Assembly: GCA_003598025.1 (NCBI GenBank)
Contig: QZKH01000003.1
Coordinates: 311,218 to 375,217 of the forward strand
Origin: Candidatus Omnitrophota bacterium
GTDB lineage: Bacteria; Omnitrophota; Gorgyraeia; Gygaellales; Profunditerraquicolaceae
Length of the DNA: 64,000 nt
Direction of reading: 5' to 3'
The translations under genes were made by a program, and so were the position numbers. How positions within the stretch are numbered: the first letter of the stretch is position 1; each line of letters begins with the position of its first letter. A model generated the notes under the pieces. The model did not search any database. It saw only the letters and a list, made by a program, of their open reading frames with translations, and was not told the DNA's origin. This document shows, in pieces, positions 1 through 64,000 of this stretch.

Positions 1-404
1 GAAACAATATTTATTATCTTGCCTGAATTTTGTTTCTTCATTTGAAGGAATACTTTCTGCAATAAGATGAACGGCGCCTTCAGATCCAAGGCAATAATAT
101 CATCAAATTCTTCTTCAGTTATGTTTTCAAACTTGCTTTGTAAAAAATATGCGGCATTATTTACAAAAACATCTATCCTGCCAAACTTATCTACTGTCCC
201 TTCAATAAAAGCAGTCATATCACTCCTTTTACTTAAGTCGACTCTCATGCAAAATGCTGAATTAAATTCCTCAAGTTTATCAAGCCTGTTCTTCGCGCTC
301 AACGATAACAGGGCACCCTGGGCCTGAAACGCATTTGCGATAGCATAGCCTATGCCCCTGCTTGCACCAGTGATAAGTACGACTTTGCCTTCAAAAGAGC
401 TCAT
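1..404 (-). CDS. SDR-family short-chain dehydrogenase/reductase (5' portion; gene continues beyond window start)
   Basis: Minus-strand translation from the ATG at 404-402 gives MSSFEGKVVLITGASRGIGYAIANAF...VFVNNAAY. These are the classical SDR TGxxxGIG and NNAG motifs. The stop of the upstream gene overlaps as TAATG. Confidence 0.7.
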   Translation of the reverse strand, partial: MSSFEGKVVLITGASRGIGYAIANAFQAQGALLSLSAKNRLDKLEEFNSAFCMRVDLSKRSDMTAFIEGTVDKFGRIDVFVNNAAYFLQSKFENITEEEFDDIIALDLKAPFILLQKVFLQMKKQNSGKIINIV

Positions 405-1492
405 TATCGGATTTTGCCCATTGTTTGTTTAAGCTTTTTCTCAAAATTTTTGATCTTTTTCATATCTGTTAACACCGGTTCTACATCCATACCTCTAACC
501 CAGACTAATCCCGGTTTTAACGGATTTATTTTTCTTTTAAGCTTCGGAAGCTTTTCTGAAAATGCCGTCTTTACAAAAATATAAGGCATATTTAATCCTG
601 CCTCGGTAAAAAACTGATGTGTAGTAAAGAAGCGCCCGATATTAATCTCCGTAGGGTTAGCAATTCCATCCTTGTCATATGTGAAATCTACGCCGTAAAT
701 ACCGTTTGGCTTATCGTCAACAGCAAAAATAGACTTTTGGGCCAGCTTATCTATATTCTTATCTCTTACTGTCAAGCCTGTTCCTGTAATCCCGGTTACC
801 CCCGAAACACTCCTGTTGGCAAATTCCCAGTAAAGCCTTTTTCTGCTCTGAGCGACTATGAGCGAGCCGTCCTTCCAGATTGAAAGCCATGTTATACTGT
901 CCGGGCTGAGATACTCCGCAACTGTAAATTGGCCCCAGCCTTTATAATAATCTATCCAATTAACGGCAAAGTTGAAATCCTCTGTCGGCAGCGACCACTT
1001 CCCGAAAGCCCCGGATATAGCCCTGACCCAGACCTTGCCTTTGATTTTAGTAAATGCCTCCTCCAGGTCTTTTCTGTCATTTATCAGGAACGTCTTTGGG
1101 ACTTTCAAGCCTGCTTCCTGCCATTTTTGAGCCGAAAGAAATTTATCCTGGCAGATTTCAATTACATTATGGCGCGGCAAAAAAGTTTTTACTCCTAACT
1201 GGCTGCGGTGCTTAGAAACTTCAAATACTTCTTCGTCATTTTGCGCGTGCATAAAATCAGGGTTTGTTTCTTTTATAATCCTCTTAAGCACGCCTAAATA
1301 AGGTTTTTGTTTTGCCGCCGGCACTAAAAAAACTTTATCGCAATATTTTTCAGCTTTGCACAGGTCAAACTTGTTGCAAGTAAGCCCTATAATATGGAAT
1401 TTTTCCCTAGCCGCCCTTAGAGACCGGATAAAATTAAGCGAAGGAGTTCCTCCTGAGCCTCCGACAATTATTTTTTTATTCTTCATCTCCAA
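404..1492 (-). CDS. ATP-grasp domain protein (candidate amide ligase acting on an amino sugar or nucleotide sugar)
   Basis: 362 aa. It has an N-terminal Rossmann-like KKIIVGGSGG and a C-terminal E-I-N-x-G-R motif (PTEINIGRFF) typical of the ATP-grasp catalytic loop. It sits in the sugar operon. Confidence 0.55.
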   Translation of the reverse strand: MEMKNKKIIVGGSGGTPSLNFIRSLRAAREKFHIIGLTCNKFDLCKAEKYCDKVFLVPAAKQKPYLGVLKRIIKETNPDFMHAQNDEEVFEVSKHRSQLGVKTFLPRHNVIEICQDKFLSAQKWQEAGLKVPKTFLINDRKDLEEAFTKIKGKVWVRAISGAFGKWSLPTEDFNFAVNWIDYYKGWGQFTVAEYLSPDSITWLSIWKDGSLIVAQSRKRLYWEFANRSVSGVTGITGTGLTVRDKNIDKLAQKSIFAVDDKPNGIYGVDFTYDKDGIANPTEINIGRFFTTHQFFTEAGLNMPYIFVKTAFSEKLPKLKRKINPLKPGLVWVRGMDVEPVLTDMKKIKNFEKKLKQTMGKIR

Positions 1493-2472
1493 TAATACTC
1501 CTTGTTTCTTTTATAATACTCGATTGTCCTGGCTATCCCGTCTTCCAGGCTGACTTTAGGGCTCCAACCTATACATTTATTTATTTTAGTGATATCAGCG
1601 TAATAGTCCCCGGGCTCTATCTCCTTGCGTTCTGGGGTAAATTCGGTAAAACCGACCCTTCCGCTCCCTGCTACTTTGACAATTAACCGCGCCAGTTCTA
1701 TAAAATTAGTGGGTTTACCGCTGCCTACGTTAAACACATTTGAATAAGCTTTTTCTTCCGAAGCTATACGTATCATCGCATCAACCAGGTCATCAATAAA
1801 GAGGAAATCCCTTAAAATCTTTCCGTCACCGAAAACCGGTATCTCCTCATTATCAATAGCCTTACGAATAAACCAATTCAAGACTCCATACTCATCATGA
1901 GCCATTTGGTGCCTGGGGCCGTATGTATTAGTTATCCTGAGAGCTATCGAGCGTATTTTATGGATCTGGTCATAAACCGTAACCAGGTTTTCAGCACAGA
2001 GATTTGTAATCGCATATACACCTCTGGGGTTCATAGGATGGCCTTCATCAACCGGTAAACGTACGCTGTTACCATACTGTCCGCGCGTGCCAGAGAATAA
2101 TATCTTAGCATCTTTATTATATTTACGGCAGGCCTCCAGGATTACCAACGTACCTTCAACATTGATGCTTAAGTCCTGCAGCGGGTTTCTTATGCTATCA
2201 ACGTGGCTTACCTGCCCGGCAAGATGAAAAATCAACTCTTTATCCTTTACAATATTATTTACAGAAAGCTCATCACGGATATCGGACTGGATTATTTCAA
2301 CATCATTTTTTATTGATTCGACATTGAATAAATTGCCTCCTTGTCGTTTAAGCATATTATCAAGTATAGTAAGGCGTGCACCTTGTTTTACCAAAGCAAT
2401 AGCAAGATTGCTTCCTATAAAACCGAGCCCTCCGGTAACAAGTATTTTCTTGTTCTTAAAATCTATGCTCAT
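1483..2472 (-). CDS. NAD-dependent epimerase/dehydratase, CDP-paratose/tyvelose 2-epimerase-like extended SDR
   Basis: 329 aa with VTGGLGFIGSNL, HLAGQVSHVDSIRNP, a YxxxK region and GPRHQ. It is a paralog of the 33810..34805 product. Confidence 0.75.
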   Translation of the reverse strand: MSIDFKNKKILVTGGLGFIGSNLAIALVKQGARLTILDNMLKRQGGNLFNVESIKNDVEIIQSDIRDELSVNNIVKDKELIFHLAGQVSHVDSIRNPLQDLSINVEGTLVILEACRKYNKDAKILFSGTRGQYGNSVRLPVDEGHPMNPRGVYAITNLCAENLVTVYDQIHKIRSIALRITNTYGPRHQMAHDEYGVLNWFIRKAIDNEEIPVFGDGKILRDFLFIDDLVDAMIRIASEEKAYSNVFNVGSGKPTNFIELARLIVKVAGSGRVGFTEFTPERKEIEPGDYYADITKINKCIGWSPKVSLEDGIARTIEYYKRNKEYYWR

Positions 2473-2744
2473 TTATTCTTTCCTCTAAAAAAGATAAAAA
2501 GCGCCAGCAATATCAAAAGGCTAAGAAGAGTTACGCTATTAGCTACTATGATTATATAATTTCTAAGGTGCAGCCCGTAAATCAGCCAGAGGGAAACACC
2601 AGCGGTAAATTGCACAAGCGTTACTACGCTTAAATCATTTACAGACTTGCTTCTGGATATTTTCAATATCTGCGGGACAAAAGAAAACATAGTTAAAGTT
2701 GCTGCCACTGAACCAATAACCTTCCACACTAACCCACTCTCCAT
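2469..2744 (-). CDS. SemiSWEET / PQ-loop sugar transporter (3-TM)
   Basis: 91 aa. FSFVPQILKISRSKSVNDLS...GVSLWLIYGL aligns closely with bacterial SemiSWEETs (PQ motif, identical LWLIYGL). There is a 4-nt overlap with the upstream gene. Confidence 0.8.
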   Translation of the reverse strand: MESGLVWKVIGSVAATLTMFSFVPQILKISRSKSVNDLSVVTLVQFTAGVSLWLIYGLHLRNYIIIVANSVTLLSLLILLALFIFFRGKNK

Positions 2745-2748
2745 ATTA

Positions 2749-3741
2749 TTAAATAGCGCCTTTCGCTGTCCTTTTTAAATCTTCGGCAACCATCATTTTT
2801 ACCAGCTCATCGAATTTAACCTTTGGCTTCCACTTAAGGACCCTTCTGGCTTTGGCGTAATCTCCTTTTAGATGCCTTACTTCGGCAGGGCGATAAAATT
2901 TCTTGTCAATAACAACATATTTCTTCCAGTTAAGCCCGGCATATCTAAAAGCAAGATCCACAAATTCCTTTACAGAATGCGTCTGGTTAGTCGCTATAAC
3001 GTAATCATCCGGCTTTCTTTGCTGGAGCATAAGCCACATCGCAGCGACATAGTCACCTGCAAATCCCCAATCCCTTTTTGCATCGAGGTTGCCGAGATAG
3101 AGCTTATCCTGAAGCCCAAATTTAATCCTGGCTACCCCATTGGTTATCTTCCTGGTTACGAACTCAAAACCTCGCCTCGGGGATTCATGGTTAAAAAGCA
3201 TGCCGTTACATGCAAATATCCCATAGGCCTCCCTATAATTCCTGGTAAGCTCAAAACCAGCGACTTTAGAGATCCCATACGCTGACCTTGGATGAAATGG
3301 AGTACGCTCATTTTGAGGAGAATGCGGAGCCAGGCCGAACATTTCGCTTGAAGCGGCAAAATAAAACTTTGCCGATGGAGTTGCTTCCTTAATCGCTGAG
3401 AGCACAAAATGGGTGCCGTTTACATTTGTATTAATCGTAGAAAACTCGTCCTCAAATGAATAGCTTACAAAACTCTGGGCCGCTAAATGGTAACATTCAT
3501 GTGGCCTGACCTCATGCACTACCTTATAAATACTGGGATAACTCTCAAGCGATGCTGAATACAAATGTATTCTGTTGAGTATATGCTTAATCCTCCAAAG
3601 ATGGTGTTCAGGATCCTCTAACGCTACCCTTCGCACTATTCCGTAGACTTCATAATTCTTTTCCAGCAAGAATTCAGATAGATAAGAACCATCCTGGCCA
3701 TCAATCCCTGTAATAAGCGCTCTTTTCATATAATCATGCAC
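2749..3741 (-). CDS. gmd: GDP-mannose 4,6-dehydratase
   Basis: 330 aa. ALITGIDGQDGSYLSEFLLEKNYEVYGIVRR is the hallmark GMD N-terminus. The S/YxxxK triad region and length fit. Confidence 0.9.
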   Translation of the reverse strand: MHDYMKRALITGIDGQDGSYLSEFLLEKNYEVYGIVRRVALEDPEHHLWRIKHILNRIHLYSASLESYPSIYKVVHEVRPHECYHLAAQSFVSYSFEDEFSTINTNVNGTHFVLSAIKEATPSAKFYFAASSEMFGLAPHSPQNERTPFHPRSAYGISKVAGFELTRNYREAYGIFACNGMLFNHESPRRGFEFVTRKITNGVARIKFGLQDKLYLGNLDAKRDWGFAGDYVAAMWLMLQQRKPDDYVIATNQTHSVKEFVDLAFRYAGLNWKKYVVIDKKFYRPAEVRHLKGDYAKARRVLKWKPKVKFDELVKMMVAEDLKRTAKGAI

Positions 3742-3746
3742 AACGG

Positions 3747-4772
3747 CTAAGCCTGATACACCCTTTTCCAGTAACTCCTCAAATTAACAACTCTTTTCTT
3801 AAGCCATGGATAATTATCTTTATACCACCTGATAACACTGAACAACCCCTTTTCAAAATCAACATCCGGCCTCCACCCAAGGCTATTCATAATCTTTCTA
3901 CTGTCTAGGCTGTAGCGTAAATCATGTCCGGGCCTGTCTTTAACAAATTTAATCAGGGATTCCGGCTTAGATAGGGCCTTCAGAATTAATTTAGCGACAT
4001 CGATATTCTTTTTTTCTTCTCCTGAGCCAATATTATAGACCTGTCCGATTTTCCCTCTTTCTGCTACCCGTATGATCCCATTTACACAATCATTGACATA
4101 AAGCCATTCGCGTACGTTAGAGCCGTCAGCATATACCGGGACAGCTTCATTTCTCAAAGCCTTATAAATAACGACAGGTATGAATTTCTCAGGGAATTGC
4201 CACGGTCCATAATTATTTGAAGGCCTGACAATAACTGCCGCAAGTCCGTACGTTCTAACATAAGACTGGATCAACAGGTCTGCTGCGGCCTTGCTTGCCG
4301 AATACGGCGAATTAGGCACTAACGGGTCGGTTTCCTTGAAGCTCCCCTTTTCTATTTCCCCGTAAACTTCATCAGTAGAGACGTGGATTAATTTTTCGAC
4401 GCTAAATTTCCTGCAACATTCAAGAAGGACATGCACACCGATCAAATTAGCCCGCATGAATAGAGATGCGTCAATAATGCTTCTATCTACATGGCTCTCA
4501 GCTGCAAAATTAACGACAATTGAAGGTTTTAGCTTCATGAATATATTCTCAATCCTCAATTTGTCGGAAATATCGGCCTTGTAAAAATTATACCTTCCCT
4601 TAACCGGATCAAGCCTGGATAGATCAGCAGCATATGTCAGTTTATCAACGACGTTAATCCGCATATTGCTAAAACATGTTTTTTTACCTTCTTTATCTTG
4701 GCCTTTAATCGTTCTGAGAAATTCACTGCCAATAAAACCTGCTGCTCCCGTTATCAGGATATTCTTACTCAT
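3747..4772 (-). CDS. rfbB: dTDP-glucose 4,6-dehydratase
   Basis: ILITGAAGFIGS, VSTDEVYG, YSASKAA and RPSNNYGP are present. The start is placed at the internal Met (MSKNIL), which gives an ATGA overlap with the rmlD stop. The longer ORF extends to 4805. Confidence 0.88.
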   Translation of the reverse strand: MSKNILITGAAGFIGSEFLRTIKGQDKEGKKTCFSNMRINVVDKLTYAADLSRLDPVKGRYNFYKADISDKLRIENIFMKLKPSIVVNFAAESHVDRSIIDASLFMRANLIGVHVLLECCRKFSVEKLIHVSTDEVYGEIEKGSFKETDPLVPNSPYSASKAAADLLIQSYVRTYGLAAVIVRPSNNYGPWQFPEKFIPVVIYKALRNEAVPVYADGSNVREWLYVNDCVNGIIRVAERGKIGQVYNIGSGEEKKNIDVAKLILKALSKPESLIKFVKDRPGHDLRYSLDSRKIMNSLGWRPDVDFEKGLFSVIRWYKDNYPWLKKRVVNLRSYWKRVYQA

Positions 4773-5593
4773 TTTCTCAAACTCTCCATATATCCTACTA
4801 CACACTCTCTTATAACTTCCTTTATATTTCTCATTTTGAATCCGCTCTTCTCAAGCTTATCTGTAGAAAGCACCAGATTCGTCCTCTTAAGACCTAAACT
4901 CCTGTAATCAATGGTCTCATAACTGAAATCAGGATTGAACAACCTGTATTCTTCCATTAACTCGGCATAATCGAGGGCGCCCTTATTAACAACATTAAAT
5001 ATCCCGCTGGCATCAACGTTTATAAGATATTTTACAGCTTTTATAAAATCAGGGATATAAGTTACAGAATTGGGCAAGTTAATGACCTTCTTATACTTTA
5101 TCAATTTGTCAATGAGGTTCTTTGAAGAAGCACGGTTATCAAGCGGAACCCTGGGCCTTAATATCAGCACCTTAAATTTGCCGGACAATAATTTCAAGGC
5201 TTGTTCCGAATAAATTTTTGAACGGCTGTAAAACAAATCAAAGTAATCCGGCTCCCTTGCCTCCGTAATCGGCCTGTCCTTAAGATAATCGTAATTATAA
5301 ATACAGCCTGAACTTATATGCACTAATTTTACCCCGTTCCTTATTGCTGCTTCGGCCAGGATTATGGGGACAAATACATTGGCGATTAATGTTTTATCCG
5401 GATCGACTTCGCAATAATCCACATTTTTGCCGATATGTGCAATACAATTTACCAATACTTTTGGTTTATATTTCTTTATAAGGCGCTCTGCATCGGCAAG
5501 ATTATGGATTTTAGCTGAAGAAATTTCACACTTCAATTCTTCGGCCAGTCTTCCCCCAATATAGCCATTACCTAATATCAATGTTTTTTTCAT
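4769..5593 (-). CDS. rfbD: dTDP-4-dehydrorhamnose reductase family protein
   Basis: 274 aa with the RmlD substrate-binding fold: LILGNGYIGGRL, HISSGCIY and YSRSK (YxxxK). It lies between rmlA and rmlB. Confidence 0.7.
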   Translation of the reverse strand: MKKTLILGNGYIGGRLAEELKCEISSAKIHNLADAERLIKKYKPKVLVNCIAHIGKNVDYCEVDPDKTLIANVFVPIILAEAAIRNGVKLVHISSGCIYNYDYLKDRPITEAREPDYFDLFYSRSKIYSEQALKLLSGKFKVLILRPRVPLDNRASSKNLIDKLIKYKKVINLPNSVTYIPDFIKAVKYLINVDASGIFNVVNKGALDYAELMEEYRLFNPDFSYETIDYRSLGLKRTNLVLSTDKLEKSGFKMRNIKEVIRECVVGYMESLRK

Positions 5594-6452
5594 CTTTTAT
5601 CAGTTTTTTAAGATATCCTCCATAGCTGGTCTTTATTTTATCAGCCAGAGATTTTAACTGCTCCTTATTAATGTAACCCATCCTATACGAAACCTCTTCT
5701 ATACATCCGATCTTTAAACCCTGCCTCTCTTCGACAGTCTTGATAAACAGGGAAGCATCAATGAGGGAATCATAAGTCCCTGTATCCAGCCATGCATAGC
5801 CTCTGCCGAGGATCTTGAGCCTTAATTTGCCTTTTTTTATATAGGCCTTGTTTATATCACTTATTTCTAGTTCTCCTCTTTTGGAAGGTTTAAGGCGCCT
5901 GGCAATTTTAGGCGCTTCGTTGTCATAAAAATATATTCCGCATACAGCCCAGTTAGTCCGGGGTTTCTTCGGTTTCTCTTCTATGGAAATTACGCGGTGC
6001 TCCTTATCAAACTCTATCACCCCGTATCTTGAGGGGTCATTTACGTAGTAGCCGAAAATATAAGCACCGTCATCAAGTGAGGCTGCTTCTTGAACCAACT
6101 CAACCAGCTTATCCCCGTAAAAGATATTATCACCGAGTATGAGGCAGACGCTGTCATTGCCGATAAAATTTTCAGCAATAATCAGACTCTGGGCTATCCC
6201 TAGCGGTTTTTTCTGTATGGCATAAGTAATATTCAAGCCCAGGTCTTTGCCGTTACCAAGAAAATCCCTGAATCTGGGGGTATCTTTAGGAGTGGATATG
6301 ATCAAAATATCCTTAATACCTGCCAGCATTAACACAGACAACGGATAATAAAACATGGGTTTATCGTATATAGGAAGCATCTGTTTGCATATGCCCTTGG
6401 TTATAGGATAAAGCCTGGTCCCGGAACCGCCTGCTAAAATTATCCCCTTCAT
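5568..6452 (-). CDS. rfbA: glucose-1-phosphate thymidylyltransferase
   Basis: MKGIILAGGSGTRLYPIT...YDKPM...LGDNIFYG is the classical RmlA sequence. 294 aa. Confidence 0.9.
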   Translation of the reverse strand: MKGIILAGGSGTRLYPITKGICKQMLPIYDKPMFYYPLSVLMLAGIKDILIISTPKDTPRFRDFLGNGKDLGLNITYAIQKKPLGIAQSLIIAENFIGNDSVCLILGDNIFYGDKLVELVQEAASLDDGAYIFGYYVNDPSRYGVIEFDKEHRVISIEEKPKKPRTNWAVCGIYFYDNEAPKIARRLKPSKRGELEISDINKAYIKKGKLRLKILGRGYAWLDTGTYDSLIDASLFIKTVEERQGLKIGCIEEVSYRMGYINKEQLKSLADKIKTSYGGYLKKLIKDEKNIDIR

Positions 6453-7741
6453 TTGGTCCTCCTTGAAACTTCGCCTTTAGGCAATAAACTGGTTGCAATC
6501 CCCATTAACAGCCAGAAATAAGCAGAATTATTCACTCCCACGGTGATAATAGTTGTAGAAAGAGCAAATATAAGAATAGCGGCAATAACAGTTGTCAACC
6601 CAGCCAATATATTATCGTCAATCCCGGCTGGCTCAAAAGCAGAAGGCCTTCTTATATTTGCTATTGAAAGTCTAAAAAAAGTTATAAATATAAAAATAAA
6701 AGCCCCCAAACCAAGTGTTCCCATCTCTGCAGCCATCTCAAAATATGTGCTATGAGCATGCAGGCTCAATCCAGAAGAAACCGGATAGTCCGCTGGAAGC
6801 ATATATTTACTGCTAGCAGGGACAATCTTCTCAAACATGCCTATACCGGCACCAAATAACGGATAATCCTTAAATATTGACATTGCTAAATTGTATAGCG
6901 GAAGCCTGAATGACCATTCGCTTGGGAAAGGTATGGTTATTATCCTTTGCCTTATGGGCTGCGAATACAGGCTGAATGAAAATATAAAAACCAGCAAAAG
7001 GACTATACCAACCAATAAATGAACGGATTTTTTATTCTTCCTGATTATATATACAAAAATAAAACTGGCTATTATTGATATCCAGGCAGCACGCGTAGCA
7101 TTCCATGCCAAACACAGCAGTAAAAATATTAATATTAAAAATGAGAATGTTCTGATTTTTTTATTACGCGAATAACAAAAAAAAGTAAAAACAAAAGGCG
7201 CAAAATACGCCAGATAAAGCGGGAAACCGTAAAAAGGAATCCACCAACCCCAATAAACAGACCAGAGCCTCTCATACGGAGACTTAACCAGCACCAGGTA
7301 CCTCAAGTAGTCAAATACGCCGCCGAAAGAAAATACTAAGCCCGAGATAAAAAAAGCTCCGGTTAAGATATACAGGTTTTTTCTTGACCTGCCTGCCAGC
7401 CCCAGGCCGAGCCAGAAATAAACCGCATACAAAAGGTAACGGTTAAAAAATATCTTCTGGCTGTGATACGGATCCATGCTCAACAAAATGGAAAAAATAC
7501 AAGCAACAGAAAATAGCGATATCGGTTTATTTAACGGATTTAACGGAATTAATTTACGATAAAAATATTTTTTGTTCTCTAGTAAAATGATAAAAAACCA
7601 GAAAAAGGGAACAAACCAATAAGTTATTTTTCCGACCTCTTTATATCCGTAAGGCGAAAAAATCAAAAAAACGGAAAAAATCAGCAGCATCAATGTTTCT
7701 AAAACTGCACTGATTCTTTTTGAAAATGCCTCATTCATCAA
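6449..7741 (-). CDS. O-antigen ligase / Wzy_C family polytopic membrane protein
   Basis: 430 aa and highly hydrophobic. A periplasmic-loop HAHSTYFEMAAEMG motif resembles the Wzy_C/WaaL signature. Confidence 0.6.
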   Translation of the reverse strand: MMNEAFSKRISAVLETLMLLIFSVFLIFSPYGYKEVGKITYWFVPFFWFFIILLENKKYFYRKLIPLNPLNKPISLFSVACIFSILLSMDPYHSQKIFFNRYLLYAVYFWLGLGLAGRSRKNLYILTGAFFISGLVFSFGGVFDYLRYLVLVKSPYERLWSVYWGWWIPFYGFPLYLAYFAPFVFTFFCYSRNKKIRTFSFLILIFLLLCLAWNATRAAWISIIASFIFVYIIRKNKKSVHLLVGIVLLLVFIFSFSLYSQPIRQRIITIPFPSEWSFRLPLYNLAMSIFKDYPLFGAGIGMFEKIVPASSKYMLPADYPVSSGLSLHAHSTYFEMAAEMGTLGLGAFIFIFITFFRLSIANIRRPSAFEPAGIDDNILAGLTTVIAAILIFALSTTIITVGVNNSAYFWLLMGIATSLLPKGEVSRRTK

Positions 7742-9530
7742 GGATGCCCTTCACTCTTCTGTATAAAACCTGGCAATCTTCGCAGATTTTAATGATCTCT
7801 GATAAACTCTCAATATCAATCTTTGAAATCGCTATTATAACTTCATGAATATTGTTTGTCTTTATAATTTCTGCCATTTTCCTGCGCGTGCCCAGCACGG
7901 ATACGCCATGAATTCTATTGCCGATCTTACTACTTGAATCATCAATAAATCCTATAGGCACAAAATTGAGAGATTTATTCCTTTTTATTTCCCTGATAAC
8001 CATCTCCCCGATATCGCCGGCGCCAAAAATAAGTATCCTTTTGCCTTTATCCTGTATTCTGCTAAAAAACTCCCCTATAATCCTGAATAAAAAGCGCGAA
8101 CCAGTAATCAAAAGCAGCAAAAGAAGCCAGTCAATAAAGAATACAGCCCTGGAATAGTCACGGAACCTGAAAACAAAGGTAACAAATAAAACGGAGACGA
8201 CGGAAGACAAGCTCACAACTTTAAAAATAGTAAGAAAGTCTGCGATACTGATATATCTCCACACTCCGCGGTATAAACCAAAAATAAAGAAAACGAGTAA
8301 TTTCAGGAGTATGATCCACGGGAGGGATTCCTTGATCAAATAAAGACTGGAAGATAATAGCTCTGTCCCCTCAAAACGCAGATAATAAGCAGAATAATAT
8401 GCTACGCAAATAAGCAAGAAATCAAGACTTACTTCGGATATCCTCCGTTTATGCATCAGGAACGTATTGATGAATGTAAAATCCTGGGCAGATCCCTTTG
8501 TTACGGTATAGGCCTTATTTTGTCTGCCAAAGAATGTAGCATCAAAAAGGTAAACTCCCAGGTATATAAGTATAATAGCTCCGAGAAAAGCAAAAATTGC
8601 AGTGACTAAAGGATTTACTTTTGAATAAAGAAGCGAGATAAGGCCGAAAATAATGCTGACGAAGTAAAGAAGGACTACTGTCTTTTTTGGAGAGAGACCA
8701 AGCGCAACTAAATGATGCGAAGTATGGTCCTTGCCCCCTTCAAAAACTTTCTTACCCTGGATTTTTCTGACTATCATCACAAAAACAGTGTCAAATATCG
8801 GGACGCTTAATATAAGGACTGGCACGGAAAGCGTTATGAGTACTCCAGATATATGGTGCATTGTTCCGGCAACAGAAATCACTGCCAAAGAATACCCAAG
8901 AAACATACTCCCGGAATCGCCCATAAATATCTTTGCGGGATTAAAATTGTAAGGCAAGAAACCCAGGCAGGACCCGAAGATTATCAGCCCAATAATCCCA
9001 AGAGGGTTATTTTGATATATGTGCCCTGAAAAGAATAACATCAAGCCGACAATCGCAGCAATACCTGCTGCCAACCCGTCTATATTATCAAGAAGGTTGA
9101 AAGAATTCGTTACGGCAATAATCCAAAATATAGTCAGGGGTATGGCAAACACATCATTTACGGGTAAACCCAATATTATCCCGAATAAAACAGCGATACA
9201 GGAAGCTACAACCTGCATAAACAATTTTATATAGGGGGTCAGCCTCAAATGATCATCAATAATACCAACAATAAATAAGAAAAATCCACCTAAATATAAT
9301 CCGAAAGTTCTGTTATTGACAAGCCCGAATAATAAAGAAACTATAAGGAAAGACAGGTAAATCCCTACCCCGCCAAGCAGCGCTGTAGGATTCTTGTGCC
9401 AGCGGTCTGAACGAGGCTGTGAAATTATCCCCTTCTTTAACGCTATGGCCCTGATGACAGGCGTCAAGACAAGTGAAAAAATAAAAGGAATACCGCTTAG
9501 AAGCAGATAACGCAGAATATCGCTATTCAT
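7731..9530 (-). CDS. WecA/MraY-family polyprenyl-phosphate N-acetylhexosamine-1-phosphate transferase fused to a WbaP-type N-terminal TM + Rossmann-like domain
   Basis: The N-terminal ~390 aa carry IIDDHL and NSFNLLDNIDGLAAG (PNPT/WecA motifs). The C-terminal ~200 aa have four TM helices followed by RILIFGAGDIGEMVIREIKRNKSLNFVPIGFIDDSSSKIGNRIHGVSVLGT. This is characteristic of the non-catalytic N-terminal half of WbaP/PglC-type sugar transferases. Confidence 0.75.
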   Translation of the reverse strand: MNSDILRYLLLSGIPFIFSLVLTPVIRAIALKKGIISQPRSDRWHKNPTALLGGVGIYLSFLIVSLLFGLVNNRTFGLYLGGFFLFIVGIIDDHLRLTPYIKLFMQVVASCIAVLFGIILGLPVNDVFAIPLTIFWIIAVTNSFNLLDNIDGLAAGIAAIVGLMLFFSGHIYQNNPLGIIGLIIFGSCLGFLPYNFNPAKIFMGDSGSMFLGYSLAVISVAGTMHHISGVLITLSVPVLILSVPIFDTVFVMIVRKIQGKKVFEGGKDHTSHHLVALGLSPKKTVVLLYFVSIIFGLISLLYSKVNPLVTAIFAFLGAIILIYLGVYLFDATFFGRQNKAYTVTKGSAQDFTFINTFLMHKRRISEVSLDFLLICVAYYSAYYLRFEGTELLSSSLYLIKESLPWIILLKLLVFFIFGLYRGVWRYISIADFLTIFKVVSLSSVVSVLFVTFVFRFRDYSRAVFFIDWLLLLLLITGSRFLFRIIGEFFSRIQDKGKRILIFGAGDIGEMVIREIKRNKSLNFVPIGFIDDSSSKIGNRIHGVSVLGTRRKMAEIIKTNNIHEVIIAISKIDIESLSEIIKICEDCQVLYRRVKGILDE

Positions 9531-9729
9531 TAGTTTTCAGGTAGTTATTAAGATATTTTGCCAATGAAACTCCTCGGAATAAAGCACGGGGTTTCTTGGA
9601 ACGAAATACTGAGCGCACACTCCATCCGTACCTTGAAAGGTGCGTTTTTGTGGCCGCAAACGAATAAATTTAGAATATTATTTTAACATAAAAAGGCCAA
9701 AAAAAATACATTTTTTTGGGTGGAAGGAT

Positions 9730-10932
9730 CTATGATTTAAGGCCTAAAATCCTCAAATACAGGGTCTCAACATCGCCTAACAGGCGCTCTTTATTAAATC
9801 GTTCAAAAACATATTTGCGGGCAGATGCAATAATAATCTGGCGTAAATTGTCTTGGCGCAGGATAAACTCTATGGCTGATGCCAGGACCTCGGGGCTTGA
9901 TTCCGGCCTGATTAACAACCCCCTTTCCATGACTCTAAAACCATTGCAAGATAAACTCGCTTGGCCGGATAAAGGTCCTCCCAATAAATCACCCACCCCC
10001 CCAACATCTGTTGCGATAACTGCCCTGCCTGATGCCATCGCTTCAATCAAAGAAACAGGCGTACCCTCATTTATTGATGTCAAAACAACCAGGTCTAACT
10101 CTTTATAAATGATACTGAGATCTTCCTGCCAGCCAAGAAAATCAACAAATCTGGATATATCTAGCTGCTCTGCGAGCCTTAAAAGCTGCTCCTTAGACTG
10201 GCCGTCACCAACAATTTTAAACCTTAACTTGTCATTGGATTTAAGTAATACTGCTGCGGCATTAAGGAAAAGCGGATGGTTCTTTATAGGAACCAGCCTG
10301 CCAATTATCCCTATCCTGGGACTAACGCCAGCCTCTTTAGCCTGTATATCAAGAAATCTATCCAACTCGAACCCTAAAGGTATAATTTCTATTTTGCTTC
10401 TATTGCCTATGCCCAGCTCCAGCAGTTCTGCCTTTAAACTTGGGCTTAGGGTGATTATTTTATCCGAAACAGAAGCAAGGATTTTCTCAATCTGGACAAA
10501 TACTTTTGTTACAAAATTACTGAAATACCCGTTAAAGACATGCCCGTGAAAAGTATGGACCATTAATGCCGGCTTTCTATAAAAACGGGCACAATTATAG
10601 ATTACCCCTGCTAGCCTGCCTAATGTGCCAGCCTTAGCAGTATGAGTATGTATTATATCCGGCCTTTCCTTAAAAACGATCCTGATTATTTTTAAAAGAG
10701 CAAAAATATCCCTGATTACGCTGATCTGGCGGGATAACTCTGGCACAAAATACGAACCTTGCCCCTTATCCTCATAACCGGATATCTGAGCCTCACCGTT
10801 TTCAAGGCCGCCATAAACAAGCAAAGATGTAAATTGTTCTTTATTGAGGTATTTTGTCAATAATAAAACGTGTATTGCCGGCCCGCCTATATTCAACCTG
10901 GCAATGATCCTGAGCACTTTTACTTTTTTCAT
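9730..10932 (-). CDS. GT4-family (GT-B) glycosyltransferase
   Basis: 400 aa. The C-terminal EGTPVSLIEAMASGRAVIATDVGG E-x7-E motif is present, along with an N-terminal GT4 domain. Confidence 0.8.
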   Translation of the reverse strand: MKKVKVLRIIARLNIGGPAIHVLLLTKYLNKEQFTSLLVYGGLENGEAQISGYEDKGQGSYFVPELSRQISVIRDIFALLKIIRIVFKERPDIIHTHTAKAGTLGRLAGVIYNCARFYRKPALMVHTFHGHVFNGYFSNFVTKVFVQIEKILASVSDKIITLSPSLKAELLELGIGNRSKIEIIPLGFELDRFLDIQAKEAGVSPRIGIIGRLVPIKNHPLFLNAAAVLLKSNDKLRFKIVGDGQSKEQLLRLAEQLDISRFVDFLGWQEDLSIIYKELDLVVLTSINEGTPVSLIEAMASGRAVIATDVGGVGDLLGGPLSGQASLSCNGFRVMERGLLIRPESSPEVLASAIEFILRQDNLRQIIIASARKYVFERFNKERLLGDVETLYLRILGLKS

Positions 10933-10957
10933 TTAAAGATAAGAAAGGAAGGTGTCT

Positions 10958-11929
10958 TTAAGAAGCTTCTTTTTCTTTAAGATAGACAACGATATCTTTT
11001 ATTATCTGTTTCAGGTTATATGTGGACTTAAAACCGATTAATTTCTCAATCTTGCTGGTATCGGGAACCCTTCTCTGCATATCTTCAAAGCCTTCTTCAT
11101 AAGCCTTCTCATAAGGTATATATGCAATCTTGGAGTTGCTTGCTGTGATATCTATAATCTGGTTAGCGAGGTTTTCTATGCTTACTTCCTCCTGGCTTCC
11201 TATATTAAAAACATCCCCAACGGCCTTTGGTTCATTCATGAGTTTAATTATAGCTCTGACAGCATCTTTAACATGCAGGAAACACCTGGTCTGTTTACCG
11301 TTTCCAAAAATGGTTATAGCCTCATTTTTTAGCGCCTGGGAAACAAAACGCGGCATAACCATGCCATATACTCCCGTCTGCCTCGGCCCTACAGTATTAA
11401 AAAGCCTGACTATCACAGAAGGCAAGCCTTTTTCTTTCCAATAAATATAAGCCAGCATCTCATCGACTGCCTTGGCGGTTGAATACCCCCACCTGCTTTT
11501 TAAAGGAGAGCCCAATATCCTGTCATCGTTTTCTTTTAGCGGGCCATTCTTATTTTTACCGTAAATCTCGGAAGTAGAAGTTATAAGTATTTTCTTCTGG
11601 TAACGGTAAGCCATATCAAGAACTATTTCGCTTCCCTTTATATTAGTCGTCAAAGATTCAAGCGGCCTTTTGACAATAAGCTCAACTCCTACAGCCGCAG
11701 CCAAATGAAAAATAACGTCACAGCGCTCGGCAAGCTTATCTATAAGCCGCTCATTAAGTATGCTGCCGACAACAAAATCAAAATCCGGGTTATTTTTAAA
11801 AGATGCCAAGTTCTCAACCCTGCCGGTTGAAAGGTCATCAAGCACAGTTACTTTACTACCGCCTTTTAAAAGTTCTTCACAAAGATGCGAACCTATAAAT
11901 CCTGCTCCTCCGGTTATTAAAGCTTTCAT
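10958..11929 (-). CDS. NAD-dependent NDP-sugar epimerase/dehydratase
   Basis: MKALITGGAGFIGSHL and YSTAKAVDE (YxxxK) are present. 323 aa extended SDR. Confidence 0.8.
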   Translation of the reverse strand: MKALITGGAGFIGSHLCEELLKGGSKVTVLDDLSTGRVENLASFKNNPDFDFVVGSILNERLIDKLAERCDVIFHLAAAVGVELIVKRPLESLTTNIKGSEIVLDMAYRYQKKILITSTSEIYGKNKNGPLKENDDRILGSPLKSRWGYSTAKAVDEMLAYIYWKEKGLPSVIVRLFNTVGPRQTGVYGMVMPRFVSQALKNEAITIFGNGKQTRCFLHVKDAVRAIIKLMNEPKAVGDVFNIGSQEEVSIENLANQIIDITASNSKIAYIPYEKAYEEGFEDMQRRVPDTSKIEKLIGFKSTYNLKQIIKDIVVYLKEKEAS

Positions 11930-11986
11930 TTATTCCTTTCTGGCTTAGTTTACGCTTATTTGATATTCCATTTTATAATGAATCTG

Positions 11987-13093
11987 TTAATTTTCAACAA
12001 TTTTTACTAATTCTTTACAAATATATTTTACTTGGGACGTCCCCATCTCGGGGTATATAGGAAGGGAAAATACCTCTCTGGATATTTTCTCAGCTGCGGG
12101 GAAATCCCCTCTTTTATACCCAAGCCCCTTATATACTTTTTGCAAATGTATAGGAATAGGATAATGAATAAGTGTATCTACGCCTGCATCTTTTAGGCCC
12201 TGCATGATCTTGTGCCTATCCTTAGACCTTACAGCATAAATATGGTAAACATGTTCTGCCCCATCTATAACTCTGGGGACCACTAAACCTCTGACCCCAT
12301 CAAGCCTTTCGTTGTAAATTTGTGCATATTCCTGCCTTTTTCTGTTCCATTGCTGGAGCCTGGTAAGTTTTACCCTTAATATGGCTGCCTGAATAGTATC
12401 TAAACGGGAATTGTACCCAAGGCTTACGTTTTCATAACGGTTTTTTCTTCCGTATGCCCTAAGCTTCAGCAGTTTGCTATAAATATCCGGCTTGTCGGTT
12501 ATAATCATACCTGCATCTCCAAAAGCGCCAAGGTTCTTGGTAGGATAAAAACTAAAACAACCTATATCCCCGAATGTCCCGGTCATCCGGGTATTCAATC
12601 TGGCTCCGTGGGATTGCGCGCAGTCTTCTATAACATTCAAACCATACTTATCTGCTATTTTGGTTATATCCGGCATCTTAACAGGCTGGCCATAAAGATG
12701 CACCGGCAATATCGCCTTTGTCCTTTTACTAATGGCCGCTTTTATTTTATCAAGATTAATATTGTAACTATCGATGTCCGCATCAACTAATACCGGTTTT
12801 GCCTGGGTATACGTAACAGCAAGGGCTGAAGCAATATAGGTATTTGCCGGCACAATCACTTCATCCCCCTTGCCAACCCCCAGGCTCAATAATCCTAAGA
12901 ACAAAGCATCAGTACCTGAGTTTACTCCCACCCCAAATTTAGAACCGCAAAATTCTGCAAACTCTTTTTCAAATAACCCTACATTATCACCCAGGATAAA
13001 AGAGTCATTCTCCAATACTCTGGATATAGCCGTATCTATCTCATTTTTTAAATCATGGTACTGCCTTCTAAAATCGGCAAAAGGAACTTTCAT
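11987..13093 (-). CDS. DegT/DnrJ/EryC1/StrS-family PLP-dependent sugar aminotransferase
   Basis: 368 aa. SFYPTKNLGAFGDAG carries the PLP-binding Lys. The family fold and length fit. Confidence 0.9.
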   Translation of the reverse strand: MKVPFADFRRQYHDLKNEIDTAISRVLENDSFILGDNVGLFEKEFAEFCGSKFGVGVNSGTDALFLGLLSLGVGKGDEVIVPANTYIASALAVTYTQAKPVLVDADIDSYNINLDKIKAAISKRTKAILPVHLYGQPVKMPDITKIADKYGLNVIEDCAQSHGARLNTRMTGTFGDIGCFSFYPTKNLGAFGDAGMIITDKPDIYSKLLKLRAYGRKNRYENVSLGYNSRLDTIQAAILRVKLTRLQQWNRKRQEYAQIYNERLDGVRGLVVPRVIDGAEHVYHIYAVRSKDRHKIMQGLKDAGVDTLIHYPIPIHLQKVYKGLGYKRGDFPAAEKISREVFSLPIYPEMGTSQVKYICKELVKIVEN

Positions 13094-13102
13094 CTCTCAA
13101 CC

Positions 13103-13720
13103 TTATCCTTTTCTTATAAAGTGGCCAAGCAACAGGCTTCTTGATTTTACTTTATCCCAATACGGCGAATCTGCAATTAATATCAAAAGAAGGGTTAAAA
13201 AATCGATTTTTAGAATCAAATTAAAAATATTTATCTGCCTTCCTGATAACAATGCTAATAAAAGATAGACGACCATAATTACAGAAAGAAAAATAAAAAG
13301 TTTTATCGGCGGAAAAGATAAGTCCGGCGTGAATATTTTTTTTACCAGCCTTGCCAATAGCGACGCATCAATCAAACTGATTAAATCTGAATTGCGATTC
13401 GTTGACTTGTCATTTAAGAAAATATTATTTATGTTATTTTTGGAAGTCAACCTGTTTAAAACCCCCATGTGCAATAATCCTGCCGGTAAACATAGCGTTT
13501 TGATTATGGCATTAATCACTAAGCTACTTTCGATTGTTTTACTCAAAAAACACCAATATTTTAAAAATATGCTGTTTTCTCTCCATAAAGAAACAGCAAC
13601 GCCCAGTTTAGTCACCATCATCATTATGCATTTCTTTAAACAATTATAAGCTAAACTGTTAATAAAAAACGATAAAATCAGGCTATTTCTTAAACTGTTA
13701 TTAAATAAATTCATATTCAT
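13103..13720 (-). CDS. hypothetical membrane protein
   Basis: 205 aa ORF in the operon frame with a C-terminal TM segment and no recognisable motifs. Coding status is uncertain. Confidence 0.3.
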   Translation of the reverse strand: MNMNLFNNSLRNSLILSFFINSLAYNCLKKCIMMMVTKLGVAVSLWRENSIFLKYWCFLSKTIESSLVINAIIKTLCLPAGLLHMGVLNRLTSKNNINNIFLNDKSTNRNSDLISLIDASLLARLVKKIFTPDLSFPPIKLFIFLSVIMVVYLLLALLSGRQINIFNLILKIDFLTLLLILIADSPYWDKVKSRSLLLGHFIRKG

Positions 13721-14262
13721 TATTTCTGTATTTCCAGGATTTCTCCATTGATATCATACTTATCTGTTTTAAAAAGAAATTGCCCTCCTATCTTAAGCGG
13801 GACATTATTGTAATAAACCCTGTTGCCCTCCCTGGATACCCTTAAAGATATTTTTACTATTATACTTTTCAATTCAGGATGCTCGGATACCACGGAATTA
13901 GTTATTAAATATACAGGCCTGACAGAGATTATCTCCTTAATTTCAACACCAGGATCATCTTCTTTTTTATCGCCGACAGCGATAGCATTAGCCAGCCATT
14001 CCGAATATCCCGGGAACTTTATTATAAGCGAGATCTGTTCAAGATTAGACCTTACTTCCTTATTCTCGGCTTCCTGGGAAACGACTATCACTGAAGTAAC
14101 GGCTTTATCGATATCGCTTCTCTGGGCAGAATGCTCCAATTTTTTTAAATAAGATTTTTTTATGAAAAAGGAAGAAGAAATATAAACTATCAGAATCAGG
14201 ATAAGTAAATCAATAATGTTAATCTTGCCGAATAAATTTCCTTTATCGTCGATAAGCTTCAT
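13720..14262 (-). CDS. hypothetical N-terminally membrane-anchored protein
   Basis: 180 aa with a single N-terminal TM helix (LLILILIVYISSSFF). It overlaps the downstream gene start by 1 nt. Confidence 0.4.
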   Translation of the reverse strand: MKLIDDKGNLFGKINIIDLLILILIVYISSSFFIKKSYLKKLEHSAQRSDIDKAVTSVIVVSQEAENKEVRSNLEQISLIIKFPGYSEWLANAIAVGDKKEDDPGVEIKEIISVRPVYLITNSVVSEHPELKSIIVKISLRVSREGNRVYYNNVPLKIGGQFLFKTDKYDINGEILEIQK

Positions 14263-14289
14263 TTGGCTTGCCTCCTTTTGGCCGAAGTT

Positions 14290-16158
14290 TTAAATCCATC
14301 CTTTGAACCAATAATATACGATTGCCGAATACTCATGTATAAAAGCTTTTATTTGAGCCAAATTTACCTGCTGCAAGGTATTTTCTGCCGGGTTGTTTAT
14401 CCTGCGCATATAAAAAATACTTGAAGGAACCGGACAATAAGTAAAATTAATATTGCCTGCCAGTTTCTTACTTACAAGATAAAGCCTGCGCATATGGTAT
14501 GGCGAGCTGACTACTATAATATTCGACATTTTATTCTCACTCAAGAGCTTTTTAATATTAGTCACGTGTTCATATGTATTTTTGGAAGCGCTCTCAAGGA
14601 TTATCGCTTCCTCAGGCACTCCTAAAGAAATAGCTAATGCTTTCATAACAAGCGGTTCATTAAAGATATAAACAAAACCGGATGAAAAAACTAAATGATC
14701 TGCATAGCCCTGTTTATATAGCTCAATTGCATATTTCACCCTCTCTTCATAACTGTATCCTGCCAGGCCGGTTTCCCCAACCCCGCCTGCTAAAACTACT
14801 ATGGCGTCAGATTTAACCGGGGCTTCAGAGATCTTCAATGGATCAGCCAAGAACCACATCAAAGGTGTGTAAAAAATTAGGATATAAAGTGCTCCGGACA
14901 ATAAAGCTGACTTTATAAAATTCCTTTTTGTGCGATTATATATCTTTAAGAAATTATCTTTCCAGTCATGCCTTTTCTTATCTGCCTCATCTATGGCAAC
15001 GCTGATTAAAGCAGTCATCTGGTTTATTCTCTGCTTCCAGCTGTTTTTCTTAGCCACGGCGATCCTTTTATTGAAATCTGCCTGAGAATTTACCGCAATG
15101 GCAGATTTTATCTTATCACAAAAATCTTCCGGTTTATTTGCGACAAAAATAATATTATCATTTTCTTTATTAAAGTACCTTACTTCGGGGATGTCTGTAG
15201 AAATAACTGCCTTACCCATAGCCATATATTCATTTAATTTAGTGGGATACACGTTCTTAGTATACTCTGTCAATAGATAAGGTATTATACAAGCGTCAAA
15301 ACAGTTTATATATGCGGGCAGGCTCTTGTGGTCCTTTTTCCCGAGAAAATAAATATTTCTGATATTACTCAACTCCTGAAGGTCAGTCTGCGCAGGCCCG
15401 ATAAATACAAAGGAATATTCAGGCATTAAAAGAGCTGCCTGCTTTATTAACTTCAGGTCAAGCCAACGGTGCAGGCCGCCTACATAACCTACTATAGGAT
15501 GTTTAATCTGCCTCAGATCATCCGGCACATTCAAAACCCCGGACCTGGCCTTTTCGAAATATTCGTAATCTACCGCAAAAGGAAAAAGATAAACTTTCTT
15601 ATTAAATTGCAGCGAGTAGTTATAAAGTTCATGTGATGTAACAAAAACAAGATCTGCATTTTTTAACAGGTTAATCTCAGAATCAACGATTTTTTTTGCA
15701 AATTTGGAACTGACCCTGAAATTGTCAATACAGTAATAAACCACGATTTTGTAATTAAAATTATTAACGATCTTCATTGTAAGCGGCGTGGGCAAGAAAA
15801 CCCAGATAATCGGGTCAGAAAAATCCATGGCCTTTACCCACTTATTTAATACTGACATAACTATGCGGCTATTGATGAAATTTGCGATTTTCAGGTATGG
15901 AAACGGCAATACTAAAGGAGAATATATGTATAGGTTATTATCCTGCTTACGTATACCGCCAATTCCGGAAAACCAGTTTTTTATCCTTTTTTTTATCCTT
16001 CCGAAATCCCTCACTCCGGGAGAGCGGGCTCCGGTATTTTCAATAAAAAGGACACGGTTATCATTCTTAGCAAGGTTAGACATTATCTCCTGGTGCCCCT
16101 GCCAGATAAAATCCCAATCAATGGAAGATATGCATATTATATTTCTATTCTTTAACAT
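14290..16158 (-). CDS. GT-B glycosyltransferase fused to a C-terminal DUF218 (YdcF/ElyC-like) domain
   Basis: The N-terminal ~390 aa contain PTKLNEYMAMGKAVISTDIPE, a GT4-like motif. A TM segment follows. The C-terminal ~190 aa contain AIVVLAGGVGE...SSGF...IIVVSSPYHMRR, typical of DUF218. Confidence 0.65.
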   Translation of the reverse strand: MLKNRNIICISSIDWDFIWQGHQEIMSNLAKNDNRVLFIENTGARSPGVRDFGRIKKRIKNWFSGIGGIRKQDNNLYIYSPLVLPFPYLKIANFINSRIVMSVLNKWVKAMDFSDPIIWVFLPTPLTMKIVNNFNYKIVVYYCIDNFRVSSKFAKKIVDSEINLLKNADLVFVTSHELYNYSLQFNKKVYLFPFAVDYEYFEKARSGVLNVPDDLRQIKHPIVGYVGGLHRWLDLKLIKQAALLMPEYSFVFIGPAQTDLQELSNIRNIYFLGKKDHKSLPAYINCFDACIIPYLLTEYTKNVYPTKLNEYMAMGKAVISTDIPEVRYFNKENDNIIFVANKPEDFCDKIKSAIAVNSQADFNKRIAVAKKNSWKQRINQMTALISVAIDEADKKRHDWKDNFLKIYNRTKRNFIKSALLSGALYILIFYTPLMWFLADPLKISEAPVKSDAIVVLAGGVGETGLAGYSYEERVKYAIELYKQGYADHLVFSSGFVYIFNEPLVMKALAISLGVPEEAIILESASKNTYEHVTNIKKLLSENKMSNIIVVSSPYHMRRLYLVSKKLAGNINFTYCPVPSSIFYMRRINNPAENTLQQVNLAQIKAFIHEYSAIVYYWFKGWI

Positions 16159-16995
16159 TTATATTCTTCTTCCCCAGGTTACCCATCCTGCTAACCCTTT
16201 GAGCTTAGTTATATTGATATCAGAAAACCCGCATCCTCTAAGAAGGTCTGTTAGCTGGCTTCTGCTGTACCTGTGTTCGATCGGAGCAGCAAAACGGTCA
16301 TAAATATCTCCGGCAACAGAAAATAGATGCGTCCCAAAATTAAACGGCATATTGCCTGACAGCTTCCTGGTCAGACTGAACCTCCTCATTACCTTTGCAG
16401 GGTAAGAAAAGAATAAAACAACAAAAGGAGATGCGATGTATGATAAAATCAATAAAATCTTGGAAGGGACCTTAAGCGTAAACACCCTTATCAGGCTGAC
16501 AAATTTAACAGCTGAATATTTTATCGGGTTATCCGAATGATCCTCGTATAAATACAAAAAAACATGGGCTTCTTTTTTTATAACCCGCGCGATCTCTCTA
16601 AGCGACTTTTCAGGGTCTATAGTATGGTGCAACACCCCGAAGGAATATGCAAAATCAAAGATCTCATCCTTAAACGGTAAATTGATTGCTGATGCCTTTA
16701 CCAGCTTCACATTTGGCAGACCTTTGCATAGGTCTTTTGTCTCATAAATCCCATCGCTTAATTCCAGGCTGCAAATCATTACGGACTTATTGGCTTTAGC
16801 CATTGATAAGGTATCACAACCGCAGCCTGACCCAACCTCAAGCCCCCTGCAGCCCCTGATAATCTGCTCGGGTATTACCTCCTGCATCCTCTCATAGTGG
16901 GATTTTGCCAATAAACCATCTTTATCAGCCTTTCTCCACAAATATGAGTAAACCGAGCTTGTTTTCTTTTCCTTATCCGACTCCGCCATATTCAC
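16159..16995 (-). CDS. class I SAM-dependent methyltransferase
   Basis: LEVGSGCGCDT is motif I, and FGVLHH is a Methyltransf_11-like post-I region. It is a paralog of the methyltransferase domain at 27939..29018. Confidence 0.8.
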   Translation of the reverse strand: MNMAESDKEKKTSSVYSYLWRKADKDGLLAKSHYERMQEVIPEQIIRGCRGLEVGSGCGCDTLSMAKANKSVMICSLELSDGIYETKDLCKGLPNVKLVKASAINLPFKDEIFDFAYSFGVLHHTIDPEKSLREIARVIKKEAHVFLYLYEDHSDNPIKYSAVKFVSLIRVFTLKVPSKILLILSYIASPFVVLFFSYPAKVMRRFSLTRKLSGNMPFNFGTHLFSVAGDIYDRFAAPIEHRYSRSQLTDLLRGCGFSDINITKLKGLAGWVTWGRRI

Positions 16996-17059
16996 TTGAC
17001 CTTACCGTTGTTTAAATATAAGTATTTTAGTACGGAAATATAATTAATGCACCTGATTT

Positions 17060-18469
17060 CTATCGGTTCCTCTTAAAAATATTGAGAACAGCCGTCTTTG
17101 ACATATTAAGAAACTCCAAAACCAGCATCTTTGCCTCAAACACCGTCTTTAGTTTTGTTATCCTGTCAAATATGTATTCTGGCCTCAAATAGAACCTCCT
17201 GAAGGCAATATCCCTTAATTCTCTCAATCTCTGATAGGGTATACTGCCGGTCTCAATTACGGGGCTAAAAGAACCGTCGAAACTGCCGTCATCTGAGTTG
17301 AGCCAGTCATTCTCCAGACATTCTTTACGCAATTCTGTCCCAACTATGGGAATGGCAAAATTAAACGAAGCATAATCACATCTAAGCTTGATTGCAAAAT
17401 CAATTGTATTTATAATATCTTCTTCGCTTTCACCGGGTATTCCTATAATAAAATATCCTATAGTCTTTATACCATGCTTATGAGCTAACCTGAAAGCCTG
17501 CTCTATGGTCTCAATCTTCATATTTTTTGAATAACGGTCCAATATCATCTGGTTTGCAGATTCTACTCCGATATGTATAGCATGGCAACCTGCGCGCTTC
17601 ATGGAAACCATGCGTTCCTCATCTATTGAATCAGCCCTCATATCACATACCCATCCGAGCTTTATCTTATTTTCTATGATATTCTGGCAAAGCGCCAAAG
17701 CGTGTTTCTTTACGCTTCCAAATGAAACATCCCTGAAAAAAACTTCCCTTATCCCTAATTTCTCTACATACCTTAATTCATCGGTTATGTTATCCACATC
17801 TCTCATAATATACGGTATATTGGAAGAAACACAGAAAGCGCATTTACCTACACACCCATAGCTTGATATCACGCTGGTCAGCGGGATCCTCCTCCCATGG
17901 CTCAGCCTGTATTTGGAAAAGTCAAGCTGTTCATGCCTTGGGACAGGATAACTAAAATAACCTGTAGAATACTTTGTCTTCCCGCAAATTACCACGTCAT
18001 TCTTCCTGACAGCTAAATTGTTTAATTCTGACGTATCATTTTTCAGAAATCCTAATATGTCATCGCTGGTAAAATTTAATAATACTGCGTCCAAAAAAAC
18101 ATTATCCTGCATCTCCTGAACAGGGTTATTCCGCAAAAATCCGCCTTCCCCGATTATAAGCATGTCTCTAAATGAATTCTTTACTTTATAGGCAAATCCC
18201 AAGTCGTTACACTTGCTTGACGACCCGGCCATAAATATTAAAGCATACGGAGCGGCCTTTTTAATAATCTCCATCGTTTGATCGTTAGTAAGCCTTAACG
18301 CATTGGCGTCAATTATACTAATGTCAAATTCTTTAGAAAGTATCCCGCTTAGGACAAGAAGGTCAACCTGAGGCCAGCAATATAGCCCTTTTGAAACTGT
18401 GCTACTATACATATCGCGCATGTTTAAAGTAGGTGCCGGAGGATTCAATAAGACTATTTTTTCTTTCAT
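17060..18469 (-). CDS. B12-binding radical SAM enzyme (class B)
   Basis: 469 aa. There is an N-terminal cobalamin-binding-like domain, then the SYGCVGKCAFC CxxxCxxC cluster and a radical SAM core. Confidence 0.85.
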   Translation of the reverse strand: MKEKIVLLNPPAPTLNMRDMYSSTVSKGLYCWPQVDLLVLSGILSKEFDISIIDANALRLTNDQTMEIIKKAAPYALIFMAGSSSKCNDLGFAYKVKNSFRDMLIIGEGGFLRNNPVQEMQDNVFLDAVLLNFTSDDILGFLKNDTSELNNLAVRKNDVVICGKTKYSTGYFSYPVPRHEQLDFSKYRLSHGRRIPLTSVISSYGCVGKCAFCVSSNIPYIMRDVDNITDELRYVEKLGIREVFFRDVSFGSVKKHALALCQNIIENKIKLGWVCDMRADSIDEERMVSMKRAGCHAIHIGVESANQMILDRYSKNMKIETIEQAFRLAHKHGIKTIGYFIIGIPGESEEDIINTIDFAIKLRCDYASFNFAIPIVGTELRKECLENDWLNSDDGSFDGSFSPVIETGSIPYQRLRELRDIAFRRFYLRPEYIFDRITKLKTVFEAKMLVLEFLNMSKTAVLNIFKRNR

Positions 18470-19446
18470 GTAATCAGGCCTTTTGATTTAATGCAGCTTA
18501 TAAGGTCGGTTATAGTAGTATCGAGGCTTAAGTAATCCATTTTTAGCAAGCTTCTTGATTTAGAGTTATCACAGAAGTTATTTTCTCTGACCATATTAAC
18601 CTTGGCTACTGTAACCGGCGGGTTAATTTTAGTGATCTTAGCTGATTTTTCGGCAAAAAAAGCCAATGCTAATGCTGCAGGATATGGCAATTCCAGCAGC
18701 ATTTTCTTGTTTTTTGAAATATCGGCGACTTTAATTAAGAAATCGCGCAAAGTAATATTTACATTACCCAATATATACCTCTGCCGGGGAAGACCCAGAT
18801 TAATGGCTTTCAGGATTCCCATGGCAACATCCCGCACATCTACAAGGTTAAAGTTACCGTTAATAAAAAGAAAAACCAGCCTGCTTTTTAAATAATCCGC
18901 GGTTACCTTGTTTATCCCCGCCTGTATAGAATGGAATGGCCCGATTACAGAAGTAGGGTTGACTATGGTTATAGGCAACCCACGGCCGCTATAATCAATA
19001 GCCAATTTCTCAGCTAATAATTTAGAGCGGACATACCCATCGCATGAATGAGAAGAAAAATACTGGCTGCTTTCGTCAATGAGCTGGCCTTTGCCTTGCC
19101 CTGACAAAGTCGCTCTCGTGCTTACATAAATAACTTTCTTAAAGCTTAAAGATAAAGCAGAATCCAACAAATTCTTTGTTCCTAAGAAATTTATTGTGTT
19201 ATAGCTATCTTCATTTATGACCCAGGGAGCGCTTACGGCAGCAAGATGCACAAGCGTGTCACAGCCGGACATGCATTTTTCCAAAGAGCGTCTGTCTCTT
19301 ATATCTCCACGGACAACTTCGAACGGACAACCAGACAAAACCGATCCCTCCCTAAGAAGGACCCTTGCGTCCAAATTATTATTCTTAAGCAATACAATAA
19401 AATGCCTGCCGATAAAACCAGTAGCCCCAGTGACAAAAATCTTCAT
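18466..19446 (-). CDS. NAD(P)-dependent epimerase/dehydratase-family oxidoreductase
   Basis: MKIFVTGATGFIGRHF and YVRSK (YxxxK) are present. It has a 4-nt overlap with the upstream radical SAM gene. Confidence 0.7.
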   Translation of the reverse strand: MKIFVTGATGFIGRHFIVLLKNNNLDARVLLREGSVLSGCPFEVVRGDIRDRRSLEKCMSGCDTLVHLAAVSAPWVINEDSYNTINFLGTKNLLDSALSLSFKKVIYVSTRATLSGQGKGQLIDESSQYFSSHSCDGYVRSKLLAEKLAIDYSGRGLPITIVNPTSVIGPFHSIQAGINKVTADYLKSRLVFLFINGNFNLVDVRDVAMGILKAINLGLPRQRYILGNVNITLRDFLIKVADISKNKKMLLELPYPAALALAFFAEKSAKITKINPPVTVAKVNMVRENNFCDNSKSRSLLKMDYLSLDTTITDLISCIKSKGLIT

Positions 19447-19447
19447 G

Positions 19448-20155
19448 TTATCTGTTTTTAATGTTTAAATTGATATACAGGCGGACTAAATCCCTTAAGG
19501 TGCAACATGCCCTTTTAAAGAAACCATACCTGGTAGGCCTGATTTCAGCGACTTCAACAGGCAATTCCACTATCGAAAGTCCGGCTCTTTGCGCCCGGAT
19601 CATAAGCTCGGTATCAAATAACTCTTTCTCTAAAACGCACTTATCGATAAACAAGTTTACCTTCTGGCTACTGATAACCTTGATACCATGGGTATCTGTC
19701 CCCTTATACCTGAATGTAACTTTAATCAGAATGTTTAAAAGCATGGTAATAAATTTACGGGTAAACGGCCTATTATCGCGGGAACCTGACAGGACTTTTG
19801 AACCGACGATAAAGTCATTATTCTTTAAAAGCTGCAACGATTCTTTTAAAAATTTTATATCCCAAAAATCGATATTAAAAATGGCTATATTCATGCCTGA
19901 TGCATTTTTAATCCCGGCCTTTAAGGCCTTGCCGTAATTAGACTCAGGCAGGCTGATCAAGCGAAACTCCCGCGGATATGCTTTTTGAAGCGACCTGCAG
20001 ATATTCAGGGTATTATCAGAGCTGCCGTTTTCGATTATTATCACCTCAAAATCTTCTATATTTCCTGCTTTGGCCTCTTGTATAATGGTTGACACTGAAG
20101 ATTCAATATACTTCTCTTCGTTATATGCAGGGATGACAATGGAAAGTTTATTCAT
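19448..20155 (-). CDS. GT2, DPM1-like polyprenyl-phosphate sugar synthase
   Basis: LSIVIPAYNEE, a DxD region and GTDTHGIK are typical of dolichyl/undecaprenyl-phosphate glycosyl synthases. Confidence 0.8.
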   Translation of the reverse strand: MNKLSIVIPAYNEEKYIESSVSTIIQEAKAGNIEDFEVIIIENGSSDNTLNICRSLQKAYPREFRLISLPESNYGKALKAGIKNASGMNIAIFNIDFWDIKFLKESLQLLKNNDFIVGSKVLSGSRDNRPFTRKFITMLLNILIKVTFRYKGTDTHGIKVISSQKVNLFIDKCVLEKELFDTELMIRAQRAGLSIVELPVEVAEIRPTRYGFFKRACCTLRDLVRLYINLNIKNR

Positions 20156-21501
20156 CTTTCTTGCTCGCCAGTGTTGGTTTGAGAATAATTATAAAAAACT
20201 AGGCCCAATGCAATAAAAAACCAAAAATGCCTCATAGTCAAGATGTCTATATAAAAAGCATTGATAAGAATGCCCGACATTCCGGCCATATAACATACAA
20301 CCAAAGTCTTTATCTGAGCACCGGGATGCTCGGATAATGCCCACATCTTCCTTAAATATAGAATTATTAAAAACATCACTGCCAGCAACCCCAAGGCACC
20401 TGTCTCTGCAGCCCATCCAAGATAGGTAGAATGCGGATCGCTCTTTCCATGCCAGGTTTGCTGGTTTCTGTAAAAATGCGACAGAAGGACATCTTTTCTC
20501 TGCCAATCAACATAATCTATGACTTTTTCGTTAAACATACCTATTCCTACACCGGTAATAGGATGGTCCTTGAACATCCTTGCCGCAGCATCAAATAAAT
20601 GCATATAAAGAGACGCGGGATAATGGACTTTTAGGCTGAATGACATTTCATTCTGGTTGATTGTATAGTTTACCGGCACAACAACCCATAACGTTATAGC
20701 GGCAGACCAGAGAATAACAAACACAAGAAGCACAAACACAGAATACCTAAGGACAGAATAAATAACTTTGCCTCTTAATTTTAACAATATCAGGAATATT
20801 GAGACAATTATACCCAAAAGCGGGCGGGAAGCCGTAAGTAACGAAACAATAAAAAACATTATTATTGCTATAGCAAGAAATACCCTCTTCTTGCCTTTTG
20901 GTTCTTCGATAAATCTTATAAAAGCGAAAATTATGCTAATATGTAAATACGATGCAAGCATACTTCCCATCCTAAACGTTGAATGTATTCTCGGAAAAGG
21001 CAATACTGAAGTCAAACCCGGTTGAGGAGCAAGAAGAAATACGGCTCTTTTAAAAAACAACCAATCCAAAATCGCAAGCATTCCGATTGAAGATACAAAA
21101 AAAGCAGTATAGACCCATATATCCATAATAAAATAGGCACTCTTCTTTCCGCTTATCATGATACTGACAAAATAAACCATTAATAACAAATACAAAATCC
21201 CCGATAACTCCAAGAGACTGGCTGTTTTCAATTCCGCATTAATAGAGGATATTGAAAAGGCTGCTGCAATGAGGATTATGGGCAATGTTAAAAAATTGTT
21301 TTTTAGCCGGTATTTCTTTTTGATCAACCCGATAAACCAGACAATTATCATCAACAAAAAAATTATTTCTGAGAACTGTACCTTTTGGGAAATAAACGGT
21401 AAATCAGGGACTCTCATGACTGGGATAAGCGCGACGTAAAAACAGATTAATTTCTCAATAAGGGTTAAGTCTTTGAATCTCTCTATTATCTTCATAGCCA
21501 C
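20152..21501 (-). CDS. O-antigen ligase / Wzy_C family polytopic membrane protein (second copy)
   Basis: 449 aa with many TM helices. A DPHSTYLGWAAETGALGL motif resembles the Wzy_C loop. Confidence 0.6.
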   Translation of the reverse strand: MAMKIIERFKDLTLIEKLICFYVALIPVMRVPDLPFISQKVQFSEIIFLLMIIVWFIGLIKKKYRLKNNFLTLPIILIAAAFSISSINAELKTASLLELSGILYLLLMVYFVSIMISGKKSAYFIMDIWVYTAFFVSSIGMLAILDWLFFKRAVFLLAPQPGLTSVLPFPRIHSTFRMGSMLASYLHISIIFAFIRFIEEPKGKKRVFLAIAIIMFFIVSLLTASRPLLGIIVSIFLILLKLRGKVIYSVLRYSVFVLLVFVILWSAAITLWVVVPVNYTINQNEMSFSLKVHYPASLYMHLFDAAARMFKDHPITGVGIGMFNEKVIDYVDWQRKDVLLSHFYRNQQTWHGKSDPHSTYLGWAAETGALGLLAVMFLIILYLRKMWALSEHPGAQIKTLVVCYMAGMSGILINAFYIDILTMRHFWFFIALGLVFYNYSQTNTGEQER

Positions 21502-21502
21502 C

Positions 21503-22678
21503 TCAGAATAGGTCTAAATCTGAATCAAAAAAACTGATAAACCAATTATTATTATCGCTTACAAGATGCAGTAAATCGCTTTCAAGGGAAAGATTAAATG
21601 CCATCAGCCGCGTGCTTGACTTTACATTAATGAATCCAAAGCGCTTAAGAAAATGGGCTGCGCCGTTATTAAGCATATTACATCTTATCAAATCTAATTT
21701 TTCAGAATATGAAAAATAGTCGATTGCATACTTAATGAGTGCCCCATATATGTTATTATCATCCGGATCTGCAAACATATCCATAATAATTCCCGTATTA
21801 AATCCCCTGCTTTTTCCTTTACGTAGCACCATATAACCCTTTGGCTTACTTTCCTTAGCTGGAGTAACTTTAAATACGGAATATTCCCAATACGGCTGCT
21901 TAAATATACGCCAATTAAGCATATCGGAGCTCCTTTTGGCGATAACTTTGAAATTTTTGCTTACCCTTAACCAAAAATCATCAAATTCACTATTAAATTC
22001 GTTTACGGGCGAGATTTTGTAATTTTGCTTATAGAACCTGTCTCTTCCTGAATAACTAAAAATTTTATAGAACAGGCTGATAAACAGATCCGGCAATATA
22101 CATAATACTTTAGAAATCCGGTTAGCTCCTATTATTTTCTCTAGCAGAGGGTTAATCCGGTTTAATCTTGCATACAGCGGGATTAATCCCAAATCAATAA
22201 AACCGAGCTTTTGATAAACAGGGTAAACATAATCATTCAGTCCGGCTACGAGAAATAACTTATAATCTTGCTTCAGTTCATTAATTACACCCTGGAGTAA
22301 AAAAGGGCCTATTCCCAGCTTCCTGTATTGAGGCAAAACTACCAGGCCTCGGCCCCAGGCACACAATAAATCTTTTTCTCCTGTCTTAAGGTAAAACGGC
22401 ATAATACCAATGTGGCCAACTATCTGGCCGGTATCAGCCTTTCGGCAGATCCAGACAGGATAACCTTTTCTATTAGCAGGATTATTAAGATTAGCCCAGT
22501 GCAGACGTTTTATTACCTGGCCGTGGTTACGATAATATTGTGCATTAAACTGATCAGAGTAAGCAGACTCTAAGAATGCTGCCAGCTCTTCATCAGGGAC
22601 ATTTGCAGCATTCTCAAGCTTAAAGTTTCTGCTTACTCTTTGAATCACTTTATCCAATTTCAAATCTGGTCCGCTCAT
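21503..22678 (-). CDS. GNAT-fold acyl/acetyltransferase (large, EPS-locus type)
   Basis: 391 aa. GLVVLPQYRKLGIGPFLL resembles the GNAT motif A (Q/RxxGxG/A). Confidence 0.55.
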   Translation of the reverse strand: MSGPDLKLDKVIQRVSRNFKLENAANVPDEELAAFLESAYSDQFNAQYYRNHGQVIKRLHWANLNNPANRKGYPVWICRKADTGQIVGHIGIMPFYLKTGEKDLLCAWGRGLVVLPQYRKLGIGPFLLQGVINELKQDYKLFLVAGLNDYVYPVYQKLGFIDLGLIPLYARLNRINPLLEKIIGANRISKVLCILPDLFISLFYKIFSYSGRDRFYKQNYKISPVNEFNSEFDDFWLRVSKNFKVIAKRSSDMLNWRIFKQPYWEYSVFKVTPAKESKPKGYMVLRKGKSRGFNTGIIMDMFADPDDNNIYGALIKYAIDYFSYSEKLDLIRCNMLNNGAAHFLKRFGFINVKSSTRLMAFNLSLESDLLHLVSDNNNWFISFFDSDLDLF

Positions 22679-23667
22679 TTGCCAATTTTAAATATCGCGC
22701 ATAGATTATCATAAAATACATCTGCGAGCTTTTCTACACCGCTTTCAGAATAATGCACTAAATCAATGAAATACTCAGGGTTCTCGTTCAAAGCCGAAAA
22801 ACTGTCTACATAAATACATCCTGTTTTACTGGCTACATCTTTAATGACTGCATTATATTCAATAAAATCATTTTTGTTTATATATGAAAAATTATTTTTA
22901 CCGAAACACGCAGCCTGTGATGCCAGTATAGGTATTATGCCGTTTTGCCTGGCGACAGCAACGATATTCATTAAATTATTCCTGAAAATATCTTTGCCGT
23001 AAACGATGTCAACATCTTCGGCTTTACTTTGCATCTGCTTGTCAAATAAAGAGTAACTAATGCTGGCCAGAATATAAGAAATAAGCTTGGACTTAAATAA
23101 CACCCTATAAAAACCTATTTTACACTCAGGAGCCAAAAATAAATTATTCATATATTTATTGGCATAATCAGAAGTTATTTTTTTGCCGAAATAATTAGCT
23201 GAAAGGTCGTTGATATTATGATAAACGATAATATACGCTGGATGGTAATAAATCAGCCTCAATTCAAAGTTGACTAAGCTGTGTGCGCTGGAAAAAGCAT
23301 CTGCTGCGGCATTTAAAACTTCAAATTTTATACCCTTAGTATTACTATTTAACTTATTTTCCAGTAATTGTGGATAATCAATCTTTGTCGAAACGTTAGC
23401 AGTTGTTGAGCCCCCAAGGCAGATTATCCTTATTACACCGGGAGCAGGCGTTCTTGCTGCGGGTTTGCCTCTGCGGAAATACCCTATTCCGTCCTTCTCA
23501 AGCGGAAGAGGTGGATCATAGACAGTAAACCAAGGGCTGACGAACCTGCGCTCTCTAAAGAACCCCTTACCTTGGGAAAAAAGCAAAAAACGCACTGAAA
23601 CCTCGCAAATCACAAAAAAACTGATTACTATAATAATGATAAAAATGTTCTTTTTATATTTCATCAA
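22675..23667 (-). CDS. membrane-anchored SGNH/GDSL-family hydrolase (candidate glycan O-acyl esterase/transferase)
   Basis: There is an N-terminal TM segment. ICLGGSTTAN is block I with the Ser nucleophile, and DLVHYSESG is the DxxH catalytic block. Confidence 0.6.
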   Translation of the reverse strand: MMKYKKNIFIIIIVISFFVICEVSVRFLLFSQGKGFFRERRFVSPWFTVYDPPLPLEKDGIGYFRRGKPAARTPAPGVIRIICLGGSTTANVSTKIDYPQLLENKLNSNTKGIKFEVLNAAADAFSSAHSLVNFELRLIYYHPAYIIVYHNINDLSANYFGKKITSDYANKYMNNLFLAPECKIGFYRVLFKSKLISYILASISYSLFDKQMQSKAEDVDIVYGKDIFRNNLMNIVAVARQNGIIPILASQAACFGKNNFSYINKNDFIEYNAVIKDVASKTGCIYVDSFSALNENPEYFIDLVHYSESGVEKLADVFYDNLCAIFKIGK

Positions 23668-24946
23668 CCCCTCCTAAAGAAAGTTCGTAGCCTTCTGCCC
23701 TGAATATGTCCTTGTTACGGTAACTGGCAATAAAACATACCAATGTTGCCGCTGACTCGGATATAAGCGTAGAGAAAATCGCGCCTTTGATTCCAAACAG
23801 CGGGATAAAATGGAAATTAAGCAGAATATTCGCCAATACAGCTATAAAATAAACTATGAGAACAAAATCCTGTCTACCGACGGCAAAAAGCGCTTTTTCA
23901 ACGATTGGCTTGAGCATATAAGGCAGCAGGACTAACGATAAGATAAACATATATTGCGAGGCGTCTTTAAAATCTGGGCCGTAGATGATATTCAAAATAT
24001 TGCTACCAAAGAAATAAAAAGTTAAAATCAGGCCTAAAGCTAAAGCTGATAGTATATAGACGGTTTTTAAAAGAATATTCTTTATGCCTTCTTTGGCTCC
24101 GGTGAGCCTTGAGAAAAGAGGCAAATAGACTGCCGCCAGGGTAACAGATATAAGCATGAATTGCTCAATAATCTTGCCATTGGCATTAAACAGCCCGGAA
24201 GAAACATCACCTTTAAGATAAGAGAGCATGATTATATCTATCCTAAAGGCAAGGAAACTGAATATGTATATCAAAGCAAAAGGAAACGCCGACCTTATCA
24301 GATATAAACACAGGCCTCTATCAAAAGAAAATTTAAGCCTTTTGTTAGTAACAAAGCATATAAAAGAGTTTATGGAAAAATTTAGCAAACTGACTAAGAG
24401 TAAAGCAAAAGATATAATAATTATACCTGTTGAAAAATCACCCAGCTTGATAAAAAGTATCAGCGAAATTAACTTCATCGCTGATTCAAGGACCATGAGT
24501 GCTGCCTCGATCTCCATTTTATCCCTTATGCGGAATATGGACCTGTAGAAATAAACGAAAGAATCCAGAACAACAGATACGCCAAGCACCATTATTACTG
24601 CTATTTTCTGGCGGGCAAAAGGCAGGCTTAATGCCAGAATGAATATCGCCAGTATATTCAGCAAACCGATACCTGTTTTTAATACAAGTATGTTTCCGAC
24701 ATACTTATTTATATCTTCCCTTTTTTTTGATATATCTCTTACAAAAAGGTCAACAAAACCAAAATCAGCCAGAAAAAGAAACCCCCAGACAAATGACAGT
24801 GCAAAAGATATCTGACCGAAACCCTCAACGCCCAGATACCTGGCAATGATTATCATGCTGATAAAAGTCATTGCTTTATAAGCAAATTGCGCCAGGATCA
24901 GGCTTGAAAAATTCTTAAAAATCGAATTAATGATATTTCTTTTCAT
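23654..24946 (-). CDS. Wzx-type oligosaccharide flippase (MOP superfamily polysaccharide biosynthesis protein)
   Basis: About 12 TM helices. The start is set at the internal Met, which abuts the asnB-like stop. The longer ORF extends to 25039. Confidence 0.65.
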   Translation of the reverse strand: MKRNIINSIFKNFSSLILAQFAYKAMTFISMIIIARYLGVEGFGQISFALSFVWGFLFLADFGFVDLFVRDISKKREDINKYVGNILVLKTGIGLLNILAIFILALSLPFARQKIAVIMVLGVSVVLDSFVYFYRSIFRIRDKMEIEAALMVLESAMKLISLILFIKLGDFSTGIIIISFALLLVSLLNFSINSFICFVTNKRLKFSFDRGLCLYLIRSAFPFALIYIFSFLAFRIDIIMLSYLKGDVSSGLFNANGKIIEQFMLISVTLAAVYLPLFSRLTGAKEGIKNILLKTVYILSALALGLILTFYFFGSNILNIIYGPDFKDASQYMFILSLVLLPYMLKPIVEKALFAVGRQDFVLIVYFIAVLANILLNFHFIPLFGIKGAIFSTLISESAATLVCFIASYRNKDIFRAEGYELSLGGVDEI

Positions 24947-24947
24947 A

Positions 24948-26837
24948 TCAATCAATGAATTTGCGGTGCCACAGCTCCAGGACCAGGAGTGACCATAGTT
25001 GAAACGAATAATCTTTCCGTAATCCGATATGGTCTTCAACCAGCTTCTTTACGATACCCGCGTTAAAGTATCCCCTTCTCAGTGTTTTTGGTTCAAGAAG
25101 CGTATCGCGTATATATTCTTTTAACTCATTCCTGAACCATCTTCCAATCGGCACGCCGAACCCCATCTTCCTCCTATATACATTTCTATCAGGAACGATC
25201 CCCTTAATTGCTTTTTTTAGTATATATTTCCTTATCCCGTTCTTTATTTTGTATGATGACGGAAGCCTGGCAGCAAACTCCATAAATTTATGATCAAGAA
25301 AAGGAGACCTCGCTTCTAAAGAATTAGCCATACTGGCAATATCCACCTTTACCAAAAGGTCCTCAGGCAGATAAGTATGCACATCGGCATTAAGCAGCGA
25401 ATCAAGTAAGCCGTCTGAAGCTTCATTAAAAAAGGATGATATATAAGAGCCGGCCTTATCTTCTTTTAACGCACTTTTAAATTCTGCAGAGTATAAAGCA
25501 TTCTTAAGCTCCCCGTAAAATATGCTTATCCACCGGATATAACGTTTTTCTTTCTCAATAAATGCCGCATCAAAAAATCTCTTAATGTTCCTCAGCCTGT
25601 TTTTTGGCTCAATAGAATCAGGTATAAATCCTGAAGAAAATTTGATTGCCCGCTTTAAGAGAGGCGGAAGGTTATACATGGATTCAGCAATCAGCATCGC
25701 ATGATAACGCTCATAGCCTGCGAATGACTCATCTCCTCCATCACCGTTTAAAGCAACAGTAACATGACTGCGCGTTTCTTTGGAAACATAATAAGTCGGC
25801 AAAGCGGAAGAATCTGCATACGGCTGCCCATACCTTGAGATTAAAAGCGGCAAAACGCCTAAAGCGTCAGGTTTTACCATAAACTCATGGTGTTCAGTCC
25901 CATATATGCGCGATATTTCCCTGGCAAAGGTCAGCTCGCTGTAATCGCTATCCTCAAAACCTATTGAAAAGGTCTTAACTTGCTGCCTTGAGACCTTGCT
26001 CATAATGGCGACAATCGTGCTAGAATCAATGCCTCCGCTCAAAAATGCACCCAATGGGACATCGCTATGCAGCCTAATTTTAACAGCTTCTTCAAGTAAA
26101 TTTAATACTTTCTCAACTGCTTCCTGCTGGCTGATTTTTAGCTTTGGCAAATAATCAAGGTCCCAATATCTGTCAACCCTGAGTTCATTATTATGCAAAG
26201 ACAGGGTATGCGCCGGCTTTAGCTGAAAGACATTTTTGTAAATCGTGTACGGCGAAGGTATATAACCAAAAGAAAGATAATAATCCAGACTATCTTTATT
26301 TATTTCCTTAGAAATAAACCCGCTTTCAAGTAAAGACTCCAATTCTGACGAAAATAAGAATCTGCTATCTTTGTGGCTGTAGAATAATGGTTTTTTCCCG
26401 AGCCTGTCGCGTGCAAGGAACAGTATTTTATTATTACTATCCCACAAAGCAAAAGCAAACATTCCACGTAGGCTCTTTACGCAATCCCTGCCTTTTTCTT
26501 CATATAAATGAATGACTACTTCAGTGTCGGTATTAGACCTGAATACGTGCCCCCTGGATTCTAATTCTGTGCGTAACTCAAGATAATTATAAATCTCTCC
26601 GTTTAAAATCAAGGAAATGCTGTTATCTTCATTTACCATCGGCTGATGCCCTGCGCTGGAAAGGTCAATAATGCTTAACCTGCGGTGCCCCAGGGTAATA
26701 TTAGGGCTTCCGGTTTGGGAAAATATCCCCTCGTCATCCGGGCCTCTATGTATCAACTTAGAACACATGCCTTTTATAATACGTCGGCTATCTGTATTCT
26801 GGGAATTATAGTCTAATAAACCGCATATCCCGCACAT
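24948..26837 (-). CDS. asparagine synthetase B-like glutamine amidotransferase (WbpS/AsnB family)
   Basis: The start is set at MCGICG, giving the N-terminal Cys nucleophile of class II GATases. SGGIDSS is the PP-loop of the synthetase domain. Confidence 0.85.
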   Translation of the reverse strand: MCGICGLLDYNSQNTDSRRIIKGMCSKLIHRGPDDEGIFSQTGSPNITLGHRRLSIIDLSSAGHQPMVNEDNSISLILNGEIYNYLELRTELESRGHVFRSNTDTEVVIHLYEEKGRDCVKSLRGMFAFALWDSNNKILFLARDRLGKKPLFYSHKDSRFLFSSELESLLESGFISKEINKDSLDYYLSFGYIPSPYTIYKNVFQLKPAHTLSLHNNELRVDRYWDLDYLPKLKISQQEAVEKVLNLLEEAVKIRLHSDVPLGAFLSGGIDSSTIVAIMSKVSRQQVKTFSIGFEDSDYSELTFAREISRIYGTEHHEFMVKPDALGVLPLLISRYGQPYADSSALPTYYVSKETRSHVTVALNGDGGDESFAGYERYHAMLIAESMYNLPPLLKRAIKFSSGFIPDSIEPKNRLRNIKRFFDAAFIEKEKRYIRWISIFYGELKNALYSAEFKSALKEDKAGSYISSFFNEASDGLLDSLLNADVHTYLPEDLLVKVDIASMANSLEARSPFLDHKFMEFAARLPSSYKIKNGIRKYILKKAIKGIVPDRNVYRRKMGFGVPIGRWFRNELKEYIRDTLLEPKTLRRGYFNAGIVKKLVEDHIGLRKDYSFQLWSLLVLELWHRKFID

Positions 26838-26839
26838 AA

Positions 26840-27955
26840 TCAGGCCTTTTCTACCTCCGCCGGAGAACAAACTTTTTCTACCAAATCACAAAATAACGGG
26901 GCATTAACATTAAGCGAGTACCTTAATATTACTTTTTCTCTGGCTTTTATACCGATCTTTCGGCGTAAATCGTGATCCTCAATCAGGCTTGATAATTTTT
27001 CAAACCATTCATTAAGGTTTTTTGCCAAAAGACCGTCAACCCCGTCATCAATAATCTCCTTATTTGCTCCCACAGAAGAACATACACAAGCGACACCTGT
27101 ACTCATATACAGTAATGCCTTAAACCCACATTTGCCCCGGCACCATAAATCATCGTTTAAAGGCATAATGCCTATATCAAAATCACGCAGATCATCTGCT
27201 TCGCGTTCAATCTGCCAATCCCTGTATTCAAACATAGCATTACTATTCTTTTGGCCGCTTGCGCCTATAATCCTGAACACAAGTTTATCCTTAAACTTAA
27301 GAAACAGCTGCTTAAAAACCGGCTCTAAAGGATATAAATACTGCTCAGTAGTCGGGCTGCCCATCCATCCTACGATAACTTTTTCCCTCTGACGGGTATG
27401 CGGCGCCGGACAAAAATACTCGGTATCTACAGGAGTCGGGATCACAGTAACATTCGGATTAAAACGTTGAGCATATTCTTTTAAAAACATGTTACCGGCT
27501 ATTACTTCTTTACTAAGCGAAATGATCTTTGAGGCATTGTTATTGTTGCGGAAAAGCTTTACCAGCTTGTTATTTGGGCTTGAGTTTGGCAAGAAAACAG
27601 CATCATCAAAATCGAATATTAGCGGTTTCCCCAGCAGATGCACCAGTTTTTCAAAGATAACCGGGCCTAAAGGCAGTGACTCACGGTATACGTAGACCGC
27701 ATCATATCTGAAAATTGACATGATATCTGCCAGCCTTCTTAACAGGCCTAGCATAAAAAAGAAAATCTTTCTTATGCTGCCCTTATCCTTATAAACTATC
27801 TTAAAAAAATAGCTCGACATGAAGGGGCTTATGAAGCCGTCAATTTGCCGCTCTTTAAGATATGGTAAATACTGCCATATCCTGAACCTGCAGCCCGCTC
27901 CTTCATAAGGCACCGGACTTATAAATATGATTTTCTTCCTATGGCTTTTGGCCAT
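26840..27955 (-). CDS. GT-B (GT4-like) glycosyltransferase
   Basis: The C-terminal domain has FEYRDWQIEREADDL...GIMPL and LLAKN. The start is placed at internal MAKSHRKKIIFIS. The longer ORF extends to 28126. Confidence 0.6.
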   Translation of the reverse strand: MAKSHRKKIIFISPVPYEGAGCRFRIWQYLPYLKERQIDGFISPFMSSYFFKIVYKDKGSIRKIFFFMLGLLRRLADIMSIFRYDAVYVYRESLPLGPVIFEKLVHLLGKPLIFDFDDAVFLPNSSPNNKLVKLFRNNNNASKIISLSKEVIAGNMFLKEYAQRFNPNVTVIPTPVDTEYFCPAPHTRQREKVIVGWMGSPTTEQYLYPLEPVFKQLFLKFKDKLVFRIIGASGQKNSNAMFEYRDWQIEREADDLRDFDIGIMPLNDDLWCRGKCGFKALLYMSTGVACVCSSVGANKEIIDDGVDGLLAKNLNEWFEKLSSLIEDHDLRRKIGIKAREKVILRYSLNVNAPLFCDLVEKVCSPAEVEKA

Positions 27956-29018
27956 AAGCCCTCCACCCGTAATTCCCGGTCGGTGAAATTTTAATGTTTT
28001 CCAGCCCTGCCCTTTCGAACCATTCTTTAAGTACCCTGCCATTGTAATAAAAGCGGATTGGCGGCGATAACCTGTCGAACCAATCGGCATAAGCCACCTG
28101 AAACGGGTAATTAGAATAAAGAACAATCCTCTTTAATATTATCTTATCTATCAGGCTGCCTAATACTGGCATTCTTTTAAGGAAACGGTATGGCTGGATA
28201 AACAAGCCATAATCAATAATCGCAATTAAAAAACAAAATAACTTCAATAAGCTTAAGGGAAGTTTTGTCGTAACCATTCTTACGCACTCAAGCATGAAAT
28301 TAGTAAATTTACGGCTGTCACTGTAGACCCAGATAAAAATAGATCCGCCTGGCTTGACATATTCCGTAAGCAGCCTGAATGCCAGCTCCGGTTTCGGAAG
28401 ATGGTGCAAAACACCGATTGAATATACAAAATCAAAAGTATTCTTTTCAAAAGGAAGGTTGTAGATATCTGCCTGCACCAGATAAACATTATCAAGTCCT
28501 TTTACATTCCTATAAGTTGATTCTATCGCCCGGCTATAATCCAGGCCGACCATCCTTGCCCCGAATTTACTGGCATTAAATATATGCCTGCCGAACCCGC
28601 ATCCTGCGTCTAAGCCGAATTTTCCTTTAAAAAATCCTTTTCCCACCGGATAAATATAATTAAGGAAATTCTCTTCAAAATCACAGGCCATTTGGGAAAA
28701 TGTACTCCACTGATATCCAAAGCTCTGCTGTGTCTTTTCTTTTAAAGAAGCTTCTTTATCGCTGAAAGCCGGGCCGCAAGGTTCTCCGGTTTTATTTATG
28801 CCTATGGGGTTAAGCTTGTATTTACGGCAAAAATCCGGGAACAAAGAAAAAGAATCCTTAAATATCCTGGGGATAGATCCGATAATCGGATAAACCTGTC
28901 CGCATTCGCAAGAAAGCATGCCCTCAGAAATATCTTTATCAGAGCCGGAAAACAGCTTCGGCTTTAACTTTTTGTTACACACCGGGCATATTAAAAAATT
29001 CAGAAGTTCTTTTTCCAT
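27939..29018 (-). CDS. zinc-ribbon (Trm112-like) + class I SAM methyltransferase
   Basis: The N-terminus has CPVCNKKL...CECG. The methyltransferase part has LDAGCGFGRH (motif I) and IGVLHHLP. Confidence 0.75.
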   Translation of the reverse strand: MEKELLNFLICPVCNKKLKPKLFSGSDKDISEGMLSCECGQVYPIIGSIPRIFKDSFSLFPDFCRKYKLNPIGINKTGEPCGPAFSDKEASLKEKTQQSFGYQWSTFSQMACDFEENFLNYIYPVGKGFFKGKFGLDAGCGFGRHIFNASKFGARMVGLDYSRAIESTYRNVKGLDNVYLVQADIYNLPFEKNTFDFVYSIGVLHHLPKPELAFRLLTEYVKPGGSIFIWVYSDSRKFTNFMLECVRMVTTKLPLSLLKLFCFLIAIIDYGLFIQPYRFLKRMPVLGSLIDKIILKRIVLYSNYPFQVAYADWFDRLSPPIRFYYNGRVLKEWFERAGLENIKISPTGNYGWRAYGQKP

Positions 29019-29023
29019 TATAC

Positions 29024-30259
29024 TCAGTTATTTAGTATTGTATTATAAATATGGCTGTAACTTTCTATCCCGTTAACCAGAGATAAATTCGTTACAGCAA
29101 CATTACGGCATCTGTTCTTTAAGCCAGCATCATTGATTAAATACTGCAACTCTTCCGCTGCCCTTCTGTACTCTGCAGAAGAGAATTCTTTTAGCACACT
29201 ACCGATTTTATTTTCTTCTATTAAGCCGGCTGTATCTCCTATGCCGGAATTAATCACCACAGGCAATCCGCAGGCAAGGTATTCTCCGAATTTTGTCGGG
29301 CAAGATGCCAGCTTTGAAAATACCGGTTTAATAAACATAATTGCAGCATCTGCCCATGATAAATATGCCGGCATCTCATAATGCTTCTTGGAAAGGACAG
29401 TAAAATCAGTGTCTTTAATAAATCCGTCATGCATAGAGTTTATAACTAAATCGCGCTCAAAAGGGGTAATTATCAAAAAATGGGCCTTAGGGTCAACAGA
29501 CTTTAGTACTTTAAAGAACTCGATCATCTCTCTGAGCATATACCATGTTCCGATCGAGCCGCAATATACCATCACGGATTTACCTTCGGGAGGAAAATCC
29601 TCAGGCCTTCGATTACGGGTTTGCCTGTTAAAATTGTCTAAGTCAACGCAACAGGGAATTACCTTTATTTTTGGGGCATGTTTTTTGTTAACGAATATCC
29701 CTGACTTCAATATATCTGCCATTTTATTAGTTAAGACGACTGTATAGTCAGAGCCAAAAAGGAATTTTGCATCAAGATAGTTTACCGCCTTAAACATTAT
29801 TTTTGTAATCAAACTTTCTTTGGGCCACATCCCTCCGTCCACATAATCATAGGCTAATACGCCTCTTCTGTCATAGATGAATTTACACCCGCACAGGCGC
29901 GCGCACAGCCAGCCTATCAGAGATGAAACCTCTGCCCTGGCGTGAACTACCCTGATCCTGTTCTTCTTTACAATAAACACTGCATAAATCAAACCGAAGA
30001 TGCAATCAAGCAGAGTCGAAATCATCTGCGGCTTTTTATGATAAACTAGCCTCTTCCAAAATATCCCTGCGTTCCTTAACCGCTCTTCCATTAGCCGCAA
30101 ATGATCCTTATCTCTTAATAAAGCTTTCTTTTCAAAAGAAAGCAGGAAAAAACGCAATTTATCCTTAGACAAGCCTTTTAGATAAGGGATGACCTGCGAT
30201 TGAGCGATAGGCTCAAGCATGCCATCATAGCTGATATAGAGTATATTATTATCCGGCAT
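29024..30259 (-). CDS. GT4-family glycosyltransferase
   Basis: 411 aa with a GT-B architecture. KFGEYLACGLPVVINSGIGD is the C-terminal motif. Confidence 0.7.
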   Translation of the reverse strand: MPDNNILYISYDGMLEPIAQSQVIPYLKGLSKDKLRFFLLSFEKKALLRDKDHLRLMEERLRNAGIFWKRLVYHKKPQMISTLLDCIFGLIYAVFIVKKNRIRVVHARAEVSSLIGWLCARLCGCKFIYDRRGVLAYDYVDGGMWPKESLITKIMFKAVNYLDAKFLFGSDYTVVLTNKMADILKSGIFVNKKHAPKIKVIPCCVDLDNFNRQTRNRRPEDFPPEGKSVMVYCGSIGTWYMLREMIEFFKVLKSVDPKAHFLIITPFERDLVINSMHDGFIKDTDFTVLSKKHYEMPAYLSWADAAIMFIKPVFSKLASCPTKFGEYLACGLPVVINSGIGDTAGLIEENKIGSVLKEFSSAEYRRAAEELQYLINDAGLKNRCRNVAVTNLSLVNGIESYSHIYNTILNN

Positions 30260-31706
30260 AGATATGCTTCCTTATTTTCATTCTCAATATACCGATATTG
30301 CTTCTTAATTTAGGGTAAGAAAGCAGCCAGTTCTCGATTTTGCTGACAAACCGGTTCACATATATCGCAGCAATAATTCTGTTTATCCCCAGATAAGCCG
30401 GCAATCTTTTCTCGAGGAGTTTTCTCCTGACCAGCCTTTCTGCCCTTCTTGCCTCTTTTAAAGCACTTTTTCTTTCAAAGGCGCTAAATTCAGGGGTAGA
30501 AAAAACCGGTAAGTTGCTTAGCTGCGCCGGAGGGTCCATATTCAGGTATTTTTCCGGCGGCATAATAAAATAATCGTTCTTTCTTACCCACTCGAATAAT
30601 TCTGTGCCTGGTATAGGAACTAGATTATTAAATTTAACGTCTCCGACAGGGTATTTTAATGAGAATCTTATCGAATCCCTTACGTCATCAATGGTCTCTC
30701 CGGGAGACCCGATCAGAAAAAATAAACTCACATAAAATCCAAGGTCACAAGCCATTTTTACCGCGTTTTCAATTGTTTCAAAACTTTGCCCCTTCTTTAT
30801 ATTTTGAAGGATGCGGTCATTTCCTGCTTCAACTCCAAAAGCCAACCGTTTAAATCCGGCTTTTTTCATTTTGGCTAATATCTCAAAATCGACCCTGTCT
30901 GCCCTGACGCCATTACCGCACATAAGCATTACCCCATCAAGATCTTCGGATTCGATGGCAGTGCATAATTCTGACATTCTCTGTTTATTGAATGTCGGAT
31001 TATCCTCCTGGAGCCCAAACTCCCTTATCCCTCTCTTATGCCAGTATTTAAGCTCTTCTATGACATTTCCTGCAGAACGAAACCTGATTTTTTTACCGAG
31101 GATATGGCAAGAACAGTAAACACAAGAATATGGACAGCCTCTTGAAGTCACGATGCTTATCCCGTAGCTGTATTTCTTCAATTCGAACTTATCATATTTC
31201 GGGAATGGCAATCTGTCTAAGTCTTCGATAAAATCGCGCTGGCCGTTGTAAAGAAGATCGGCCCCGTTTCTATAAATCAGCCCTTTTATTTTGTCTAAAG
31301 GAGCACCTCTTACTAAATCCAGCAGTGTGAGTTCGCCTTCAAACGTAACGCCGTAATCGATCGAAGCACAATCATTTAAAGCGCGCTCTTTAAAATTCGT
31401 TATATGCGCCCCTCCGCATACTATCTTAATATTGCTAAAATCATTTTTCAACCTGCTAATCAAGCTGTAAATGTTGTTATAACGATATGTCATTAATCCA
31501 ATACCGATCAAATCGGGGGAAAAAGAAATGATCTTTTCCTTTAAATCTTTATAATCATAACCCAGTGCCATATCAAATACATCATGCTCAATCCCATGCG
31601 ACTCCAATACCTGAGAAATATATCCCAGGCCTGCCGGGAGCACAGGAATTGCGTATACTTTAGAAGAATAAAATGGATTGACTAACAGTACTTTTTTAAA
31701 CCTCAT
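30249..31706 (-). CDS. B12-binding radical SAM enzyme (class B)
   Basis: 485 aa. There is an N-terminal B12-binding-like domain, then SRGCPYSCVYCS CxxxCxxC. Confidence 0.85.
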   Translation of the reverse strand: MRFKKVLLVNPFYSSKVYAIPVLPAGLGYISQVLESHGIEHDVFDMALGYDYKDLKEKIISFSPDLIGIGLMTYRYNNIYSLISRLKNDFSNIKIVCGGAHITNFKERALNDCASIDYGVTFEGELTLLDLVRGAPLDKIKGLIYRNGADLLYNGQRDFIEDLDRLPFPKYDKFELKKYSYGISIVTSRGCPYSCVYCSCHILGKKIRFRSAGNVIEELKYWHKRGIREFGLQEDNPTFNKQRMSELCTAIESEDLDGVMLMCGNGVRADRVDFEILAKMKKAGFKRLAFGVEAGNDRILQNIKKGQSFETIENAVKMACDLGFYVSLFFLIGSPGETIDDVRDSIRFSLKYPVGDVKFNNLVPIPGTELFEWVRKNDYFIMPPEKYLNMDPPAQLSNLPVFSTPEFSAFERKSALKEARRAERLVRRKLLEKRLPAYLGINRIIAAIYVNRFVSKIENWLLSYPKLRSNIGILRMKIRKHIYAG

Positions 31707-31721
31707 CCGGGTTACCTCAAG

Positions 31722-32828
31722 TTATTTACCGTTTAAAAATGCATATCTTAGAATATGCGGGTATGCCCTGGGATTATATACCAAACTGGCTAATATCGCG
31801 CACTCAAAACTGCAGAAACAACGCTTCTCTTTGATATATTTGATTATATTCTTTGCCTTTTCAGAAGCTAAAAGCTTATTTATGTTGTAATCAAAATCTC
31901 TTATATTGCCCATATTGGCATCAATAGTCCCCTTTATTGAAGGTAGTATCTCACACGGCACAACCGAACCATCCTCATAAACCTCAATCATCTTTTTTCC
32001 GGCAAGACAAGGATATATATATTTTTTTTCATTGATTATACGTGACACAATACGGTTGGTGTATTTATATAATCCGTAAAAAATACCCGAAAATTGATAT
32101 TTTCTTTTCTTGAGATTATTATATGCAATATCTTCAACTGTTTTAAGGGCCCTTGTGTATATCTGGGGGCTGACATCCAGAGCCATCGTATCCCTGGTAT
32201 TTCCCCTGGCAAGCAGTAATTCATGCTCATCAACTTTTAAGTTATCCTTTACATAAATAAACACCTCTTCAATATTTTCGGCGTTTGACTTTGAAAGAAC
32301 AGTGGTTATTTTTATATATAGATTATCGCGCCCTTCTTTAAGCCTGCTGATCCTGTTATAAGACTCCATGACTTTATCAAAGCAACCCGGTAAATTCCTG
32401 ATTTTATCGTGTGCATCTCCGACAGCATCAATAGAAAGACAAACATTTACGAGGCAGGCCGGACAATTGATAAGTATTTTTCTTACTGCGCTCTCCAGCC
32501 TGTCAGGGAAAGTCCCGTTTGTCGGTAATGTTATAAACCTGGTACCGCTATTCTTATAAAAGGCCTGGACTATCTCAGCAACATCATCTCTTAAGAACGG
32601 CTCTCCCCCTGCTATAGTTAACTGAATAAGTTTATTGAAACTGCTTGAAATTTTTTCAATTTCTTTAAGAGACAACTCATTAGCTTTAACCGCCGAATCC
32701 TGCTTCTGCCAATTAAAACACATGCTGCATTTTGCATTACAACGAGAGGTAATAAATAATATAAGATAAGCAGGGTATTTGGAAAACAGTGAAAAGGCAA
32801 GAAAGAAAATCCTCTGGAACTTCTTCAC
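31722..32828 (-). CDS. radical SAM protein with Cys-rich C-terminal (SPASM/twitch-like) extension
   Basis: ITSRCNAKCSMCF is a CxxxCxxC cluster, and IAGGEPFL is the SAM-binding GGE motif. The C-terminus has CFCSFEC. Confidence 0.75.
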   Translation of the reverse strand: MKKFQRIFFLAFSLFSKYPAYLILFITSRCNAKCSMCFNWQKQDSAVKANELSLKEIEKISSSFNKLIQLTIAGGEPFLRDDVAEIVQAFYKNSGTRFITLPTNGTFPDRLESAVRKILINCPACLVNVCLSIDAVGDAHDKIRNLPGCFDKVMESYNRISRLKEGRDNLYIKITTVLSKSNAENIEEVFIYVKDNLKVDEHELLLARGNTRDTMALDVSPQIYTRALKTVEDIAYNNLKKRKYQFSGIFYGLYKYTNRIVSRIINEKKYIYPCLAGKKMIEVYEDGSVVPCEILPSIKGTIDANMGNIRDFDYNINKLLASEKAKNIIKYIKEKRCFCSFECAILASLVYNPRAYPHILRYAFLNGK

Positions 32829-33808
32829 TTTTTCCTCCTGATAAAAGAATTAATAAACCCTCTCATTGCGCCTGCAACGATTACATTACATAATAAGAAT
32901 TGAGTAAAAACAGCTCTAAGCAAGAAATAAACTCCTTTCTCTTTAAAAACCAAACCAAAGAATTTCCAGGTAAGTATGACAAAAAATATAAAACTAAAAG
33001 CTGCTGAATAAACAGCATTGCCAAGGAAAAACGATGCAAATAAACTGATAACTGAAAAAAAAGCCAATAGGCACGAAACCCCAAGGCCTTTAGTTGTAGC
33101 GACGTTGTCAAATTTATGCCTCTTCATAAAAAGCCCCACCCAGGAACTTGTACGGAAAAAGAAATTATTGGCAAGCTTAGACAGTGTTACCGGAAAATGA
33201 TGCCTGACCTGAATTGATTCATCGATGTAAATCTTGCCGCCGTTTTGAAGTAATCTGTAACCAAATTCATAGTCTTCGACATCAGCGCCTTTAATATTTT
33301 CATCAAAAAAACCGATTCTTTCAAATAAAACCTTATCAATGATGGCGCAGCGAGGCTCAAAAGAAGTAACCTCACTAAAGCCAAAACCTTGCCAGTGAGA
33401 ATAATCAAGTAATGCTTTAAATTCAGGAATAAAACCAGCTTCAGCCGGTTCTTTCCCATAAATACCGATGAGGGCACACCCTGCCGGAATCTCTCTGTAC
33501 CTGGAGACGAGCTTTGAAAGCGTATCTTTTTCCAGTATAACATCGGAATCAAAGAATATCAGAGTACCTGCCCTGCTTATTCTCGCGCCTTTATTTCTGG
33601 ATGCAGCACTGCCGATATTCGTTTCGTTTCTTATCAGATTTACTGCGTAACGCTTCAACAGGCTCGATAAATCATCCGTGCTGCAATCATCAACTACAAT
33701 AACTTCAAAATCATGATTATCTGCCTGCTTAAAAATTGAATCAAGCAACGCAATAAGCGTATTTAGCGAATTATATACCGGTATAATTATCGAAAAAGCT
33801 GGTTCCAT
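32825..33808 (-). CDS. GT2 glycosyltransferase with C-terminal TM helices
   Basis: FSIIIPVYNS and VVDDCSTDD are present, and the C-terminal third is hydrophobic. Confidence 0.8.
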   Translation of the reverse strand: MEPAFSIIIPVYNSLNTLIALLDSIFKQADNHDFEVIVVDDCSTDDLSSLLKRYAVNLIRNETNIGSAASRNKGARISRAGTLIFFDSDVILEKDTLSKLVSRYREIPAGCALIGIYGKEPAEAGFIPEFKALLDYSHWQGFGFSEVTSFEPRCAIIDKVLFERIGFFDENIKGADVEDYEFGYRLLQNGGKIYIDESIQVRHHFPVTLSKLANNFFFRTSSWVGLFMKRHKFDNVATTKGLGVSCLLAFFSVISLFASFFLGNAVYSAAFSFIFFVILTWKFFGLVFKEKGVYFLLRAVFTQFLLCNVIVAGAMRGFINSFIRRKK

Positions 33809-33809
33809 T

Positions 33810-34805
33810 CTACCAATAGTGTCTTTTATATTTTTTATAAAATGCTAGCGTCCTGCGGATACCATCCTCAAGGCTGACCTGCGGAAACCAACCGAGCATG
33901 TCTTTTATCTTTCCGTAATCAGCTACATAATTACCTACTTCAATCTTTTTTATATCACTCGGATAAGGTACGATCCTGTATGAACCTTTTTTGTTTATTT
34001 TTATTATCAGCCTGGTTATTTCTTCCAGGCTGATAGGAGTGCCTCCCAGGTTAAACACCTGTCCATTGGCTTCATTACGGGCCATGGCGATAATAAAAGC
34101 ATCAACCACATCATCAACATAGCTTACATCCCTGACCTGAGCGCCATCCCCGTATAATTTCACTTCATTGCCGTCAATAACCTGGCGGATAAGCCAGTTA
34201 ATTATTCCCTGACGGTGATGGTGCATCTGGTGCCTGGGCCCAAAGGTGTTGGTAAGCCTTAAAGAGCACGCTTTTATACCATAGACCTCGTTATATAAAA
34301 GGTGGTAACTCTCCCCTGCAATATTGTTTATGCCGTTAACATCAGCAGGCTTCAGCGGGTGCTTTTCATCTACGGGTAGATACTCAGGCCTGCCATATTG
34401 GCTGCGGGTGCCTGCGAATATGATTTTTATCCCCGGATTATAATTTCTGCAAGCCTCTAATATGGCAAGTTGAGCGGCACAGTTAACTTCAAGGTCTGTA
34501 AACGGATCCGTCATGCTGTCTATATGGCTTAATGTCCCGGCAAGATTAAAAAGCAGGTCTTTATCTTTAATAAGGAAGTTCATTGAGTATTTGTCACGGA
34601 CATCGGAAAAGTTTATTTTAACTTTGTTCTTTACCTGGTGAATATTAAACATATTACCGCCGTATTGCGGTATCAGGGAATCGACGATAGTCACGCTGGA
34701 TTTAAGCTTAACCAATCTTTGCGCAAGAGTACTGCCTATAAACCCCAGGCCCCCGGTAATAAGCACGGATTTTCCTTTATAATATTTTTCAAGGTTCTTC
34801 ATCAT
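33810..34805 (-). CDS. NAD-dependent epimerase (paralog of 1483..2472; CDP-paratose 2-epimerase-like)
   Basis: ITGGLGFIGSTL, NLAGTLSHIDS and GPRHQ are present. It is about 45-50% identical by eye to the 1483..2472 product. Confidence 0.75.
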   Translation of the reverse strand: MMKNLEKYYKGKSVLITGGLGFIGSTLAQRLVKLKSSVTIVDSLIPQYGGNMFNIHQVKNKVKINFSDVRDKYSMNFLIKDKDLLFNLAGTLSHIDSMTDPFTDLEVNCAAQLAILEACRNYNPGIKIIFAGTRSQYGRPEYLPVDEKHPLKPADVNGINNIAGESYHLLYNEVYGIKACSLRLTNTFGPRHQMHHHRQGIINWLIRQVIDGNEVKLYGDGAQVRDVSYVDDVVDAFIIAMARNEANGQVFNLGGTPISLEEITRLIIKINKKGSYRIVPYPSDIKKIEVGNYVADYGKIKDMLGWFPQVSLEDGIRRTLAFYKKYKRHYW

Positions 34806-35524
34806 GCCTGCCTTTCTTTAAAATTTAACGTCCACCATAATTTCAGGATATCCCTTCCCACTTGATAAATCCTTACGATATTGAAAAACTGCGACTTACC
34901 ATACACGCGGTGATAATGGCTGACACCGGTTTCAGCAAAAGAAAACCCGGCATTTTGTATTTTCTTTATCATCTCAACGCAAATAACACCGCTGTTATAC
35001 CTAAGCTTGATCTTATCAAATATACTTCTCCTCATCAGCCTGAAATCGCAATCTACATCCCTGATCTTAAAGCCAAACATAAGCTTCATCGTGTATTGGT
35101 AAATCCCTCCTATCACTTTCCTGCTAAGGCTATCACTCCGGCTGAGTTTATAGCCGTTGACAATATCTACTCCGGGGCCAAGGCAGGAAATAAGATTATT
35201 AAGCTCAGTAACGTCATATTGAAAATCGCCATCCGTATAAAAAATGAATTCTTTTTTTGATGAATAAATCCCTGACCTTAAGGCGCCACCATAGCCCTCA
35301 TTTCTTTCATGATAAATAAGCCTAAGAGCAGTATATTTTTTACACAGCTCTTCCAAAACAACCCGGCTGTTATCAGTGCTGCAATCATCCACTACTATTA
35401 TTTCATAGTCATCGCTTACCTGCCGTGCCACCTTATCCATAATCACAACCATGCTGGCAATAGAGCCGGCATCATTAAAACACGGGAAAAAACAAGAAAG
35501 ACTGATTTTTTTGTCCATGGTCAT
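34802..35524 (-). CDS. GT2, DPM1-like polyprenyl-phosphate sugar synthase
   Basis: VVDDCSTDNS, YTDGD and DVDCDFRLM are present. The likely true start is the second Met at 35518, with AAAGGA 6 nt upstream. Confidence 0.8.
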   Translation of the reverse strand: MTMDKKISLSCFFPCFNDAGSIASMVVIMDKVARQVSDDYEIIVVDDCSTDNSRVVLEELCKKYTALRLIYHERNEGYGGALRSGIYSSKKEFIFYTDGDFQYDVTELNNLISCLGPGVDIVNGYKLSRSDSLSRKVIGGIYQYTMKLMFGFKIRDVDCDFRLMRRSIFDKIKLRYNSGVICVEMIKKIQNAGFSFAETGVSHYHRVYGKSQFFNIVRIYQVGRDILKLWWTLNFKERQA

Positions 35525-35632
35525 TCCTTTTTATGCGTTGGCGGCCACAAAATCGCACCTTCGAAGATGCTGATGGAGCTCGGCCTTTCAGTATTTAGCT
35601 CCAAGAAACCTCTGGCTAAAGCCCGAGAAGCT

Positions 35633-36673
35633 TCATTTAATTTTTCCGAAGGCATAACCGTCCTTCCAGAATAAAATCAGGCCGGCAAGTATAACCGGCA
35701 TAGTATCAACGAACTGATAAACCAGTGAAAAGCTGAGTGCATCGGCCTTATTTATCCCAAAGGCGCCCAAGCCAACTATAAAACCCATCTGCATGGTCCC
35801 TAAGCTACCTAATGACGGTATCATTACAAAGAGGCCGATTACAACGAGAAGAAGACAAGCTGCCATTAGCCCTAATTCTATGGAGAAAACTTTAAACATG
35901 TAATAAATGGTCAAAGCTGCCATAAGCCAGATTATCAGGGATAATACGGCAATCATTGACACCTTCTTCCACCCCCGGAATATGACCAATCCCTCGGAAA
36001 GCTTAGTAAGCCGGACAGAACAAAAATCAGCAAAACTTAACGAAAACACTCCTGCAAACCGGCAAATCAATTTGATAAAATAACCTGAATTCCTGACCCA
36101 TATCAACAGAAATAATAAAATTAAAAAGCATAGTATCCCGAAAATCAATGCCAGCTGCTTTACATGGATGTTGTACAGCGCTTTTTCTAAACCAGTTGTA
36201 CTAAACAGCCCTACCCAGATAAAAATAACAACGCTAAATAAAACTAAAGTTAAAGCATCCCAGAGGCGTTCAAGAAGGACAGTCCCCAGGCAATAACTCT
36301 TGCTTACCGAGGATTTATGCCCCAATATATAAGCCTTATACACTTCCCCGGTCCTTGCCGGTAAGATATTATTAGCCATTAAACCGACAACTGTCGCAGA
36401 AAACAAAAGTTTATTATCCAGCTTTCTATCAAAAAATAAGCCCCAGCGTACTGATCGTATGTAACAATAAAGCCATAAACTTAATAATGCCGGTGCGACA
36501 TAAATATACTTCCCTTGCAAGATATAGGAAAATATCCCGGAGATAGTCGTTCCTTTAAAAGCGATGTATAACGCAGACAAAGTAACGAAAAACGATAATA
36601 GCAATGGTAAAATCTTAGTTTTTTTCATTTTTAAAAGAATTCTTATAAGCTGTCCAAACAACAGAGATACCAT
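35633..36673 (-). CDS. flippase-like polytopic membrane protein (LPG-synthase-TM/UPF0104-like)
   Basis: About 8 TM helices. A polyprenyl-phosphate-sugar GT2 immediately downstream and a GT-C protein upstream is the classic three-gene arrangement. Confidence 0.5.
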   Translation of the reverse strand: MVSLLFGQLIRILLKMKKTKILPLLLSFFVTLSALYIAFKGTTISGIFSYILQGKYIYVAPALLSLWLYCYIRSVRWGLFFDRKLDNKLLFSATVVGLMANNILPARTGEVYKAYILGHKSSVSKSYCLGTVLLERLWDALTLVLFSVVIFIWVGLFSTTGLEKALYNIHVKQLALIFGILCFLILLFLLIWVRNSGYFIKLICRFAGVFSLSFADFCSVRLTKLSEGLVIFRGWKKVSMIAVLSLIIWLMAALTIYYMFKVFSIELGLMAACLLLVVIGLFVMIPSLGSLGTMQMGFIVGLGAFGINKADALSFSLVYQFVDTMPVILAGLILFWKDGYAFGKIK

Positions 36674-38435
36674 AAGCCAGATAAATCAGTAAAAACTGCT
36701 CAATAGGCGCCCGATGCCTATATGACGCCTCGGTAATAAAATGTATTCCTGTCCTATAAGCGATAAAAATCAATATAAGTAAATGCGTCCCAAATAACCC
36801 ATATCTCCTGAAAGCCGCAAATATGCCTATTAATGTAAGGATATACGCATAAAACCACAAGCTGTAATAATAGTTGCTCAATCTATATAGAAATATCGGG
36901 TCAATCCCGCCATACCCCTGGTTTAAATACATAGCTTTAAATTTCATCCAATAATTATTGCCAAGGACCCTTAAAACAAATGACGGCTTCTCGTATAATA
37001 ACTTAAGAAATGACCCGGGGGCAGATAAATCAATTCCGGCTTTGACTAAGTCCGGGTTTTCTCCGCGGAGATAACTCTCTACTATTGGGTAATTTGTCCC
37101 TTCGGCGGATGAAACAGGATAATAGGTCCCCAGATTAACTTTGTTTCTCAATGCAAAAGGAGATAGTGAAATCAATACGAATACAACTATCAACAAACAG
37201 TCAACCACTGTTTTTTTAAAACCGGCTTTCCTGGATAAAAATAACATTAGCCCTAGAATAACCATAAATGGATAAAAAAAGTTTATCTCTCTGGTAGCAA
37301 TAGCCAGCCCCCAGATAAGCCCGGTTAATGCAAGATGCAGATTTTTTGCTTTAAAATTGCCCTGATAATAGATATATACTGCAAAAAGCATAACACCCAA
37401 AGTTGAGTAGAATAAATCCAATGCCTGGTGGCCTATAGCCGAGGAAGAAAAAATTGCCGAAAAATTTAAAGCTGACATAGCTGCAGTAATCCTTGCAGTT
37501 TTAAGGTTAAATAAAATTTTAGAAATAAAATACACAAAAATACAGGCCAGCGAAGTAAATATGCCCTGGATAAAACATACCGCAAAATAACTCCTGCCAA
37601 ATATCGCATATACCCCAGACACAAATAACCAGTAACCGGCGACTAAGGCCTCGGTTATGTTGTTTCCCTGCATATAAGCATACGCAAGAGAATCATAAAG
37701 CCTGCCATCAGAACCAGTATCGATATATTCTGGAACCGACATTATCCTGTATAAGTAAAATATCCGTAACGCAAGGGCAAAAATAAAGATTAATAACAAA
37801 AATACCTTCTCATTAAGCAACCAGCCTTTAATACTGCTTGCCCTTACAAAAATTGTATTTTGGGCCGGGTACTTTTTGAGAGACCTAAAAATTCCTAAAC
37901 CAAAAACTAAAAGGATGAAACATGGCAGAAATATAAATCCGTTTAAAAAGAGTGCCGAAGCTATATACACCAGAAGCATTAAAAACAAAGAGGTATAAAC
38001 ATTGGATGAATAACTCTGCCCGCTGTTTTGATTTCTGTTCAGTTCAAATACCTTTGATGAGTATAGTGCTAATAAACTAAAAGCTGACAAAATAAACAAG
38101 TCACAATAAAAAACATAAGCCTGGCTTCCTAATAACCGGGCGGCTCCTTTTGAAAGTTGAAATTTTAACATTAATAAATCAATCAACAAATGCTGCAAAA
38201 AACCAAAAACCAGCATTTTCTTTATTATATTTACAAGTCTTATTTTAAGAAGATACGATATAAAAGCTGAATATAGGAAAACTACTAACCAAAAAAATAC
38301 AGGAACAGGAAAACCTTTATGCACTGCAATAGGAAAATCAAGGCTGAATAAAGATGATATCTTTGGGCTCAAGGAAATAAGCTCAAGCAAAACAAATACG
38401 GCTGCCGCTAAAAAAATGATTGCCTGTTTTTTCAT
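36615..38435 (-). CDS. large polytopic membrane protein, GT-C-like (ArnT/PMT-type) glycosyltransferase candidate
   Basis: 606 aa with more than 12 TM helices and loop acidic motifs. It neighbours a GT2 polyprenyl-P-sugar synthase and a flippase-like protein. Confidence 0.45.
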   Translation of the reverse strand: MKKQAIIFLAAAVFVLLELISLSPKISSLFSLDFPIAVHKGFPVPVFFWLVVFLYSAFISYLLKIRLVNIIKKMLVFGFLQHLLIDLLMLKFQLSKGAARLLGSQAYVFYCDLFILSAFSLLALYSSKVFELNRNQNSGQSYSSNVYTSLFLMLLVYIASALFLNGFIFLPCFILLVFGLGIFRSLKKYPAQNTIFVRASSIKGWLLNEKVFLLLIFIFALALRIFYLYRIMSVPEYIDTGSDGRLYDSLAYAYMQGNNITEALVAGYWLFVSGVYAIFGRSYFAVCFIQGIFTSLACIFVYFISKILFNLKTARITAAMSALNFSAIFSSSAIGHQALDLFYSTLGVMLFAVYIYYQGNFKAKNLHLALTGLIWGLAIATREINFFYPFMVILGLMLFLSRKAGFKKTVVDCLLIVVFVLISLSPFALRNKVNLGTYYPVSSAEGTNYPIVESYLRGENPDLVKAGIDLSAPGSFLKLLYEKPSFVLRVLGNNYWMKFKAMYLNQGYGGIDPIFLYRLSNYYYSLWFYAYILTLIGIFAAFRRYGLFGTHLLILIFIAYRTGIHFITEASYRHRAPIEQFLLIYLAYGISVVWTAYKNSFKNEKN

Positions 38436-39871
38436 TAAGGTTGCTCCTTCAGTATCTTTTTACCGGATATTTTTGTGATACCGATTGCTGCCCAGATAGC
38501 TACTACAGGAGTAATCATATCCCTGAAGCGTAATACCGTCCCGATATTTGCCTGGGTCAAAGACAAAGCAGAAACCAATAAAAACGAATAAATCAAAAGA
38601 ATCAGATACCTCTTCCAGGCATAACGAAGAGAAATAAATAAACCTAAAGGCGAAAGTAAAACCATAATATACCAAAGCAACATCTGAGGATAAGCCAAAA
38701 ACATGGTTTTTTTGACAGGTCTGAATATATTAGGCTCAAAGATGAAATGAAACAAACCTCTCATATAAGCCATTATATATTGCCCATAGCTTAGCTTGTT
38801 AGCAGGATACACATAACACTCTTCATCAGGCTGCTTTCCAAATACAAAATATGGATTTAAGATATAGTACTTGTCTTCAAGTATCCTGTAGTTATTCCCG
38901 GGCGTCTTTGCTGAAGCCTGATGCAAAGATAACACCCTGAATATTTTTTGACGGAATATCTTATCGATCTTGGCCGGGCTAAGCCTGAATAGCACTATAG
39001 ATGAAAAAATAATGATTAATACAATGAATATCTTCACTTTAAGACGCGGGTGTCCGGAAACAGCTAAAGCTGTTATAAATAAACTAAGCAACACTATTGG
39101 CATAATAAATTTTCTCAGGGTTGAGAGTATAAATAATGCAATAAATATCGCAAAAAATAATATTATCTTCTGCCGGACATAAGGATAAGAAGTCAATTTT
39201 ATAAAAAGCCAGAATATGCATAAAATCACCAGGATTAAAGATGCGTCTTTAAGATTGGTTATGGACCACAACAGCAATGACGGAAAAAATGCCATTAACA
39301 AAGCGGATATTCTGCTTACATTTAAAGAAAAAACCTGCCGGCAGACATAATAACAAACAACCGGTATCAGTGAACCAAAAAGGCAATTCATTATGGCACT
39401 TGATACAGGGCTGAAACCAAACAAGTAATTAAACCCGGCTATAATAAAATTGTAGCCCTGCCATCCATAAACAGGGTTATAAGCCGAGCCAAGAACTTTC
39501 TGGGTAAGAAAAAAACCTCTCCAGTCTAAAGACATCCAATACCCTCTCAATGTATAGTAGGCGCTGTCACCGATGAACTTAACAGACCAGCCAGGATATC
39601 CGGGATAAAATAAAACTTCGTTTCTTGAAACCATAAACGCGCTGACTGAAAAAAGCAGAAGCAGCCTTAACAAAAATGCAGCCATAAAAAGATTCATTAT
39701 AAACCTGGATTCGGCATCAGCTTTTATATTTTTTTTAAGAACTACCAGTAAAACAACTAACGAAACAGTAAAACCTCCGGGACTTAAGAAAAATAATAAC
39801 CCTAAGAGTGCTGATATGATCACAACCTTTATATCGATCATCGCCGCTATCATCTCTCTATCGCTTTCCAT
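38435..39871 (-). CDS. polytopic membrane protein, GT-C-like candidate
   Basis: 478 aa with about 11 TM helices. Its start codon overlaps the stop of the upstream gene by 1 nt. Confidence 0.4.
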   Translation of the reverse strand: MESDREMIAAMIDIKVVIISALLGLLFFLSPGGFTVSLVVLLVVLKKNIKADAESRFIMNLFMAAFLLRLLLLFSVSAFMVSRNEVLFYPGYPGWSVKFIGDSAYYTLRGYWMSLDWRGFFLTQKVLGSAYNPVYGWQGYNFIIAGFNYLFGFSPVSSAIMNCLFGSLIPVVCYYVCRQVFSLNVSRISALLMAFFPSLLLWSITNLKDASLILVILCIFWLFIKLTSYPYVRQKIILFFAIFIALFILSTLRKFIMPIVLLSLFITALAVSGHPRLKVKIFIVLIIIFSSIVLFRLSPAKIDKIFRQKIFRVLSLHQASAKTPGNNYRILEDKYYILNPYFVFGKQPDEECYVYPANKLSYGQYIMAYMRGLFHFIFEPNIFRPVKKTMFLAYPQMLLWYIMVLLSPLGLFISLRYAWKRYLILLIYSFLLVSALSLTQANIGTVLRFRDMITPVVAIWAAIGITKISGKKILKEQP

Positions 39872-40575
39872 TGAAAATAGGCAATACCAATCCAGGTTAA
39901 ATTATGCGAAACAGCAAAAGCTATCAATACAAGATACAACGGGCTAAGGCCCCACTGATTATAAAATACCGGCAAAGTTACGGAAGCCAAAAATAATATG
40001 TTAATATCCCTGGTTGACACCCAAAGGAAAATCTTTGCCAGTTTTATAAAAATATTTGAGCTCGTCTCCTTTTTAAAATGAGCTGCCGAGGAGCTATCCA
40101 TAAGGTTAAAAATCCAGTTTCCGGATTTGACTGGAGTATGGATTAACGCTTTTTTCATATGAAAACCAAATGCCAGGAAGAAAAGGATAATAAATATTCT
40201 TGCGTCTAAGGTTTTGAGGTATATACCTAAACATACAAAAAAACCTAAAAGAGTACCGCTTGTCCCCTGGAAGTTATTCTCCAGGTATTCAAGCCACTGC
40301 CCCTCAATAGTTACTTTATTCTTGAGCCTGGCTAAATCACCATCCACATAGTCAAATATATCCGATAGTTGAAGCAAAATTCCGGCTGTAAAAATAGCAT
40401 ATAAGCTGCATTTAAGATAAAGATACATTGCTGCTATCACTAAAAATGACCTAAAAAAAGTAATTGCATTAGGCGTAACAGGGGTCTTTAAAAGGGCCTT
40501 GGCAAGCGGAAGAGAAAAACCCCTGTTTATCCGGTCAACAATATCCCCGTATTTTGTCAATCTTTCTTCATTCAT
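39850..40575 (-). CDS. CDP-alcohol phosphotransferase-family membrane protein (variant motif)
   Basis: The motif is D-Y-V-D-G-D-L-A-R-x8-G-x3-E-x3-N, compared with the consensus DG-x2-AR-x8-G-x3-D-x3-D. There are 5-6 TM helices. The start is set at the internal Met, giving an ATGA overlap with the upstream radical SAM gene. Confidence 0.6.
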   Translation of the reverse strand: MNEERLTKYGDIVDRINRGFSLPLAKALLKTPVTPNAITFFRSFLVIAAMYLYLKCSLYAIFTAGILLQLSDIFDYVDGDLARLKNKVTIEGQWLEYLENNFQGTSGTLLGFFVCLGIYLKTLDARIFIILFFLAFGFHMKKALIHTPVKSGNWIFNLMDSSSAAHFKKETSSNIFIKLAKIFLWVSTRDINILFLASVTLPVFYNQWGLSPLYLVLIAFAVSHNLTWIGIAYFQWKAIER

Positions 40576-41996
40576 CTTTTTCTGAATACCTCCGTTATCA
40601 TATATATTCCAGCCAACAAGAAACCGCGTATTTGCCTGGGGTTCTTCAGGAGATGGCAAAATAACATCCAAAAATAGCCAAAACGAAAATAAAATCTCTT
40701 ATGTGCCGACTGGTATAACTCATAAATATCATCTCCGCTGAGATAGTCATTATGGAACTTTGTCCTCTGATGTAGCCCCATATCTGCCCAGTCTCTGACA
40801 TTGTCCAGCCAGCCCTTTTCTTTTGCCTGCCTGTAAAGATCAGTCCCGGGAAAAGGTGTAGTTATGCAATATTGGGCTATGTGCGGGTTCAATTTTATGG
40901 AAAATTCAATGGTTTGACGCACTGTTTCTTTATCATCCTTTGGCAGGCCTATCATAAAGCTGCAAAGAACAAGAAACCCCTCTCTTTTGGCCGAAGCTAC
41001 TATTTCTTCTGCTACGGGTAATTTGATATTTTTTTGTACGTCGTCAAGTACGCCCTGGTTGCCGCTTTCAACTCCGAAGTTAAGACCGTAGCATCCGGCG
41101 CGCCGCATTTTTCTGAAAAGCTGCCTGGGATAAATGAAATCAAGCCTTGCGTAGCACCACCAGTTAATTTTTAATTTTCTTTTTAAAAGCTCATCGCAGA
41201 ATTCTTCTGCCCTGGTTTTATTCGCTAAAAATGTATCATCAAGTATCGCAATCTGCCTGGTCCCGTATTTGTTATAAAGCATCTCGATCTCTGAAATAAT
41301 ATTTCCTATGCTGCGGAAACGAACCTTCGGCCCCCAGAAATGCAAAGATGAACAATACCTGCATCTGCTGGGGCATCCGCGCGAAGAAATCAGCGTCATG
41401 CTTTTTTTCCCGGAAAATCCTATATTCCAAAGAGCACCCGGCCGGTATAGTTCAAGCCTAAACAATTCCCTTGCCGGAAACATAACTGTATCAAGGTCTT
41501 CTATCCTTTCACGGGAGTGGTTTACGATTATTTTTCCTTTATCCCTGAAGGCAATGCCCCTGATATTAAAAAGGTTACCGAACGAATTCCTGATCAGCTC
41601 TTTTACCGTCTCTTCCCCTTCACCCATTACAATGATATCTACTTCGGGCAAGCCGGTTAAAGTCTCTTCAGGAAAGAAAGTCACATGCGGCCCGCCGATA
41701 ATAATCTTCTTATTTGACTGTCTCTTTACTTCCCTGGCCAATTTAGCAATTATAGGGATCATCAAAGTAGTCGAGGACAAACCGATGATATCGGAATCTG
41801 AAAGCAAGATTTTGCTGATTGTCTGTTCAATGCTGAGCTGTTCGGCATTGGCATCAAGTATCTCAACTTCGGCGCCTTCCTGTATTGCAGACGCGGCAAT
41901 ATAAGCTAATCCCAGGGGGATCTGGACCTGTACGGCATGCTTAAACCCGGAATAAACATCCTCTAAATAAGGGGGATTCACTAATAATAGCTTCAT
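40572..41996 (-). CDS. B12-binding radical SAM enzyme (class B)
   Basis: 474 aa. There is an N-terminal B12-binding-like domain, then SRGCPSRCRYCS CxxxCxxC. Confidence 0.85.
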   Translation of the reverse strand: MKLLLVNPPYLEDVYSGFKHAVQVQIPLGLAYIAASAIQEGAEVEILDANAEQLSIEQTISKILLSDSDIIGLSSTTLMIPIIAKLAREVKRQSNKKIIIGGPHVTFFPEETLTGLPEVDIIVMGEGEETVKELIRNSFGNLFNIRGIAFRDKGKIIVNHSRERIEDLDTVMFPARELFRLELYRPGALWNIGFSGKKSMTLISSRGCPSRCRYCSSLHFWGPKVRFRSIGNIISEIEMLYNKYGTRQIAILDDTFLANKTRAEEFCDELLKRKLKINWWCYARLDFIYPRQLFRKMRRAGCYGLNFGVESGNQGVLDDVQKNIKLPVAEEIVASAKREGFLVLCSFMIGLPKDDKETVRQTIEFSIKLNPHIAQYCITTPFPGTDLYRQAKEKGWLDNVRDWADMGLHQRTKFHNDYLSGDDIYELYQSAHKRFYFRFGYFWMLFCHLLKNPRQIRGFLLAGIYMITEVFRKR

Positions 41997-42009
41997 TATT
42001 TTCCTTTCT

Positions 42010-43305
42010 CTACCACAGCTTCAGCCAGATACAAACCTGCCTAAAGATTAATTTTGCCTGGCTGCTATAATGAAAAAGCGCAAAATTAAAGAGAAAATAA
42101 ATGCTTATCCATATTGCTGCCTTCTTTTTGTTGAGAACCTTTGAAAAAACATTGTTTAGGCCGAATGCGGATACAATTATTAAAGACGGCTCAAAACCGA
42201 TTCTGAACCTCGGCAATGCAAAATAAACCAAGTGTATGATTTGAAAATAAAGGACAGGCATTAACAGCGTCAGATAGCTGTAACTGAGTTTCCTGAATAT
42301 CAGCATTATCCCATAAAAGAAAAATGGAGCAAGAAATGCAAACCCGAAATTATAAACAGCTATTCCATTGCCTAGTATTTCCCAATCCAAGGGAGACCAC
42401 AAGTATAGAACCTTAAGAATCTCGAGTTTTAATGTCTTATAAGGATTATTCCTTACGAAATCCACGGTTTTACGGAAGAAGAAACTCCGCCTCTCTTTGA
42501 ATGAGCTTATAGACCTGGCCTCTATCATTACCGGATCATTGTCAGGCCTGATACCAAATATTTTCCCCTGGTAAGGGCAGAATGAATTATAAAGCCCTCT
42601 ATCCGGGGCTTCTGTAACCGGTATTACCTGGCCTCCGGAAACATAATAGTTTCTCATACTCCACGGTATTATTACGCAAGCAAAAAGAATAAAAAAAACT
42701 ATCTGCCTGAAAAAATTTTTCGCTAGCCCCAGGTGTTTCCTTGCTGAGAGAAAAAACAACAAAGACAATGACGGAGCAAAAAGTATAACAACGGAACGGG
42801 TCAATACGCTCATCCCCAGAAATAAACTGCTTAAAGAAAGAAAGATCATTCTGTGGTTCTTAACATATTTAATTGCAAAATACAGCGTTAGTGTAAATAA
42901 GAATACAAAAATATTTTCTGAAAGCAGCAGGCTTGGCAGCCGGATAAATACCGGGTATAAGCATACGATTATAGCCGAAATTAATGATATTCGCTTATTA
43001 AAATACTCTAATGAGGTCTTATACACAACTAAACAAAGTAGAGCACCAAGCAAAGACTGAATTAAGATTATTGCCGGAATATTCTGTCCAAATAATGAAT
43101 ATATAGCCGCCAGAAATGCAGGATAAACCGGGTGGTCTTTTAACGGAAATTGGGCAAGCATTTCCGGCGTTAATATTCCCCATCGCACGATGTCTAATGC
43201 CAGATCATTATAAACCAAGGCATCCCCGCTAAGGTTAACCGGCAGCCACAAATATGGTATTAAACGTATAAAAAAAGCCGCAATAATTATTAAAATGATT
43301 GTCAT
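42010..43305 (-). CDS. GT-C ArnT/PMT_2-like polytopic glycosyltransferase candidate
   Basis: 431 aa. The first loop is acidic (SGDALVYNDLALD), and there are about 11 TM helices. Confidence 0.5.
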   Translation of the reverse strand: MTIILIIIAAFFIRLIPYLWLPVNLSGDALVYNDLALDIVRWGILTPEMLAQFPLKDHPVYPAFLAAIYSLFGQNIPAIILIQSLLGALLCLVVYKTSLEYFNKRISLISAIIVCLYPVFIRLPSLLLSENIFVFLFTLTLYFAIKYVKNHRMIFLSLSSLFLGMSVLTRSVVILFAPSLSLLFFLSARKHLGLAKNFFRQIVFFILFACVIIPWSMRNYYVSGGQVIPVTEAPDRGLYNSFCPYQGKIFGIRPDNDPVMIEARSISSFKERRSFFFRKTVDFVRNNPYKTLKLEILKVLYLWSPLDWEILGNGIAVYNFGFAFLAPFFFYGIMLIFRKLSYSYLTLLMPVLYFQIIHLVYFALPRFRIGFEPSLIIVSAFGLNNVFSKVLNKKKAAIWISIYFLFNFALFHYSSQAKLIFRQVCIWLKLW

Positions 43306-44375
43306 TTCGCCAGATTATATCTTACCCGGGGGCCTAACAAACGCTGGACAAAAACAGGCTGCAGGCCCCAGATTTTTTTAATAAATTGTAAATTCCCGGA
43401 ATCAGGTGTCAGTGGTTCAGGCAAAGCTTGTTTTTGCCTATTATCTTTAAATAAATAATAATAATTATATTGCCTTAACTTTACTGCCCATTTCAACTTA
43501 TAGTTTAACTGGCCCTCATACCTTGCCGGGCCAAAATCAAAATATTGTATACTGTTATTTACTGCCCATTTGATAAATTCCCAATGGACGAGATCTACCG
43601 CCCTTTTGTGGTGCGCTTTCTCATCCGAAGCTATATATTGAATATAAACTCTATCACCGCAGGCAAACCCCAAAAGTGCCGCAATTACCTTTTTACCGTC
43701 CCTGACAAAGAATATCTTCATTTTGTCATTAAAATATTTCAGGCAGGTATAAAAATATTTAATACTTAGCGGCGGGGAAAGAAGCCTGTGATGAGACTTT
43801 AAATACAACGGATAAAAAAACTTCTTAACCGAGCCGTAGCTGGCTTCCTGAAAACATTCTAATTTCTCCCGCAGAGCCTTATTCACAGCCTTCTTTACCT
43901 GATAATCAAATGCCTCCCATAGCCCGGATTCGCCTGCGCTTAAATCAAGCTCAGCATAATTATAAAAATTAAGCTTTAAGAAATTATCCTGCATATAACC
44001 CTCTTCAATACCCAGGCCGCCATTTACCTGGAGGTAATCTAACTTATTATCAGCCATTAAAACTCTTACATATTCTATCAGCTTTGGGAATTCTATACTC
44101 TGCGGACGGTTAGAAATAATACCTCCATATTCAGCGAACGGGACTGATTCCAGCTTCCTATAAAATAGTGTCTTTACTACATAAAGGGGCAGGACGCCGA
44201 AGGCTTCGTTATTTTCGCTTAAAATAAGGTAATAAGGCTTATATCCAAAGACCTCCCTTATTACCTCCTGATACTCGGCCATCTGGTAAAACCTGGCCTG
44301 CCGGCTTGATAATACAAGATTATTCCATTCAGTCTTATTTATGGTACCCTGGCTTTTGATATCCATATTCGTCAT
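43302..44375 (-). CDS. FemAB-like / GNAT-fold acyl- or aminoacyl-transferase
   Basis: 357 aa and soluble. Its length and spacing fit the FemAB/Acetyltransf_6 type. It pairs with a CE4 deacetylase, as in EPS loci. Confidence 0.45.
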   Translation of the reverse strand: MTNMDIKSQGTINKTEWNNLVLSSRQARFYQMAEYQEVIREVFGYKPYYLILSENNEAFGVLPLYVVKTLFYRKLESVPFAEYGGIISNRPQSIEFPKLIEYVRVLMADNKLDYLQVNGGLGIEEGYMQDNFLKLNFYNYAELDLSAGESGLWEAFDYQVKKAVNKALREKLECFQEASYGSVKKFFYPLYLKSHHRLLSPPLSIKYFYTCLKYFNDKMKIFFVRDGKKVIAALLGFACGDRVYIQYIASDEKAHHKRAVDLVHWEFIKWAVNNSIQYFDFGPARYEGQLNYKLKWAVKLRQYNYYYLFKDNRQKQALPEPLTPDSGNLQFIKKIWGLQPVFVQRLLGPRVRYNLAK

Positions 44376-45183
44376 TTAATACATTTTTTACAGAATCAAA
44401 CTCAAAATCTCCAAGCAATTTAATCAGTTTTTGTGCAACAGAATCTTTATTAAAATTAAGTATAAAATCTTCTGCTAAAGGCAGGTCCATGTCAGACTTA
44501 GTATTTAATACCTCATGAGGATGAAAATAAGCCATGGCAGAAGATTTCTTTTTGTTTAACCTTTTAAATACATACCTGGTAACAAAATAAGGCAAAGCCC
44601 TAAGGTAAAAACCTCCTCCGACAATAATGTTTTTCCCGAATAATTTTATAGTAGTCGGCGGGATCTCCCATAACCCGGAATCATGCTTATATATCCTCCT
44701 CTGAGCCCCTTCTATTCCGTATAAGAAGTTTACAGCCGGTGAAATACTGGAATCGTATGAAAACCCGCATTCTTTTATTAAATCAATAGCCCAAAGTGAT
44801 TTCTTTGTAATCGACCAGTACGGAGCGCGAAAACCAATAATCTGAGTACCGGTAATCCTTTCTAAAGCATTTTTTGATCTCATTAAATCATCCTTAAACT
44901 GTTCTGGCTTTAATGTAAAAATTGGCCTATGCTGATAACCATGGCTTGCAATTTCATGGCCGCTATTTACAATATTTTTTACTGCCTGCGGCAGGCGCTC
45001 AGCAATAACACCTAGAACAAAAAAAGTTGCCTTATGATTATATCTTTTCAAAAGACCGAGAAACATATCAATTGAACGCGATACTTCTTCAAGGCCCGCA
45101 GTTTCGTCAACCAGTTTATCCCTGCCATATCTGGAATGCAGGAAACTTTCAACATCTATAGTCAAAATATTCTTAATCATCAA
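44335..45183 (-). CDS. polysaccharide deacetylase (CE4, NodB homology domain)
   Basis: TIDVES is motif 1 (Asp), HGYQH is the His-His metal motif, and RAPYW is present. Confidence 0.75.
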   Translation of the reverse strand: MMIKNILTIDVESFLHSRYGRDKLVDETAGLEEVSRSIDMFLGLLKRYNHKATFFVLGVIAERLPQAVKNIVNSGHEIASHGYQHRPIFTLKPEQFKDDLMRSKNALERITGTQIIGFRAPYWSITKKSLWAIDLIKECGFSYDSSISPAVNFLYGIEGAQRRIYKHDSGLWEIPPTTIKLFGKNIIVGGGFYLRALPYFVTRYVFKRLNKKKSSAMAYFHPHEVLNTKSDMDLPLAEDFILNFNKDSVAQKLIKLLGDFEFDSVKNVLNDEYGYQKPGYHK

Positions 45184-45878
45184 AAACTAAGCCTGAATTT
45201 AATTATTGCCAAAAGCACCTTAAAACCTATACGCCAGTGCAGCTTCTTTCCTTCCCGGTGAGTCCTGGGAACATAATCTATCGGGATCTCATAAATATTT
45301 TGTCCGTTTTTAATAAGCCTTGTCGTGATTTCTGCTTCAATCTCGAAACCATTGGATTTTAAATGTAATTTCTTTGCGACCTCTTTTGTGAAGACTTTAT
45401 GGCACGTAGCTATATCCGAAAGCCGGACCAGGAACAGAATGTTCACTGCCCAGGTTATAAGCTGGTTTCCGATGTAACTGCCAAACCGGGTCATTCCCCT
45501 GCCCCTTAGAAATCTGGAGCCAAATACGACTTTTTTATGGCCTGCAATTATCGGATTTAATAAGTACGGGTATTCTGCCGGCAGGACTTCCAGATCTGCA
45601 TCCTGGATCAGGAAAATATCACCGCTTGCCTCTTTAAACCCCAGCCGTATTGCTGCGCCTTTACCCTTCCTTTTCTCTTCGTGTATTACTTTTATATCTT
45701 TTCTTCCGAGATTCTGCAAAATCTCTTTTGTCCCGTCAGTCGAACAGCCGTCAACTACGATTATCTCTTTTTCAAGCCCGATATCTACATCATCTATCCG
45801 TTTTATGATCTCACGGATAGTGCGCTTTTCATTATAAACTGGTATTATAATCGATACGCTCTTCATTCCCTGATCCAC
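45180..45878 (-). CDS. GT2, DPM1-like polyprenyl-phosphate sugar synthase
   Basis: VSIIIPVYNE, VVDGCSTDGT and QDADL are present. 232 aa. Confidence 0.8.
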   Translation of the reverse strand: MDQGMKSVSIIIPVYNEKRTIREIIKRIDDVDIGLEKEIIVVDGCSTDGTKEILQNLGRKDIKVIHEEKRKGKGAAIRLGFKEASGDIFLIQDADLEVLPAEYPYLLNPIIAGHKKVVFGSRFLRGRGMTRFGSYIGNQLITWAVNILFLVRLSDIATCHKVFTKEVAKKLHLKSNGFEIEAEITTRLIKNGQNIYEIPIDYVPRTHREGKKLHWRIGFKVLLAIIKFRLSF

Positions 45879-46570
45879 TTCTTTAGGTTATCGTTGATCT
45901 CTTCAATATGCTGAAGCTGCTCTATTGCCATCCAATCCTCTTTTATAAAATACGGCAATACGCGTTTTCCTTCTTTAATAACAATATCTATCAGCATCGG
46001 CATCGTAAAAAACTTATTCTTGGGTATATAATTCAAACAGGAAGACTTGATTATATATATACCTGAACTTATAGAATGGTGTTCAACCGGTTTCTCTATA
46101 ATGCCCTTTATGCGGCCGTTTTTGATATCCATTACTCCAAAAGCAAGCCTTTGGGATATCTTTTTTGTCCCGACGCTCAAATCTGATTTCCTGCGGTTAT
46201 GAAAATCAATCATTTTTTCAAAGTCAAGCCTGGTCAGGATATCTCCATTCATCAATAAAAATGATTCTTTATCCGTAAACGCAAATTTATCGGCAATCAA
46301 TTTTAGAGAACCGGCGGTGCCTAACGGCTCTTCTTCATGTATGTAATCAATCTTGATACCGAATTTTCTGCCGTGTTGAAAGTATGTCCGTATAAGCTCA
46401 GCTTTATAGCCGACTGACAATATAAAATGCTTAAAACCGTGTTTCTTCAGACGGTTGATTATTACCTCCAGGATTGGTTTTTCACCAACAGGTATAAGCG
46501 GCTTCGGGATAGCAAAAGTAAGCGGCCGTAACCTGGTACCCTGTCCTCCGGCTAATATTATCGCTTTCAT
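45863..46570 (-). CDS. sugar-1-phosphate nucleotidyltransferase (HddC/GMP-like short NTP-transferase)
   Basis: MKAIILAGGQGTRLRPLT...PKPLIPV...LGTAGSL...MNGDIL resembles heptose/mannose-1-P guanylyltransferases. Confidence 0.8.
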   Translation of the reverse strand: MKAIILAGGQGTRLRPLTFAIPKPLIPVGEKPILEVIINRLKKHGFKHFILSVGYKAELIRTYFQHGRKFGIKIDYIHEEEPLGTAGSLKLIADKFAFTDKESFLLMNGDILTRLDFEKMIDFHNRRKSDLSVGTKKISQRLAFGVMDIKNGRIKGIIEKPVEHHSISSGIYIIKSSCLNYIPKNKFFTMPMLIDIVIKEGKRVLPYFIKEDWMAIEQLQHIEEINDNLKKWIRE

Positions 46571-46589
46571 TTCAACCTCCGATCAATAG

Positions 46590-47582
46590 TTATATAGCAT
46601 AACCTTTACGGTTATACTGATGCTGGTGCGAAGCAACATATTCAATTGTAAGCCTTAACCCTTCCTCGAGGCTGATTTGAGGCCGCCAGCCAAGAAGCTT
46701 CCTTGCTTTTTTATTATCTGCGCATAAGCACATAACCTCGCTTTTCTTTGGCCTTATGCGCATTTTTTCATGCCTGATATCTACATCTTTTCCTATTAAA
46801 CCGGCTATGATTTTTGCAAGCTGGCCGATAGAAACGCTTCTAGATGTGCCAATATTGATAATCTCTCCTGTGCTTTTTGGCGACTCAGCCACCCTGATAA
46901 ACCCGCTGACAGTATCAGCTACATATGTAAAATCTCTTTTCGGCGCGATATTCCCCAGGCAAATGACCCTATTCTTTAAAGCCTGTGCTATTATTGTAGG
47001 GATTACCGCCCTTAATGACTGCCTTGGGCCAAAACAATTAAATGGCCGTATAATAGATACGGGCAGGCCGTAGGAACAGTAAAAACTTAGAGCCAGGGCA
47101 TCGGCTGCAATTTTACTCGCAGAATACGGCGATTGGGCCTGCAGGGGATGCTTTTCATCGATCGGCACATAAAGCGCAGTGCCATAAACCTCACTTGTAG
47201 AAGTCTGCACAATCTTACAGATTTTATTCTCTCTTGCTGCAATCAGTATATTAAGGGTACCCAACGTATTAGTATCGACTACTTCCTGGGGGTGCTCGTA
47301 TGAATAAGGGATGCCCACCAGGGCTGCCAGGTTAAATATTACTTCATTATGATCTACAGCCTTCCTGACGGTTTCCATTTCCTTGATATCTCCATAGAAA
47401 ATTTCAAGCCGCTTGCTTTTATTTACCAATAGATGATTAATGTGGCCTGCGTCGCCATGCGGGTTATATTCGACAAAAGCCCGGACAAACGCGCCTAAAG
47501 AAAGCAGCCTCTCTGTCAGATGGCTTCCTATAAAACCGCCTGCTCCGGTAACTAAAACCTTTTTATCTTTCCATTTAAACAT
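46590..47582 (-). CDS. NAD-dependent NDP-sugar epimerase/dehydratase
   Basis: VLVTGAGGFIGSHL, YSASKIAAD (YxxxK) and STSEVYG are present. Confidence 0.8.
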   Translation of the reverse strand: MFKWKDKKVLVTGAGGFIGSHLTERLLSLGAFVRAFVEYNPHGDAGHINHLLVNKSKRLEIFYGDIKEMETVRKAVDHNEVIFNLAALVGIPYSYEHPQEVVDTNTLGTLNILIAARENKICKIVQTSTSEVYGTALYVPIDEKHPLQAQSPYSASKIAADALALSFYCSYGLPVSIIRPFNCFGPRQSLRAVIPTIIAQALKNRVICLGNIAPKRDFTYVADTVSGFIRVAESPKSTGEIINIGTSRSVSIGQLAKIIAGLIGKDVDIRHEKMRIRPKKSEVMCLCADNKKARKLLGWRPQISLEEGLRLTIEYVASHQHQYNRKGYAI

Positions 47583-49632
47583 TTTGCTTGCTCCTTTTCG
47601 ATTTCAGTTTTGCTCCCAAAAGCTCTTTATATAATTCTGATAATTTCTGAGCATACCTATCTGCTGTAAAATTTTCTATCACTCGTTTTCTGGCAGCATC
47701 TGCATACAAGGATGCGCGTCCCGGATCAAGAAGCAGCTCTTTAATTGCATCTGCCAATGCTTTGGAATCAGCGGGATTAACTAATATGCCGCTCTCTCTA
47801 TCCTGTATAACTTCCGGCACGCCGCCTACACGGGTCGCAACACAGGCAACACCCATATACATCGCCTCGATCAAGACAATACCAAATGCCTCATTCAACG
47901 CAGGAGAGACAAAAACAGAGAATAAAGGCAATAAATCAGCAATGTCCCTTCTTTTGCCGGTAAATAATACCCTATCGGTAATCCTTCTTTCTGAAACTGA
48001 CTCTTCTAACTCATTTCTTAGCGGCCCATCACCTACCAGGACTAACTTTAGCCTCGGCTCCCAGTTTAACAAGTTAAAGACAGCATCAATTAAATAAATA
48101 TGGCCCTTTCTCCTGGCTAGTGACGCAACATAGCCCACAATAATATCTTCCCGGCTCAAGCCCAATTCCTCCAACAATTGATATTTACTCTTAACGGGAG
48201 AAAATTCTGTTGTATCGATTACATTATGGATTACAAGAAACTTTTCAAAAGGAATCCGGTCCTGGCTGCTTATTGATAAAGCTGTCCTGCCAGAACAGGC
48301 TATAATCCTGTCTGTTGAACGTGCCAGCCACCTGTTAACAGGTTTTAACAACCATTCCAATCGCCTGTTATACCTTTCATATTCGCTTTGTTCTTCGGCG
48401 ATTATAACCGGTACCCTGCAAAACCAAGCTGCCAGCCTTGTATGCAAATTAGTATTTGTCAGGCAAGAATGTACGATTGAGAAACTTCCGCGTTTTAAAT
48501 AACGCAGCAAAGCAAACGTAGTAAATAAGTTTAAAGACCTGTCGCTTTTATTAAGACAATCTACCTTAAACCCGAGCTTAATAAACTCCTCTGCGAGGTC
48601 GCCCTTTTCTTTAATGCAACAAATTGAAATTTCCAATCCTGAGCTGTCAAACATTTTCAAAATATTCAGCCTGTTTTTTTCCGCCCCGCCTATCCCTAGT
48701 GTGGGATGCACAAAAAGTACTCTTGGCTTAATTTTCCTGCAAACGACAACAGCCCTGTCTCCGCACTTGAGCCATCTTAAAAGAGTACACCCTGAGATGA
48801 ATGAAGAGATATTCTTTATTCCTATAGATAGCCTATTCTTAAAAGACAACTTTTTATAGACAAAATCTGGCTTGGCTCTATTTTCATATACTTCCTCATA
48901 AATAACCTCAAAACCGGTTGTTTTAAGAATAGCCCTTAAGGTTTCCGGTCTGAATTCCCATAAGTGCGTAGGAGGGCTATCAGAAAGCCTTTCTTTCTTA
49001 AATAACATATTGAATCTCAGAAAAATATTAAAAAGCGAACGGTTATAAGTCAATGGCTGTTCCAGGACCAGGATACCGCTATCCCTAAGCAAATTACCGG
49101 CAAGCTCTAAGCTTTCGGCCGGAGAGGGAACATGCTCCAATACATCTGCCATATTGATTACGTCAAACCGATTACCAGGATATATACCTTTACAAAACTC
49201 GCCATTCTTTATCTCTGCCTTGAGCCTGCTGCTTGCATGTTCAGACATCTTTTTATTTGGTTCCAACCCATAGACATTAAATCCTGCTCTTTGCGCCTGT
49301 AAGCAGAAAGCACCGGCTGCGCACCCGACATCAAGCAGGTCTCCGGAACTCACAAATTTTTTCATTGCAGAGATTGCCTTTAAATGGTGGGGGCTGGCTA
49401 AATCATCATCCTGCAAGCAGCCCAATTTATCTGCCCCAGGAATATAGTATTCATTAAAATAGGAATCGCCGGTATATATGCCTTCCAGGACATCTTTCGA
49501 TGGCATAGGATCGAGATAAATAAAACCGCAATCAACGCAACGGACCAAAAAATACTCTTTTCCCTTGAAAAGATACCCTCCATAGATTGTTTTTTTGTAT
49601 CTTACGGACCCGCAGATTATACAATTCATCAA
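47575..49632 (-). CDS. fusion: N-terminal Zn-ribbon + SAM methyltransferase, C-terminal GT4 glycosyltransferase
   Basis: The N-terminus has CIICGS...CVDCG and LLDVGCAAGAF (motif I). The C-terminus has EAFGIVLIEAMYMGVACVATRVGG, the GT4 E-x7-E motif. Confidence 0.75.
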   Translation of the reverse strand: MMNCIICGSVRYKKTIYGGYLFKGKEYFLVRCVDCGFIYLDPMPSKDVLEGIYTGDSYFNEYYIPGADKLGCLQDDDLASPHHLKAISAMKKFVSSGDLLDVGCAAGAFCLQAQRAGFNVYGLEPNKKMSEHASSRLKAEIKNGEFCKGIYPGNRFDVINMADVLEHVPSPAESLELAGNLLRDSGILVLEQPLTYNRSLFNIFLRFNMLFKKERLSDSPPTHLWEFRPETLRAILKTTGFEVIYEEVYENRAKPDFVYKKLSFKNRLSIGIKNISSFISGCTLLRWLKCGDRAVVVCRKIKPRVLFVHPTLGIGGAEKNRLNILKMFDSSGLEISICCIKEKGDLAEEFIKLGFKVDCLNKSDRSLNLFTTFALLRYLKRGSFSIVHSCLTNTNLHTRLAAWFCRVPVIIAEEQSEYERYNRRLEWLLKPVNRWLARSTDRIIACSGRTALSISSQDRIPFEKFLVIHNVIDTTEFSPVKSKYQLLEELGLSREDIIVGYVASLARRKGHIYLIDAVFNLLNWEPRLKLVLVGDGPLRNELEESVSERRITDRVLFTGKRRDIADLLPLFSVFVSPALNEAFGIVLIEAMYMGVACVATRVGGVPEVIQDRESGILVNPADSKALADAIKELLLDPGRASLYADAARKRVIENFTADRYAQKLSELYKELLGAKLKSKRSKQNV

Positions 49633-51110
49633 TTAAAACTCCCGTAGAATCTTAAAACCTGCCTCTTTGCCCAGGGAGGCATATCAATTTTTTCGATATA
49701 GACGATATCAGCCTTAGAGAATATTTTCAGCCTCTTTACTAACAAATACACAAGGCTAAAGACCAGGAACGAAGAAATTAGGTTTATTAACAATCCCCTA
49801 TTAAATAAGCACAAAATAGATACGATTATTGCCGGCATACTGCAGAATAAAGCCCGAAAATTTACTATTCCAAACTGCTTGTTTATAATGAACATAACCG
49901 CTGCGCATGCTAAAAAGCTGCTTGCGGCTGTGGCAACTGCCGCCCCAGTTATCCCGAATGCCGAAATAAATACGAAATTAAGCAAAATACAAATAACCGC
50001 GGTGATTAAATTTATGCTTCCTGTGAGGCGGATAAAATTAAAGACCGTTGAAACAGGATTATAAAAATATTTAATGCCCATAAACAAACTGCCTAAGGCC
50101 AGTATAATGAATATATTAATTGATTCGGCGTATTTGCTTCCGTATAACATAGGCATGAAAACACTGGCAAATACTATCCCGAGGGTTACTAAGAATGAAA
50201 AAAATAAAGCACATTGAGGCACAAATTTATTGAGATAAAATTTTACGTGTTCATTCCTATCCTGTATCTTATATGAAGTTATAATCGGCATTATCAGGGT
50301 ATACAAGAGTTGCGGGAGCATTACTAAATTTGATGTTAATGTCCAGGCTGCAGAATAAATCCCTACTGCGTAAGTAGAAATAAGTACTTTCAGCATATAT
50401 TTATCCACCCAATCCAGCGAAAAATTCCCCACAACAAAAAATATTACCGGCCAGGAAAAACTTAAGATATCACGGATCATCTTTGTATCGATGCCAAAAT
50501 GGCATATCCCTTTAATCCTCGGCCAAAATATAAGGATCGCGATAATATAAGATAAAGAAAGACAGCTGACCGCAAGGTTAAATCCGAAACTCTTAAAGGA
50601 AATTGCCAAAAACAGCAAAATGATAAAAACAAGGCTTCTTACCAGAGGCATTAATCCGAAAACTTTGAACTGAAGGCTACCCTGAAAACAAAAGTAAAAA
50701 AGATTAAATATTGCAAAAAATACGATGTAAATAAAAATTAAAATTGTTACGAAATGGCTATCTATGCTTAAAAAACTGCTGATCTTACTTCTTAATAAAA
50801 ATAACACTAAACCGACTATTATGGTATTTACAAAGACTATCGTTAATTCAGAATAAAAAGTCTTCCCGATAGACTTAGTTTTAAGAAATTCTTCGCTTGC
50901 AAACTTTGCCGCAGCCGGATTCAAAACCCAAGTAGAAGCAAACATGCTTAATATCTGCGCAGAGAACAGAAAAAGATTATACCTACCGTAATCATACGGC
51001 CCCAGAATCCTGGCTAATATGCTTACGGAAATTATCCCGCCAGCAAAAAGAAACAGCTGAGCCATAGATAAAAAACCATAATTATAAAACAAACGCCTTG
51101 CCTGGGGCAT
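49629..51110 (-). CDS. Wzx-type oligosaccharide flippase (second MOP-family protein)
   Basis: 493 aa with 12-14 TM helices. It has a Wzx-like N-terminus. Confidence 0.6.
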   Translation of the reverse strand: MPQARRLFYNYGFLSMAQLFLFAGGIISVSILARILGPYDYGRYNLFLFSAQILSMFASTWVLNPAAAKFASEEFLKTKSIGKTFYSELTIVFVNTIIVGLVLFLLRSKISSFLSIDSHFVTILIFIYIVFFAIFNLFYFCFQGSLQFKVFGLMPLVRSLVFIILLFLAISFKSFGFNLAVSCLSLSYIIAILIFWPRIKGICHFGIDTKMIRDILSFSWPVIFFVVGNFSLDWVDKYMLKVLISTYAVGIYSAAWTLTSNLVMLPQLLYTLIMPIITSYKIQDRNEHVKFYLNKFVPQCALFFSFLVTLGIVFASVFMPMLYGSKYAESINIFIILALGSLFMGIKYFYNPVSTVFNFIRLTGSINLITAVICILLNFVFISAFGITGAAVATAASSFLACAAVMFIINKQFGIVNFRALFCSMPAIIVSILCLFNRGLLINLISSFLVFSLVYLLVKRLKIFSKADIVYIEKIDMPPWAKRQVLRFYGSFN

Positions 51111-51115
51111 ATTTA

Positions 51116-52249
51116 TCAGTTGATTTTTATCCTTCCGGATACAATTGACATTTTGTTCAAAAGCTCTTCTTCTACCTTCATCGATTTACCGCTTAAATTC
51201 CTGTTTTCCTGCGGGTCACTACCCAAATCATATAGTTCTCTTTTTGCCGTTGCTTCGTTATATATGAGTTTCCAGTCTTTTGTCCTATAAGCACAAATAT
51301 TTGGCTTATTCGGAGAAGGGTGCGGACCGCTTAATGGCGCAGTCTCTATATAAGCCTCTCTGTCAATGACCCTATTCTCCTCTATGCCGTCATAAAAAGA
51401 TTCTCCCTGCATTTTTTTAAAACCCTCTTTCTGTTCAATCCCGAGCATGGCCATTAAGGAAGGCATTATATCAATAGTCCTGACCAGCGCATTGACCTGC
51501 CTGGCCTTCGGAAGTAAGGAATTGTATATAAAATATGCGAATGTCATTACTGTATAATCATATACAAATACGCCATAGCATTTTTCACCCGGCTTCTCGC
51601 CCAAAGAACAGCCATGGTCAGTCAATACCACTATTAAAGTATCTCTGAGGGCATTATCATTAGAAATCAAATCAATTATTTCACGCAGATACCTTCCAGC
51701 CTGCGCGACAAAACCATCATAACGCTCCAGGTTCCTATCTGTTTGGTGAAAATATTCTTTATCATCATCAGTAAATTTATTTACGACCTGACTGATAATC
51801 CCTGTATGGATATTGCTGTATTGGAAGAACAGAAAAAATGGGGCTCTTGTGCCTGCCTCTTTTATCATATCCTTATGCCTTAACGCAAGGTTATCTTTAT
51901 ATTCATCATGCACTGTTATTTCCGAGAAACCCTGAGCAGGAAGTATAATTTTCGACAAGACATCTGCCTTTGTATAATACCCTTGGCCCAAAAGATACTG
52001 CTGCAGCGTCATGCAATTATCAGCATCAAAATCAAGATTGCCGTAATAGGAATCTACACCGTTGCGGCAGCCATACATCCCGGTTAAAATCGCATGTACA
52101 GAGGCAACTGTGTATGGTGCATATGTAACCATGTTTGGAAAAAAAACACCTTCCTGTTTTAAATCCTGAAAAATCTGGAAAGAATCCAGCCTGTCTGCTC
52201 TAAGCTGGTCAATCATCAGAAAGATTATATTGGGCTTATTTTTCATCAA
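51116..52249 (-). CDS. sulfatase-family (alkaline phosphatase superfamily) enzyme with Thr in place of the formylglycine Cys
   Basis: PNIIFLMIDQLRAD is present. YAPYTVASVHAILTG aligns with sulfatase CxPSRAALLTG, but with T at the nucleophile position and no P/R. This is the LtaS/EptA/OpgB type. It is soluble with no N-terminal TM. Confidence 0.6.
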   Translation of the reverse strand: MMKNKPNIIFLMIDQLRADRLDSFQIFQDLKQEGVFFPNMVTYAPYTVASVHAILTGMYGCRNGVDSYYGNLDFDADNCMTLQQYLLGQGYYTKADVLSKIILPAQGFSEITVHDEYKDNLALRHKDMIKEAGTRAPFFLFFQYSNIHTGIISQVVNKFTDDDKEYFHQTDRNLERYDGFVAQAGRYLREIIDLISNDNALRDTLIVVLTDHGCSLGEKPGEKCYGVFVYDYTVMTFAYFIYNSLLPKARQVNALVRTIDIMPSLMAMLGIEQKEGFKKMQGESFYDGIEENRVIDREAYIETAPLSGPHPSPNKPNICAYRTKDWKLIYNEATAKRELYDLGSDPQENRNLSGKSMKVEEELLNKMSIVSGRIKIN

Positions 52250-53424
52250 TGTATGTTCCTCAGGATATTCATTATGCCACCCGGCGAAATACGCCTGGGA
52301 TTATTCGCTAATCTTTCTAAATTAGCGTTCCTGGAAATAACCATCAACTGCCTTTTTGTCTTTACGCCGAGTTTTGAAAGGCTTGTTTCAAGATTTATCT
52401 CTCTCATCAAATAGTATATTTTATCTCTGCAGCTATGGGCATCACGGCAACCCATTAAAGAATATAACTCTTGCAGGCTTTTCTTCACAAAGCTGCTTCC
52501 TCTTGTATCAGCCGAATCCGGATCTGTTATCCTGGAATTAAAAATAAGCGCCTCTCCGATAGTTAAGGCAACAGCATGGCCATGTGGTATGCCAAAATAT
52601 GAAGTTAAGGGATAAGATAAGGCATGTGAAACGGTTGTTTTAGTGATATTGATGGCTTTCCCCGCCAAATGCGCCGCCAGAGACATAGCCTTGCGGCTTG
52701 AACGGGATGGTGATTTAACAGCCCTAACAATATTATTTAACACCAGGTTAATCGCGCGTTTGGCTAATTTTTTAGAAGCCCTGTTTGAAGCAACGCTCCA
52801 ATAGGACTCTACTGCCTGGCAGAAAGCATCCATTCCCGTACAGGCAGTCAGATATTCATCCATAGATGTGCTCAGCTGCGGGTCAATAATAGCTGCTTCA
52901 GGCAATAAATATTTGTTAGAAACAGAATACTTTACTTTGTTACGGTAGAATACCGCAAAGTGCGTTGCCTCGCTGCCGGAACCGGAAGTCGTAGGTATGG
53001 CTATCAGGGGTTTCGGTTTACTGTATGTGTTTTCCTTTGATTTAACATAGTAGTCTATGCTTCTACTTTGGGGAGAGAAGAAATTGACTAATTTTGCCAG
53101 ATCAATAACGCTGCCTCCACCAACAGCAATAGATAGGTCCGGCAAGAATTTTCTATGCGCCCTGATACCTTTCTTAATATCAGATAATTTGGGGTTATCG
53201 CTAAAATCAGAGAATCTGCTGACTCGGTAATGTTTAAGAGTTTTGGTTAAGACGAATTTTGCACCGCTTTTTCCGAACGAACTTTTTCCTGAAAATAAAA
53301 GTATTTTCTTAGGGTGATACTTATCCAAAAGTTTATCCAGTTTTTTCAAACTGCCAAAACCAAAAAATTCTTTATATTTCTTCATTTTATTTAATGGATT
53401 CCATAAACTTTTTCTTAATTTCAT
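52246..53424 (-). CDS. iron-containing (group III) alcohol dehydrogenase; candidate phosphonoacetaldehyde reductase (FomC/PhpC-like)
   Basis: VGGGSVIDLAK, AIPTTSGSGSE and HGHAVA are Fe-ADH motifs. It lies directly downstream of ppd. Confidence 0.75.
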   Translation of the reverse strand: MKLRKSLWNPLNKMKKYKEFFGFGSLKKLDKLLDKYHPKKILLFSGKSSFGKSGAKFVLTKTLKHYRVSRFSDFSDNPKLSDIKKGIRAHRKFLPDLSIAVGGGSVIDLAKLVNFFSPQSRSIDYYVKSKENTYSKPKPLIAIPTTSGSGSEATHFAVFYRNKVKYSVSNKYLLPEAAIIDPQLSTSMDEYLTACTGMDAFCQAVESYWSVASNRASKKLAKRAINLVLNNIVRAVKSPSRSSRKAMSLAAHLAGKAINITKTTVSHALSYPLTSYFGIPHGHAVALTIGEALIFNSRITDPDSADTRGSSFVKKSLQELYSLMGCRDAHSCRDKIYYLMREINLETSLSKLGVKTKRQLMVISRNANLERLANNPRRISPGGIMNILRNIH

Positions 53425-54514
53425 ATAACGAGGTTGTTGGCCGCCCTAATCCGGGCCTTGAGCCCTTTTTTACGATAACTTCTATTAAACACGGCCCATG
53501 CTGTTTTGTATCATTCAAAGATTTTATCAGCTGGCTGACAGAATAAACCCTGCATGCTTTCCTATATCTGCAGGCAAGGGCAATAGAAACAATATCAATA
53601 TTGAGCGCGGCTGTAGCTTGCCCTCCTACAGAGTCGTGACAGCCATTATTTAAAACGATATGCACAAAATTAGCAGGGGAAGTTGAGCCGATTATTGCCA
53701 TGCCGCCCATGTGCATAATAAGAGCCCCGTCTCCATCAAGGCAGTAGATCGATTTCCTGCTCTCTAACGCAACTCCTAATGCAACCTGAGAAGCATGCCC
53801 CATGGAACCAACTGTCATAAAATCCAGGTTATGCGAAAGCTCAAGTGACTGGCGAACCTCAAACAACTCCCTGGAGATATAGCCTGTTGAAGAAACAACA
53901 ATACTCCGGTCACTGATATTGCTGATTATGGTTTTTATTGCTTCTTCGCGGCTCATAAATGAAAGGTCGCTCTTTGGTGTTTTTGACGCTCTCTTTATAT
54001 AGGGCTCAAAGGTTCCCTTTTTCACTATAATTGCTACAGGACAGCTGCGCTTAATCATAATCCCGTAGAGTTCTTTGACAATTTTATCAGCTCCGGCAAG
54101 ATCCCCCGGCAGGATCCTGTAAGGAACACCCAGCGCCTTCAACATCCCTAAAGTGACTTTACCCTGTTTTAGATGCTGAGGCTCATCTTTAACCTGCGGC
54201 TCCCCGCGCCAGCCGATCAACAACAGCATCGGTATTCCATAAACTTCAGGATCAGCCAGAGATAAAAGTGGGTTAACGCTGTTACCCAACCCTGAATTCT
54301 GCATATATACGAGCCCCGGCCTGGCGGTAGCTAAGAAATTCCCTGCAGCTAAAGCTATCGCATTGCCCTCATTAGCTGCGATAATATGTTTTTTCCTGCC
54401 GACCGTATCCTCAATAAATGCACAAAAATCCTTTAAAAGAGAATCCGGAACTCCGGAAAAAAAGCTTATTTTTTTTCGCGTAACCAGTTTAAAGAAATCC
54501 CTTGGTTTCAGCAT
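53387..54514 (-). CDS. ppd: phosphonopyruvate decarboxylase (ThDP-dependent)
   Basis: 375 aa. [11 protein letters not shown]-x-NNG is the ThDP GDG-x24-NN motif. Its length and position next to the PEP mutase fit Ppd/Fom2/AepY. Confidence 0.8.
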
Positions 54515-55821
54515 GTATTATCCTTCTCCCAATTTATTAAGCTGATTATTTCTTTTATCGGCATACACAAATTCTCACAATCATACGCCCTTTCGTTCTT
54601 GAGGATCTCTATGGCGACCTTTTCCATAGCAGGATAAGCGGCGCGCAGCAACTGGTTTGCATAAATAACCATATTCACGCCGTTTTTTATGAGCTCATTT
54701 TCATGGACTTGGCTGCAAGTAGAGGGTGCGACAACTAAAGGCACCTTTTTGTCAAATTCGGCATATTCCTTGCAAAAATTAAATATTTCCTCCGGGGTAT
54801 TTTGCCTGGTGTGGATCATGACCCCATCTGCACCGGCACCGATATAAGCCTTTGCCCTGCTGACAGCGTCATCCATACCCTTATTTAAGATAAGGCTTTC
54901 TACCCTGGCTATAATCATAAAATCATCAGTAACCTGGGATTTCTTGCCCATACTGATCTTATGACAAAAATTTTCTATACTATCCTGTGTCTGATTTGCT
55001 TCCGCGCCAAAAAGAGAATTTTTCTTAAGCCCTATCTTATCTTCGATTATTACCGCTGAAACCCCCAGCCTCTCAAGTGTCTTGACTTCAAAAATAAAAT
55101 GATCAGTTATACCGCCGGTATCCCCATCAAATATTATTGGCTTGGTGGTAACTTCTAATATCTCATTTAAGGATATCGACCGCGAGGTCAAATCAACACA
55201 CTCTATATCTGGCTTGCCCTTTGCAGTAGAATCAGTAAGGCTGCTGAGCCAGATGGCATCAAACTCTTTGTTTACCTGCCCATTAGAAAACCGCGCATTC
55301 TCTACTATCAATCCGGTAATACCATTATGGGCTTCAAGCACCCTGACAAAGCCTTTTGCCTGGAACATCCTTCGAAGCTGCCTGATCCTTACCTGAGGAG
55401 TAGTGCCTATTGAACGCAACTTTTCATGCAGCAGGGTTGAGGATATGCCTGCAGTATATGGGATTTCAACCAGCCTGCCGCCCCATTTTTTTAACGTTTC
55501 AATCACCCTATCCCTGACCTTTGCCTGTACACCCTCCCTCCAGTCATCACCGTGCACGACATAATCGGGGCGCAACTCTTCAAGGTTCCGGACATAATCC
55601 AGCGTATCCTGAGGCACCACCATGGAGACACCTTTTATATTCTCTATGATTATTTTTCTCTGCTCAAAAGACAGAAAAGGGATCCTCTTGTAGCTTGCTA
55701 TAGCGCTATCAGTAAGAAGCCCAACTGTCACCTCCCCGAGTTTTTTTGCTTCATTAATGATATTCAGGTGCCCGGGATGGACTAAGTCAGCGCTCATTGC
55801 CACATATACTTTTTTCGACAT
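54508..55821 (-). CDS. bifunctional cytidylyltransferase / phosphoenolpyruvate mutase (Fom1-like)
   Basis: The N-terminal ~130 aa have [16 protein letters not shown], the HxGH cytidylyltransferase motif. The C-terminal ~290 aa have [53 protein letters not shown] and [12 protein letters not shown]. These match the PEP mutase active-site blocks block by block. Confidence 0.9.
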
Positions 55822-55839
55822 ATTTTTGTCTCCTTGTAT

Positions 55840-57591
55840 CTATTTTATGTAGCCAAGTTTTTTCAGTTCTTGGCTCACTGCTTCTATATCCTTCTTATTA
55901 TTTTTACTTATATATTCCTGCCTTTTAACGCGGCAATGAGAATAATCCTTGAATCTTGGCTCTTGCAGACTTAAAAAACTATCATTAAAAATCTCTTTAT
56001 TTACTTTTCCATCCAGGTCTTCTGGTATCGGCAGTGACCTTGAATATAATACATTGGCAAATATATCTACTATATCTAAACCAATGACCCTTGAATTTTT
56101 ATTTGCCTTTGGGCCGCAAAATATAAACAATGCTTCGATACTATGGTCTAAAACCGGCTCTTTGAATTTTCTTACATGTTTTCCCGATATGATTTTCGTC
56201 CTGTCACTAAACCCGCTGAATCCTATATATTCATTTTTTAGCTTCGCGATTATATCGGGCATCTCATTTAGAAACCGGCCTGAAAACACCTCTTCTCTTA
56301 AATAAACCCTTTCAACAATTTTTTCACCTGTATCCGGATCGGTGATTTCACTCAGTAATTTTATTAACTCCTGCCTGAATAACTCATATTCCCTGCCTTG
56401 GTTAATAATACCAAACGGCCGCTGGCCTCTGGTATTAATCGTTACGGGCAAATAATTGCTTGTCGGAGGAAGCAGACTGTAAGCCTTGGTCTTAAGCCAG
56501 TCAAAAGGACAAGGATTAGTTAAATTGTCATCGATAATATCTTTAGAAAACCTGAAAAAAGGCACTGAAGGAAGGTTAAAAGAAACTTTAATCTTATATA
56601 ATAAATTCATGATTTTATGCCATAAGCTAGCCTTCTTATCATGCTCTTTATCAGCAAAGTTTCTTACTTGCTCATTAATACTCACTAAGCCTAACAACTT
56701 ATTTTCATAAAGCCACCTATGCAGTAAAAATTCCTTATTATAGTTAGCAGCTCCGTGGTCAGAAACGATAAAAAGGTCGGTTTTGGCCAGATCTACCGCT
56801 GCCATGATTTCGCTTAATATTGAATCAAGCTTAATATAAAGGCTGTCAATATACTCTCCGTTAAGGCCTAGCATGTGGTGGGCTTTATCGGGGCTCATGA
56901 AACCAAGCGTAAACATGTCCCAATCGTAATTCTCCATTATGCATAATGCCGTATCCTTGGTTTTATTCATCTTATACACATACGGTTCTGGCCTTGAAAG
57001 ATCATAATCAAAAAATTTAGTTACTGCCAGTTCCGTAAAATACCCAACCTTTCTTAAGGGCTCACAAAGGAAAGCAGGATAACAGAAGTTTTCATCCTTT
57101 GGGCTTAAATAATCCGAAATCATTATGCCGTTTATCCTCTCAGGAGGAAATGAAAGCGGTATATTCATGACAACTGAATTCAAACCGAAATCACTAAAAA
57201 TATCCCAGTACCTGGGCTCATCAATCATAGAAGCATTAACTACTACGGGGCTTAAAATATTCTTATCGTATCTATAATAACCGGTAACGCCGTGTTTAGC
57301 AGGATTTTTTCCGGTAATAAAGCTTGGCCATGCCGGCAGGCTGTCAGGAGGAATAGTGGAATTCATTTTTCCGCTTGCCCCGCTATTGATCAACATCTTA
57401 AAAGTAGGCAAAAGCCCCTTTGAAACCATATCTTCCACTTTATCAAGGCTTATGCCGTCAATAGCTATCACGAGAGTCCTACATTGAGAAACAGACGACC
57501 TGCCTGTAGGTATAAGCTTAAGCGCGTCTTTAAGCAGAGCCATCGGCTCAAATTGCCTTTCAAATTTCTGCGCATCAAAGCTTTTGCTCAT
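55840..57591 (-). CDS. alkaline-phosphatase-superfamily type I phosphodiesterase/nucleotide pyrophosphatase-like protein
   Basis: VIAIDGISLD is the DG metal motif. PPDSLPAWPSFITGKNPAKHGV aligns with NPP [22 protein letters not shown], placing Ser at the nucleophile position. 583 aa. Confidence 0.6.
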   Translation of the reverse strand: MSKSFDAQKFERQFEPMALLKDALKLIPTGRSSVSQCRTLVIAIDGISLDKVEDMVSKGLLPTFKMLINSGASGKMNSTIPPDSLPAWPSFITGKNPAKHGVTGYYRYDKNILSPVVVNASMIDEPRYWDIFSDFGLNSVVMNIPLSFPPERINGIMISDYLSPKDENFCYPAFLCEPLRKVGYFTELAVTKFFDYDLSRPEPYVYKMNKTKDTALCIMENYDWDMFTLGFMSPDKAHHMLGLNGEYIDSLYIKLDSILSEIMAAVDLAKTDLFIVSDHGAANYNKEFLLHRWLYENKLLGLVSINEQVRNFADKEHDKKASLWHKIMNLLYKIKVSFNLPSVPFFRFSKDIIDDNLTNPCPFDWLKTKAYSLLPPTSNYLPVTINTRGQRPFGIINQGREYELFRQELIKLLSEITDPDTGEKIVERVYLREEVFSGRFLNEMPDIIAKLKNEYIGFSGFSDRTKIISGKHVRKFKEPVLDHSIEALFIFCGPKANKNSRVIGLDIVDIFANVLYSRSLPIPEDLDGKVNKEIFNDSFLSLQEPRFKDYSHCRVKRQEYISKNNKKDIEAVSQELKKLGYIK

Positions 57592-57596
57592 ACTCT

Positions 57597-57953
57597 TTAA
57601 TCCTTGCCTTTGCCGTGTCCGGCATTACCATTAAAGGCCTCAATTTCTCTCTTTAATTTCTCGTACTGTTCCATCTTCCAGACAAAAAATTCCTGCGTAA
57701 GCCTGACCTTAGTCTTTATGCCATCAGGAGTCAACATGTACATATATCCAATTTTATTTTTTGAGTTTTTAAAATTCTTAATCTCAATAAAGCCTTTTTC
57801 AACAAAGGCATTGATAAGAAAATTGACTTTGCCTAGGCTGATCTTCAGCTTTTGTGAAAGGTAGCGCTGGGTGATCTGGGGATTAGCTTCGATTTCCGTT
57901 AGGACCCCTAAGGAATGCTCTAATTTGACTATATTATTACCATTATTATCCAT
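57597..57953 (-). CDS. MarR-type winged-helix transcriptional regulator (EPS-locus associated type)
   Basis: 118 aa. ITQRYLSQKLKISLGKVNFLINAFVEKGFI is the HTH. It is the first gene after the only clear promoter-like gap in the 3' half of the window. Confidence 0.6.
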   Translation of the reverse strand: MDNNGNNIVKLEHSLGVLTEIEANPQITQRYLSQKLKISLGKVNFLINAFVEKGFIEIKNFKNSKNKIGYMYMLTPDGIKTKVRLTQEFFVWKMEQYEKLKREIEAFNGNAGHGKGKD

Positions 57954-57977
57954 ATATGTTCAGACCTTGAACATATA
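57953..57977. promoter_or_regulatory. perfect 10-bp inverted repeat TATATGTTCA-gacct-TGAACATATA overlapping the MarR start codon; candidate operator
   Basis: Read directly from the sequence. The arms are at 57953-57962 and 57968-57977. The ATG of the regulator (57953-57951) lies at the edge of the left arm. Confidence 0.5.
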
Positions 57978-58021
57978 ATATATCAGATAAAATAAAAAAC
58001 TCAAATAATATTTTGTAAAAG

Positions 58022-58050
58022 ATTATACTGTAGGCGGTTACATTTGACTA
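58022..58050 (-). promoter_or_regulatory. putative sigma70-like promoter for the MarR-phosphonate operon
   Basis: On the minus strand: TAGTCA (-35-like, 4/6), an 18-nt spacer, then TATAAT (perfect -10). This lies in the 94-bp gap upstream of the regulator. Confidence 0.3.
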
Positions 58051-59124
58051 AAAATTAATACTGGCGCCTGAAGTGACGACAAAATCTCTGGAATTTAACT
58101 GCTGCAGCTTAATAAATACTCTACTATCTTTGCCGAAAACCCCCCTTACGCCTAAATTTAACTTCATGCCCAAGGATTTGCCCTCTTTGGAAAGCAGCTC
58201 AATGACTATCTCATTGTTATCTCCTAGTCTAAAATTTGACCCGAATTGGATTAACTTAACCTGGCTATCACCGTATTTAACCTCAAACGATAACCCGGTT
58301 TTTCTAAAAAGCTTCCAAATCCCATAAATAGATATGATTTTATATTGATTATCCTTCTTAGATAACCCTGCACCTAAGCGATATTTAATACAACCATCTT
58401 TGGGATAAAGATTCGGGCTTTCTAACTGTACTTTGAATTCAAGACCGCTATCCCTTGAATCAGCAAGTATATATTTTAACCTGTTGGTTGCATCAATGCT
58501 CCAGAATCCGTCAAATGCAATTTCATGATATGACTTTTTCTTGGTCTTAAGCTCCCTTCGATTGTAACTATATGAAATATTCTGGTTATCATTCAACTGC
58601 CAGGAATTCTTTAAAACAATACTACTGTCCCTTTTTGTAGCCACTTCAAAAGTGAGCCGGTTCTTTTTGTCCGCACACCAGAGGCCGGTGATGGCCATTA
58701 AATAAAAATGGCCCAAATAAAACTTATGTACCGATGTTTTATCCGGGCCGAGATTATTAAAATAAACGCCCTTTTCCTCTACAGTCTTGATTTCAAATCT
58801 CAGACTGTTATCATTGACGGCGAGTATATCGCCTTTTAAAACAAGCCTCTGAAGCCTGCCGTTTTCTTTCGAGCCCGTAACGGTAAATACCAGGTTATGG
58901 TCTTTATCCAGGCTCCATCTGCCTTCAAATTCGATTTTCGAAGGGAGATTCTCCTTTATCCTCCAGCGGTTTGGTTCATTAAGCTCATATATAAGATTAT
59001 TATTCTTATCGGCCTTGAATCTGCCGTTTACCGTTATGGCCCTTTTGGATCCGGGCTTTTTGATTATCAAACGGTTATTATTATCTACGGAATAAATCGG
59101 CATTAATTGCTCCGGCAGCTGCAT
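58048..59124 (-). CDS. hypothetical tandem-repeat protein
   Basis: 358 aa with at least four ~40-aa repeats of the form G-x-W-x-x-D-x-x-N-R-L-x-F (GRWSLDKDHNLVF, GLWCADKKNRLTF, GFWSIDATNRLKY, GIWKLFRKTGLSF). There is no signal peptide. It ends in ...ASINF. Confidence 0.4.
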   Translation of the reverse strand: MQLPEQLMPIYSVDNNNRLIIKKPGSKRAITVNGRFKADKNNNLIYELNEPNRWRIKENLPSKIEFEGRWSLDKDHNLVFTVTGSKENGRLQRLVLKGDILAVNDNSLRFEIKTVEEKGVYFNNLGPDKTSVHKFYLGHFYLMAITGLWCADKKNRLTFEVATKRDSSIVLKNSWQLNDNQNISYSYNRRELKTKKKSYHEIAFDGFWSIDATNRLKYILADSRDSGLEFKVQLESPNLYPKDGCIKYRLGAGLSKKDNQYKIISIYGIWKLFRKTGLSFEVKYGDSQVKLIQFGSNFRLGDNNEIVIELLSKEGKSLGMKLNLGVRGVFGKDSRVFIKLQQLNSRDFVVTSGASINF

Positions 59125-60611
59125 TTGCCCCTTTTAAAATCAGCTATATGCCCTATTACCTTCTTTGCGGCCATAAAATAGTATTTTAAATCATCCAGAT
59201 CCCTGATTGAGATTAGTTTCCTGAATATAAATTCCGGAGAAAGTGAAATCTTATACATGTATTCAACCATTTCTTTAAGTTTGTCGTCGCTGATCAAAGT
59301 TTTCATCACAGGCTTAGTCATATCATAGTCATCCCAATCCGAATACTTCAGCCAACCGTTAGATCTGCATTCATCAAAGAGCATGGAGCCCGGATAAGGG
59401 ATCACAATAGTTGCCTGCATAGTATAAGCATAACCTTTTAGCAACAGCCATCTGCCTAATTTTAAAGTCTTAACGGCATCATCGTACGTCTCCCACGGAT
59501 AGCCGAACATTATAGTGATGTGTGGATACAGGCCTGCACGCCTTGCATCTTTACAAGAAGTTATTATTTCCTCAACCTTCAAATTTTTATTAATCCGGTC
59601 AAGTGTGCTTTGGTTTGCTGATTCTATTCCAAATAGAAGCAGGCGGAAACCCGCGCTCTTCATGCTTTTATATTCCTCAAAATTTAAGGCGCCAAAACGC
59701 ATATTGCAATCAAAATAAACATCTTTATTATAACCTCTCTGCCTGGCCCCATTACAAAAGTCGCTAAGCCAACTTCCCGTAGGAAGGCTTCCTGAATCAT
59801 CCATTATTTCTTTCACGCCGTATTTATCTATCAGTATCCCGACCTCATCTAAGACGCTGTTAACGCTGCGGCTCCTAAACCTGGGATAAAGGGTAGGCCA
59901 ACTACAAAATGTGCATTTGCCCCACCAGCAATCTCTGGCTGACATTATGTACGTCCCGGGTTTTAGCTTATAATTTCCGTTCTTAAACGCATAATTTCTC
60001 CATTTAGTTAAATCCCGGTCGATAAACGGGATGTTGTCTAATTCGTGGTCAAGCTTAAACTTGCCGGTATTGCTTATACGGTTATCATCTCTATACCAAA
60101 TCCCCGCCTCAAGCTTTGTTATCGTGCCGGAGTTTAACGAAAAAGTGCTGCTCTTTGCGATTAAATTACACAAGTTAAGCAAAAGGAAATCATAATCTCC
60201 TCCCGTCAGAATAAAATCTACCTTACAATTCAGCATAGACTCTTCAGGAAGCGCTGTTACATGGTCGCCGAATAATACAGTTTTTACCTTTTTGCCGTCT
60301 ATGCTTAACGAGCTCAGTTCGTCAATCATCTTCCAGTGCTGCTTTACTACCGGGGTCTTGGTTTCAAAAGCTATCAGGTCCGGTTTCTCTTTTTTTATAA
60401 TCTCGATAAATTCTTGCCGTGAAATATTCTCAGCAATAGAATCCAGCCACAAAACATCATAGCCGTTTCTCTTTAGTAAAGTCGCGGCCTGGGCAGGGAC
60501 CACAGGATAAATATAAGTAGGCTCAGTGAAATACTGGAATTGCCTGTTTTGACCCAGGGTAGGATATCCTTTCGCTGATATTAATGGCGGATAAGCTATT
60601 ATTACTTTCAA
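59103..60611 (-). CDS. B12-binding radical SAM enzyme (class B), non-canonical Cys spacing
   Basis: 502 aa. There is an N-terminal B12-binding-like domain. The cluster is SARDCWWGKCTFCS (C-x4-C-x2-C). FGIESANQ is a radical SAM core block. Confidence 0.75.
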   Translation of the reverse strand: MKVIIAYPPLISAKGYPTLGQNRQFQYFTEPTYIYPVVPAQAATLLKRNGYDVLWLDSIAENISRQEFIEIIKKEKPDLIAFETKTPVVKQHWKMIDELSSLSIDGKKVKTVLFGDHVTALPEESMLNCKVDFILTGGDYDFLLLNLCNLIAKSSTFSLNSGTITKLEAGIWYRDDNRISNTGKFKLDHELDNIPFIDRDLTKWRNYAFKNGNYKLKPGTYIMSARDCWWGKCTFCSWPTLYPRFRSRSVNSVLDEVGILIDKYGVKEIMDDSGSLPTGSWLSDFCNGARQRGYNKDVYFDCNMRFGALNFEEYKSMKSAGFRLLLFGIESANQSTLDRINKNLKVEEIITSCKDARRAGLYPHITIMFGYPWETYDDAVKTLKLGRWLLLKGYAYTMQATIVIPYPGSMLFDECRSNGWLKYSDWDDYDMTKPVMKTLISDDKLKEMVEYMYKISLSPEFIFRKLISIRDLDDLKYYFMAAKKVIGHIADFKRGKCSCRSN

Positions 60612-61573
60612 TTTTCTTCCTTAAGCTTTTTGGCTAACAGACCCTTTAAAAAAAAGGCTCCGTAGGTTAAATGGGTAGCAATAACCCCGAAAAAAACACA
60701 AGGGGACATCAGGACCTGTTTTTTAATGCTGAATGCAAGCACGATAAGGGCATAAAGAGCTGCGCCCGATAAAAATAAAAACCTGAAATGAATGCTAAAG
60801 ATTGAAATAATAGCACCGATTGCTAACCCAAGAGTAAGAATTGATGGCAGGAAATATGCAGGTTTTAATGAATTCTCCGGGAACCTTTTTACAAAATAAC
60901 CCCGGTGAAGCGCATAACTGGCTATCTGCCTTAAATGAGGTATGAATAACGGTCTGCGATGATGCCAAACAAGGACTTCCGGGTCATAAACGATCTTTCT
61001 GCCGCTTTTAATTATGTCCAGACAAAGCTTCGTATCTTCTCCCGGCCAAAAGGCGGTATTAAACCCTCCTAACTCCAATAATACTTGCTTGCGTACAAAT
61101 AAATTACACGAAGGGAAATCATCTACTTCCTGCTTTTTTCCAGGCACATATCTGTATTTGTAACTGCCGCTGACAACTATTGAAGAATACACTAAACCGC
61201 TGGCCCTCTGCATAAAACTATCCTTATCGGGCGTAACAGCCGGTCCGCCGACCGCAGCAACATCAGGATTGTCAAAATTCCTTACAGCGTTCTTCAGCCA
61301 ATCTCTGCACGGATATGTGTCATCGTCCAGGAACGCGATAATCTGGCCTTTGGCATGCTTTAAACCCATATCCCTTTTAAGTCCGGGGTTAACCGGACCA
61401 GTGGGTATTATGCTTACCGGGACAGCTATATCCAAAGGTATGCCACCCTGAAAGCTCTGATCGGGGAGGATCAAAATCTCAAAGTCAGCGTAATCCAGGC
61501 ACTTGCAACTATCTACGCATTCTTTTAAATTCTTTTGCCATGTTTTTACGGCGATAATAATCGATACGGTCAT
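60608..61573 (-). CDS. GT2 glycosyltransferase with C-terminal TM helices
   Basis: VSIIIAVKT and FLDDDTYP are present, and the C-terminal 90 aa are hydrophobic. Confidence 0.75.
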   Translation of the reverse strand: MTVSIIIAVKTWQKNLKECVDSCKCLDYADFEILILPDQSFQGGIPLDIAVPVSIIPTGPVNPGLKRDMGLKHAKGQIIAFLDDDTYPCRDWLKNAVRNFDNPDVAAVGGPAVTPDKDSFMQRASGLVYSSIVVSGSYKYRYVPGKKQEVDDFPSCNLFVRKQVLLELGGFNTAFWPGEDTKLCLDIIKSGRKIVYDPEVLVWHHRRPLFIPHLRQIASYALHRGYFVKRFPENSLKPAYFLPSILTLGLAIGAIISIFSIHFRFLFLSGAALYALIVLAFSIKKQVLMSPCVFFGVIATHLTYGAFFLKGLLAKKLKEEN

Positions 61574-62318
61574 AGTATTTTATAATATGCATCCTGTAAA
61601 ATATTGCCAGGGTATCCCAAAAAGTAGTTATCATTGCCTTTAAACCGATCCTGCCGAAAGGGCGCTTAGAATCCAGGACAATGGGAGCCTCCGCTATTTT
61701 GTATCCCAAATGGTTTGCGTTTGCTAATACTTCAAGGTCAAATGCAAATTTTTTTACCAGTATCCTGGGGAATACCGCCTTTAAAACTTGTGTTTTAAAA
61801 AGCTTAAGCCCGGTCTGGGTATCATGACAGGGCAAATTGAACAAAAGCTTTATTATCAGATAGTAAATATAACTTATTATCCTGCGGTAAAATGGGTAAT
61901 TTACCAGGGAATTTGGGTGCAATTTTGAACCAATAACGATATCTGCATTATCAAGTTTCATTATATCAAATAGTGTCTGGACCTGAAGCGGATGGAGGTC
62001 CATATCAGCATCGATAAATACTACATAGTCGCCGTTAACATAATGAAAAGCTTTCTTCAATGCCCTGCCTTTGCCCACGTTAAAAGGGTTTTTCCTGACA
62101 ATGACCCTGCCGTTATGCTTTTCTTCTATCGATTTTAAAATATCATATGTATTATCGGTTGAGCCGTCATCAAGGATTACAAGTTCCCACTTGCAGCCGA
62201 AATTATCAAATGTTTTAATAGTTTCGTTAATGCTGGCAAAAATATTCTCTGCTTCGTTATAAGTCGGCATCACTATAGATACCAGACCGTCAATGTTTCT
62301 CATTTTTACGGAAAGCAA
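61509..62318 (-). CDS. GT2, DPM1-like polyprenyl-phosphate sugar synthase
   Basis: VSIVMPTYNE, ILDDGSTDNT and FIDADMDL are present. It overlaps the downstream gene by 65 nt. The start may instead be the internal Met at 62303. Confidence 0.8.
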   Translation of the reverse strand: MLSVKMRNIDGLVSIVMPTYNEAENIFASINETIKTFDNFGCKWELVILDDGSTDNTYDILKSIEEKHNGRVIVRKNPFNVGKGRALKKAFHYVNGDYVVFIDADMDLHPLQVQTLFDIMKLDNADIVIGSKLHPNSLVNYPFYRRIISYIYYLIIKLLFNLPCHDTQTGLKLFKTQVLKAVFPRILVKKFAFDLEVLANANHLGYKIAEAPIVLDSKRPFGRIGLKAMITTFWDTLAIFYRMHIIKYYDRIDYYRRKNMAKEFKRMRR

Positions 62319-63546
62319 TTAAAAACATTATTGTTAAAAGAATTACCGAATTTATACATACGATCCATTGTACCTGAAAAATGCTCTCATGGAACAAAAT
62401 TATTAAAATATTCTGAGATAAAACTGCAATAATAAGATATTTAATGAAACGCAGGTCCTTGACCGATAAAAAGTACGAGATCATTAAATACACCATGCTA
62501 TAAGCTGTCATCGAAAGGCTGAATATTCTTCCCAGAGCAATAGTCTGGCTGTAGGTTTTTCCCGTAAGCATCCTTAGGGTAAACTCAGGCATGATGTTAT
62601 AGAATATTAGCCCGCAAAGGCATAACAAAAATACATATCGCAGGCTCTTGTTAAGAGTTGATTTAGTATCGAGGTTCATCGCCTTAAGGCCGCTTGTTTT
62701 AGGGAACATTACCAGGCTTATTGCCGCAGGCATAAATAGGAATATCTTGCCTACCATCTGCGCCAAAGAATATAATCCGGAATCGGCAGGATTAAAATAA
62801 TGCTTAACTAGCACCATGTCGGAACTTATTAAATTCATGTAACAAAATTGGCTTGCTGCCACCGGTAGCAAAAAGATCAATAGGCCCTTATAATCCATGC
62901 TTGCAAAATGTCTGCCTTGGGATAAACGGATATAACTGCGCAGCGGAATATAATAAATGATTATTATAAATAAGCTTGATATAAAAAATGCACCCAGCGC
63001 TCCATTTATGCCAAAACCTAATGAAATAAGCATAAATCCCAGAAAAAGCTTGATAAGACTGCCTGAGATTGAACCGGCAGTAAGCCAATTAAAAAACTCC
63101 ATACCCTGCACCCCGCCGTATACCACAGGAGCAAACCAGGCCAGAGAAATAATGGCTGCCAGAATATATCCCGGGGCTAAAGAATCTATTTTAAGAATAT
63201 TGATTATAAATGGGCAGGCTAAAATAAAAATTATTAGCGTTACAAATGCTAATAAGTATGTTTTTCTTATCAGACCTGAGAATAAATCAATGATCTTATC
63301 CTTGGCATTTTGCGCTTTAAATTCAGAAGAAAATTTAGCTATCGCAAGCTGGAGGGTGCCTATGGGTGAAGATATTATCAGGAAAATCGACAGTAACGAA
63401 TTAAAAGCGGCAAATTCAGCGGCGCTTAGTTTATGTGCGATAAGCAGCTGATAAAGCAGATTAAAGAAATTGACTAAAGAAGTCCCGGCAAATACAATTA
63501 GTATATTTTTGCTGAAAGTATCTGCCCTTTTTATCCTATTTATCAT
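62290..63546 (-). CDS. Wzx-type flippase / MOP-family polysaccharide biosynthesis protein (third)
   Basis: 418 aa with about 12 TM helices. The N-terminus is Wzx-like. Confidence 0.6.
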   Translation of the reverse strand: MINRIKRADTFSKNILIVFAGTSLVNFFNLLYQLLIAHKLSAAEFAAFNSLLSIFLIISSPIGTLQLAIAKFSSEFKAQNAKDKIIDLFSGLIRKTYLLAFVTLIIFILACPFIINILKIDSLAPGYILAAIISLAWFAPVVYGGVQGMEFFNWLTAGSISGSLIKLFLGFMLISLGFGINGALGAFFISSLFIIIIYYIPLRSYIRLSQGRHFASMDYKGLLIFLLPVAASQFCYMNLISSDMVLVKHYFNPADSGLYSLAQMVGKIFLFMPAAISLVMFPKTSGLKAMNLDTKSTLNKSLRYVFLLCLCGLIFYNIMPEFTLRMLTGKTYSQTIALGRIFSLSMTAYSMVYLMISYFLSVKDLRFIKYLIIAVLSQNILIILFHESIFQVQWIVCINSVILLTIMFLIAFRKNEKH

Positions 63547-63558
63547 TACAGGGTTTTA

Positions 63559-64000
63559 TTATAAGATTATCCGCAAAAACCTTCTGCTTCCAATCTTTAA
63601 TATTCCTTCGCCCGAAATAACAAAATTATCGCTTTCTACCTTTTTGCCGTTAAAAAATATTGCACCTTGCTTAATTAGCCTGCGCGCTTCGTTTCCGCTT
63701 GCAACCAGGCCGCATTCTACCAATACTGCTAAAACATTCTTGGTTTGTGATATTTTGTATTCAGGCATATCAGCGGGCGTTTCCTTATTGCTGAAAACTT
63801 TATTAAATTCAATACATGCGGACTTCGCAGCCTTTTCGCCATGGAATTGCGATACGATTAACTGCGCTAAGTTCTCTTTTGCCTCTTTAGGATGCATATT
63901 TTTAGCTTGAGCTATATCAAAGTCAGTAAGAAGCTCGTAGTACTTGGACATCATCTCATCTGATAGTGACATTATCTTACCAAACATCTCAGAAGGACCC
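63559..64000 (-). CDS. tyrS: tyrosine--tRNA ligase, C-terminal part (gene continues beyond window end)
   Basis: The C-terminal S4-like RNA-binding domain is present (RRLIKQGAIFFNGKKV). The ORF runs off the right edge, and the Met at 63987 is internal. Confidence 0.8.
   Translation of the reverse strand, partial: GPSEMFGKIMSLSDEMMSKYYELLTDFDIAQAKNMHPKEAKENLAQLIVSQFHGEKAAKSACIEFNKVFSNKETPADMPEYKISQTKNVLAVLVECGLVASGNEARRLIKQGAIFFNGKKVESDNFVISGEGILKIGSRRFLRIIL

Follow-up and report, generated by a model that had tools for sequence, protein, structure and literature searches.

The window, which is the whole 64 kb stretch of DNA analysed here from a Candidatus Omnitrophota MAG, is a single very large surface-glycan locus. 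The ORF map shows one co-directional gene array, in which Pfam mapping identifies a WecA-type initiating transferase, many sugar-tailoring enzymes, three Wzx-like proteins and two Wzy_C proteins, besides the eight genes of a putative extracytoplasmic glycosylation relay: four short DPM1-like glycosyltransferases (GT2_1 to GT2_4), one PF03706 polytopic protein and three GT-C transferases (GT-C606, GT-C478 and GT-C431). All eight had been listed in a sequence-only reading, and all are present on the minus strand, at the coordinates given below, with Pfam families in keeping with the protein types it had proposed; the span it assigned to them (19448-43305) encloses six, and the GT2 genes at 45180 and 61509 lie outside it. 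Its estimate of about seven cytoplasmic GT-B/GT2 enzymes agrees with the five GT-B genes (9730, 14290, 26840, 29024 and 47575) and two GT2 genes encoding C-terminal TM helices (32825 and 60608) found. No GtrA or SMR-family protein and no homologue of ArnA, ArnB or ArnE/F was detected in the window.

The four short GT2 proteins (232-269 aa) carry no TM helix and no extra C-terminal domain, in keeping with the earlier expectation that they would lack a domain implying direct transfer to the final acceptor. A profile of the four matches PfDPMS (8.8e-32, residues 5-212), ArnC (3e-30, residues 6-226) and GtrB (1.5e-22, residues 7-181), whereas most other solved GT2s align to its N-terminal ~100-138 residues only, the exceptions being TarP (6h1j, 6-182) and SpsA (1h7l, 9-174). 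At the level of sequence profiles, the four TM-less GT-A enzymes are thus shown to be members of the DPM1/ArnC/GtrB subgroup. In PfDPMS, Asp91 is metal-binding, and Arg117 and Arg131 are ligands of the Dol-P phosphate (PMC5526996). Asp91 is invariant in all four proteins, the Arg131 position is an invariant R and the Arg117 position reads R/K/K/K; GT2_2 has Gly in place of Ser135, and conservation does not extend to Lys178. All four also have the E-x-P motif and the acceptor-loop Arg. None reaches an NCBIfam equivalog cutoff; the PpgS model covers almost the full length of all four (19-60 bits), far under its equivalog cutoff. A hydrophobic-moment scan for interface helices performed no better than shuffles.

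The missing TM anchors would suit conventional cytoplasmic assembly, in which the four GT2s would be soluble GT-A enzymes adding sugars to an Und-PP-linked repeat unit, and the GT-Cs would be ligases or oligosaccharyltransferases moving finished Und-PP-glycans onto protein or lipid. However, most sugar-acceptor GT2s align only N-terminally (TarP and SpsA to ~175-182), while the alignments to PfDPMS and ArnC continue past 210 and that to GtrB to 181, and TM-less GT-A enzymes that make Pren-P-sugars with separate membrane partners are documented, for example GacI with GacJ (PMC8035078).

Individually, GT2_3 (45180..45878; 232 aa, PF00535 111.7 bits) is DPM1/AglJ-like, matching PfDPMS (5mlz) with E 2.4e-27 over residues 5-222; its best family match is AglJ (TIGR04182, 139.9 bits, under cutoff). 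AglJ starts the N-glycan on Dol-P, and in a variant of conventional assembly GT2_3 would likewise initiate an oligosaccharide on polyprenyl monophosphate. We predict from its sequence that GT2_3 is a polyprenyl-P-(amino)sugar synthase. The DPM1/ArnC-like GT2_2 (34802..35524; 240 aa, PF00535 84.4 bits), which among solved relatives is closest to ArnC (9hwj, E 4e-14, residues 9-226), is a predicted polyprenyl-P-sugar synthase. GT2_4 (61509..62318; 269 aa, PF00535 113.3 bits) is DPM1-like (PfDPMS, E 5e-17, residues 13-242) and neighbours a Wzx/MOP-family protein (62290-63546, Polysacc_synt). It has no orthologue in L001-L007, where only paralogue-level matches of 25-33% occur, and no GT-C partner was detected for it.

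GT2_1 (19448..20155; 235 aa, PF00535 75.6 bits) represents a distinct subfamily with conserved ENGS and NIDFWD motifs, in which the DXD motif reads N-I-D. It matches ArnC over residues 2-223 (E 8e-7), and its PfDPMS match is confined to 3-138. The C-terminal, acceptor-side half alone has no significant match in the PDB, solved Pren-P GTs included, but shows homology to the corresponding half of the GT2_3 family (97.4%) and of the GT2_2 family (96.2%). In the window the GT2_1 gene overlaps by 4 bp with, and is translationally coupled to, the gene for a polytopic Wzy_C protein (O-antigen ligase/polymerase-like; 20152..21501, minus strand; PF04932 47.3 bits), and Wzy_C proteins also lie two to three genes from its orthologues in L013 and L025. 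Elsewhere the orthologues are associated with GT-Cs: in L017 one is naturally fused to a PMT_2 GT-C domain, the first loop of which reads WYDEG, and in L021 and L026 they lie near PMT_2 genes. GT2_1 is probably a polyprenyl-P-sugar synthase, the least certain of the four.

The three polytopic proteins had been proposed to be GT-Cs and not transporters or Wzy-like polymerases, and the analysis bears this out. GT-C431 (42010..43305) is ArnT/PMT-like (PMT_2 60.8 bits, PF02366 PMT 23.1), with Asp28 as candidate catalytic residue; GT-C478 (38435..39871; PF13231 PMT_2 35.8 bits) has Asp102, and GT-C606 (36615..38435; PF13231 PMT_2 30.7 bits) has Asp243 in its first outer loop, as well as a lineage-specific N-terminal extension of ~200 aa and ~6 TM helices (GA 26.1 for PMT_2 throughout). 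With hhalign, the GT-C431 family matches the GT-C478 family (99.2%, E 6e-20, 360 columns) and the GT-C606 family (99.1%, E 1.7e-18), and the outer-loop Asp residues of the three families line up, D28 being invariant. The three paralogous proteins are shown to have the GT-C fold. Their models are helical up to the C terminus, leaving the 431-606 aa proteins without a soluble OST-type C-terminal domain. This speaks against a role as oligosaccharyltransferases; weak PF02516 STT3 matches in some GT-C478 homologues would favour one, but the GT-Cs of the window match PMT_2 and not STT3. The fusion of GT2_1 to a GT-C also makes sense as a pairing of donor synthase and transferase, and we regard conventional cytoplasmic assembly as very unlikely.

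All three GT-Cs fall in a module of 13 genes (34802-49632), all on the minus strand, in which they are accompanied by CE4 deacetylase, FemAB-like, HpnJ-like and CDP-alcohol genes; this context had been overlooked by the sequence-only reading. In a synteny comparison with at least four other Omnitrophota assemblies, L003 and L005 retain the module in order, with proteins 40-80% identical, and L001 and L006 retain part of it. The gene arrangement is not due to chance, because its core recurs at such identities in independent Omnitrophota assemblies. GT2_2 and GT2_3 are the only GT2s inside it. The upstream edge is formed by a methyltransferase–GT4 fusion identified by Pfam (47575..49632), with orthologues of 44-54% identity in L003, L005 and L006. 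It is followed by a LegB-like NDP-HexNAc 4,6-dehydratase (46590-47582; GDP_Man_Dehyd 242 bits; TIGR04180 LegB 417.7, cutoff 475) and a sugar-1-P nucleotidyltransferase (45863-46570; PF00483 149 bits); L003 and L005 preserve this order, with orthologues of 67-78% identity. From their families, these two enzymes are the probable suppliers of an NDP-6-deoxy-4-keto-HexNAc-type donor for GT2_3.

Next to these lies an ArnC/ArnD/ArnT-like sub-block of GT2_3 (orthologues of 76-80% identity in L003 and L005), deacetylase, FemAB-like protein and GT-C431. The CE4 polysaccharide deacetylase with DUF3473 (44335..45183; PF01522 83.7 and PF11959 104.1 bits; TIGR03006 242.5, cutoff 276) is encoded with a 4-bp overlap with the GT2_3 gene. 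The gene for the FemAB-like/Acetyltransf_6 acyltransferase (43302..44375; PF13480 51.4 bits; TIGR03019 150.8, cutoff 260) is contiguous with those for the deacetylase and GT-C431 in L003, L005 and L006. Both enzymes are cytoplasmic, TM helices and signal peptides being absent. A GT2–deacetylase–GT-C arrangement recurs in L027, which is unrelated.

Two further genes lie between those for the GT-Cs. The B12-binding radical-SAM enzyme (40572..41996; PF02310 and PF04055) has HpnJ as its best NCBIfam match (236 bits, cutoff 577.6) and orthologues of 59-72% identity in L001, L003 and L006; in L005 class-I methyltransferases take its place. The CDP-alcohol phosphotransferase family protein (39850..40671; PF01066 38.3 bits), the true start of which is probably Met33 (40575), has archaetidylinositol-P and PIP synthases as best NCBIfam matches, far under cutoff. 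Its orthologues are 53-60% identical in L003 and L005, and the motif variant DxxDGxxAR-x8-G-x3-E-x3-N is kept in three orthologues.

This transferase could alternatively belong to a polymerising GT-C array, in which one or two polyprenyl-P-sugar donors would feed all three GT-Cs. The relay logic would be kept; the product, however, would be a homopolymer or branch set built stepwise outside the cytoplasm instead of single decorating sugars of up to four kinds. Mycobacterial MptA, MptB, Aft and Emb enzymes build mannan and arabinan in this manner, and since mycobacterial lipomannan has a phosphatidylinositol anchor, a PIP synthase-related protein between the GT-Cs recalls that anchor. Three paralogous GT-Cs of the same subfamily also stand side by side, yet the module has just two dedicated GT2s, and in L001 the GT-C478/GT-C606 pair is present without the PF03706–GT2_2 pair, the sole nearby GT2 there being a 311-aa gene ~3 kb downstream with 26% identity to GT2_2. 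We nevertheless consider a polymerising array unlikely: no carbohydrate-binding or large periplasmic domain of the kind typically seen in Emb and AftD is present in the GT-Cs, they score higher with AglB, PMT and ArnT than with Aft and Emb, and Wzx and Wzy_C polymerisation machinery is already present in the locus.

The PF03706 protein (LPG_synthase_TM/UPF0104/TIGR00374; 35633..36673; 124.6 bits, GA 33.4) has ~7-8 hydrophobic helices, and its true start is probably Met16 (36628). It matches the TIGR00374 "flippase-like domain" (71.1, cutoff 43.2) and has no sequence match among solved structures. Its orthologues (44-49% identity) lie between the genes for GT-C606 and GT2_2 in L003, L005 and L009, where those of GT2_2 are 66-67% identical; the trio GT-C606–PF03706–GT2_2 of the module is thus found again in L009. 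More distant homologues lie beside GT-Cs in two of four contexts (TMEM260-like in L010; PMT_2 and DUF2298 on contig P0049), and no GT-C is found near the other two. We treat the protein, from its family and neighbours, as a candidate lipid-linked-sugar flippase. The three Wzx/MOP-family proteins are alternative flippase candidates in the window. Both Wzx-type flippases and a single flippase serving several GT-A/GT-C pairs have been documented (PMC8035078; PMC11127046).

PF03706 also raises a second alternative: a membrane-lipid head-group pathway, in which the GT2, deacetylase, PF03706 flippase, CDP-alcohol phosphatidyltransferase and HpnJ-like radical-SAM enzyme would make and flip an amino-sugar-modified lipid, with no carrier-lipid glycan relay. 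The models are GpgSDF of P. aeruginosa (GlcN-PG), HexSDF of C. difficile (HNHDRG) and HpnI/J/K/L (hopanoid cyclitol ethers). GpgSDF and HexSDF, the two characterised bacterial PF03706 operons, encode a synthase, a deacetylase and a PF03706 predicted flippase together, the cargo of which is a glycerolipid and not a polyprenyl-P-sugar. The best family match of the radical-SAM enzyme, the conservation in the module of a CDP-alcohol transferase of lipid head-group type, and L011, where the PF03706 gene adjoins a GT4 gene and an AsnB-like gene without a GT-C, agree with such a pathway. However, the GpgSDF and HexSDF synthases are GT-B enzymes (GT4; MGDG-synthase-like) acting on glycerolipids, not DPM1-like GT-A enzymes, they work without a GT-C, and their product is a membrane lipid, not a donor. 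A head-group pathway would further leave without a role three conserved GT-Cs, enzymes that depend on lipid-phosphate-linked donors; the acceptor-phosphate arginines of PfDPMS are kept in the GT2s, and the module is located within a Wzx/Wzy glycan locus. We judge it distinctly unlikely, noting that it would merge with the relay reading if the GT-C acceptor were a membrane lipid, as lipid A is for ArnT.

In the Arn pathway, a DPM1-like GT2 attaches an amino sugar to undecaprenyl-P. The lipid-linked sugar is N-deacylated by a CE4-family enzyme while it still faces the cytoplasm, and once it has been flipped, a PMT_2/ArnT-type GT-C transfers it. The genes of the window follow this logic, with GT2_3, the deacetylase as ArnD analogue and GT-C431, and ArnC is the best solved relative of GT2_2. 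Unlike in the Arn pathway, no gene scores at equivalog level (ArnC model 68.8, cutoff 529), the GT2s lack the two TM helices of ArnC, a 6-deoxy-HexNAc derivative is the probable donor, and the FemAB-like acyltransferase, radical-SAM enzyme, CDP-alcohol transferase and two more GT-Cs are added. The combination of GT-A synthase, flippase and GT-C is shared with GtrA/B/C of Shigella and Salmonella, CsbB/GtcA/YfhO, GacI/J/K/L, lactococcal CsdAB/CD/EF with CflA, and Citrobacter ORF12-15, three- or multi-component systems that decorate a glycan made by the Wzx/Wzy or ABC route. The conserved candidate flippase of the window, however, is PF03706 and not GtrA/SMR, and cytoplasmic tailoring enzymes lie between synthase and GT-C. 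To our knowledge, none of the bacterial systems of this kind that have been characterised so far uses PF03706. Mycobacterial Ppm1/PpgS, which serve the GT-Cs PimE, Mpt, Aft, Emb and Rv3779, are likewise catalytic-domain-only, TM-less DPM1-like enzymes; the phylum and envelope differ, scores are far under equivalog cutoffs, and the polymer-building GT-C type with carbohydrate-binding domains is not seen in the window.

A DPM1-like GT2, a proposed PF03706 flippase and a GT-C are also found together in Haloferax AglD/AglR/AglS and in the archaeal AglD-type neighbourhood, where UPF0104 (arCOG00899) was predicted to be a glycosylation flippase, next to an AglD-like GT2 (arCOG00897) and PMT/STT3-like proteins (arCOG00563; Makarova et al. 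2015, PMC5898192). The conserved PF03706–GT2_2 adjacency resembles the AglD fusion, although here, in a bacterium, the two are separate genes in reversed order, with three GT-C paralogues and tailoring enzymes; flipping by PF03706 is a prediction in both.

Taken together, the locus is best explained as having a multi-component extracytoplasmic glycosylation system embedded in it, a reading to which we give, mechanism included, a probability of about 0.6. The identity of the donor sugars and of the lipid carrier, the acceptor and the flipping step are all inferences from sequence. GT2_3 would first load an NDP-activated 6-deoxy-HexNAc-type sugar, made by the adjacent nucleotidyltransferase and LegB-like dehydratase, onto polyprenyl phosphate at the cytoplasmic face. 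The deacetylase and FemAB-like acyltransferase would then modify the sugar before export, as ArnD follows ArnC, possibly joined by the radical-SAM enzyme; the former two might instead act on the nucleotide sugar or the finished polymer. GT2_2 would make a second polyprenyl-P-sugar beside the PF03706 protein, which may be its membrane partner, a flippase or both, the pair being a putative split version of the AglD fusion. After flipping, GT-C431, GT-C478 and GT-C606 would each use the invariant outer-loop Asp (D28, D102 and D243) to transfer sugars, on the periplasmic side, to an acceptor that may be a protein, a glycolipid or a glycan made by Wzx/Wzy. A third donor would probably come from GT2_1, given that members of its family are elsewhere fused to GT-Cs or lie beside them.

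Both the inventory of parts and the overall logic of the sequence-only reading hold up, with polyprenyl-P-sugar synthases, a flippase candidate and GT-Cs. Its suggestion of up to four different sugars is unproven, because there are just three GT-Cs; moreover, GT2_2 and GT2_3 alone are syntenic with GT-Cs, GT2_1 is linked to them only in relatives, and GT2_4 is partnerless. The mechanism itself is already known from three- and multi-component extracytoplasmic glycosylation and from the archaeal AglD-type neighbourhood predicted in 2015. With its deacetylase, FemAB-like, HpnJ-like and CDP-alcohol genes, the conserved module suggests that the sugar is tailored in an Arn-like manner prior to export in these Omnitrophota, rather than that single sugars are simply added.

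Four short GT2 proteins, a flippase-like protein and three polytopic transferases were proposed in the sequence-only reading to form an extracytoplasmic glycosylation relay, a mechanism that, in the form set out below, we consider probable (about 0.6). All eight genes lie where that reading placed them and carry the family signatures it gave. The GT2 genes, designated GT2_1 (19448-20155), GT2_2 (34802-35524), GT2_3 (45180-45878) and GT2_4 (61509-62318), all on the minus strand, are DPM1-like as described, and their products of 232-269 aa each carry PF00535 (75.6-113.3 bits against a Pfam GA of 23.3). C-terminal domains, which had been named as evidence against the relay, were looked for, and no additional domain occurs in any of the four. 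Nor does any of them have a hydrophobic segment above the threshold for a TM anchor, and they thus lack C-terminal TM helices, unlike GtrB, ArnC, the type III Dol-P-Man synthase of P. furiosus (PfDPMS) and the yeast type I enzyme. Such helices are not a universal feature of the DPM1/GtrB/ArnC subgroup: PpgS is a TM-less member of the polyprenyl-P GT family, and the GT2s have the same architecture as PpgS, GacI and human DPM1. Human DPM1 is a TM-less family member (PMC5526996), and the TM-less GacI is partnered by the small membrane protein GacJ (PMC8035078). A hydrophobic-moment scan for amphipathic interface helices was uninformative, with maxima in the four GT2s no higher than in shuffled sequences.

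In single-sequence searches of solved structures, GT2_3 and GT2_4 match PfDPMS over residues 5-222 (E 2.4e-27) and 13-242 (E 5e-17), respectively, and GT2_2 matches ArnC over residues 9-226 (E 4e-14). GT2_1 is weaker, with ArnC matched over 2-223 (E 8e-7) and the PfDPMS match restricted to 3-138. A profile of all four matches PfDPMS (8.8e-32, 5-212), three ArnC entries (about 3e-30, 6-226) and GtrB (1.5e-22, 7-181), while other solved GT2s mostly match the first ~100-138 residues, the exceptions that reach further being TarP (6h1j, 6-182) and SpsA (1h7l, 9-174). In PfDPMS, Asp91 binds the metal, and Arg117 and Arg131 are ligands of the Dol-P phosphate (PMC5526996). When these residues are mapped on the alignments, the Asp91 equivalent is invariant in the four GT2s, the Arg131 equivalent is Arg in all of them, the Arg117 equivalent is R/K/K/K, and the acceptor-loop Arg and E-x-P motif are present throughout; the Ser135 equivalent is S(?)/S/G/T, with Gly in GT2_2, and Lys178 is not conserved. 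The NCBIfam equivalog cutoffs for ArnC, AglJ, PpgS and PgfS are reached by none of the four (GT2_3, AglJ 139.9 against 325; GT2_2, ArnC 68.8 against 529; GT2_4, AglJ 69.6 against 325; GT2_1, PgfS 51.6 against 500), and they are thus members of the family rather than orthologues of the named enzymes.

The polytopic proteins GT-C606 (36615-38435), GT-C478 (38435-39871) and GT-C431 (42010-43305), all on the minus strand, were rightly recognised as GT-C: each scores above the PMT_2 GA of 26.1 (30.7, 35.8 and 60.8 bits, respectively), and GT-C431 also exceeds that of PMT (23.1 against 22.7). Sequence searches of solved structures with GT-C431 and with the GT-C478 family profile gave no match, and the two weakest GT-Cs were therefore modelled for fold comparison. 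For the GT-C478 model (16 sequences; 80.5 / 0.82), the best 21 matches are all GT-C, led by AglB (21.9), Pmt4 (21.0), STT3B (19.0), PglB (18.8), Pmt2 (18.4) and ArnT (18.3), followed by ALG12, GPI-MT1, AftA, AftB, ALG3, ALG9, AftD, PimE and EmbA; the non-GT-C proteins WaaL and RodA score 6.1 and 6.0. The fold check against a transporter or Wzy-like alternative returned GT-C for the two modelled proteins. Alignment of the GT-C431 family with each of the other two GT-C families covers at least 360 columns at 99% probability, and together with the fold comparison this indicates that the three are paralogous GT-Cs, and not Wzy-like proteins or transporters. The matches to AftA, AftB, AftD and EmbA rank below AglB, Pmt4 and ArnT, and we consider it unlikely that the GT-Cs form a polymerising array as in mycobacteria.

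Within their own families, D28 of GT-C431, D102 of GT-C478 and D243 of GT-C606 are invariant, and the three coincide in the alignments in a (G/S)D-x3-Y motif directly after a TM helix; from helix count and charge distribution alone, the loop that carries this Asp would be periplasmic. The STT3 family PF02516 has no match in the three window GT-Cs, and the GT-C models are helical to ~10 residues from the C terminus, with no C-terminal soluble domain (the proteins are of 431-606 aa). Both observations argue against an oligosaccharyltransferase role, although the fold alone leaves the donor type undecided. They also bear on the view of the GT2s as conventional cytoplasmic GT-A enzymes alongside GT-Cs that act as ligases or oligosaccharyltransferases, against which stand the missing STT3 signature and the match of the GT2s to PfDPMS and ArnC; this view is very unlikely. 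GT-C606 carries in addition a conserved N-terminal extension of ~200 aa and ~6 TM helices (residues 1-205; 37821-38435, minus strand), which has no Pfam match and, among 1.84 billion cluster representatives, was found only as the N terminus of seven similar-sized proteins. The protein identical to GT-C606 at NCBI, C4533_04175, is annotated "MAG: hypothetical protein".

Homologue contexts were compared with the window proteins by tblastn, revealing a module of 13 genes (34802-49632) that is conserved in two other loci (L003 and L005) and partly in two more (L001 and L006). In order of transcription, it encodes an MTase-GT4 protein, a LegB-like dehydratase (TIGR04180, 418 bits), a nucleotidyltransferase, GT2_3, a CE4 deacetylase with DUF3473, a FemAB-like acyltransferase, GT-C431, a B12 radical-SAM enzyme, a CDP-alcohol transferase, GT-C478, GT-C606, the flippase-like PF03706 protein and GT2_2. 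GT2_3 is kept at 76-80% identity, GT2_2 at 66-67% and the GT-Cs at 40-53%. The run from GT2_3 through the deacetylase and FemAB-like protein to GT-C431 is uninterrupted in four loci, with a similar GT2–deacetylase–GT-C arrangement in the unrelated locus L027, and GT-C606, PF03706 and GT2_2 are uninterrupted in four assemblies, the source of L009 among them. The deacetylase and the FemAB-like protein are cytoplasmic. The module radical-SAM enzyme (40572-41996) is closest to the hopanoid enzyme HpnJ in NCBIfam (236 bits, cutoff 577.6), and in L005 its gene is replaced by class-I methyltransferases. The CDP-alcohol phosphotransferase (39850-40671, minus strand; start likely at Met33) has a variant signature, DxxDGxxAR-x8-G-x3-E-x3-N, in which other residues stand at the last two canonical Asp positions, and which is kept in three Omnitrophota orthologues.

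The flippase-like protein (35633-36673, minus strand) was also correctly placed in its family. It matches PF03706 with 124.6 bits (cutoff 33.4) over residues 25-331, corresponding to profile positions 2-302 of 302, and TIGR00374 with 71.1 (cutoff 43.2); a phmmer search of PDB sequences, the solved MprF included, gave no match at E <=1. PF03706 is the family of the MprF flippase domain and of the C-terminal domain of archaeal AglD, and its members are widespread, either stand-alone or fused to GT-A/GT-B domains (bioRxiv 10.1101/2022.03.11.483950). In 2015, the family was predicted to be a glycosylation flippase because archaea conserve its gene alongside those for an AglD-like GT2 and a PMT/STT3-like protein (PMC5898192). 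The adjacency of the PF03706 gene to GT2_2 and GT-C606 is kept in four assemblies, and GT-C neighbours occur in two of four distant PF03706 contexts: in L010 (6001-8894) a stand-alone PF03706 gene overlaps a TMEM260-like GT-C gene, and on contig P0049 the homologue adjoins PMT_2 and DUF2298. Of the other two, L011 (6001-10017) has PF03706 preceding a GT4 and an AsnB-like amidotransferase, and the fourth has no glycosylation gene nearby. A scan of genome contigs based on the PF03706 alignment returned two loci, both from Omnitrophota, the peptide patterns taken from it being too narrow, and it does not amount to a broad taxonomic survey. Two characterised bacterial operons combine PF03706 with a GT-B synthase and a deacetylase to make amino-sugar glycerolipids, with flipping again a prediction (PMC12713373, PMC10128005). 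These operons and the HpnJ-like enzyme bring to mind a pathway for membrane-lipid head groups, such as GpgSDF, HexSDF or HpnIJKL; with three GT-Cs in the same module, we consider such a pathway quite unlikely here.

The subfamily of GT2_1 is a distinct one. In all 11 orthologues (40-46% identity), DDxS is replaced by ENGS and DAD by NIDFWD, and Asn stands at the first Asp position of DXD, as it does in GT2_1. DDxS binds the nucleotide base, and the two changes, both strictly conserved, suggest an unusual donor. The C-terminal half of GT2_1, alone or as an 11-orthologue profile, has no significant match in the PDB, but by hhalign it is homologous to the corresponding half of the GT2_3 family (97.4%, E 1e-11) and to that of the GT2_2 family (96.2%, E 2e-9); its similarity to the acceptor half of solved Pren-P GTs is thus transitive, and is weak when tested directly. 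Orthologues of GT2_1 and GT2_4 were absent from the module loci L001, L003, L005 and L006 by tblastn. In the homologue locus L017 (1998-3323, plus strand), a single ORF, which exceeds the contig end, combines a GT2_1-type GT2 with NIDFWD and a PMT_2 GT-C in which a TM helix is followed by a WYDEG first loop. This fusion is a "Rosetta-stone" link between the GT2_1 subfamily and GT-Cs, and in the metagenomic contexts L021 and L026, PMT_2 GT-Cs lie a few genes from a GT2_1 orthologue; HMMs built from the three GT-C families were not broad enough to detect these Pfam PMT_2 domains in L017, L021 and L026. The fusion and the conserved adjacency to GT-Cs lend indirect support to the predicted transfer by the GT2s from NDP-sugar to polyprenyl phosphate. 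GT2_1 also overlaps by 4 bp, and is translationally coupled to, a Wzy_C gene (20152-21501, minus strand), and Wzy_C proteins lie 2-3 genes from GT2_1 orthologues in L013 (8787-10184) and L025 (2191-3690), where, as in the window, methyltransferases and a B12 radical-SAM enzyme are encoded close by. For GT2_4, which adjoins a Wzx/MOP protein, no GT-C partner was identified.

The triad envisaged for the relay is therefore encoded together as far as Pren-P-sugar synthase and GT-C are concerned, while its flippase is a candidate, either PF03706 or one of the Polysacc_synt/MOP proteins at 23654, 49629 and 62290. The Wzx/MOP family provides the flippase of some three-component systems (PMC11127046, PMC8035078). 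In the relay we favour, GT2_3 and GT2_2, and probably GT2_1, would load polyprenyl-P-sugars at the cytoplasmic face. The product of GT2_3 would derive from the adjoining nucleotidyltransferase and LegB-like dehydratase, and would be de-N-acetylated and then re-acylated ahead of export, following the logic of ArnC, ArnD and ArnT, in which ArnD is the analogue for deacetylation. PF03706 may be an anchor for GT2_2, a flippase for its product, or both, and the three GT-Cs would then move sugars onto an acceptor in the periplasm. The proposal of up to four different sugars does not hold as more than an unsupported upper bound, given three GT-Cs and four GT2s of which two are securely paired, one is paired only by analogy with its relatives and one is an orphan.

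By its Pfam map, the window is a surface-glycan locus. It is a single co-directional array of ~55 minus-strand genes, the majority of which overlap a neighbour or sit <20 bp away. Between 33000 and 51500, promoter-like sites are as numerous as in shuffled sequence and terminator-like sites are positioned within genes, so no operon boundaries can be drawn. An initiating transferase of the Glycos_transf_4 (WecA/MraY) type is encoded at 7731-9530 (minus strand); its 599-aa product has an unusual architecture, with C-terminal CoA_binding_3 and PglD_N-like regions fused to the transferase. The estimate of about seven cytoplasmic GT-B/GT2 enzymes agrees with five GT-B and two TM-anchored GT2 proteins in the Pfam map, which also contains the three Polysacc_synt (Wzx/MOP) proteins, two Wzy_C proteins, many NDP-sugar enzymes, several methyltransferases, an AsnB-like amidotransferase (24948-26870) and a phosphonate sub-cluster. 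Five radical-SAM enzymes (17060-18469, 30249-31706, 31722-32828, 40572-41996 and 59103-60611, all minus strand), three with a B12-binding domain and one with a SPASM domain, in a single glycan locus imply unusual C-methylation or rearrangement of the sugars. An archaeal organism was considered and rejected, as NCBI assigns the sequence to Omnitrophota. Elsewhere in the window, a 622-aa GT1::DUF218 fusion adjoins a DUF4330 protein (13720-16158, minus strand); the pair recurs in L007 (18595-21073) and the fusion in L025 (4598-6595), at 47-53% identity. Three minus-strand ORFs have no family assignment: 404-1492 (362 aa, with weak ATP-grasp signals, PylC-like_N 18 bits), 13103-13720 (205 aa, ~3 TM helices) and 58048-59124 (358 aa, soluble, adjoining a winged-helix regulator).

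The phosphonate sub-cluster (51116-57591, minus strand; counterpart in L007, 1-3565) encodes a cytidylyltransferase::PEP-mutase fusion (TIGR02320, 392 bits; cutoff 319.6, exceeded), accompanied by a phosphonopyruvate decarboxylase-like TPP enzyme and an Fe-alcohol dehydrogenase, and is flanked by two cytoplasmic proteins of the alkaline-phosphatase superfamily. We take the trio to be a route of the 2-hydroxyethylphosphonate/CMP-phosphonate type, like the early steps of fosfomycin synthesis, and the glycan probably carries a phosphonate decoration. In L007, genes for a 190-aa CDP-alcohol transferase, a GT2 and a B12 radical-SAM enzyme come directly after the trio. A more speculative extension, which we hold to be unlikely, is that the 13-gene module is an extended Arn-type pathway, in which a 6-deoxy-amino-hexose would be built on polyprenyl phosphate through de-N-acetylation, FemAB-type re-acylation (possibly aminoacyl-tRNA-dependent) and B12 radical-SAM methylation or rearrangement, flipped by the PF03706 protein and installed by the three paralogous GT-Cs. 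A phospho- or phosphono-alcohol, supplied by the CMP-phosphonate pathway whose genes lie 10 kb from the module, might also be attached to this carrier or acceptor by the variant CDP-alcohol transferase. If true, the extended pathway would contain the first FemAB-like enzyme and the first HpnJ-like radical-SAM enzyme to act on a carrier-lipid-linked monosaccharide, and the first bacterial PF03706 flippase for a polyprenyl-P-sugar.

The relay would work like the three- or multi-component systems for extracytoplasmic glycosylation, namely Gtr, Arn, CsbB/GtcA/YfhO, GacIJKL, Csd/CflA and Citrobacter ORF12-15, and it resembles the archaeal AglD-type neighbourhood. By its scores it falls outside every named equivalog family. 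An Arn operon was rejected for want of equivalog scores and of ArnA, ArnB or ArnE/F, and in contrast to Gtr-type systems the window has no GtrA or SMR-type flippase, nor a gap in its gene map large enough for such an ORF. The system differs from characterised bacterial systems in its conserved flippase candidate, PF03706, in having three paralogous GT-Cs within one module, and in the CE4, FemAB-like and HpnJ-like radical-SAM tailoring genes, together with the variant-motif CDP-alcohol transferase, that are kept between synthase and transferases. The parts are familiar to the specialist and leave the current understanding of the mechanism itself unchanged; the testable aspects are the PF03706 link and the possible tailoring on the carrier lipid. 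PF03706 would be a fourth candidate flippase family for bacterial extracytoplasmic glycosylation, and such a role would match, in bacteria, what has been a prediction since 2015 for the archaeal AglD-type neighbourhood. Since the module of synthase, deacetylase, FemAB-like, radical-SAM and GT-C genes is compact and conserved, heterologous expression is a feasible way to address carrier-lipid tailoring. Omnitrophota are uncultured bacteria with very small cells that are thought to depend on other organisms, and determinants of host contact may reasonably be sought in a 64 kb locus for an elaborately decorated, possibly phosphonate-bearing surface glycan.

Follow-up and report, generated by a model that had tools for sequence, protein, structure and literature searches.

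What does a small membrane enzyme carrying an altered CDP-alcohol phosphotransferase motif transfer in a surface-glycan gene cluster, and is the B12-binding radical SAM gene that overlaps it a dedicated partner in the reaction? The question arises in an uncultured Omnitrophota bacterium, in a cluster of about 60 kb that runs along one strand and includes three GT-C enzymes; the whole stretch analysed, 64,000 nucleotides (64 kb), is referred to here as the window. We propose that the enzyme most likely attaches 2-hydroxyethylphosphonate (HEP), a C-P compound, to the surface glycan, and that the overlapping gene probably does not serve it as a dedicated partner. The relevant features are:

34802..35524, minus strand: GT2, polyprenyl-phosphate hexose synthase-like (ArnC-like)
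35633..36673, minus strand: LPG_synthase_TM / flippase-like membrane protein (PF03706, 124.6 bits; TIGR00374)
36615..38435, minus strand: third PMT_2-like GT-C membrane protein (PMT_2, 30.7 bits)
38435..39871, minus strand: GT-C glycosyltransferase, downstream flank (PMT_2, 35.8 bits); alternative start 39853
39850..40575, minus strand: CDP-alcohol phosphotransferase-family protein, E96/E99-N100 variant, 241 aa; candidate CMP-HEP:acceptor phosphonyl transferase (PF01066, AF2299, AF2/Foldseek)
40276..40353, minus strand: signature motif DYVDGDLARLKNKVTIEGQWLEYLEN (D75..N100), from translation and subfamily column counts
40572..40575, minus strand: ATGA stop/start overlap of the radical SAM and transferase genes, from sequence
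40572..41996, minus strand: class B (B12-binding) radical SAM enzyme, 474 aa, probably glycan/sugar tailoring (Pfam, NCBIfam, orthologue contexts)
42010..43305, minus strand: GT-C glycosyltransferase (PMT_2/ArnT-like), upstream flank (PMT_2, 60.8 bits)
43302..49632, minus strand: conserved glycan-tailoring block (domains; synteny in L001, L003, L006 and L023)
49629..51110, minus strand: Wzx-type polysaccharide flippase, between ppm module and glycan block (Polysacc_synt)
51116..52249, minus strand: soluble sulfatase-family protein (alkaline phosphatase superfamily), beside ppm module (orthologues in L009, L010 and L019)
52246..53424, minus strand: Fe-alcohol dehydrogenase, predicted phosphonoacetaldehyde reductase, FomC/PhpC-like (Fe-ADH Pfam)
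53387..54514, minus strand: phosphonopyruvate decarboxylase, Fom2/Ppd (TIGR03297, 468 bits; cut-off 312)
54508..55821, minus strand: cytidylyltransferase-PEP mutase fusion, Fom1-like, predicted CMP-HEP source (Pfam, TIGR02320)
55840..57591, minus strand: soluble Phosphodiest-family protein (alkaline phosphatase superfamily), beside ppm module (PF01663, 126 bits)

The initial annotation placed the 241-residue protein in the CDP-alcohol phosphotransferase family, and this is borne out by its Pfam match (PF01066 CDP-OH_P_transf, 38.2 bits against a cut-off of 22) and by AF2299 as its top PDB sequence match (E = 3e-12). A check of the fold had also been suggested, and the AlphaFold model (pLDDT 80.6, pTM 0.79), in which about six long helices come after an N-terminal one, is predicted to take the family fold, its top Foldseek matches being AF2299, PIPS, IPCT-DIPPS and PgsA1 (probability 1.0, TMq 0.64). 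Judged by these matches and the predicted fold, the protein is a genuine CDP-alcohol phosphotransferase. Its scores against curated families all lie far under their cut-offs, and the closest characterised relatives are archaetidylinositol-P synthase (44.9 bits), DIPPS (37 bits) and PIPS (32 bits), together with AF2299. Homologues at E < 1e-30 amount to only two representatives among 1.84 billion; a database protein of 241 aa from a Candidatus Omnitrophota MAG is 100% identical and, along with the N-termini of homologues, supports the ATG at 40575..40573 as the start.

The motif reads D75-Y-V-D78-G79-D-L-A82-R83-x8-G92-x3-E96-x3-N100 (pattern DxxDGxxAR-x8-G-x3-E-x3-N), and the replacement of the last two motif Asp by Glu and Asn, as originally reported, is confirmed by translation (E96 and N100). 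Glu at the third Asp position, present in 18 of the 22 subfamily members outside the clade, is normal for this subfamily of about 240 aa; by these column counts the unusual residue is N100 only, which is limited to a tiny Omnitrophota clade (the E/N clade) and there stands every time directly after Glu99. The fourth position is Gly in two further subfamily members. The nucleotide and metal-1 motif residues are invariant among 28 subfamily members, which argues that binding of CDP/CMP-X is retained, and across the E/N clade the full-length architecture and remaining motif residues are kept at 50-60% identity. The fourth Asp is presumed to act as the catalytic base and also binds Mg-2 (PMC6506517), so that with Asn in its place activity is not assured; E99 co-varies with N100, however, and may supply the lost carboxylate.

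As for a donor, the Fom1-like fusion (PEP_mutase 177 bits, CTP_transf_like 49 bits, TIGR02320 392 bits against a cut-off of 320) is present with a Fom2-like decarboxylase and a FomC-like reductase, whose orthologues in Fulvitalea and Segatella carry the annotation phosphonoacetaldehyde reductase, and CMP-HEP, the product of Fom1 (PMC6697681; PMC8158854), is therefore the expected intermediate. The Ppm-fused cytidylyltransferase is the only such domain found by Pfam among all ORFs of 150 aa or more in the 64-kb window; the same 64 kb contain no enzyme making an ordinary CDP-alcohol and no LicD or TagF-like transferase. The module lies upstream of the transferase and is not adjacent to it, the two being about 12 kb and 10 genes apart.

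The window is the only contig that carries ppm and the E/N transferase together, and elsewhere synteny was pieced together from overlapping partial contigs, in scans anchored on the Wzx-type flippase. The order Phosphodiest-Ppm-Ppd-ADH-sulfatase-flippase-MT/GT4 is found in L009 and L019, and in L010 with a different ppm module, while flippase-MT/GT4-...-transferase-GT-C is found in L001 and L002; L003, L006 and L023 show that same block starting at MT/GT4 or further on. L009 and L006 come from one sample, their contigs abutting inside the MT-GT4 gene, and upstream of the conserved flippase ppm is present in every region visible. The block at 43302..49632 comprises an MT-GT4 fusion, a LegB-like 4,6-dehydratase, a sugar-1-P nucleotidyltransferase (45863..46570, considered a sugar-activating enzyme because it adjoins the dehydratase), an AglJ-like GT2, an XrtA-type deacetylase and a FemAB-like protein. 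GT-C proteins do flank the pair on either side, as first described, both being PMT_2 by Pfam, and the upstream one is kept in L001, L002, L003, L006 and L023. The HpnL-type family of the 35633..36673 protein also occurs in Burkholderia and Nostoc phosphonolipid clusters (PMC5987646).

On an unrelated contig (L021), P0156, a member of the subfamily that is 26% identical to the transferase and has the canonical fourth Asp, lies two genes past an orthologous CyT-Ppm (67% identity), Ppd (53%) and ADH (47%). In Bacteroidota, orthologous HEP modules are directly followed by a LicD family protein in Fulvitalea axinellae and by a CDP-glycerol glycerophosphotransferase family (TagF-like) protein in Segatella copri; three unrelated families thus occupy the same position, suggesting that this slot holds a CDP-X transferase. 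The subfamily is not phosphonate-specific, since its members in L020 and L025 adjoin an ATP-sulfurylase, a PK-half-barrel/NTP_transf_3 fusion and a PHP protein, and that in L026 lies in a cluster without a visible activating enzyme.

We hold with moderate confidence that the protein is a divergent CDP-alcohol phosphotransferase that is active and serves as the phosphonyl transferase of the surface-glycan cluster. By family assignments and the established fosfomycin pathway, the Fom1-like fusion, decarboxylase and Fe-ADH would convert PEP to HEP and then CMP-HEP. The CMP moiety would be bound by D75, D78, G79, A82, R83 and G92, and at the cytoplasmic membrane face the HEP-phosphonyl group would pass to a hydroxyl group on a lipid-linked sugar or oligosaccharide with release of CMP, the clade-specific E99, as its covariation suggests, probably making up for the loss of the fourth Asp at N100. 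The modified intermediate would then be flipped and delivered via the flanking GT-C enzymes or the Wzx pathway. The initial annotation had the radical SAM enzyme methylate CMP-HEP before transfer; its phosphonyl transfer is partly supported, by the CMP-HEP module in a one-strand cluster, the L021 link and the CDP-X slot, whereas its methylation step is not supported.

In its full form that model would have a Fom3-like C-methyltransferase convert CMP-HEP to CMP-2-hydroxypropylphosphonate, and the translationally coupled transferase then move the methylated phosphonyl group to the acceptor. The cluster does have Fom1, Fom2 and FomC homologues, and HEP-CMP is the substrate of Fom3, itself a class B radical SAM enzyme (PMC8158854). 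The ATGA overlap is also as claimed, the stop TGA of the radical SAM ORF lying at 40574..40572, and the overlapped adjacency is kept in L002, L003/L004, L006 and L023; a B12 radical SAM gene lies within two genes of two other subfamily transferases (L025 and L026). However, the latter genes are not orthologous to that of the window (26% and 34% identity), and the junction is not special, since 4-nt overlaps are the commonest type in the window (12 of 53 gene junctions); the alternative start of the downstream GT-C would create a second ATGA overlap, with the transferase stop. In L001 the transferase is present and the radical SAM gene absent, with only 20 nt between the upstream GT-C and the transferase, and the glycan loci that hold orthologues of the radical SAM gene in L007 (64% identity) and L008 (58%) contain neither the transferase nor ppm within 10 kb. 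Nor is there a B12 radical SAM gene beside the transferase slot in the L021, Fulvitalea and Segatella HEP clusters. The protein has 2704 homologues at E < 1e-30 (B12-binding 85.5 bits, Radical_SAM 68.3 bits; cluster motif CPSRCRYC). By NCBIfam it shows no affinity to the radical SAM families related to phosphonates, its best matches being HpnJ (236 bits, under cut-off) and BchE (205), ahead of the P-methyltransferase families (144 and 110). Four further radical SAM genes are present in the window, two of the B12 type and two of other type. We regard CMP-HEP methylation as very unlikely; the enzyme is most likely an accessory glycan/sugar tailoring enzyme and not an obligatory CMP-HEP methylase.

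The transferase could also work without any phosphonate, using an ordinary CDP-alcohol from elsewhere in the genome (CDP-glycerol, CDP-inositol, CDP-ethanolamine/choline or CDP-diacylglycerol) to place a phosphodiester head group on a lipid or lipid-linked glycan. The characterised proteins nearest to the transferase take CDP-inositol or CDP-DAG as substrate, it sits among GT-C and polyprenyl-P-sugar genes at a distance from ppm, and the L020, L025 and L026 subfamily members are not beside ppm; we nevertheless consider this unlikely, given the lack of a maker of such CDP-alcohols in the 64 kb, the ppm genes upstream of the conserved flippase, the L021 subfamily member inside an orthologous HEP module and the low curated-family scores. 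It is very unlikely that the sulfatase-family and/or Phosphodiest proteins handle the phosphonate, by transfer or CMP-HEP processing, the E/N transferase being weakened, a pseudoenzyme, or a CMP/CDP-binding scaffold within the GT-C machinery. Both genes do keep their place beside ppm in L009, L010 and L019, even with the module type swapped (L010), and in the Omnitrophota contigs they are tied to ppm more closely than the transferase is; a Phosphodiest homologue (27% identical) accompanies the subfamily transferase in L025, and the presumed catalytic base is lost not only here but, to Gly, in two other members. Yet neither protein has TM segments or signal peptides in a crude hydropathy scan, and no such genes adjoin the L021, Fulvitalea and Segatella HEP modules, all of which have a CDP-X transferase; the conservation of motif and architecture fits purifying selection on the active site, and E99 may replace the carboxylate.

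The phosphonyl transferase that we favour has its top sequence and fold match in AF2299 and IPCT-DIPPS of Archaeoglobus fulgidus (PDB 4o6m, 4mnd), CDP-alcohol phosphotransferases with soluble CDP-inositol-type donors. It shares with them a small six-helix core, an N-terminal juxtamembrane helix and the motif residues D1, D2, G, A, R and G, and its donor, like theirs, is probably not CDP-diacylglycerol but a soluble head group linked to CMP. Unlike them it has no fused cytidylyltransferase, that domain being fused here to PEP mutase; D3 is Glu, D4 is Asn and an extra Glu stands one residue before; identity is only 22%, with an inserted low-confidence segment at residues 147-160; and the context is a bacterial surface-glycan cluster. 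Eukaryotic ethanolamine/choline phosphotransferases, of the same superfamily, accept CMP-aminoethylphosphonate and so transfer a phosphonyl group from a CMP-phosphonate; they are larger, with a canonical DxxxD, diacylglycerol as acceptor and AEP as head group.

The Burkholderiales_CDP-OH / Group 1 phosphonolipid ppm neighbourhoods were reportedly also treated by Yu et al. 2013. They are described by Li and Horsman 2022 (PMC8942020) and in Nostoc clusters (PMC5987646), with CDP-OH_P_transf genes as the core of the largest family of ppm neighbourhoods. As a general concept, CDP-alcohol transferases within ppm clusters have already been published for AEP phosphonolipids. By gene content they share with the window a Ppm-fused cytidylyltransferase, a CDP-OH_P_transf protein and an HpnL/LPG_synthase_TM-type protein, and the predicted logic, a CMP-phosphonate donor with a CDP-alcohol-type transferase, is the same. 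Those clusters make AEP or 1-hydroxy-AEP (AEPT, 2OG oxygenase) and use PF12804 PntC domains, whereas the window has the HEP branch (Fe-ADH, no AEPT, no oxygenase), and a PF01467 cytidylyltransferase, in a glycan cluster of 60 kb that includes three GT-C enzymes, and the acceptor predicted here is a lipid-linked glycan instead of diacylglycerol.

The Streptomyces fosfomycin pathway comprises Fom1, Fom2, FomC, Fom3, FomD (HPP-CMP hydrolase) and Fom4 (epoxidase). The window shares the Fom1-like fusion, Fom2-like decarboxylase, FomC-like reductase and a class B radical SAM gene, but that gene is 10 genes off with orthologues that occur without ppm, no FomD or Fom4 homologue was detected in the window, and the CMP handle here would serve transfer and not be cryptic. 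The modules of Fulvitalea axinellae (pFA2) and Segatella copri have orthologous CyT-Ppm (62% and 54% identity), Ppd and phosphonoacetaldehyde reductase, with a CDP-X:acceptor phosphotransferase directly after them in a polysaccharide locus; in the window the transferase is of another family, a non-orthologous displacement, and lies distal to the module among GT-C genes.

The window contains every component of a HEP-type phosphonate module, with Ppm, Ppd, an Fe-alcohol dehydrogenase and a cytidylyltransferase fused to Ppm located about 12 kb upstream of the transferase:

54508..55821, minus strand: cytidylyltransferase-PEP mutase fusion (CyT-Ppm), TIGR02320 392 bits (cut-off 320), with an N-terminal CTP_transf_like domain at residues 12-132
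53387..54514, minus strand: phosphonopyruvate decarboxylase (Ppd), TIGR03297 468 bits (cut-off 312)
52246..53424, minus strand: Fe-alcohol dehydrogenase (Fe-ADH Pfam)

Because this is the Fom1/Fom2/FomC set, which yields cytidylyl-2-hydroxyethylphosphonate in Streptomyces (PMC8158854; PMC6697681), the expected product by analogy is CMP-HEP. Pfam scans of all large ORFs in the 64 kb reveal no second cytidylyltransferase, and no LicD or TagF-like protein at all. A nucleotidyltransferase at 45863..46570 was considered as an IPCT/DIPPS-like source of a CDP-alcohol, but we reject this as its main reading: the gene adjoins a LegB-like 4,6-dehydratase (418 bits), the best matches of its product are sugar-1-P guanylyl and thymidylyl transferases, and one related contig (L002) retains the transferase without this gene.

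The transferase matches PF01066 in Pfam (residues 34-117 score 38.2 bits, cut-off 22), and its closest solved relative is AF2299 (E = 3e-12). The initial annotation had placed it in the CDP-alcohol phosphotransferase family subject to confirmation of the fold, and the fold is present: an AlphaFold (AF2) model (pLDDT 80.6, pTM 0.79) has an N-terminal helix followed by about six long helices, resembling the six-helix transmembrane fold of the solved members, and the best Foldseek matches are AF2299, PIPS, IPCT-DIPPS and PgsA1 (probability 1.0, TMq 0.56-0.64). The motif reads D75xxD78G79xxA82R83-x8-G92-x3-E96-x3-N100, in which the nucleotide/metal-1 signature D1xxD2G1xxAR...G2 is complete (D75, D78, G79, A82, R83, G92), and E96 and N100 stand where the signature (G2xxxD3xxxD4) has its third and fourth Asp.

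Close relatives are few. Among 1.84 billion cluster representatives, searched exhaustively, only two matched at E < 1e-30 and about 40 more at 1e-10 to 1e-22; the best of these weaker matches, and all 22 sequences aligned from outside the Omnitrophota clade, are about 207-266 residues long, most near 240, and align over their full length. In the resulting subfamily alignment of 28 sequences (six from the clade and 22 others) D75, D78, G79, A82 and G92 are invariant, and R83 is present in 22, the remaining six having T, V or I instead. At position 96, 24 of the 28 have Glu and four have Asp (outside the clade, 18 of 22 have Glu at D3), and position 100 is Asp in 18, Asn in the six clade members alone, Gly in two, and Glu and His in one each. 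Both substitutions that the initial annotation emphasized are thus real, but they are not of equal weight: with Glu at position 96 being the subfamily norm, E96 is ordinary and we discount the D-to-E change, and only the Asn is distinctive. It occurs at D4 in all seven clade sequences, including the truncated P0006, and nowhere else, always with E99 alongside, a position that is uncharged and mostly hydrophobic in every subfamily member outside the clade. In M. tuberculosis PgsA1, D4 coordinates the second Mg and is presumed to act as the catalytic base (PMC6506517). The N100 change is therefore mechanistically meaningful, and we infer from the alignment that the carboxylate has been shifted by one position rather than lost. 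The clade also serves as a natural test case for the catalytic base proposed for the superfamily.

The strongest argument for a role in phosphonate transfer comes from gene order outside the clade. In locus L021 a module of CyT-Ppm (67% identity), Ppd (53%) and Fe-ADH (47%) is followed, two genes on, by a subfamily member with the canonical fourth Asp (P0156, 26% identical to the window transferase), which has a UDP-GlcNAc 2-epimerase gene before it and a flippase gene after it. In the annotated records of two Bacteroidota, the three-gene HEP module of Fulvitalea axinellae is followed directly by a LicD family protein, and that of Segatella copri by a CDP-glycerol glycerophosphotransferase family (TagF-like) protein, beyond which are an O-antigen polymerase, a flippase and glycosyltransferases. 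Orthologous CyT-Ppm/Ppd/reductase modules and their transferases extend over L027:12001-16459 (LicD), L028:11287-16761 (TagF-like) and L021:379-5939 (CDP-OH_P_transf). There is apparent non-orthologous displacement in the HEP transferase slot, with LicD, TagF-like and CDP-OH_P_transf proteins, three unrelated families that all use a CDP-linked donor to transfer a substituted phosphate, occupying one position after the HEP module. Because they do so, we read the slot as that of a putative CMP-HEP:acceptor transferase, which the CDP-OH subfamily would be able to fill.

The subfamily is not phosphonate-specific, since members in two other loci (L020 and L025) adjoin a different module and a third (L026) has no visible activating enzyme within 10 kb. 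The different module comprises an ATP-sulfurylase, a PHP-like protein and a fusion of half a pyruvate-kinase barrel to NTP_transf_3. It recurs at L020:5602-9807 and L025:4771-12159, where the ATP-sulfurylase consists of PUA_2 and ATP-sulfurylase domains, the barrel portion is the C-terminal half, and an alkaline-phosphatase-superfamily protein (Phosphodiest in L025, sulfatase in L020) accompanies it. Its make-up suggests an undescribed route in which a head group related to PEP or sulfate is activated, as an NMP conjugate, before being transferred to a glycan.

Among the Omnitrophota relatives the contigs are short and overlap in content. A block starting at a flippase or MT-GT4 gene is conserved in five of them (L001, L002, L003, L006 and L023) with 45-80% protein identity, and runs flippase, MT-GT4, (dehydratase, nucleotidyltransferase), GT2, deacetylase, FemAB-like, GT-C, (radical SAM), transferase, GT-C, GT-C, flippase-like and GT2. 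The contig of P0141 is only 1.4 kb and its context is uninformative. Scans anchored on the flippase extend the picture upstream. The metagenome collection gave only two loci, of which one duplicates L009, and the genome scan gave two useful Omnitrophota loci, the remainder being distant (Sorangium and others) and irrelevant. In each of L009, L019 and L010, Phosphodiest, Ppm and sulfatase genes lie upstream of the flippase, with Ppd and ADH accompanying Ppm in L009 and L019. L009 ends after the first ~125 residues of MT-GT4 and L006, from the same sample, begins some 15-20 residues further in, so the two are probably adjacent in the genome. The ppm genes are present wherever DNA upstream of the flippase is visible and the transferase wherever downstream DNA is visible; among the Omnitrophota contigs the window alone shows both.

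The sulfatase-family and Phosphodiest-family proteins, which are soluble (a simple hydropathy scan finds no transmembrane segments in either), are tied to ppm more tightly than is the transferase in Omnitrophota. Their genes hold position in L010 although the module there (L010:1529-9997) is of another type, with a Ppm carrying a C-terminal NTP_transf_3 fusion, a split Ppd, a second, PntC-like nucleotidyltransferase, an EamA transporter and a SPASM radical SAM gene, and without Fe-ADH. Between fixed Phosphodiest and sulfatase/flippase flanks, one module seems to have been swapped for another.

All 54 large ORFs of the gene map (window 1-64000) are on the minus strand, forming a single long surface-polysaccharide array; such a length of co-directional glycan genes is unusual. 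Database proteins from a Candidatus Omnitrophota MAG match both the transferase and the upstream-encoded radical SAM protein at 100% identity. The radical SAM ORF (40572..41996, minus strand) stops with TGA at 40574..40572 and the ATG at 40575..40573 starts the 241-codon transferase ORF, which ends at 39850 and whose start agrees with homologue N-termini, so the ATGA overlap (40575..40572) described in the initial annotation is real. It weighs little as evidence because 12 of the 53 gene junctions are overlaps of exactly 4 nt, the commonest class (33 junctions overlap in mechanical ORF calls), and we reject it as a sign of a functional pair. The downstream GT-C gene has a possible start at 39853 that would likewise give an ATGA overlap with the transferase. 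Elsewhere in the array (24948-26870, 43302-45183 and 47575-49632) are genes for an XrtA/PEP-CTERM-system-type deacetylase (TIGR03006, 242 bits), a FemAB-like protein (TIGR03019), an stp2-like GT4 and an AsnB-type amidotransferase; the window showed no exosortase gene.

The radical SAM protein has class B architecture (PF02310 85.5 bits, PF04055 68.3 bits, and CxxxCxxC as CPSRCRYC), and has 2704 homologues at E < 1e-30, many of them in Omnitrophota, Patescibacteria and DPANN archaea. It is possible but unlikely that it methylates CMP-HEP. Its adjacency to the transferase is conserved in L002, L003/L004, L006 and L023, as would suit such a role; in L001, however, the transferase directly follows a GT-C gene and there is no radical SAM gene, and the glycan loci that hold its orthologues in L007 (64%) and L008 (58%) have no transferase and no ppm within 10 kb. 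No B12 radical SAM gene adjoins the HEP modules of L021, Fulvitalea or Segatella, and the B12 radical SAM genes that accompany the subfamily in L025 and L026 are not orthologues of the window gene. Among curated families HpnJ (236 bits, cut-off 578) and BchE (205 bits) outscore the phosphonate-related P-methyltransferase families (144 and 110 bits), all being below cut-offs, and the best PDB match is AprD4. The consistent co-occurrence with a HEP-CMP-forming module that would mark a Fom3-type enzyme is thus lacking, and with L001 having the transferase but no radical SAM gene, the earlier proposal that this enzyme methylates CMP-HEP as a pair with the transferase is not borne out. On present evidence it is a putative accessory tailoring enzyme. 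B12 radical SAM genes are abundant in such clusters, and the window has four more radical SAM genes, not all of them B12-binding:

17060-18469, 30249-31706, 31722-32828 and 59103-60611, minus strand: further radical SAM genes (two B12-binding, one SPASM-type, one plain)

The last of these, a B12 radical SAM gene 3.3 kb upstream of ppm, has a 4-nt overlap with the next GT2 gene. Between it and the Phosphodiest gene is a 358-codon ORF (58048-59124) without a Pfam match, in which repeated W-x-L/I-D-x-x-N-x-L-like units, noted by eye, suggest a beta-rich repeat protein. In L001 a DegT-type aminotransferase gene (L001:7479-8693) is inserted before the upstream GT-C gene and a class I SAM methyltransferase gene (L001:10747-11613) follows the transferase, possibly providing alternative tailoring chemistry.

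Taken together, the genomic context points to direct transfer of HEP from CMP-HEP. From the family assignments and the established pathway, PEP would be converted to HEP and then cytidylylated; the transferase would bind CMP-HEP through its conserved nucleotide/metal-1 residues and, at the cytoplasmic face, phosphonylate a hydroxyl on a lipid-linked sugar or oligosaccharide, releasing CMP. The product would be exported by a Wzx-type or LPG_synthase_TM-type flippase and installed by GT-C enzymes or a polymerase pathway. A lipid-linked acceptor fits the neighborhood of polyprenyl-P-hexose-synthase-like GT2s, three GT-Cs and a flippase-like gene. A quite different route, which we regard as very improbable, is that polyprenyl phosphate or the phosphate of a polyprenyl-P-sugar attacks CMP-HEP to give a lipid-linked phospho-phosphonate anhydride; loss of the catalytic-base Asp would then reflect a change of nucleophile, the attacking phosphate being already anionic, and the LPG_synthase_TM-like protein would flip the lipid donor, which the GT-C-like proteins encoded by the flanking, translationally coupled genes would use to phosphonylate glycans beyond the cytoplasmic membrane. 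If true, phosphonate decoration would have a lipid-carrier route not known before, and GT-C enzymes would catalyze a non-glycosyl reaction. Direct transfer from CMP-HEP, if true, would provide a natural ancestral role for the "cryptic" cytidylylation of the fosfomycin pathway.

To our knowledge, phosphonate attachment to bacterial glycans is largely unsolved, with cytidylyl activation established and the transferases only predicted. The window and its related contigs provide a concrete candidate, a small AF2299-like CDP-alcohol phosphotransferase subfamily that fills the genomic slot of LicD/TagF-like enzymes after HEP modules. Because HEP esters make up a major part of the dissolved organic phosphorus in the sea, identifying the transferase families is biogeochemically relevant.

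The combination of a CDP-OH_P_transf and an HpnL-type membrane protein in ppm neighborhoods has already been described, and Burkholderiales_CDP-OH, the largest ppm neighborhood family, is predicted to make AEP phosphonolipids (PMC8942020; PMC5987646); none of the CDP-OH_P_transf genes of ppm neighborhoods is biochemically characterized, according to PMC8942020. The seven-gene core of that family (Ppm, Ppd, AEPT, 2OG-Fe(II) oxygenase, two PntC, CDP-OH_P_transf, HpnL-like) is not reproduced in the window, where Pfam scans detect no AEPT, 2OG oxygenase or PF12804 PntC. The window shares with it a CDP-OH_P_transf and an LPG_synthase_TM protein, but belongs to the HEP rather than the AEP branch, uses a PF01467 cytidylyltransferase, and has a transferase of the small AF2299-like subfamily, an N100/E99 active-site variant in a glycan/GT-C setting.

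Follow-up and report, generated by a model that had tools for sequence, protein, structure and literature searches.

A conserved palindrome as the probable operator of a MarR_EPS regulator in a phosphonate and polysaccharide gene array of an Omnitrophota bacterium

Autorepression by a winged-helix dimer that sits on a palindrome overlapping its own promoter is a textbook mechanism, and MarR with marO in E. coli, MepR in S. aureus, HcaR and PcaV are its closest described examples. These regulators are winged-helix homodimers, and each has a palindromic operator of about 20 bp that overlaps -10/+1 of the promoter from which its own operon is read. Here we describe a locus of apparently the same design in an Omnitrophota bacterium, within what we call the window, meaning the whole 64-kb stretch of DNA that was analysed. 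The window carries a regulator for which we likewise propose a dimer, and directly upstream of its gene lies a palindrome of the same kind, in the same position relative to a predicted promoter. The likeness to MarR has limits: MarR proper has a six-helix fold with an inter-domain ligand cleft, whereas the window protein is only 118 aa long and, in its structural model, has one N-terminal and one long C-terminal helix.

In overall architecture, the best global superposition is with short PadR-like regulators (PadR subfamily 2: M. tuberculosis Rv3488, 5zi8; Listeria, 6abq and 6abt; TA0346, 3elk), which also combine a winged helix-turn-helix with a single long dimerisation helix in about 100-110 aa. 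The two groups share no significant sequence similarity, however, and the PadR-like proteins belong with phenolic and detoxification genes, whereas the family of the window protein belongs with polysaccharide loci.

A third comparison is with the rfb (O-antigen) locus of Leptospira, which a 'MarR' gene at the 5' end has been described as initiating (PMC10958091). This gene encodes a member of the same family as the window protein and has the same GTTCA-N5-TGAAC upstream. In Leptospira the palindrome stands before the -35 box and is followed by GGCGAAGCTA in the leader, whereas in the window it lies over the predicted transcription start. In the literature searched, the Leptospira gene appears only as a locus landmark, with no binding site or regulatory role given for it. 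We also found there no functional study of the family (TIGR04176) or of its binding motif, which does not prove that the motif is unpublished; the cross-phylum operator consensus GTTCA-N5-TGAAC appears to be new.

The last comparison is with JUMPstart/ops leaders and their RfaH-type NusG paralogues, which serve long unidirectional polysaccharide operons like that of the window. The ops element is a single-stranded non-template DNA signal for elongation control, whereas the palindrome is a separate promoter element of the duplex type. Such systems have a NusG paralogue and an intergenic ops, and the window has neither: no NusG paralogue was found in it, and its three matches to the ops-like sequence GGCGGTAG all lie inside ORFs.

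The palindrome and the adjacent regulator

The palindrome and the gene beside it comprise the following features.

57953-57977, no strand: extended palindrome and proposed operator, TATATGTTCA-N5-TGAACATATA, arms matching at 10 of 10 positions
57958-57972, no strand: invariant core GTTCA-N5-TGAAC, half-site centres 10 bp apart
57968-57965 (within 57963-57968), minus strand: weak, putative Shine-Dalgarno-like AAGG in the palindrome spacer, 11 nt before the ATG
57597-57953, minus strand: regulator gene, 118 aa, TIGR04176 MarR_EPS

An inverted-repeat scan recovered TATATGTTCA-gacct-TGAACATATA, whose 10-nt arms (57953-57962 and 57968-57977) are 100% complementary and are separated by a 5-nt spacer, exactly the perfect 10-bp inverted repeat that an earlier note on this DNA had reported at 57953-57977. 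The palindrome abuts the ATG of the regulator, and the note had its left arm share the T of that codon; the gene lies on the minus strand, so position 57953, a T on the plus strand, is instead the A. The ATG at 57953 is itself supported, because the N-terminus of the protein aligns with those of 44 homologues.

Within the window the core GTTCA-N5-TGAAC has no other copy even when one mismatch is permitted, and a search of all 64 kb for a second exact copy of the half-site TATATGTTCA found none. At up to one mismatch the half-site has 11 matches against 6.5 +/- 2.7 expected, and so is not over-represented. Perfect 10-nt inverted repeats with spacers of 0-12 nt are found at three separate positions of the window, where 100 dinucleotide shuffles give 1.83 +/- 1.69, and for this reason the repeat is not significant by window statistics alone. 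It is the comparison across genomes, rather than these counts, that decisively points to a non-random palindrome.

The protein matches NCBIfam TIGR04176 (MarR family EPS-associated transcriptional regulator) at 121.1 bits, over a cutoff of 88 and across positions 4-100 of the 105 in the profile, which bears out the assignment to a MarR-type regulator. Pfam returns only PF13412 (HTH_24), a winged-helix model; the Pfam MarR model PF01047 gives no match in the window protein, which by that model would fall outside MarR sensu stricto, and some homologues have precomputed matches to PF01047 or PF12802. An AlphaFold2 monomer model (pLDDT 88.8, pTM 0.73) has helices a1 (3-23), a2 (29-35) and a3 (40-53), a beta wing (56-62 and 68-74) and a long C-terminal helix (76-113), with a2-a3 forming the helix-turn-helix. 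In a Foldseek search against the PDB, the best matches by E-value are MarR proteins (HcaR, MepR, PcaV and MarR-DNA complexes; 4rgu, 3eco, 4lln, 5h3r), with TM-scores of about 0.5 and large rmsd, and the best superpositions are on the short PadR-like regulators 5zi8, 6abq and 3elk (TM 0.63-0.64, rmsd 2.4-4.7 A). When the PDB was searched by sequence profile, no solved structure proved to be a close relative: the best match was the winged helix-turn-helix of LrpA (E = 4e-6), followed by a metal regulator and weak MarR matches. No canonical MarR ligand cleft is visible in the monomer model, and the sequence contains no cysteine. As modelled, the regulator is a minimal MarR/PadR-like winged helix, no less similar in structure to short PadR-like proteins than to MarR.

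Promoter layout and cross-phylum conservation

Upstream of the gene, the coding strand reads TTGAGT tttttattttatc TGa TATATT atat GTTCA aggtc TGAAC atat ATG, and the promoter elements considered here are these.

57999-58004, minus strand: -35 hexamer TTGAGT of the promoter termed P2, 32 nt upstream of the G of GTTCA
57977-57985, minus strand: extended -10 TGaTATATT, with TG at 57985-57984 and the hexamer at 57982-57977, overlapping the outer edge of the palindrome
57980-57975, minus strand: alternative -10 TATTAT, giving TTGAGT-18-TATTAT
58022-58050, minus strand: TAGTCA-17-TATAAT, the element of the earlier note and the best consensus match of the region (10/12)

A promoter-hexamer scan combined with the alignment of relatives places a predicted promoter, TTGAGT-16-TGaTATATT, at 58004-57977, directly abutting the palindrome. 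Its -35 hexamer, TTGAGT, is weak. The earlier note had pointed instead to TAGTCA and TATAAT with an 18-nt spacer. That element is present, at 58050-58022, with a spacer of 17 nt rather than 18, but it is not supported as the promoter that matters here: it has no conserved counterpart in relatives and lies about 45 nt further upstream than TTGAGT-16-TGaTATATT. The stop codon of the upstream ORF falls within its TAGTCA hexamer, and promoter-like hexamers in this AT-rich region occur at chance level (8 found, 7.6 expected). Given that chance frequency and the missing counterpart, TAGTCA/TATAAT is a possible but unsupported promoter, and the promoter that best fits the conserved layout appears to be TTGAGT-16-TGaTATATT.

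That layout emerges when the homologous loci are anchored on the palindrome. Measured from the G of GTTCA, TTGAC boxes then peak at -36, in 11 loci, and at -30/-31, in 12. From these positions the -10 would come immediately ahead of the palindrome or abut it, and transcription would be predicted to begin at the palindrome or within it. The arrangement in the nearest relatives is TTGAC-N16/17-TGnTAnnAT-at-GTTCA-N5-TGAAC-aa-ATG, to which the window aligns, and the two closest (L081 and L082, 70% identity) have TTGACA or TTGACC, 17 nt, TACTAT or TACCAT, and then at-GTTCAaccatTGAACaaATG. Across an alignment of nine Omnitrophota-clade sequences, the window and eight relatives, the invariant positions are the TTGA of the -35, the G of the extended -10 TG, T.TGTTCA, TGAACA and, in the start codon, its AT. 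TGAAC and the ATG are 2-4 nt apart both in the window and in its Omnitrophota relatives.

Because the -10 overlaps the outer edge of the palindrome, transcription is predicted to start inside it, at about 57968-57970 and within the promoter-proximal half-site. The predicted leader up to the ATG would then be only about 15-17 nt long, and its sole Shine-Dalgarno-like element would be the AAGG in the operator spacer; AGG or AGGA is often found in the same spacer position in relatives (L006, L007, L008, L010). As far as sequence can predict, the site lies across core promoter elements of the transcription unit to which the regulator gene belongs.

To assess conservation, we used 80 loci encoding family members (561,391 nt in total; 40-67% protein identity), drawn from GTDB species representatives of Omnitrophota, Smithella and other Deltaproteobacteria (Desulfobacterota), Nitrospirae (Nitrospirota), Thermodesulfovibrionales, Spirochaetia, Leptospira, Gammaproteobacteria, Betaproteobacteria, Methylotenera, Variovorax, Pelagibacteraceae, Aminicenantes and Auribacterota. 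The comparison yielded a set of regularities that together describe the site:

(i) Exact GTTCA-N5-TGAAC is present in 73 of the 80 loci, nearly always as a single copy upstream of the regulator, with at least 49 sites no more than 250 nt from the regulator start codon. The intergenic DNA around the core is otherwise unalignable between loci.

(ii) The spacer is strict. With 5 nt between the half-sites there are 76 copies, against 0-2 for any other spacer from 0 to 12 nt and 0-3 for the everted arrangement, and the chance expectation for the motif in this amount of DNA is about 0.5 under a uniform model.

(iii) The 76 sites give an extended consensus, AT-n-Y-GTTCA-N5-TGAAC-R-n-AT, which the window site fits on both flanks.

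(iv) The recognition-helix residues Q29, R30, S39, L40, G41 and N44 are invariant across the family, a parallel to the invariant core half-site that we count in favour of the operator reading. When variation of the core-adjacent base (T/A or C/G) was compared with the protein alignment columns, no clean specificity-determining residue emerged, and the best mutual information, 0.34, fell in non-HTH columns.

These loci had been chosen through the regulator, a selection that the reverse test answers in part. Here metagenome contigs were scanned with ATNTGTTCAN5TGAACANAT alone, with no reference to any gene, and at least 80 loci were found. A MarR_EPS homologue is encoded at 35 of the 80 matches listed (44%), in most cases at a distance of 0-150 nt and pointing away from the site; a 16-nt motif here picks out a rare gene far more often than any background would. 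Motif and gene therefore lead to one another in both directions.

The remaining 45 of the 80 listed matches have no MarR_EPS gene on the fragment, and they bear on the first rival explanation, that the palindrome is the DNA site of another conserved factor at polysaccharide-operon promoters. The assignment to MarR_EPS does rest on co-occurrence; several of the matches lacking the gene adjoin polysaccharide genes, a NusG paralogue or phosphonopyruvate decarboxylase, and in several of the 80 loci a NusG-paralogue gene stands between the site and the regulator. Nevertheless, about 12 of the 45 lie inside long ORFs and are probably chance matches, while several others lie near contig ends. No other gene is common to the loci, the NusG paralogue reaching only 24 of 80, and MarR_EPS is the sole DNA-binding protein that all of them share. 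With the recovery rate of the reverse test and the invariant recognition helix also on the side of MarR_EPS, we judge another factor unlikely.

We consider it probable, then, that the adjacent MarR_EPS regulator has its cognate operator in the palindrome, where its dimer would block the promoter and repress its own gene together with the genes behind it. The site is two-fold symmetric, its half-sites are about one helical turn apart, and it is both conserved beside orthologous regulators and specific to them. The view of the earlier note that this is an autoregulatory site is very probably right, given a core conserved beside family members across phyla, the strict 5-nt spacer and a motif-only search that finds the regulator.

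In the mechanism we propose, a MarR_EPS dimer, probably held together by the long C-terminal helix, would set its two recognition helices on GTTCA and TGAAC. With the spacer fixed at 5 nt, the centres of these half-sites lie 10 bp apart, as one would expect for a dimer of this kind. The site comes immediately after the extended -10 of the predicted internal promoter TTGAGT-16-TGaTATATT and would cover the predicted start and the short leader. There, the bound regulator would block RNA polymerase at the -10/+1 region and so repress its own gene, along with the phosphonate and polysaccharide genes directly behind, which would share its transcript. Physical binding and repression as the sign of control are what we infer, and for the window repression is read only from the position of the site. 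The sign may differ between lineages, because the Leptospira-type site lies upstream of the -35 rather than over -10/+1.

Alternative functions of the conserved element

A second rival explanation would move the function from DNA to RNA, with the conserved element acting as a leader hairpin that masks the AGG and the start codon, stabilises the 5' end or is read by a NusG paralogue in LoaP-type antitermination. The predicted (centroid) fold of read-through RNA does contain the 10-bp stem, with the AGG in its loop and the AUG abutting it, and promoters of the '-36' class would transcribe the whole palindrome. In the window class, however, the predicted start lies inside the promoter-proximal half-site, so that the hairpin could not form in the promoter's own transcript, and shuffled versions of the window's intergenic RNA fold just as well as the RNA itself (z = 0.40). 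What is conserved is the sequence and not the pairing, which leaves the hairpin unsupported. Over the alignment of 76 sites, 65.6% of the cells of a 14-pair stem are paired, and shuffling gives 65.5%. The five core pairs are the same at every site, in 52 of the 76 the second pair out from the core does not form, and the spacer stays at exactly 5 nt. Compensatory maintenance of base pairs, as expected of a structured RNA leader, is not seen in these sites. NusG-paralogue genes and the ops-like GGCGGTAG do accompany the site in some phyla, but only 24 of 80 loci have such a paralogue, the window has none, and ops, where present, is a separate element about 60 nt downstream. A leader hairpin is in our view distinctly unlikely.

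The -35 boxes of ECF sigma factors commonly contain GAAC, and TGAAC could accordingly be read as the -35 of a GAAC-type ECF promoter whose palindromic look is incidental. The geometry contradicts this candidate and makes it very improbable: the ATG follows TGAAC by 2-4 nt, so that transcription would start inside the ORF, and a strict two-fold symmetry with a 5-nt spacer is foreign to a sigma -35 box. That the repeat is a functionless AT-rich palindrome is scarcely credible, for although perfect 10-nt inverted repeats occur in the window at chance frequency (3 against 1.8 +/- 1.7), the core, its spacer and its position are conserved across phyla in intergenic DNA that otherwise cannot be aligned.

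Proposed extent of control, possible effector and wider occurrence

If the palindrome is the operator of the MarR_EPS regulator, how far its control extends would depend on the genes behind it, the first of which are these.

52246-57591, minus strand: genes next after the regulator, spaced by 5 and 18 nt at first and overlapping thereafter, presumably co-transcribed

The regulator gene lies in a surface-polysaccharide cluster, with flippases, GT2/GT4 glycosyltransferases, sugar epimerases, an NTP-transferase and phosphonate genes as neighbours. Behind it come, in order, a PF01663 phosphodiesterase-like protein, a cytidylyltransferase-PEP mutase fusion, phosphonopyruvate decarboxylase and an Fe-alcohol dehydrogenase, the last three of which agree with the phosphonate genes that the earlier note had placed after the regulator. 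They are followed by a sulfatase-like protein, a flippase, glycosyltransferases, sugar-nucleotide enzymes, a second B12-radical SAM enzyme, PMT_2-type transferases and others. Every long ORF of the window is encoded on the minus strand, and the packing is tight, with only six gaps of more than 25 nt, one of which is the 94-nt gap at 57954-58047 that holds the palindrome; the first sizeable gap behind the regulator is at 35525-35632. A search of 38000-57960, the first 20 kb, found no outstanding terminator (25 weak matches against 18.2 +/- 4.1 expected, all inside ORFs), and a good terminator-like hairpin with a T-run is present at 9697-9719.

Tight same-strand packing and the lack of an outstanding terminator in the first 20 kb make it a reasonable inference that the phosphonate genes near the promoter are co-regulated with the regulator. 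Control of the whole array downstream of the operator follows from the packing only and is unproven. The earlier note had assigned to the site the entire phosphonate and radical SAM module, and possibly the whole operon. The phosphonate part is plausible, in that these genes lie behind the operator and are packed as described; the radical SAM gene at 59103-60611 is upstream, and, like the other genes above 58048, it cannot be controlled from P2, because it is transcribed before the operator is reached.

The palindrome was also considered as an intrinsic terminator of the upstream gene and rejected, a scan of 57954-58047 having found no terminator-like site there and no T-run following the stem. 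With no terminator in the 94-nt gap of a unidirectional array, read-through from upstream could bypass control at the promoter. Whether a bound repressor would also act as a roadblock to read-through transcription is a matter of speculation.

An effector, if the regulator responds to one, would probably be something other than a phosphonate, which the earlier note had entertained as the ligand. A phosphonate-specific effector seems unlikely because the same regulator and operator head loci of quite different chemistry: the Leptospira rfb locus encodes a GDP-fucose synthase, L081 a Kdo-transferase-like protein, an rSAM/SPASM protein and a nitroreductase, and L082 GFO/IDH oxidoreductases within rml-type genes. 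A nucleotide-sugar ligand, also raised in that note, is speculation.

For the window, the analysis locates the probable switch point of genes for a phosphonate-decorated polysaccharide and corrects the promoter involved. For the family, it supplies a precise, testable binding motif for a widespread regulator that includes the 'MarR' landmark of Leptospira rfb, a serovar-determining locus. The motif allows regulons to be predicted from sequence, including in organisms that are not culturable, such as Omnitrophota, and EMSA and reporter tests of it are straightforward.

On balance, and with moderate confidence, we suggest a wider role, in which GTTCA-N5-TGAAC (ATnYGTTCA-N5-TGAACRnAT) would be the universal TIGR04176 operator, gating long surface-polysaccharide operons from Omnitrophota to Pelagibacteraceae and including Leptospira rfb. 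In several lineages it would stand about 60 nt before an ops-like element that recruits a NusG paralogue, forming a two-tier module of initiation gate and antitermination. The palindrome itself was rejected as a candidate ops or NusG-paralogue site: ops is a separate downstream element, and NusG paralogues, found at 24 of the 80 loci, are absent from the window. Where adjacent, these paralogue genes (Pfam PF02357) lie before the site or between the site and the regulator. Six Leptospira loci (L050, L059, L068, L069, L073 and L079) encode the same regulator family at 45-48% identity; there the palindrome precedes a TTGACA box by 8 nt and the regulator gene by about 0.15-1.15 kb. Spirochaete and Leptospira loci have GGCGAAGCTA in place of GGCGGTAG. 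Of 77 sites, 20 have the latter downstream of the palindrome; in 17 of these it stands at +57 to +64, and in two it is 26-42 nt further out.

Genes around the proposed operator and the phosphonate module

The GTTCA-N5-TGAAC palindrome proposed as the operator (57958-57972) lies next to the regulator gene (TIGR04176 winged helix, 57597-57953, minus strand), in an array on the minus strand that includes:

54508-55821, minus: PEP mutase with an N-terminal cytidylyltransferase domain (fusion)
58048-59124, minus: 358-aa ORF directly upstream of the regulator, without a match in Pfam or NCBIfam
40572-41996, minus, and 59103-60611, minus: the array's two B12-binding radical SAM enzymes

The two radical SAM genes lie on opposite sides of the operator, and the upstream enzyme (59103-60611) is most similar to HpnJ-type proteins, with a score far under the cutoff. 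The stop codon of the 358-aa ORF falls within TAGTCA, the first hexamer of the promoter-like element cited in the earlier note.

In the fusion protein, TIGR02320 covers residues 149-431 and cytidylyltransferase models match approximately residues 5-136. Together with its companions, an Fe-ADH and a PF01663 phosphodiesterase-like protein, this domain architecture suggests a decoration pathway with CMP-activated hydroxyethyl- or aminoethyl-phosphonate. L122, a metagenome locus retrieved with the DNA motif alone, carries its match at 2098-2120, adjoining a phosphonopyruvate-decarboxylase-like gene (898-2013, minus) whose product has an N-terminus resembling that of window 53387-54514. The MarR_EPS regulator gene is absent from this fragment; the site may be a further phosphonate-polysaccharide promoter under the same operator.

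Leader elements in related loci

Among loci of GTDB species representatives encoding regulator homologues, an ops-like GGCGGTAG follows the palindrome in 20 of 77 sites, in 17 of them at +57 to +64 nt:

Ops-like GGCGGTAG, ~+57 to +64 nt: L020, L024, L025, L029, L030, L031, L033, L037, L040, L046, L052, L057, L067, L071, L075, L076 and others

Genes for NusG paralogues (PF02357) are adjacent in 24 of the 80 loci. These observations suggest that long polysaccharide operons combine a promoter-operator with an antitermination leader.

In some Nitrospirota and Deltaproteobacteria loci, the leader holds direct-repeat arrays with the half-site-like TTGAAC, after the palindrome and before the regulator gene (e.g., repeated ctttgaac; ttgaacgttgaacatagaacattgaac). 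In two further loci the palindrome is present twice in tandem upstream of the regulator; such pairs may be cooperative double operators.

TTGAAC direct-repeat arrays: L020 ~3930-3990; L024 ~3880-3990; L021 ~2350-2500
Tandem palindromes: L042 (Pelagibacteraceae) 3948-3985, 23 nt start to start; L066 3758-3813, 41 nt start to start

Placement of the proposed operator in Leptospira-type loci

Operator placement in Leptospira rfb-type loci differs from that in the window: there and in L072, the palindrome lies ~0.15-1.15 kb upstream of the "MarR" gene.

Palindromes at locus positions ~2835-3836: Leptospira L050, L059, L068, L069, L073, L079; Leptonemataceae L072

A TTGACA box occurs 8-12 nt downstream of the palindrome in these loci, and the Leptospira loci have a conserved GGCGAAGCTA further on in the leader. 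Since the position is not that seen in the window, the palindrome may have an activating role here or act on the UP/-35 region.

Other inverted repeats in the window

9697-9719: hairpin CCAAAAAAA-N5-TTTTTTTGG, in the gap 9531-9729, with a T-run next on the coding strand
30123-30143 and 34005-34035: the two perfect 10-nt inverted repeats in the window besides the operator palindrome

The hairpin is the best terminator-like one of the minus-strand array and may be where a very long transcription unit ends. The other two repeats are both located within ORFs, which is consistent with a chance origin.
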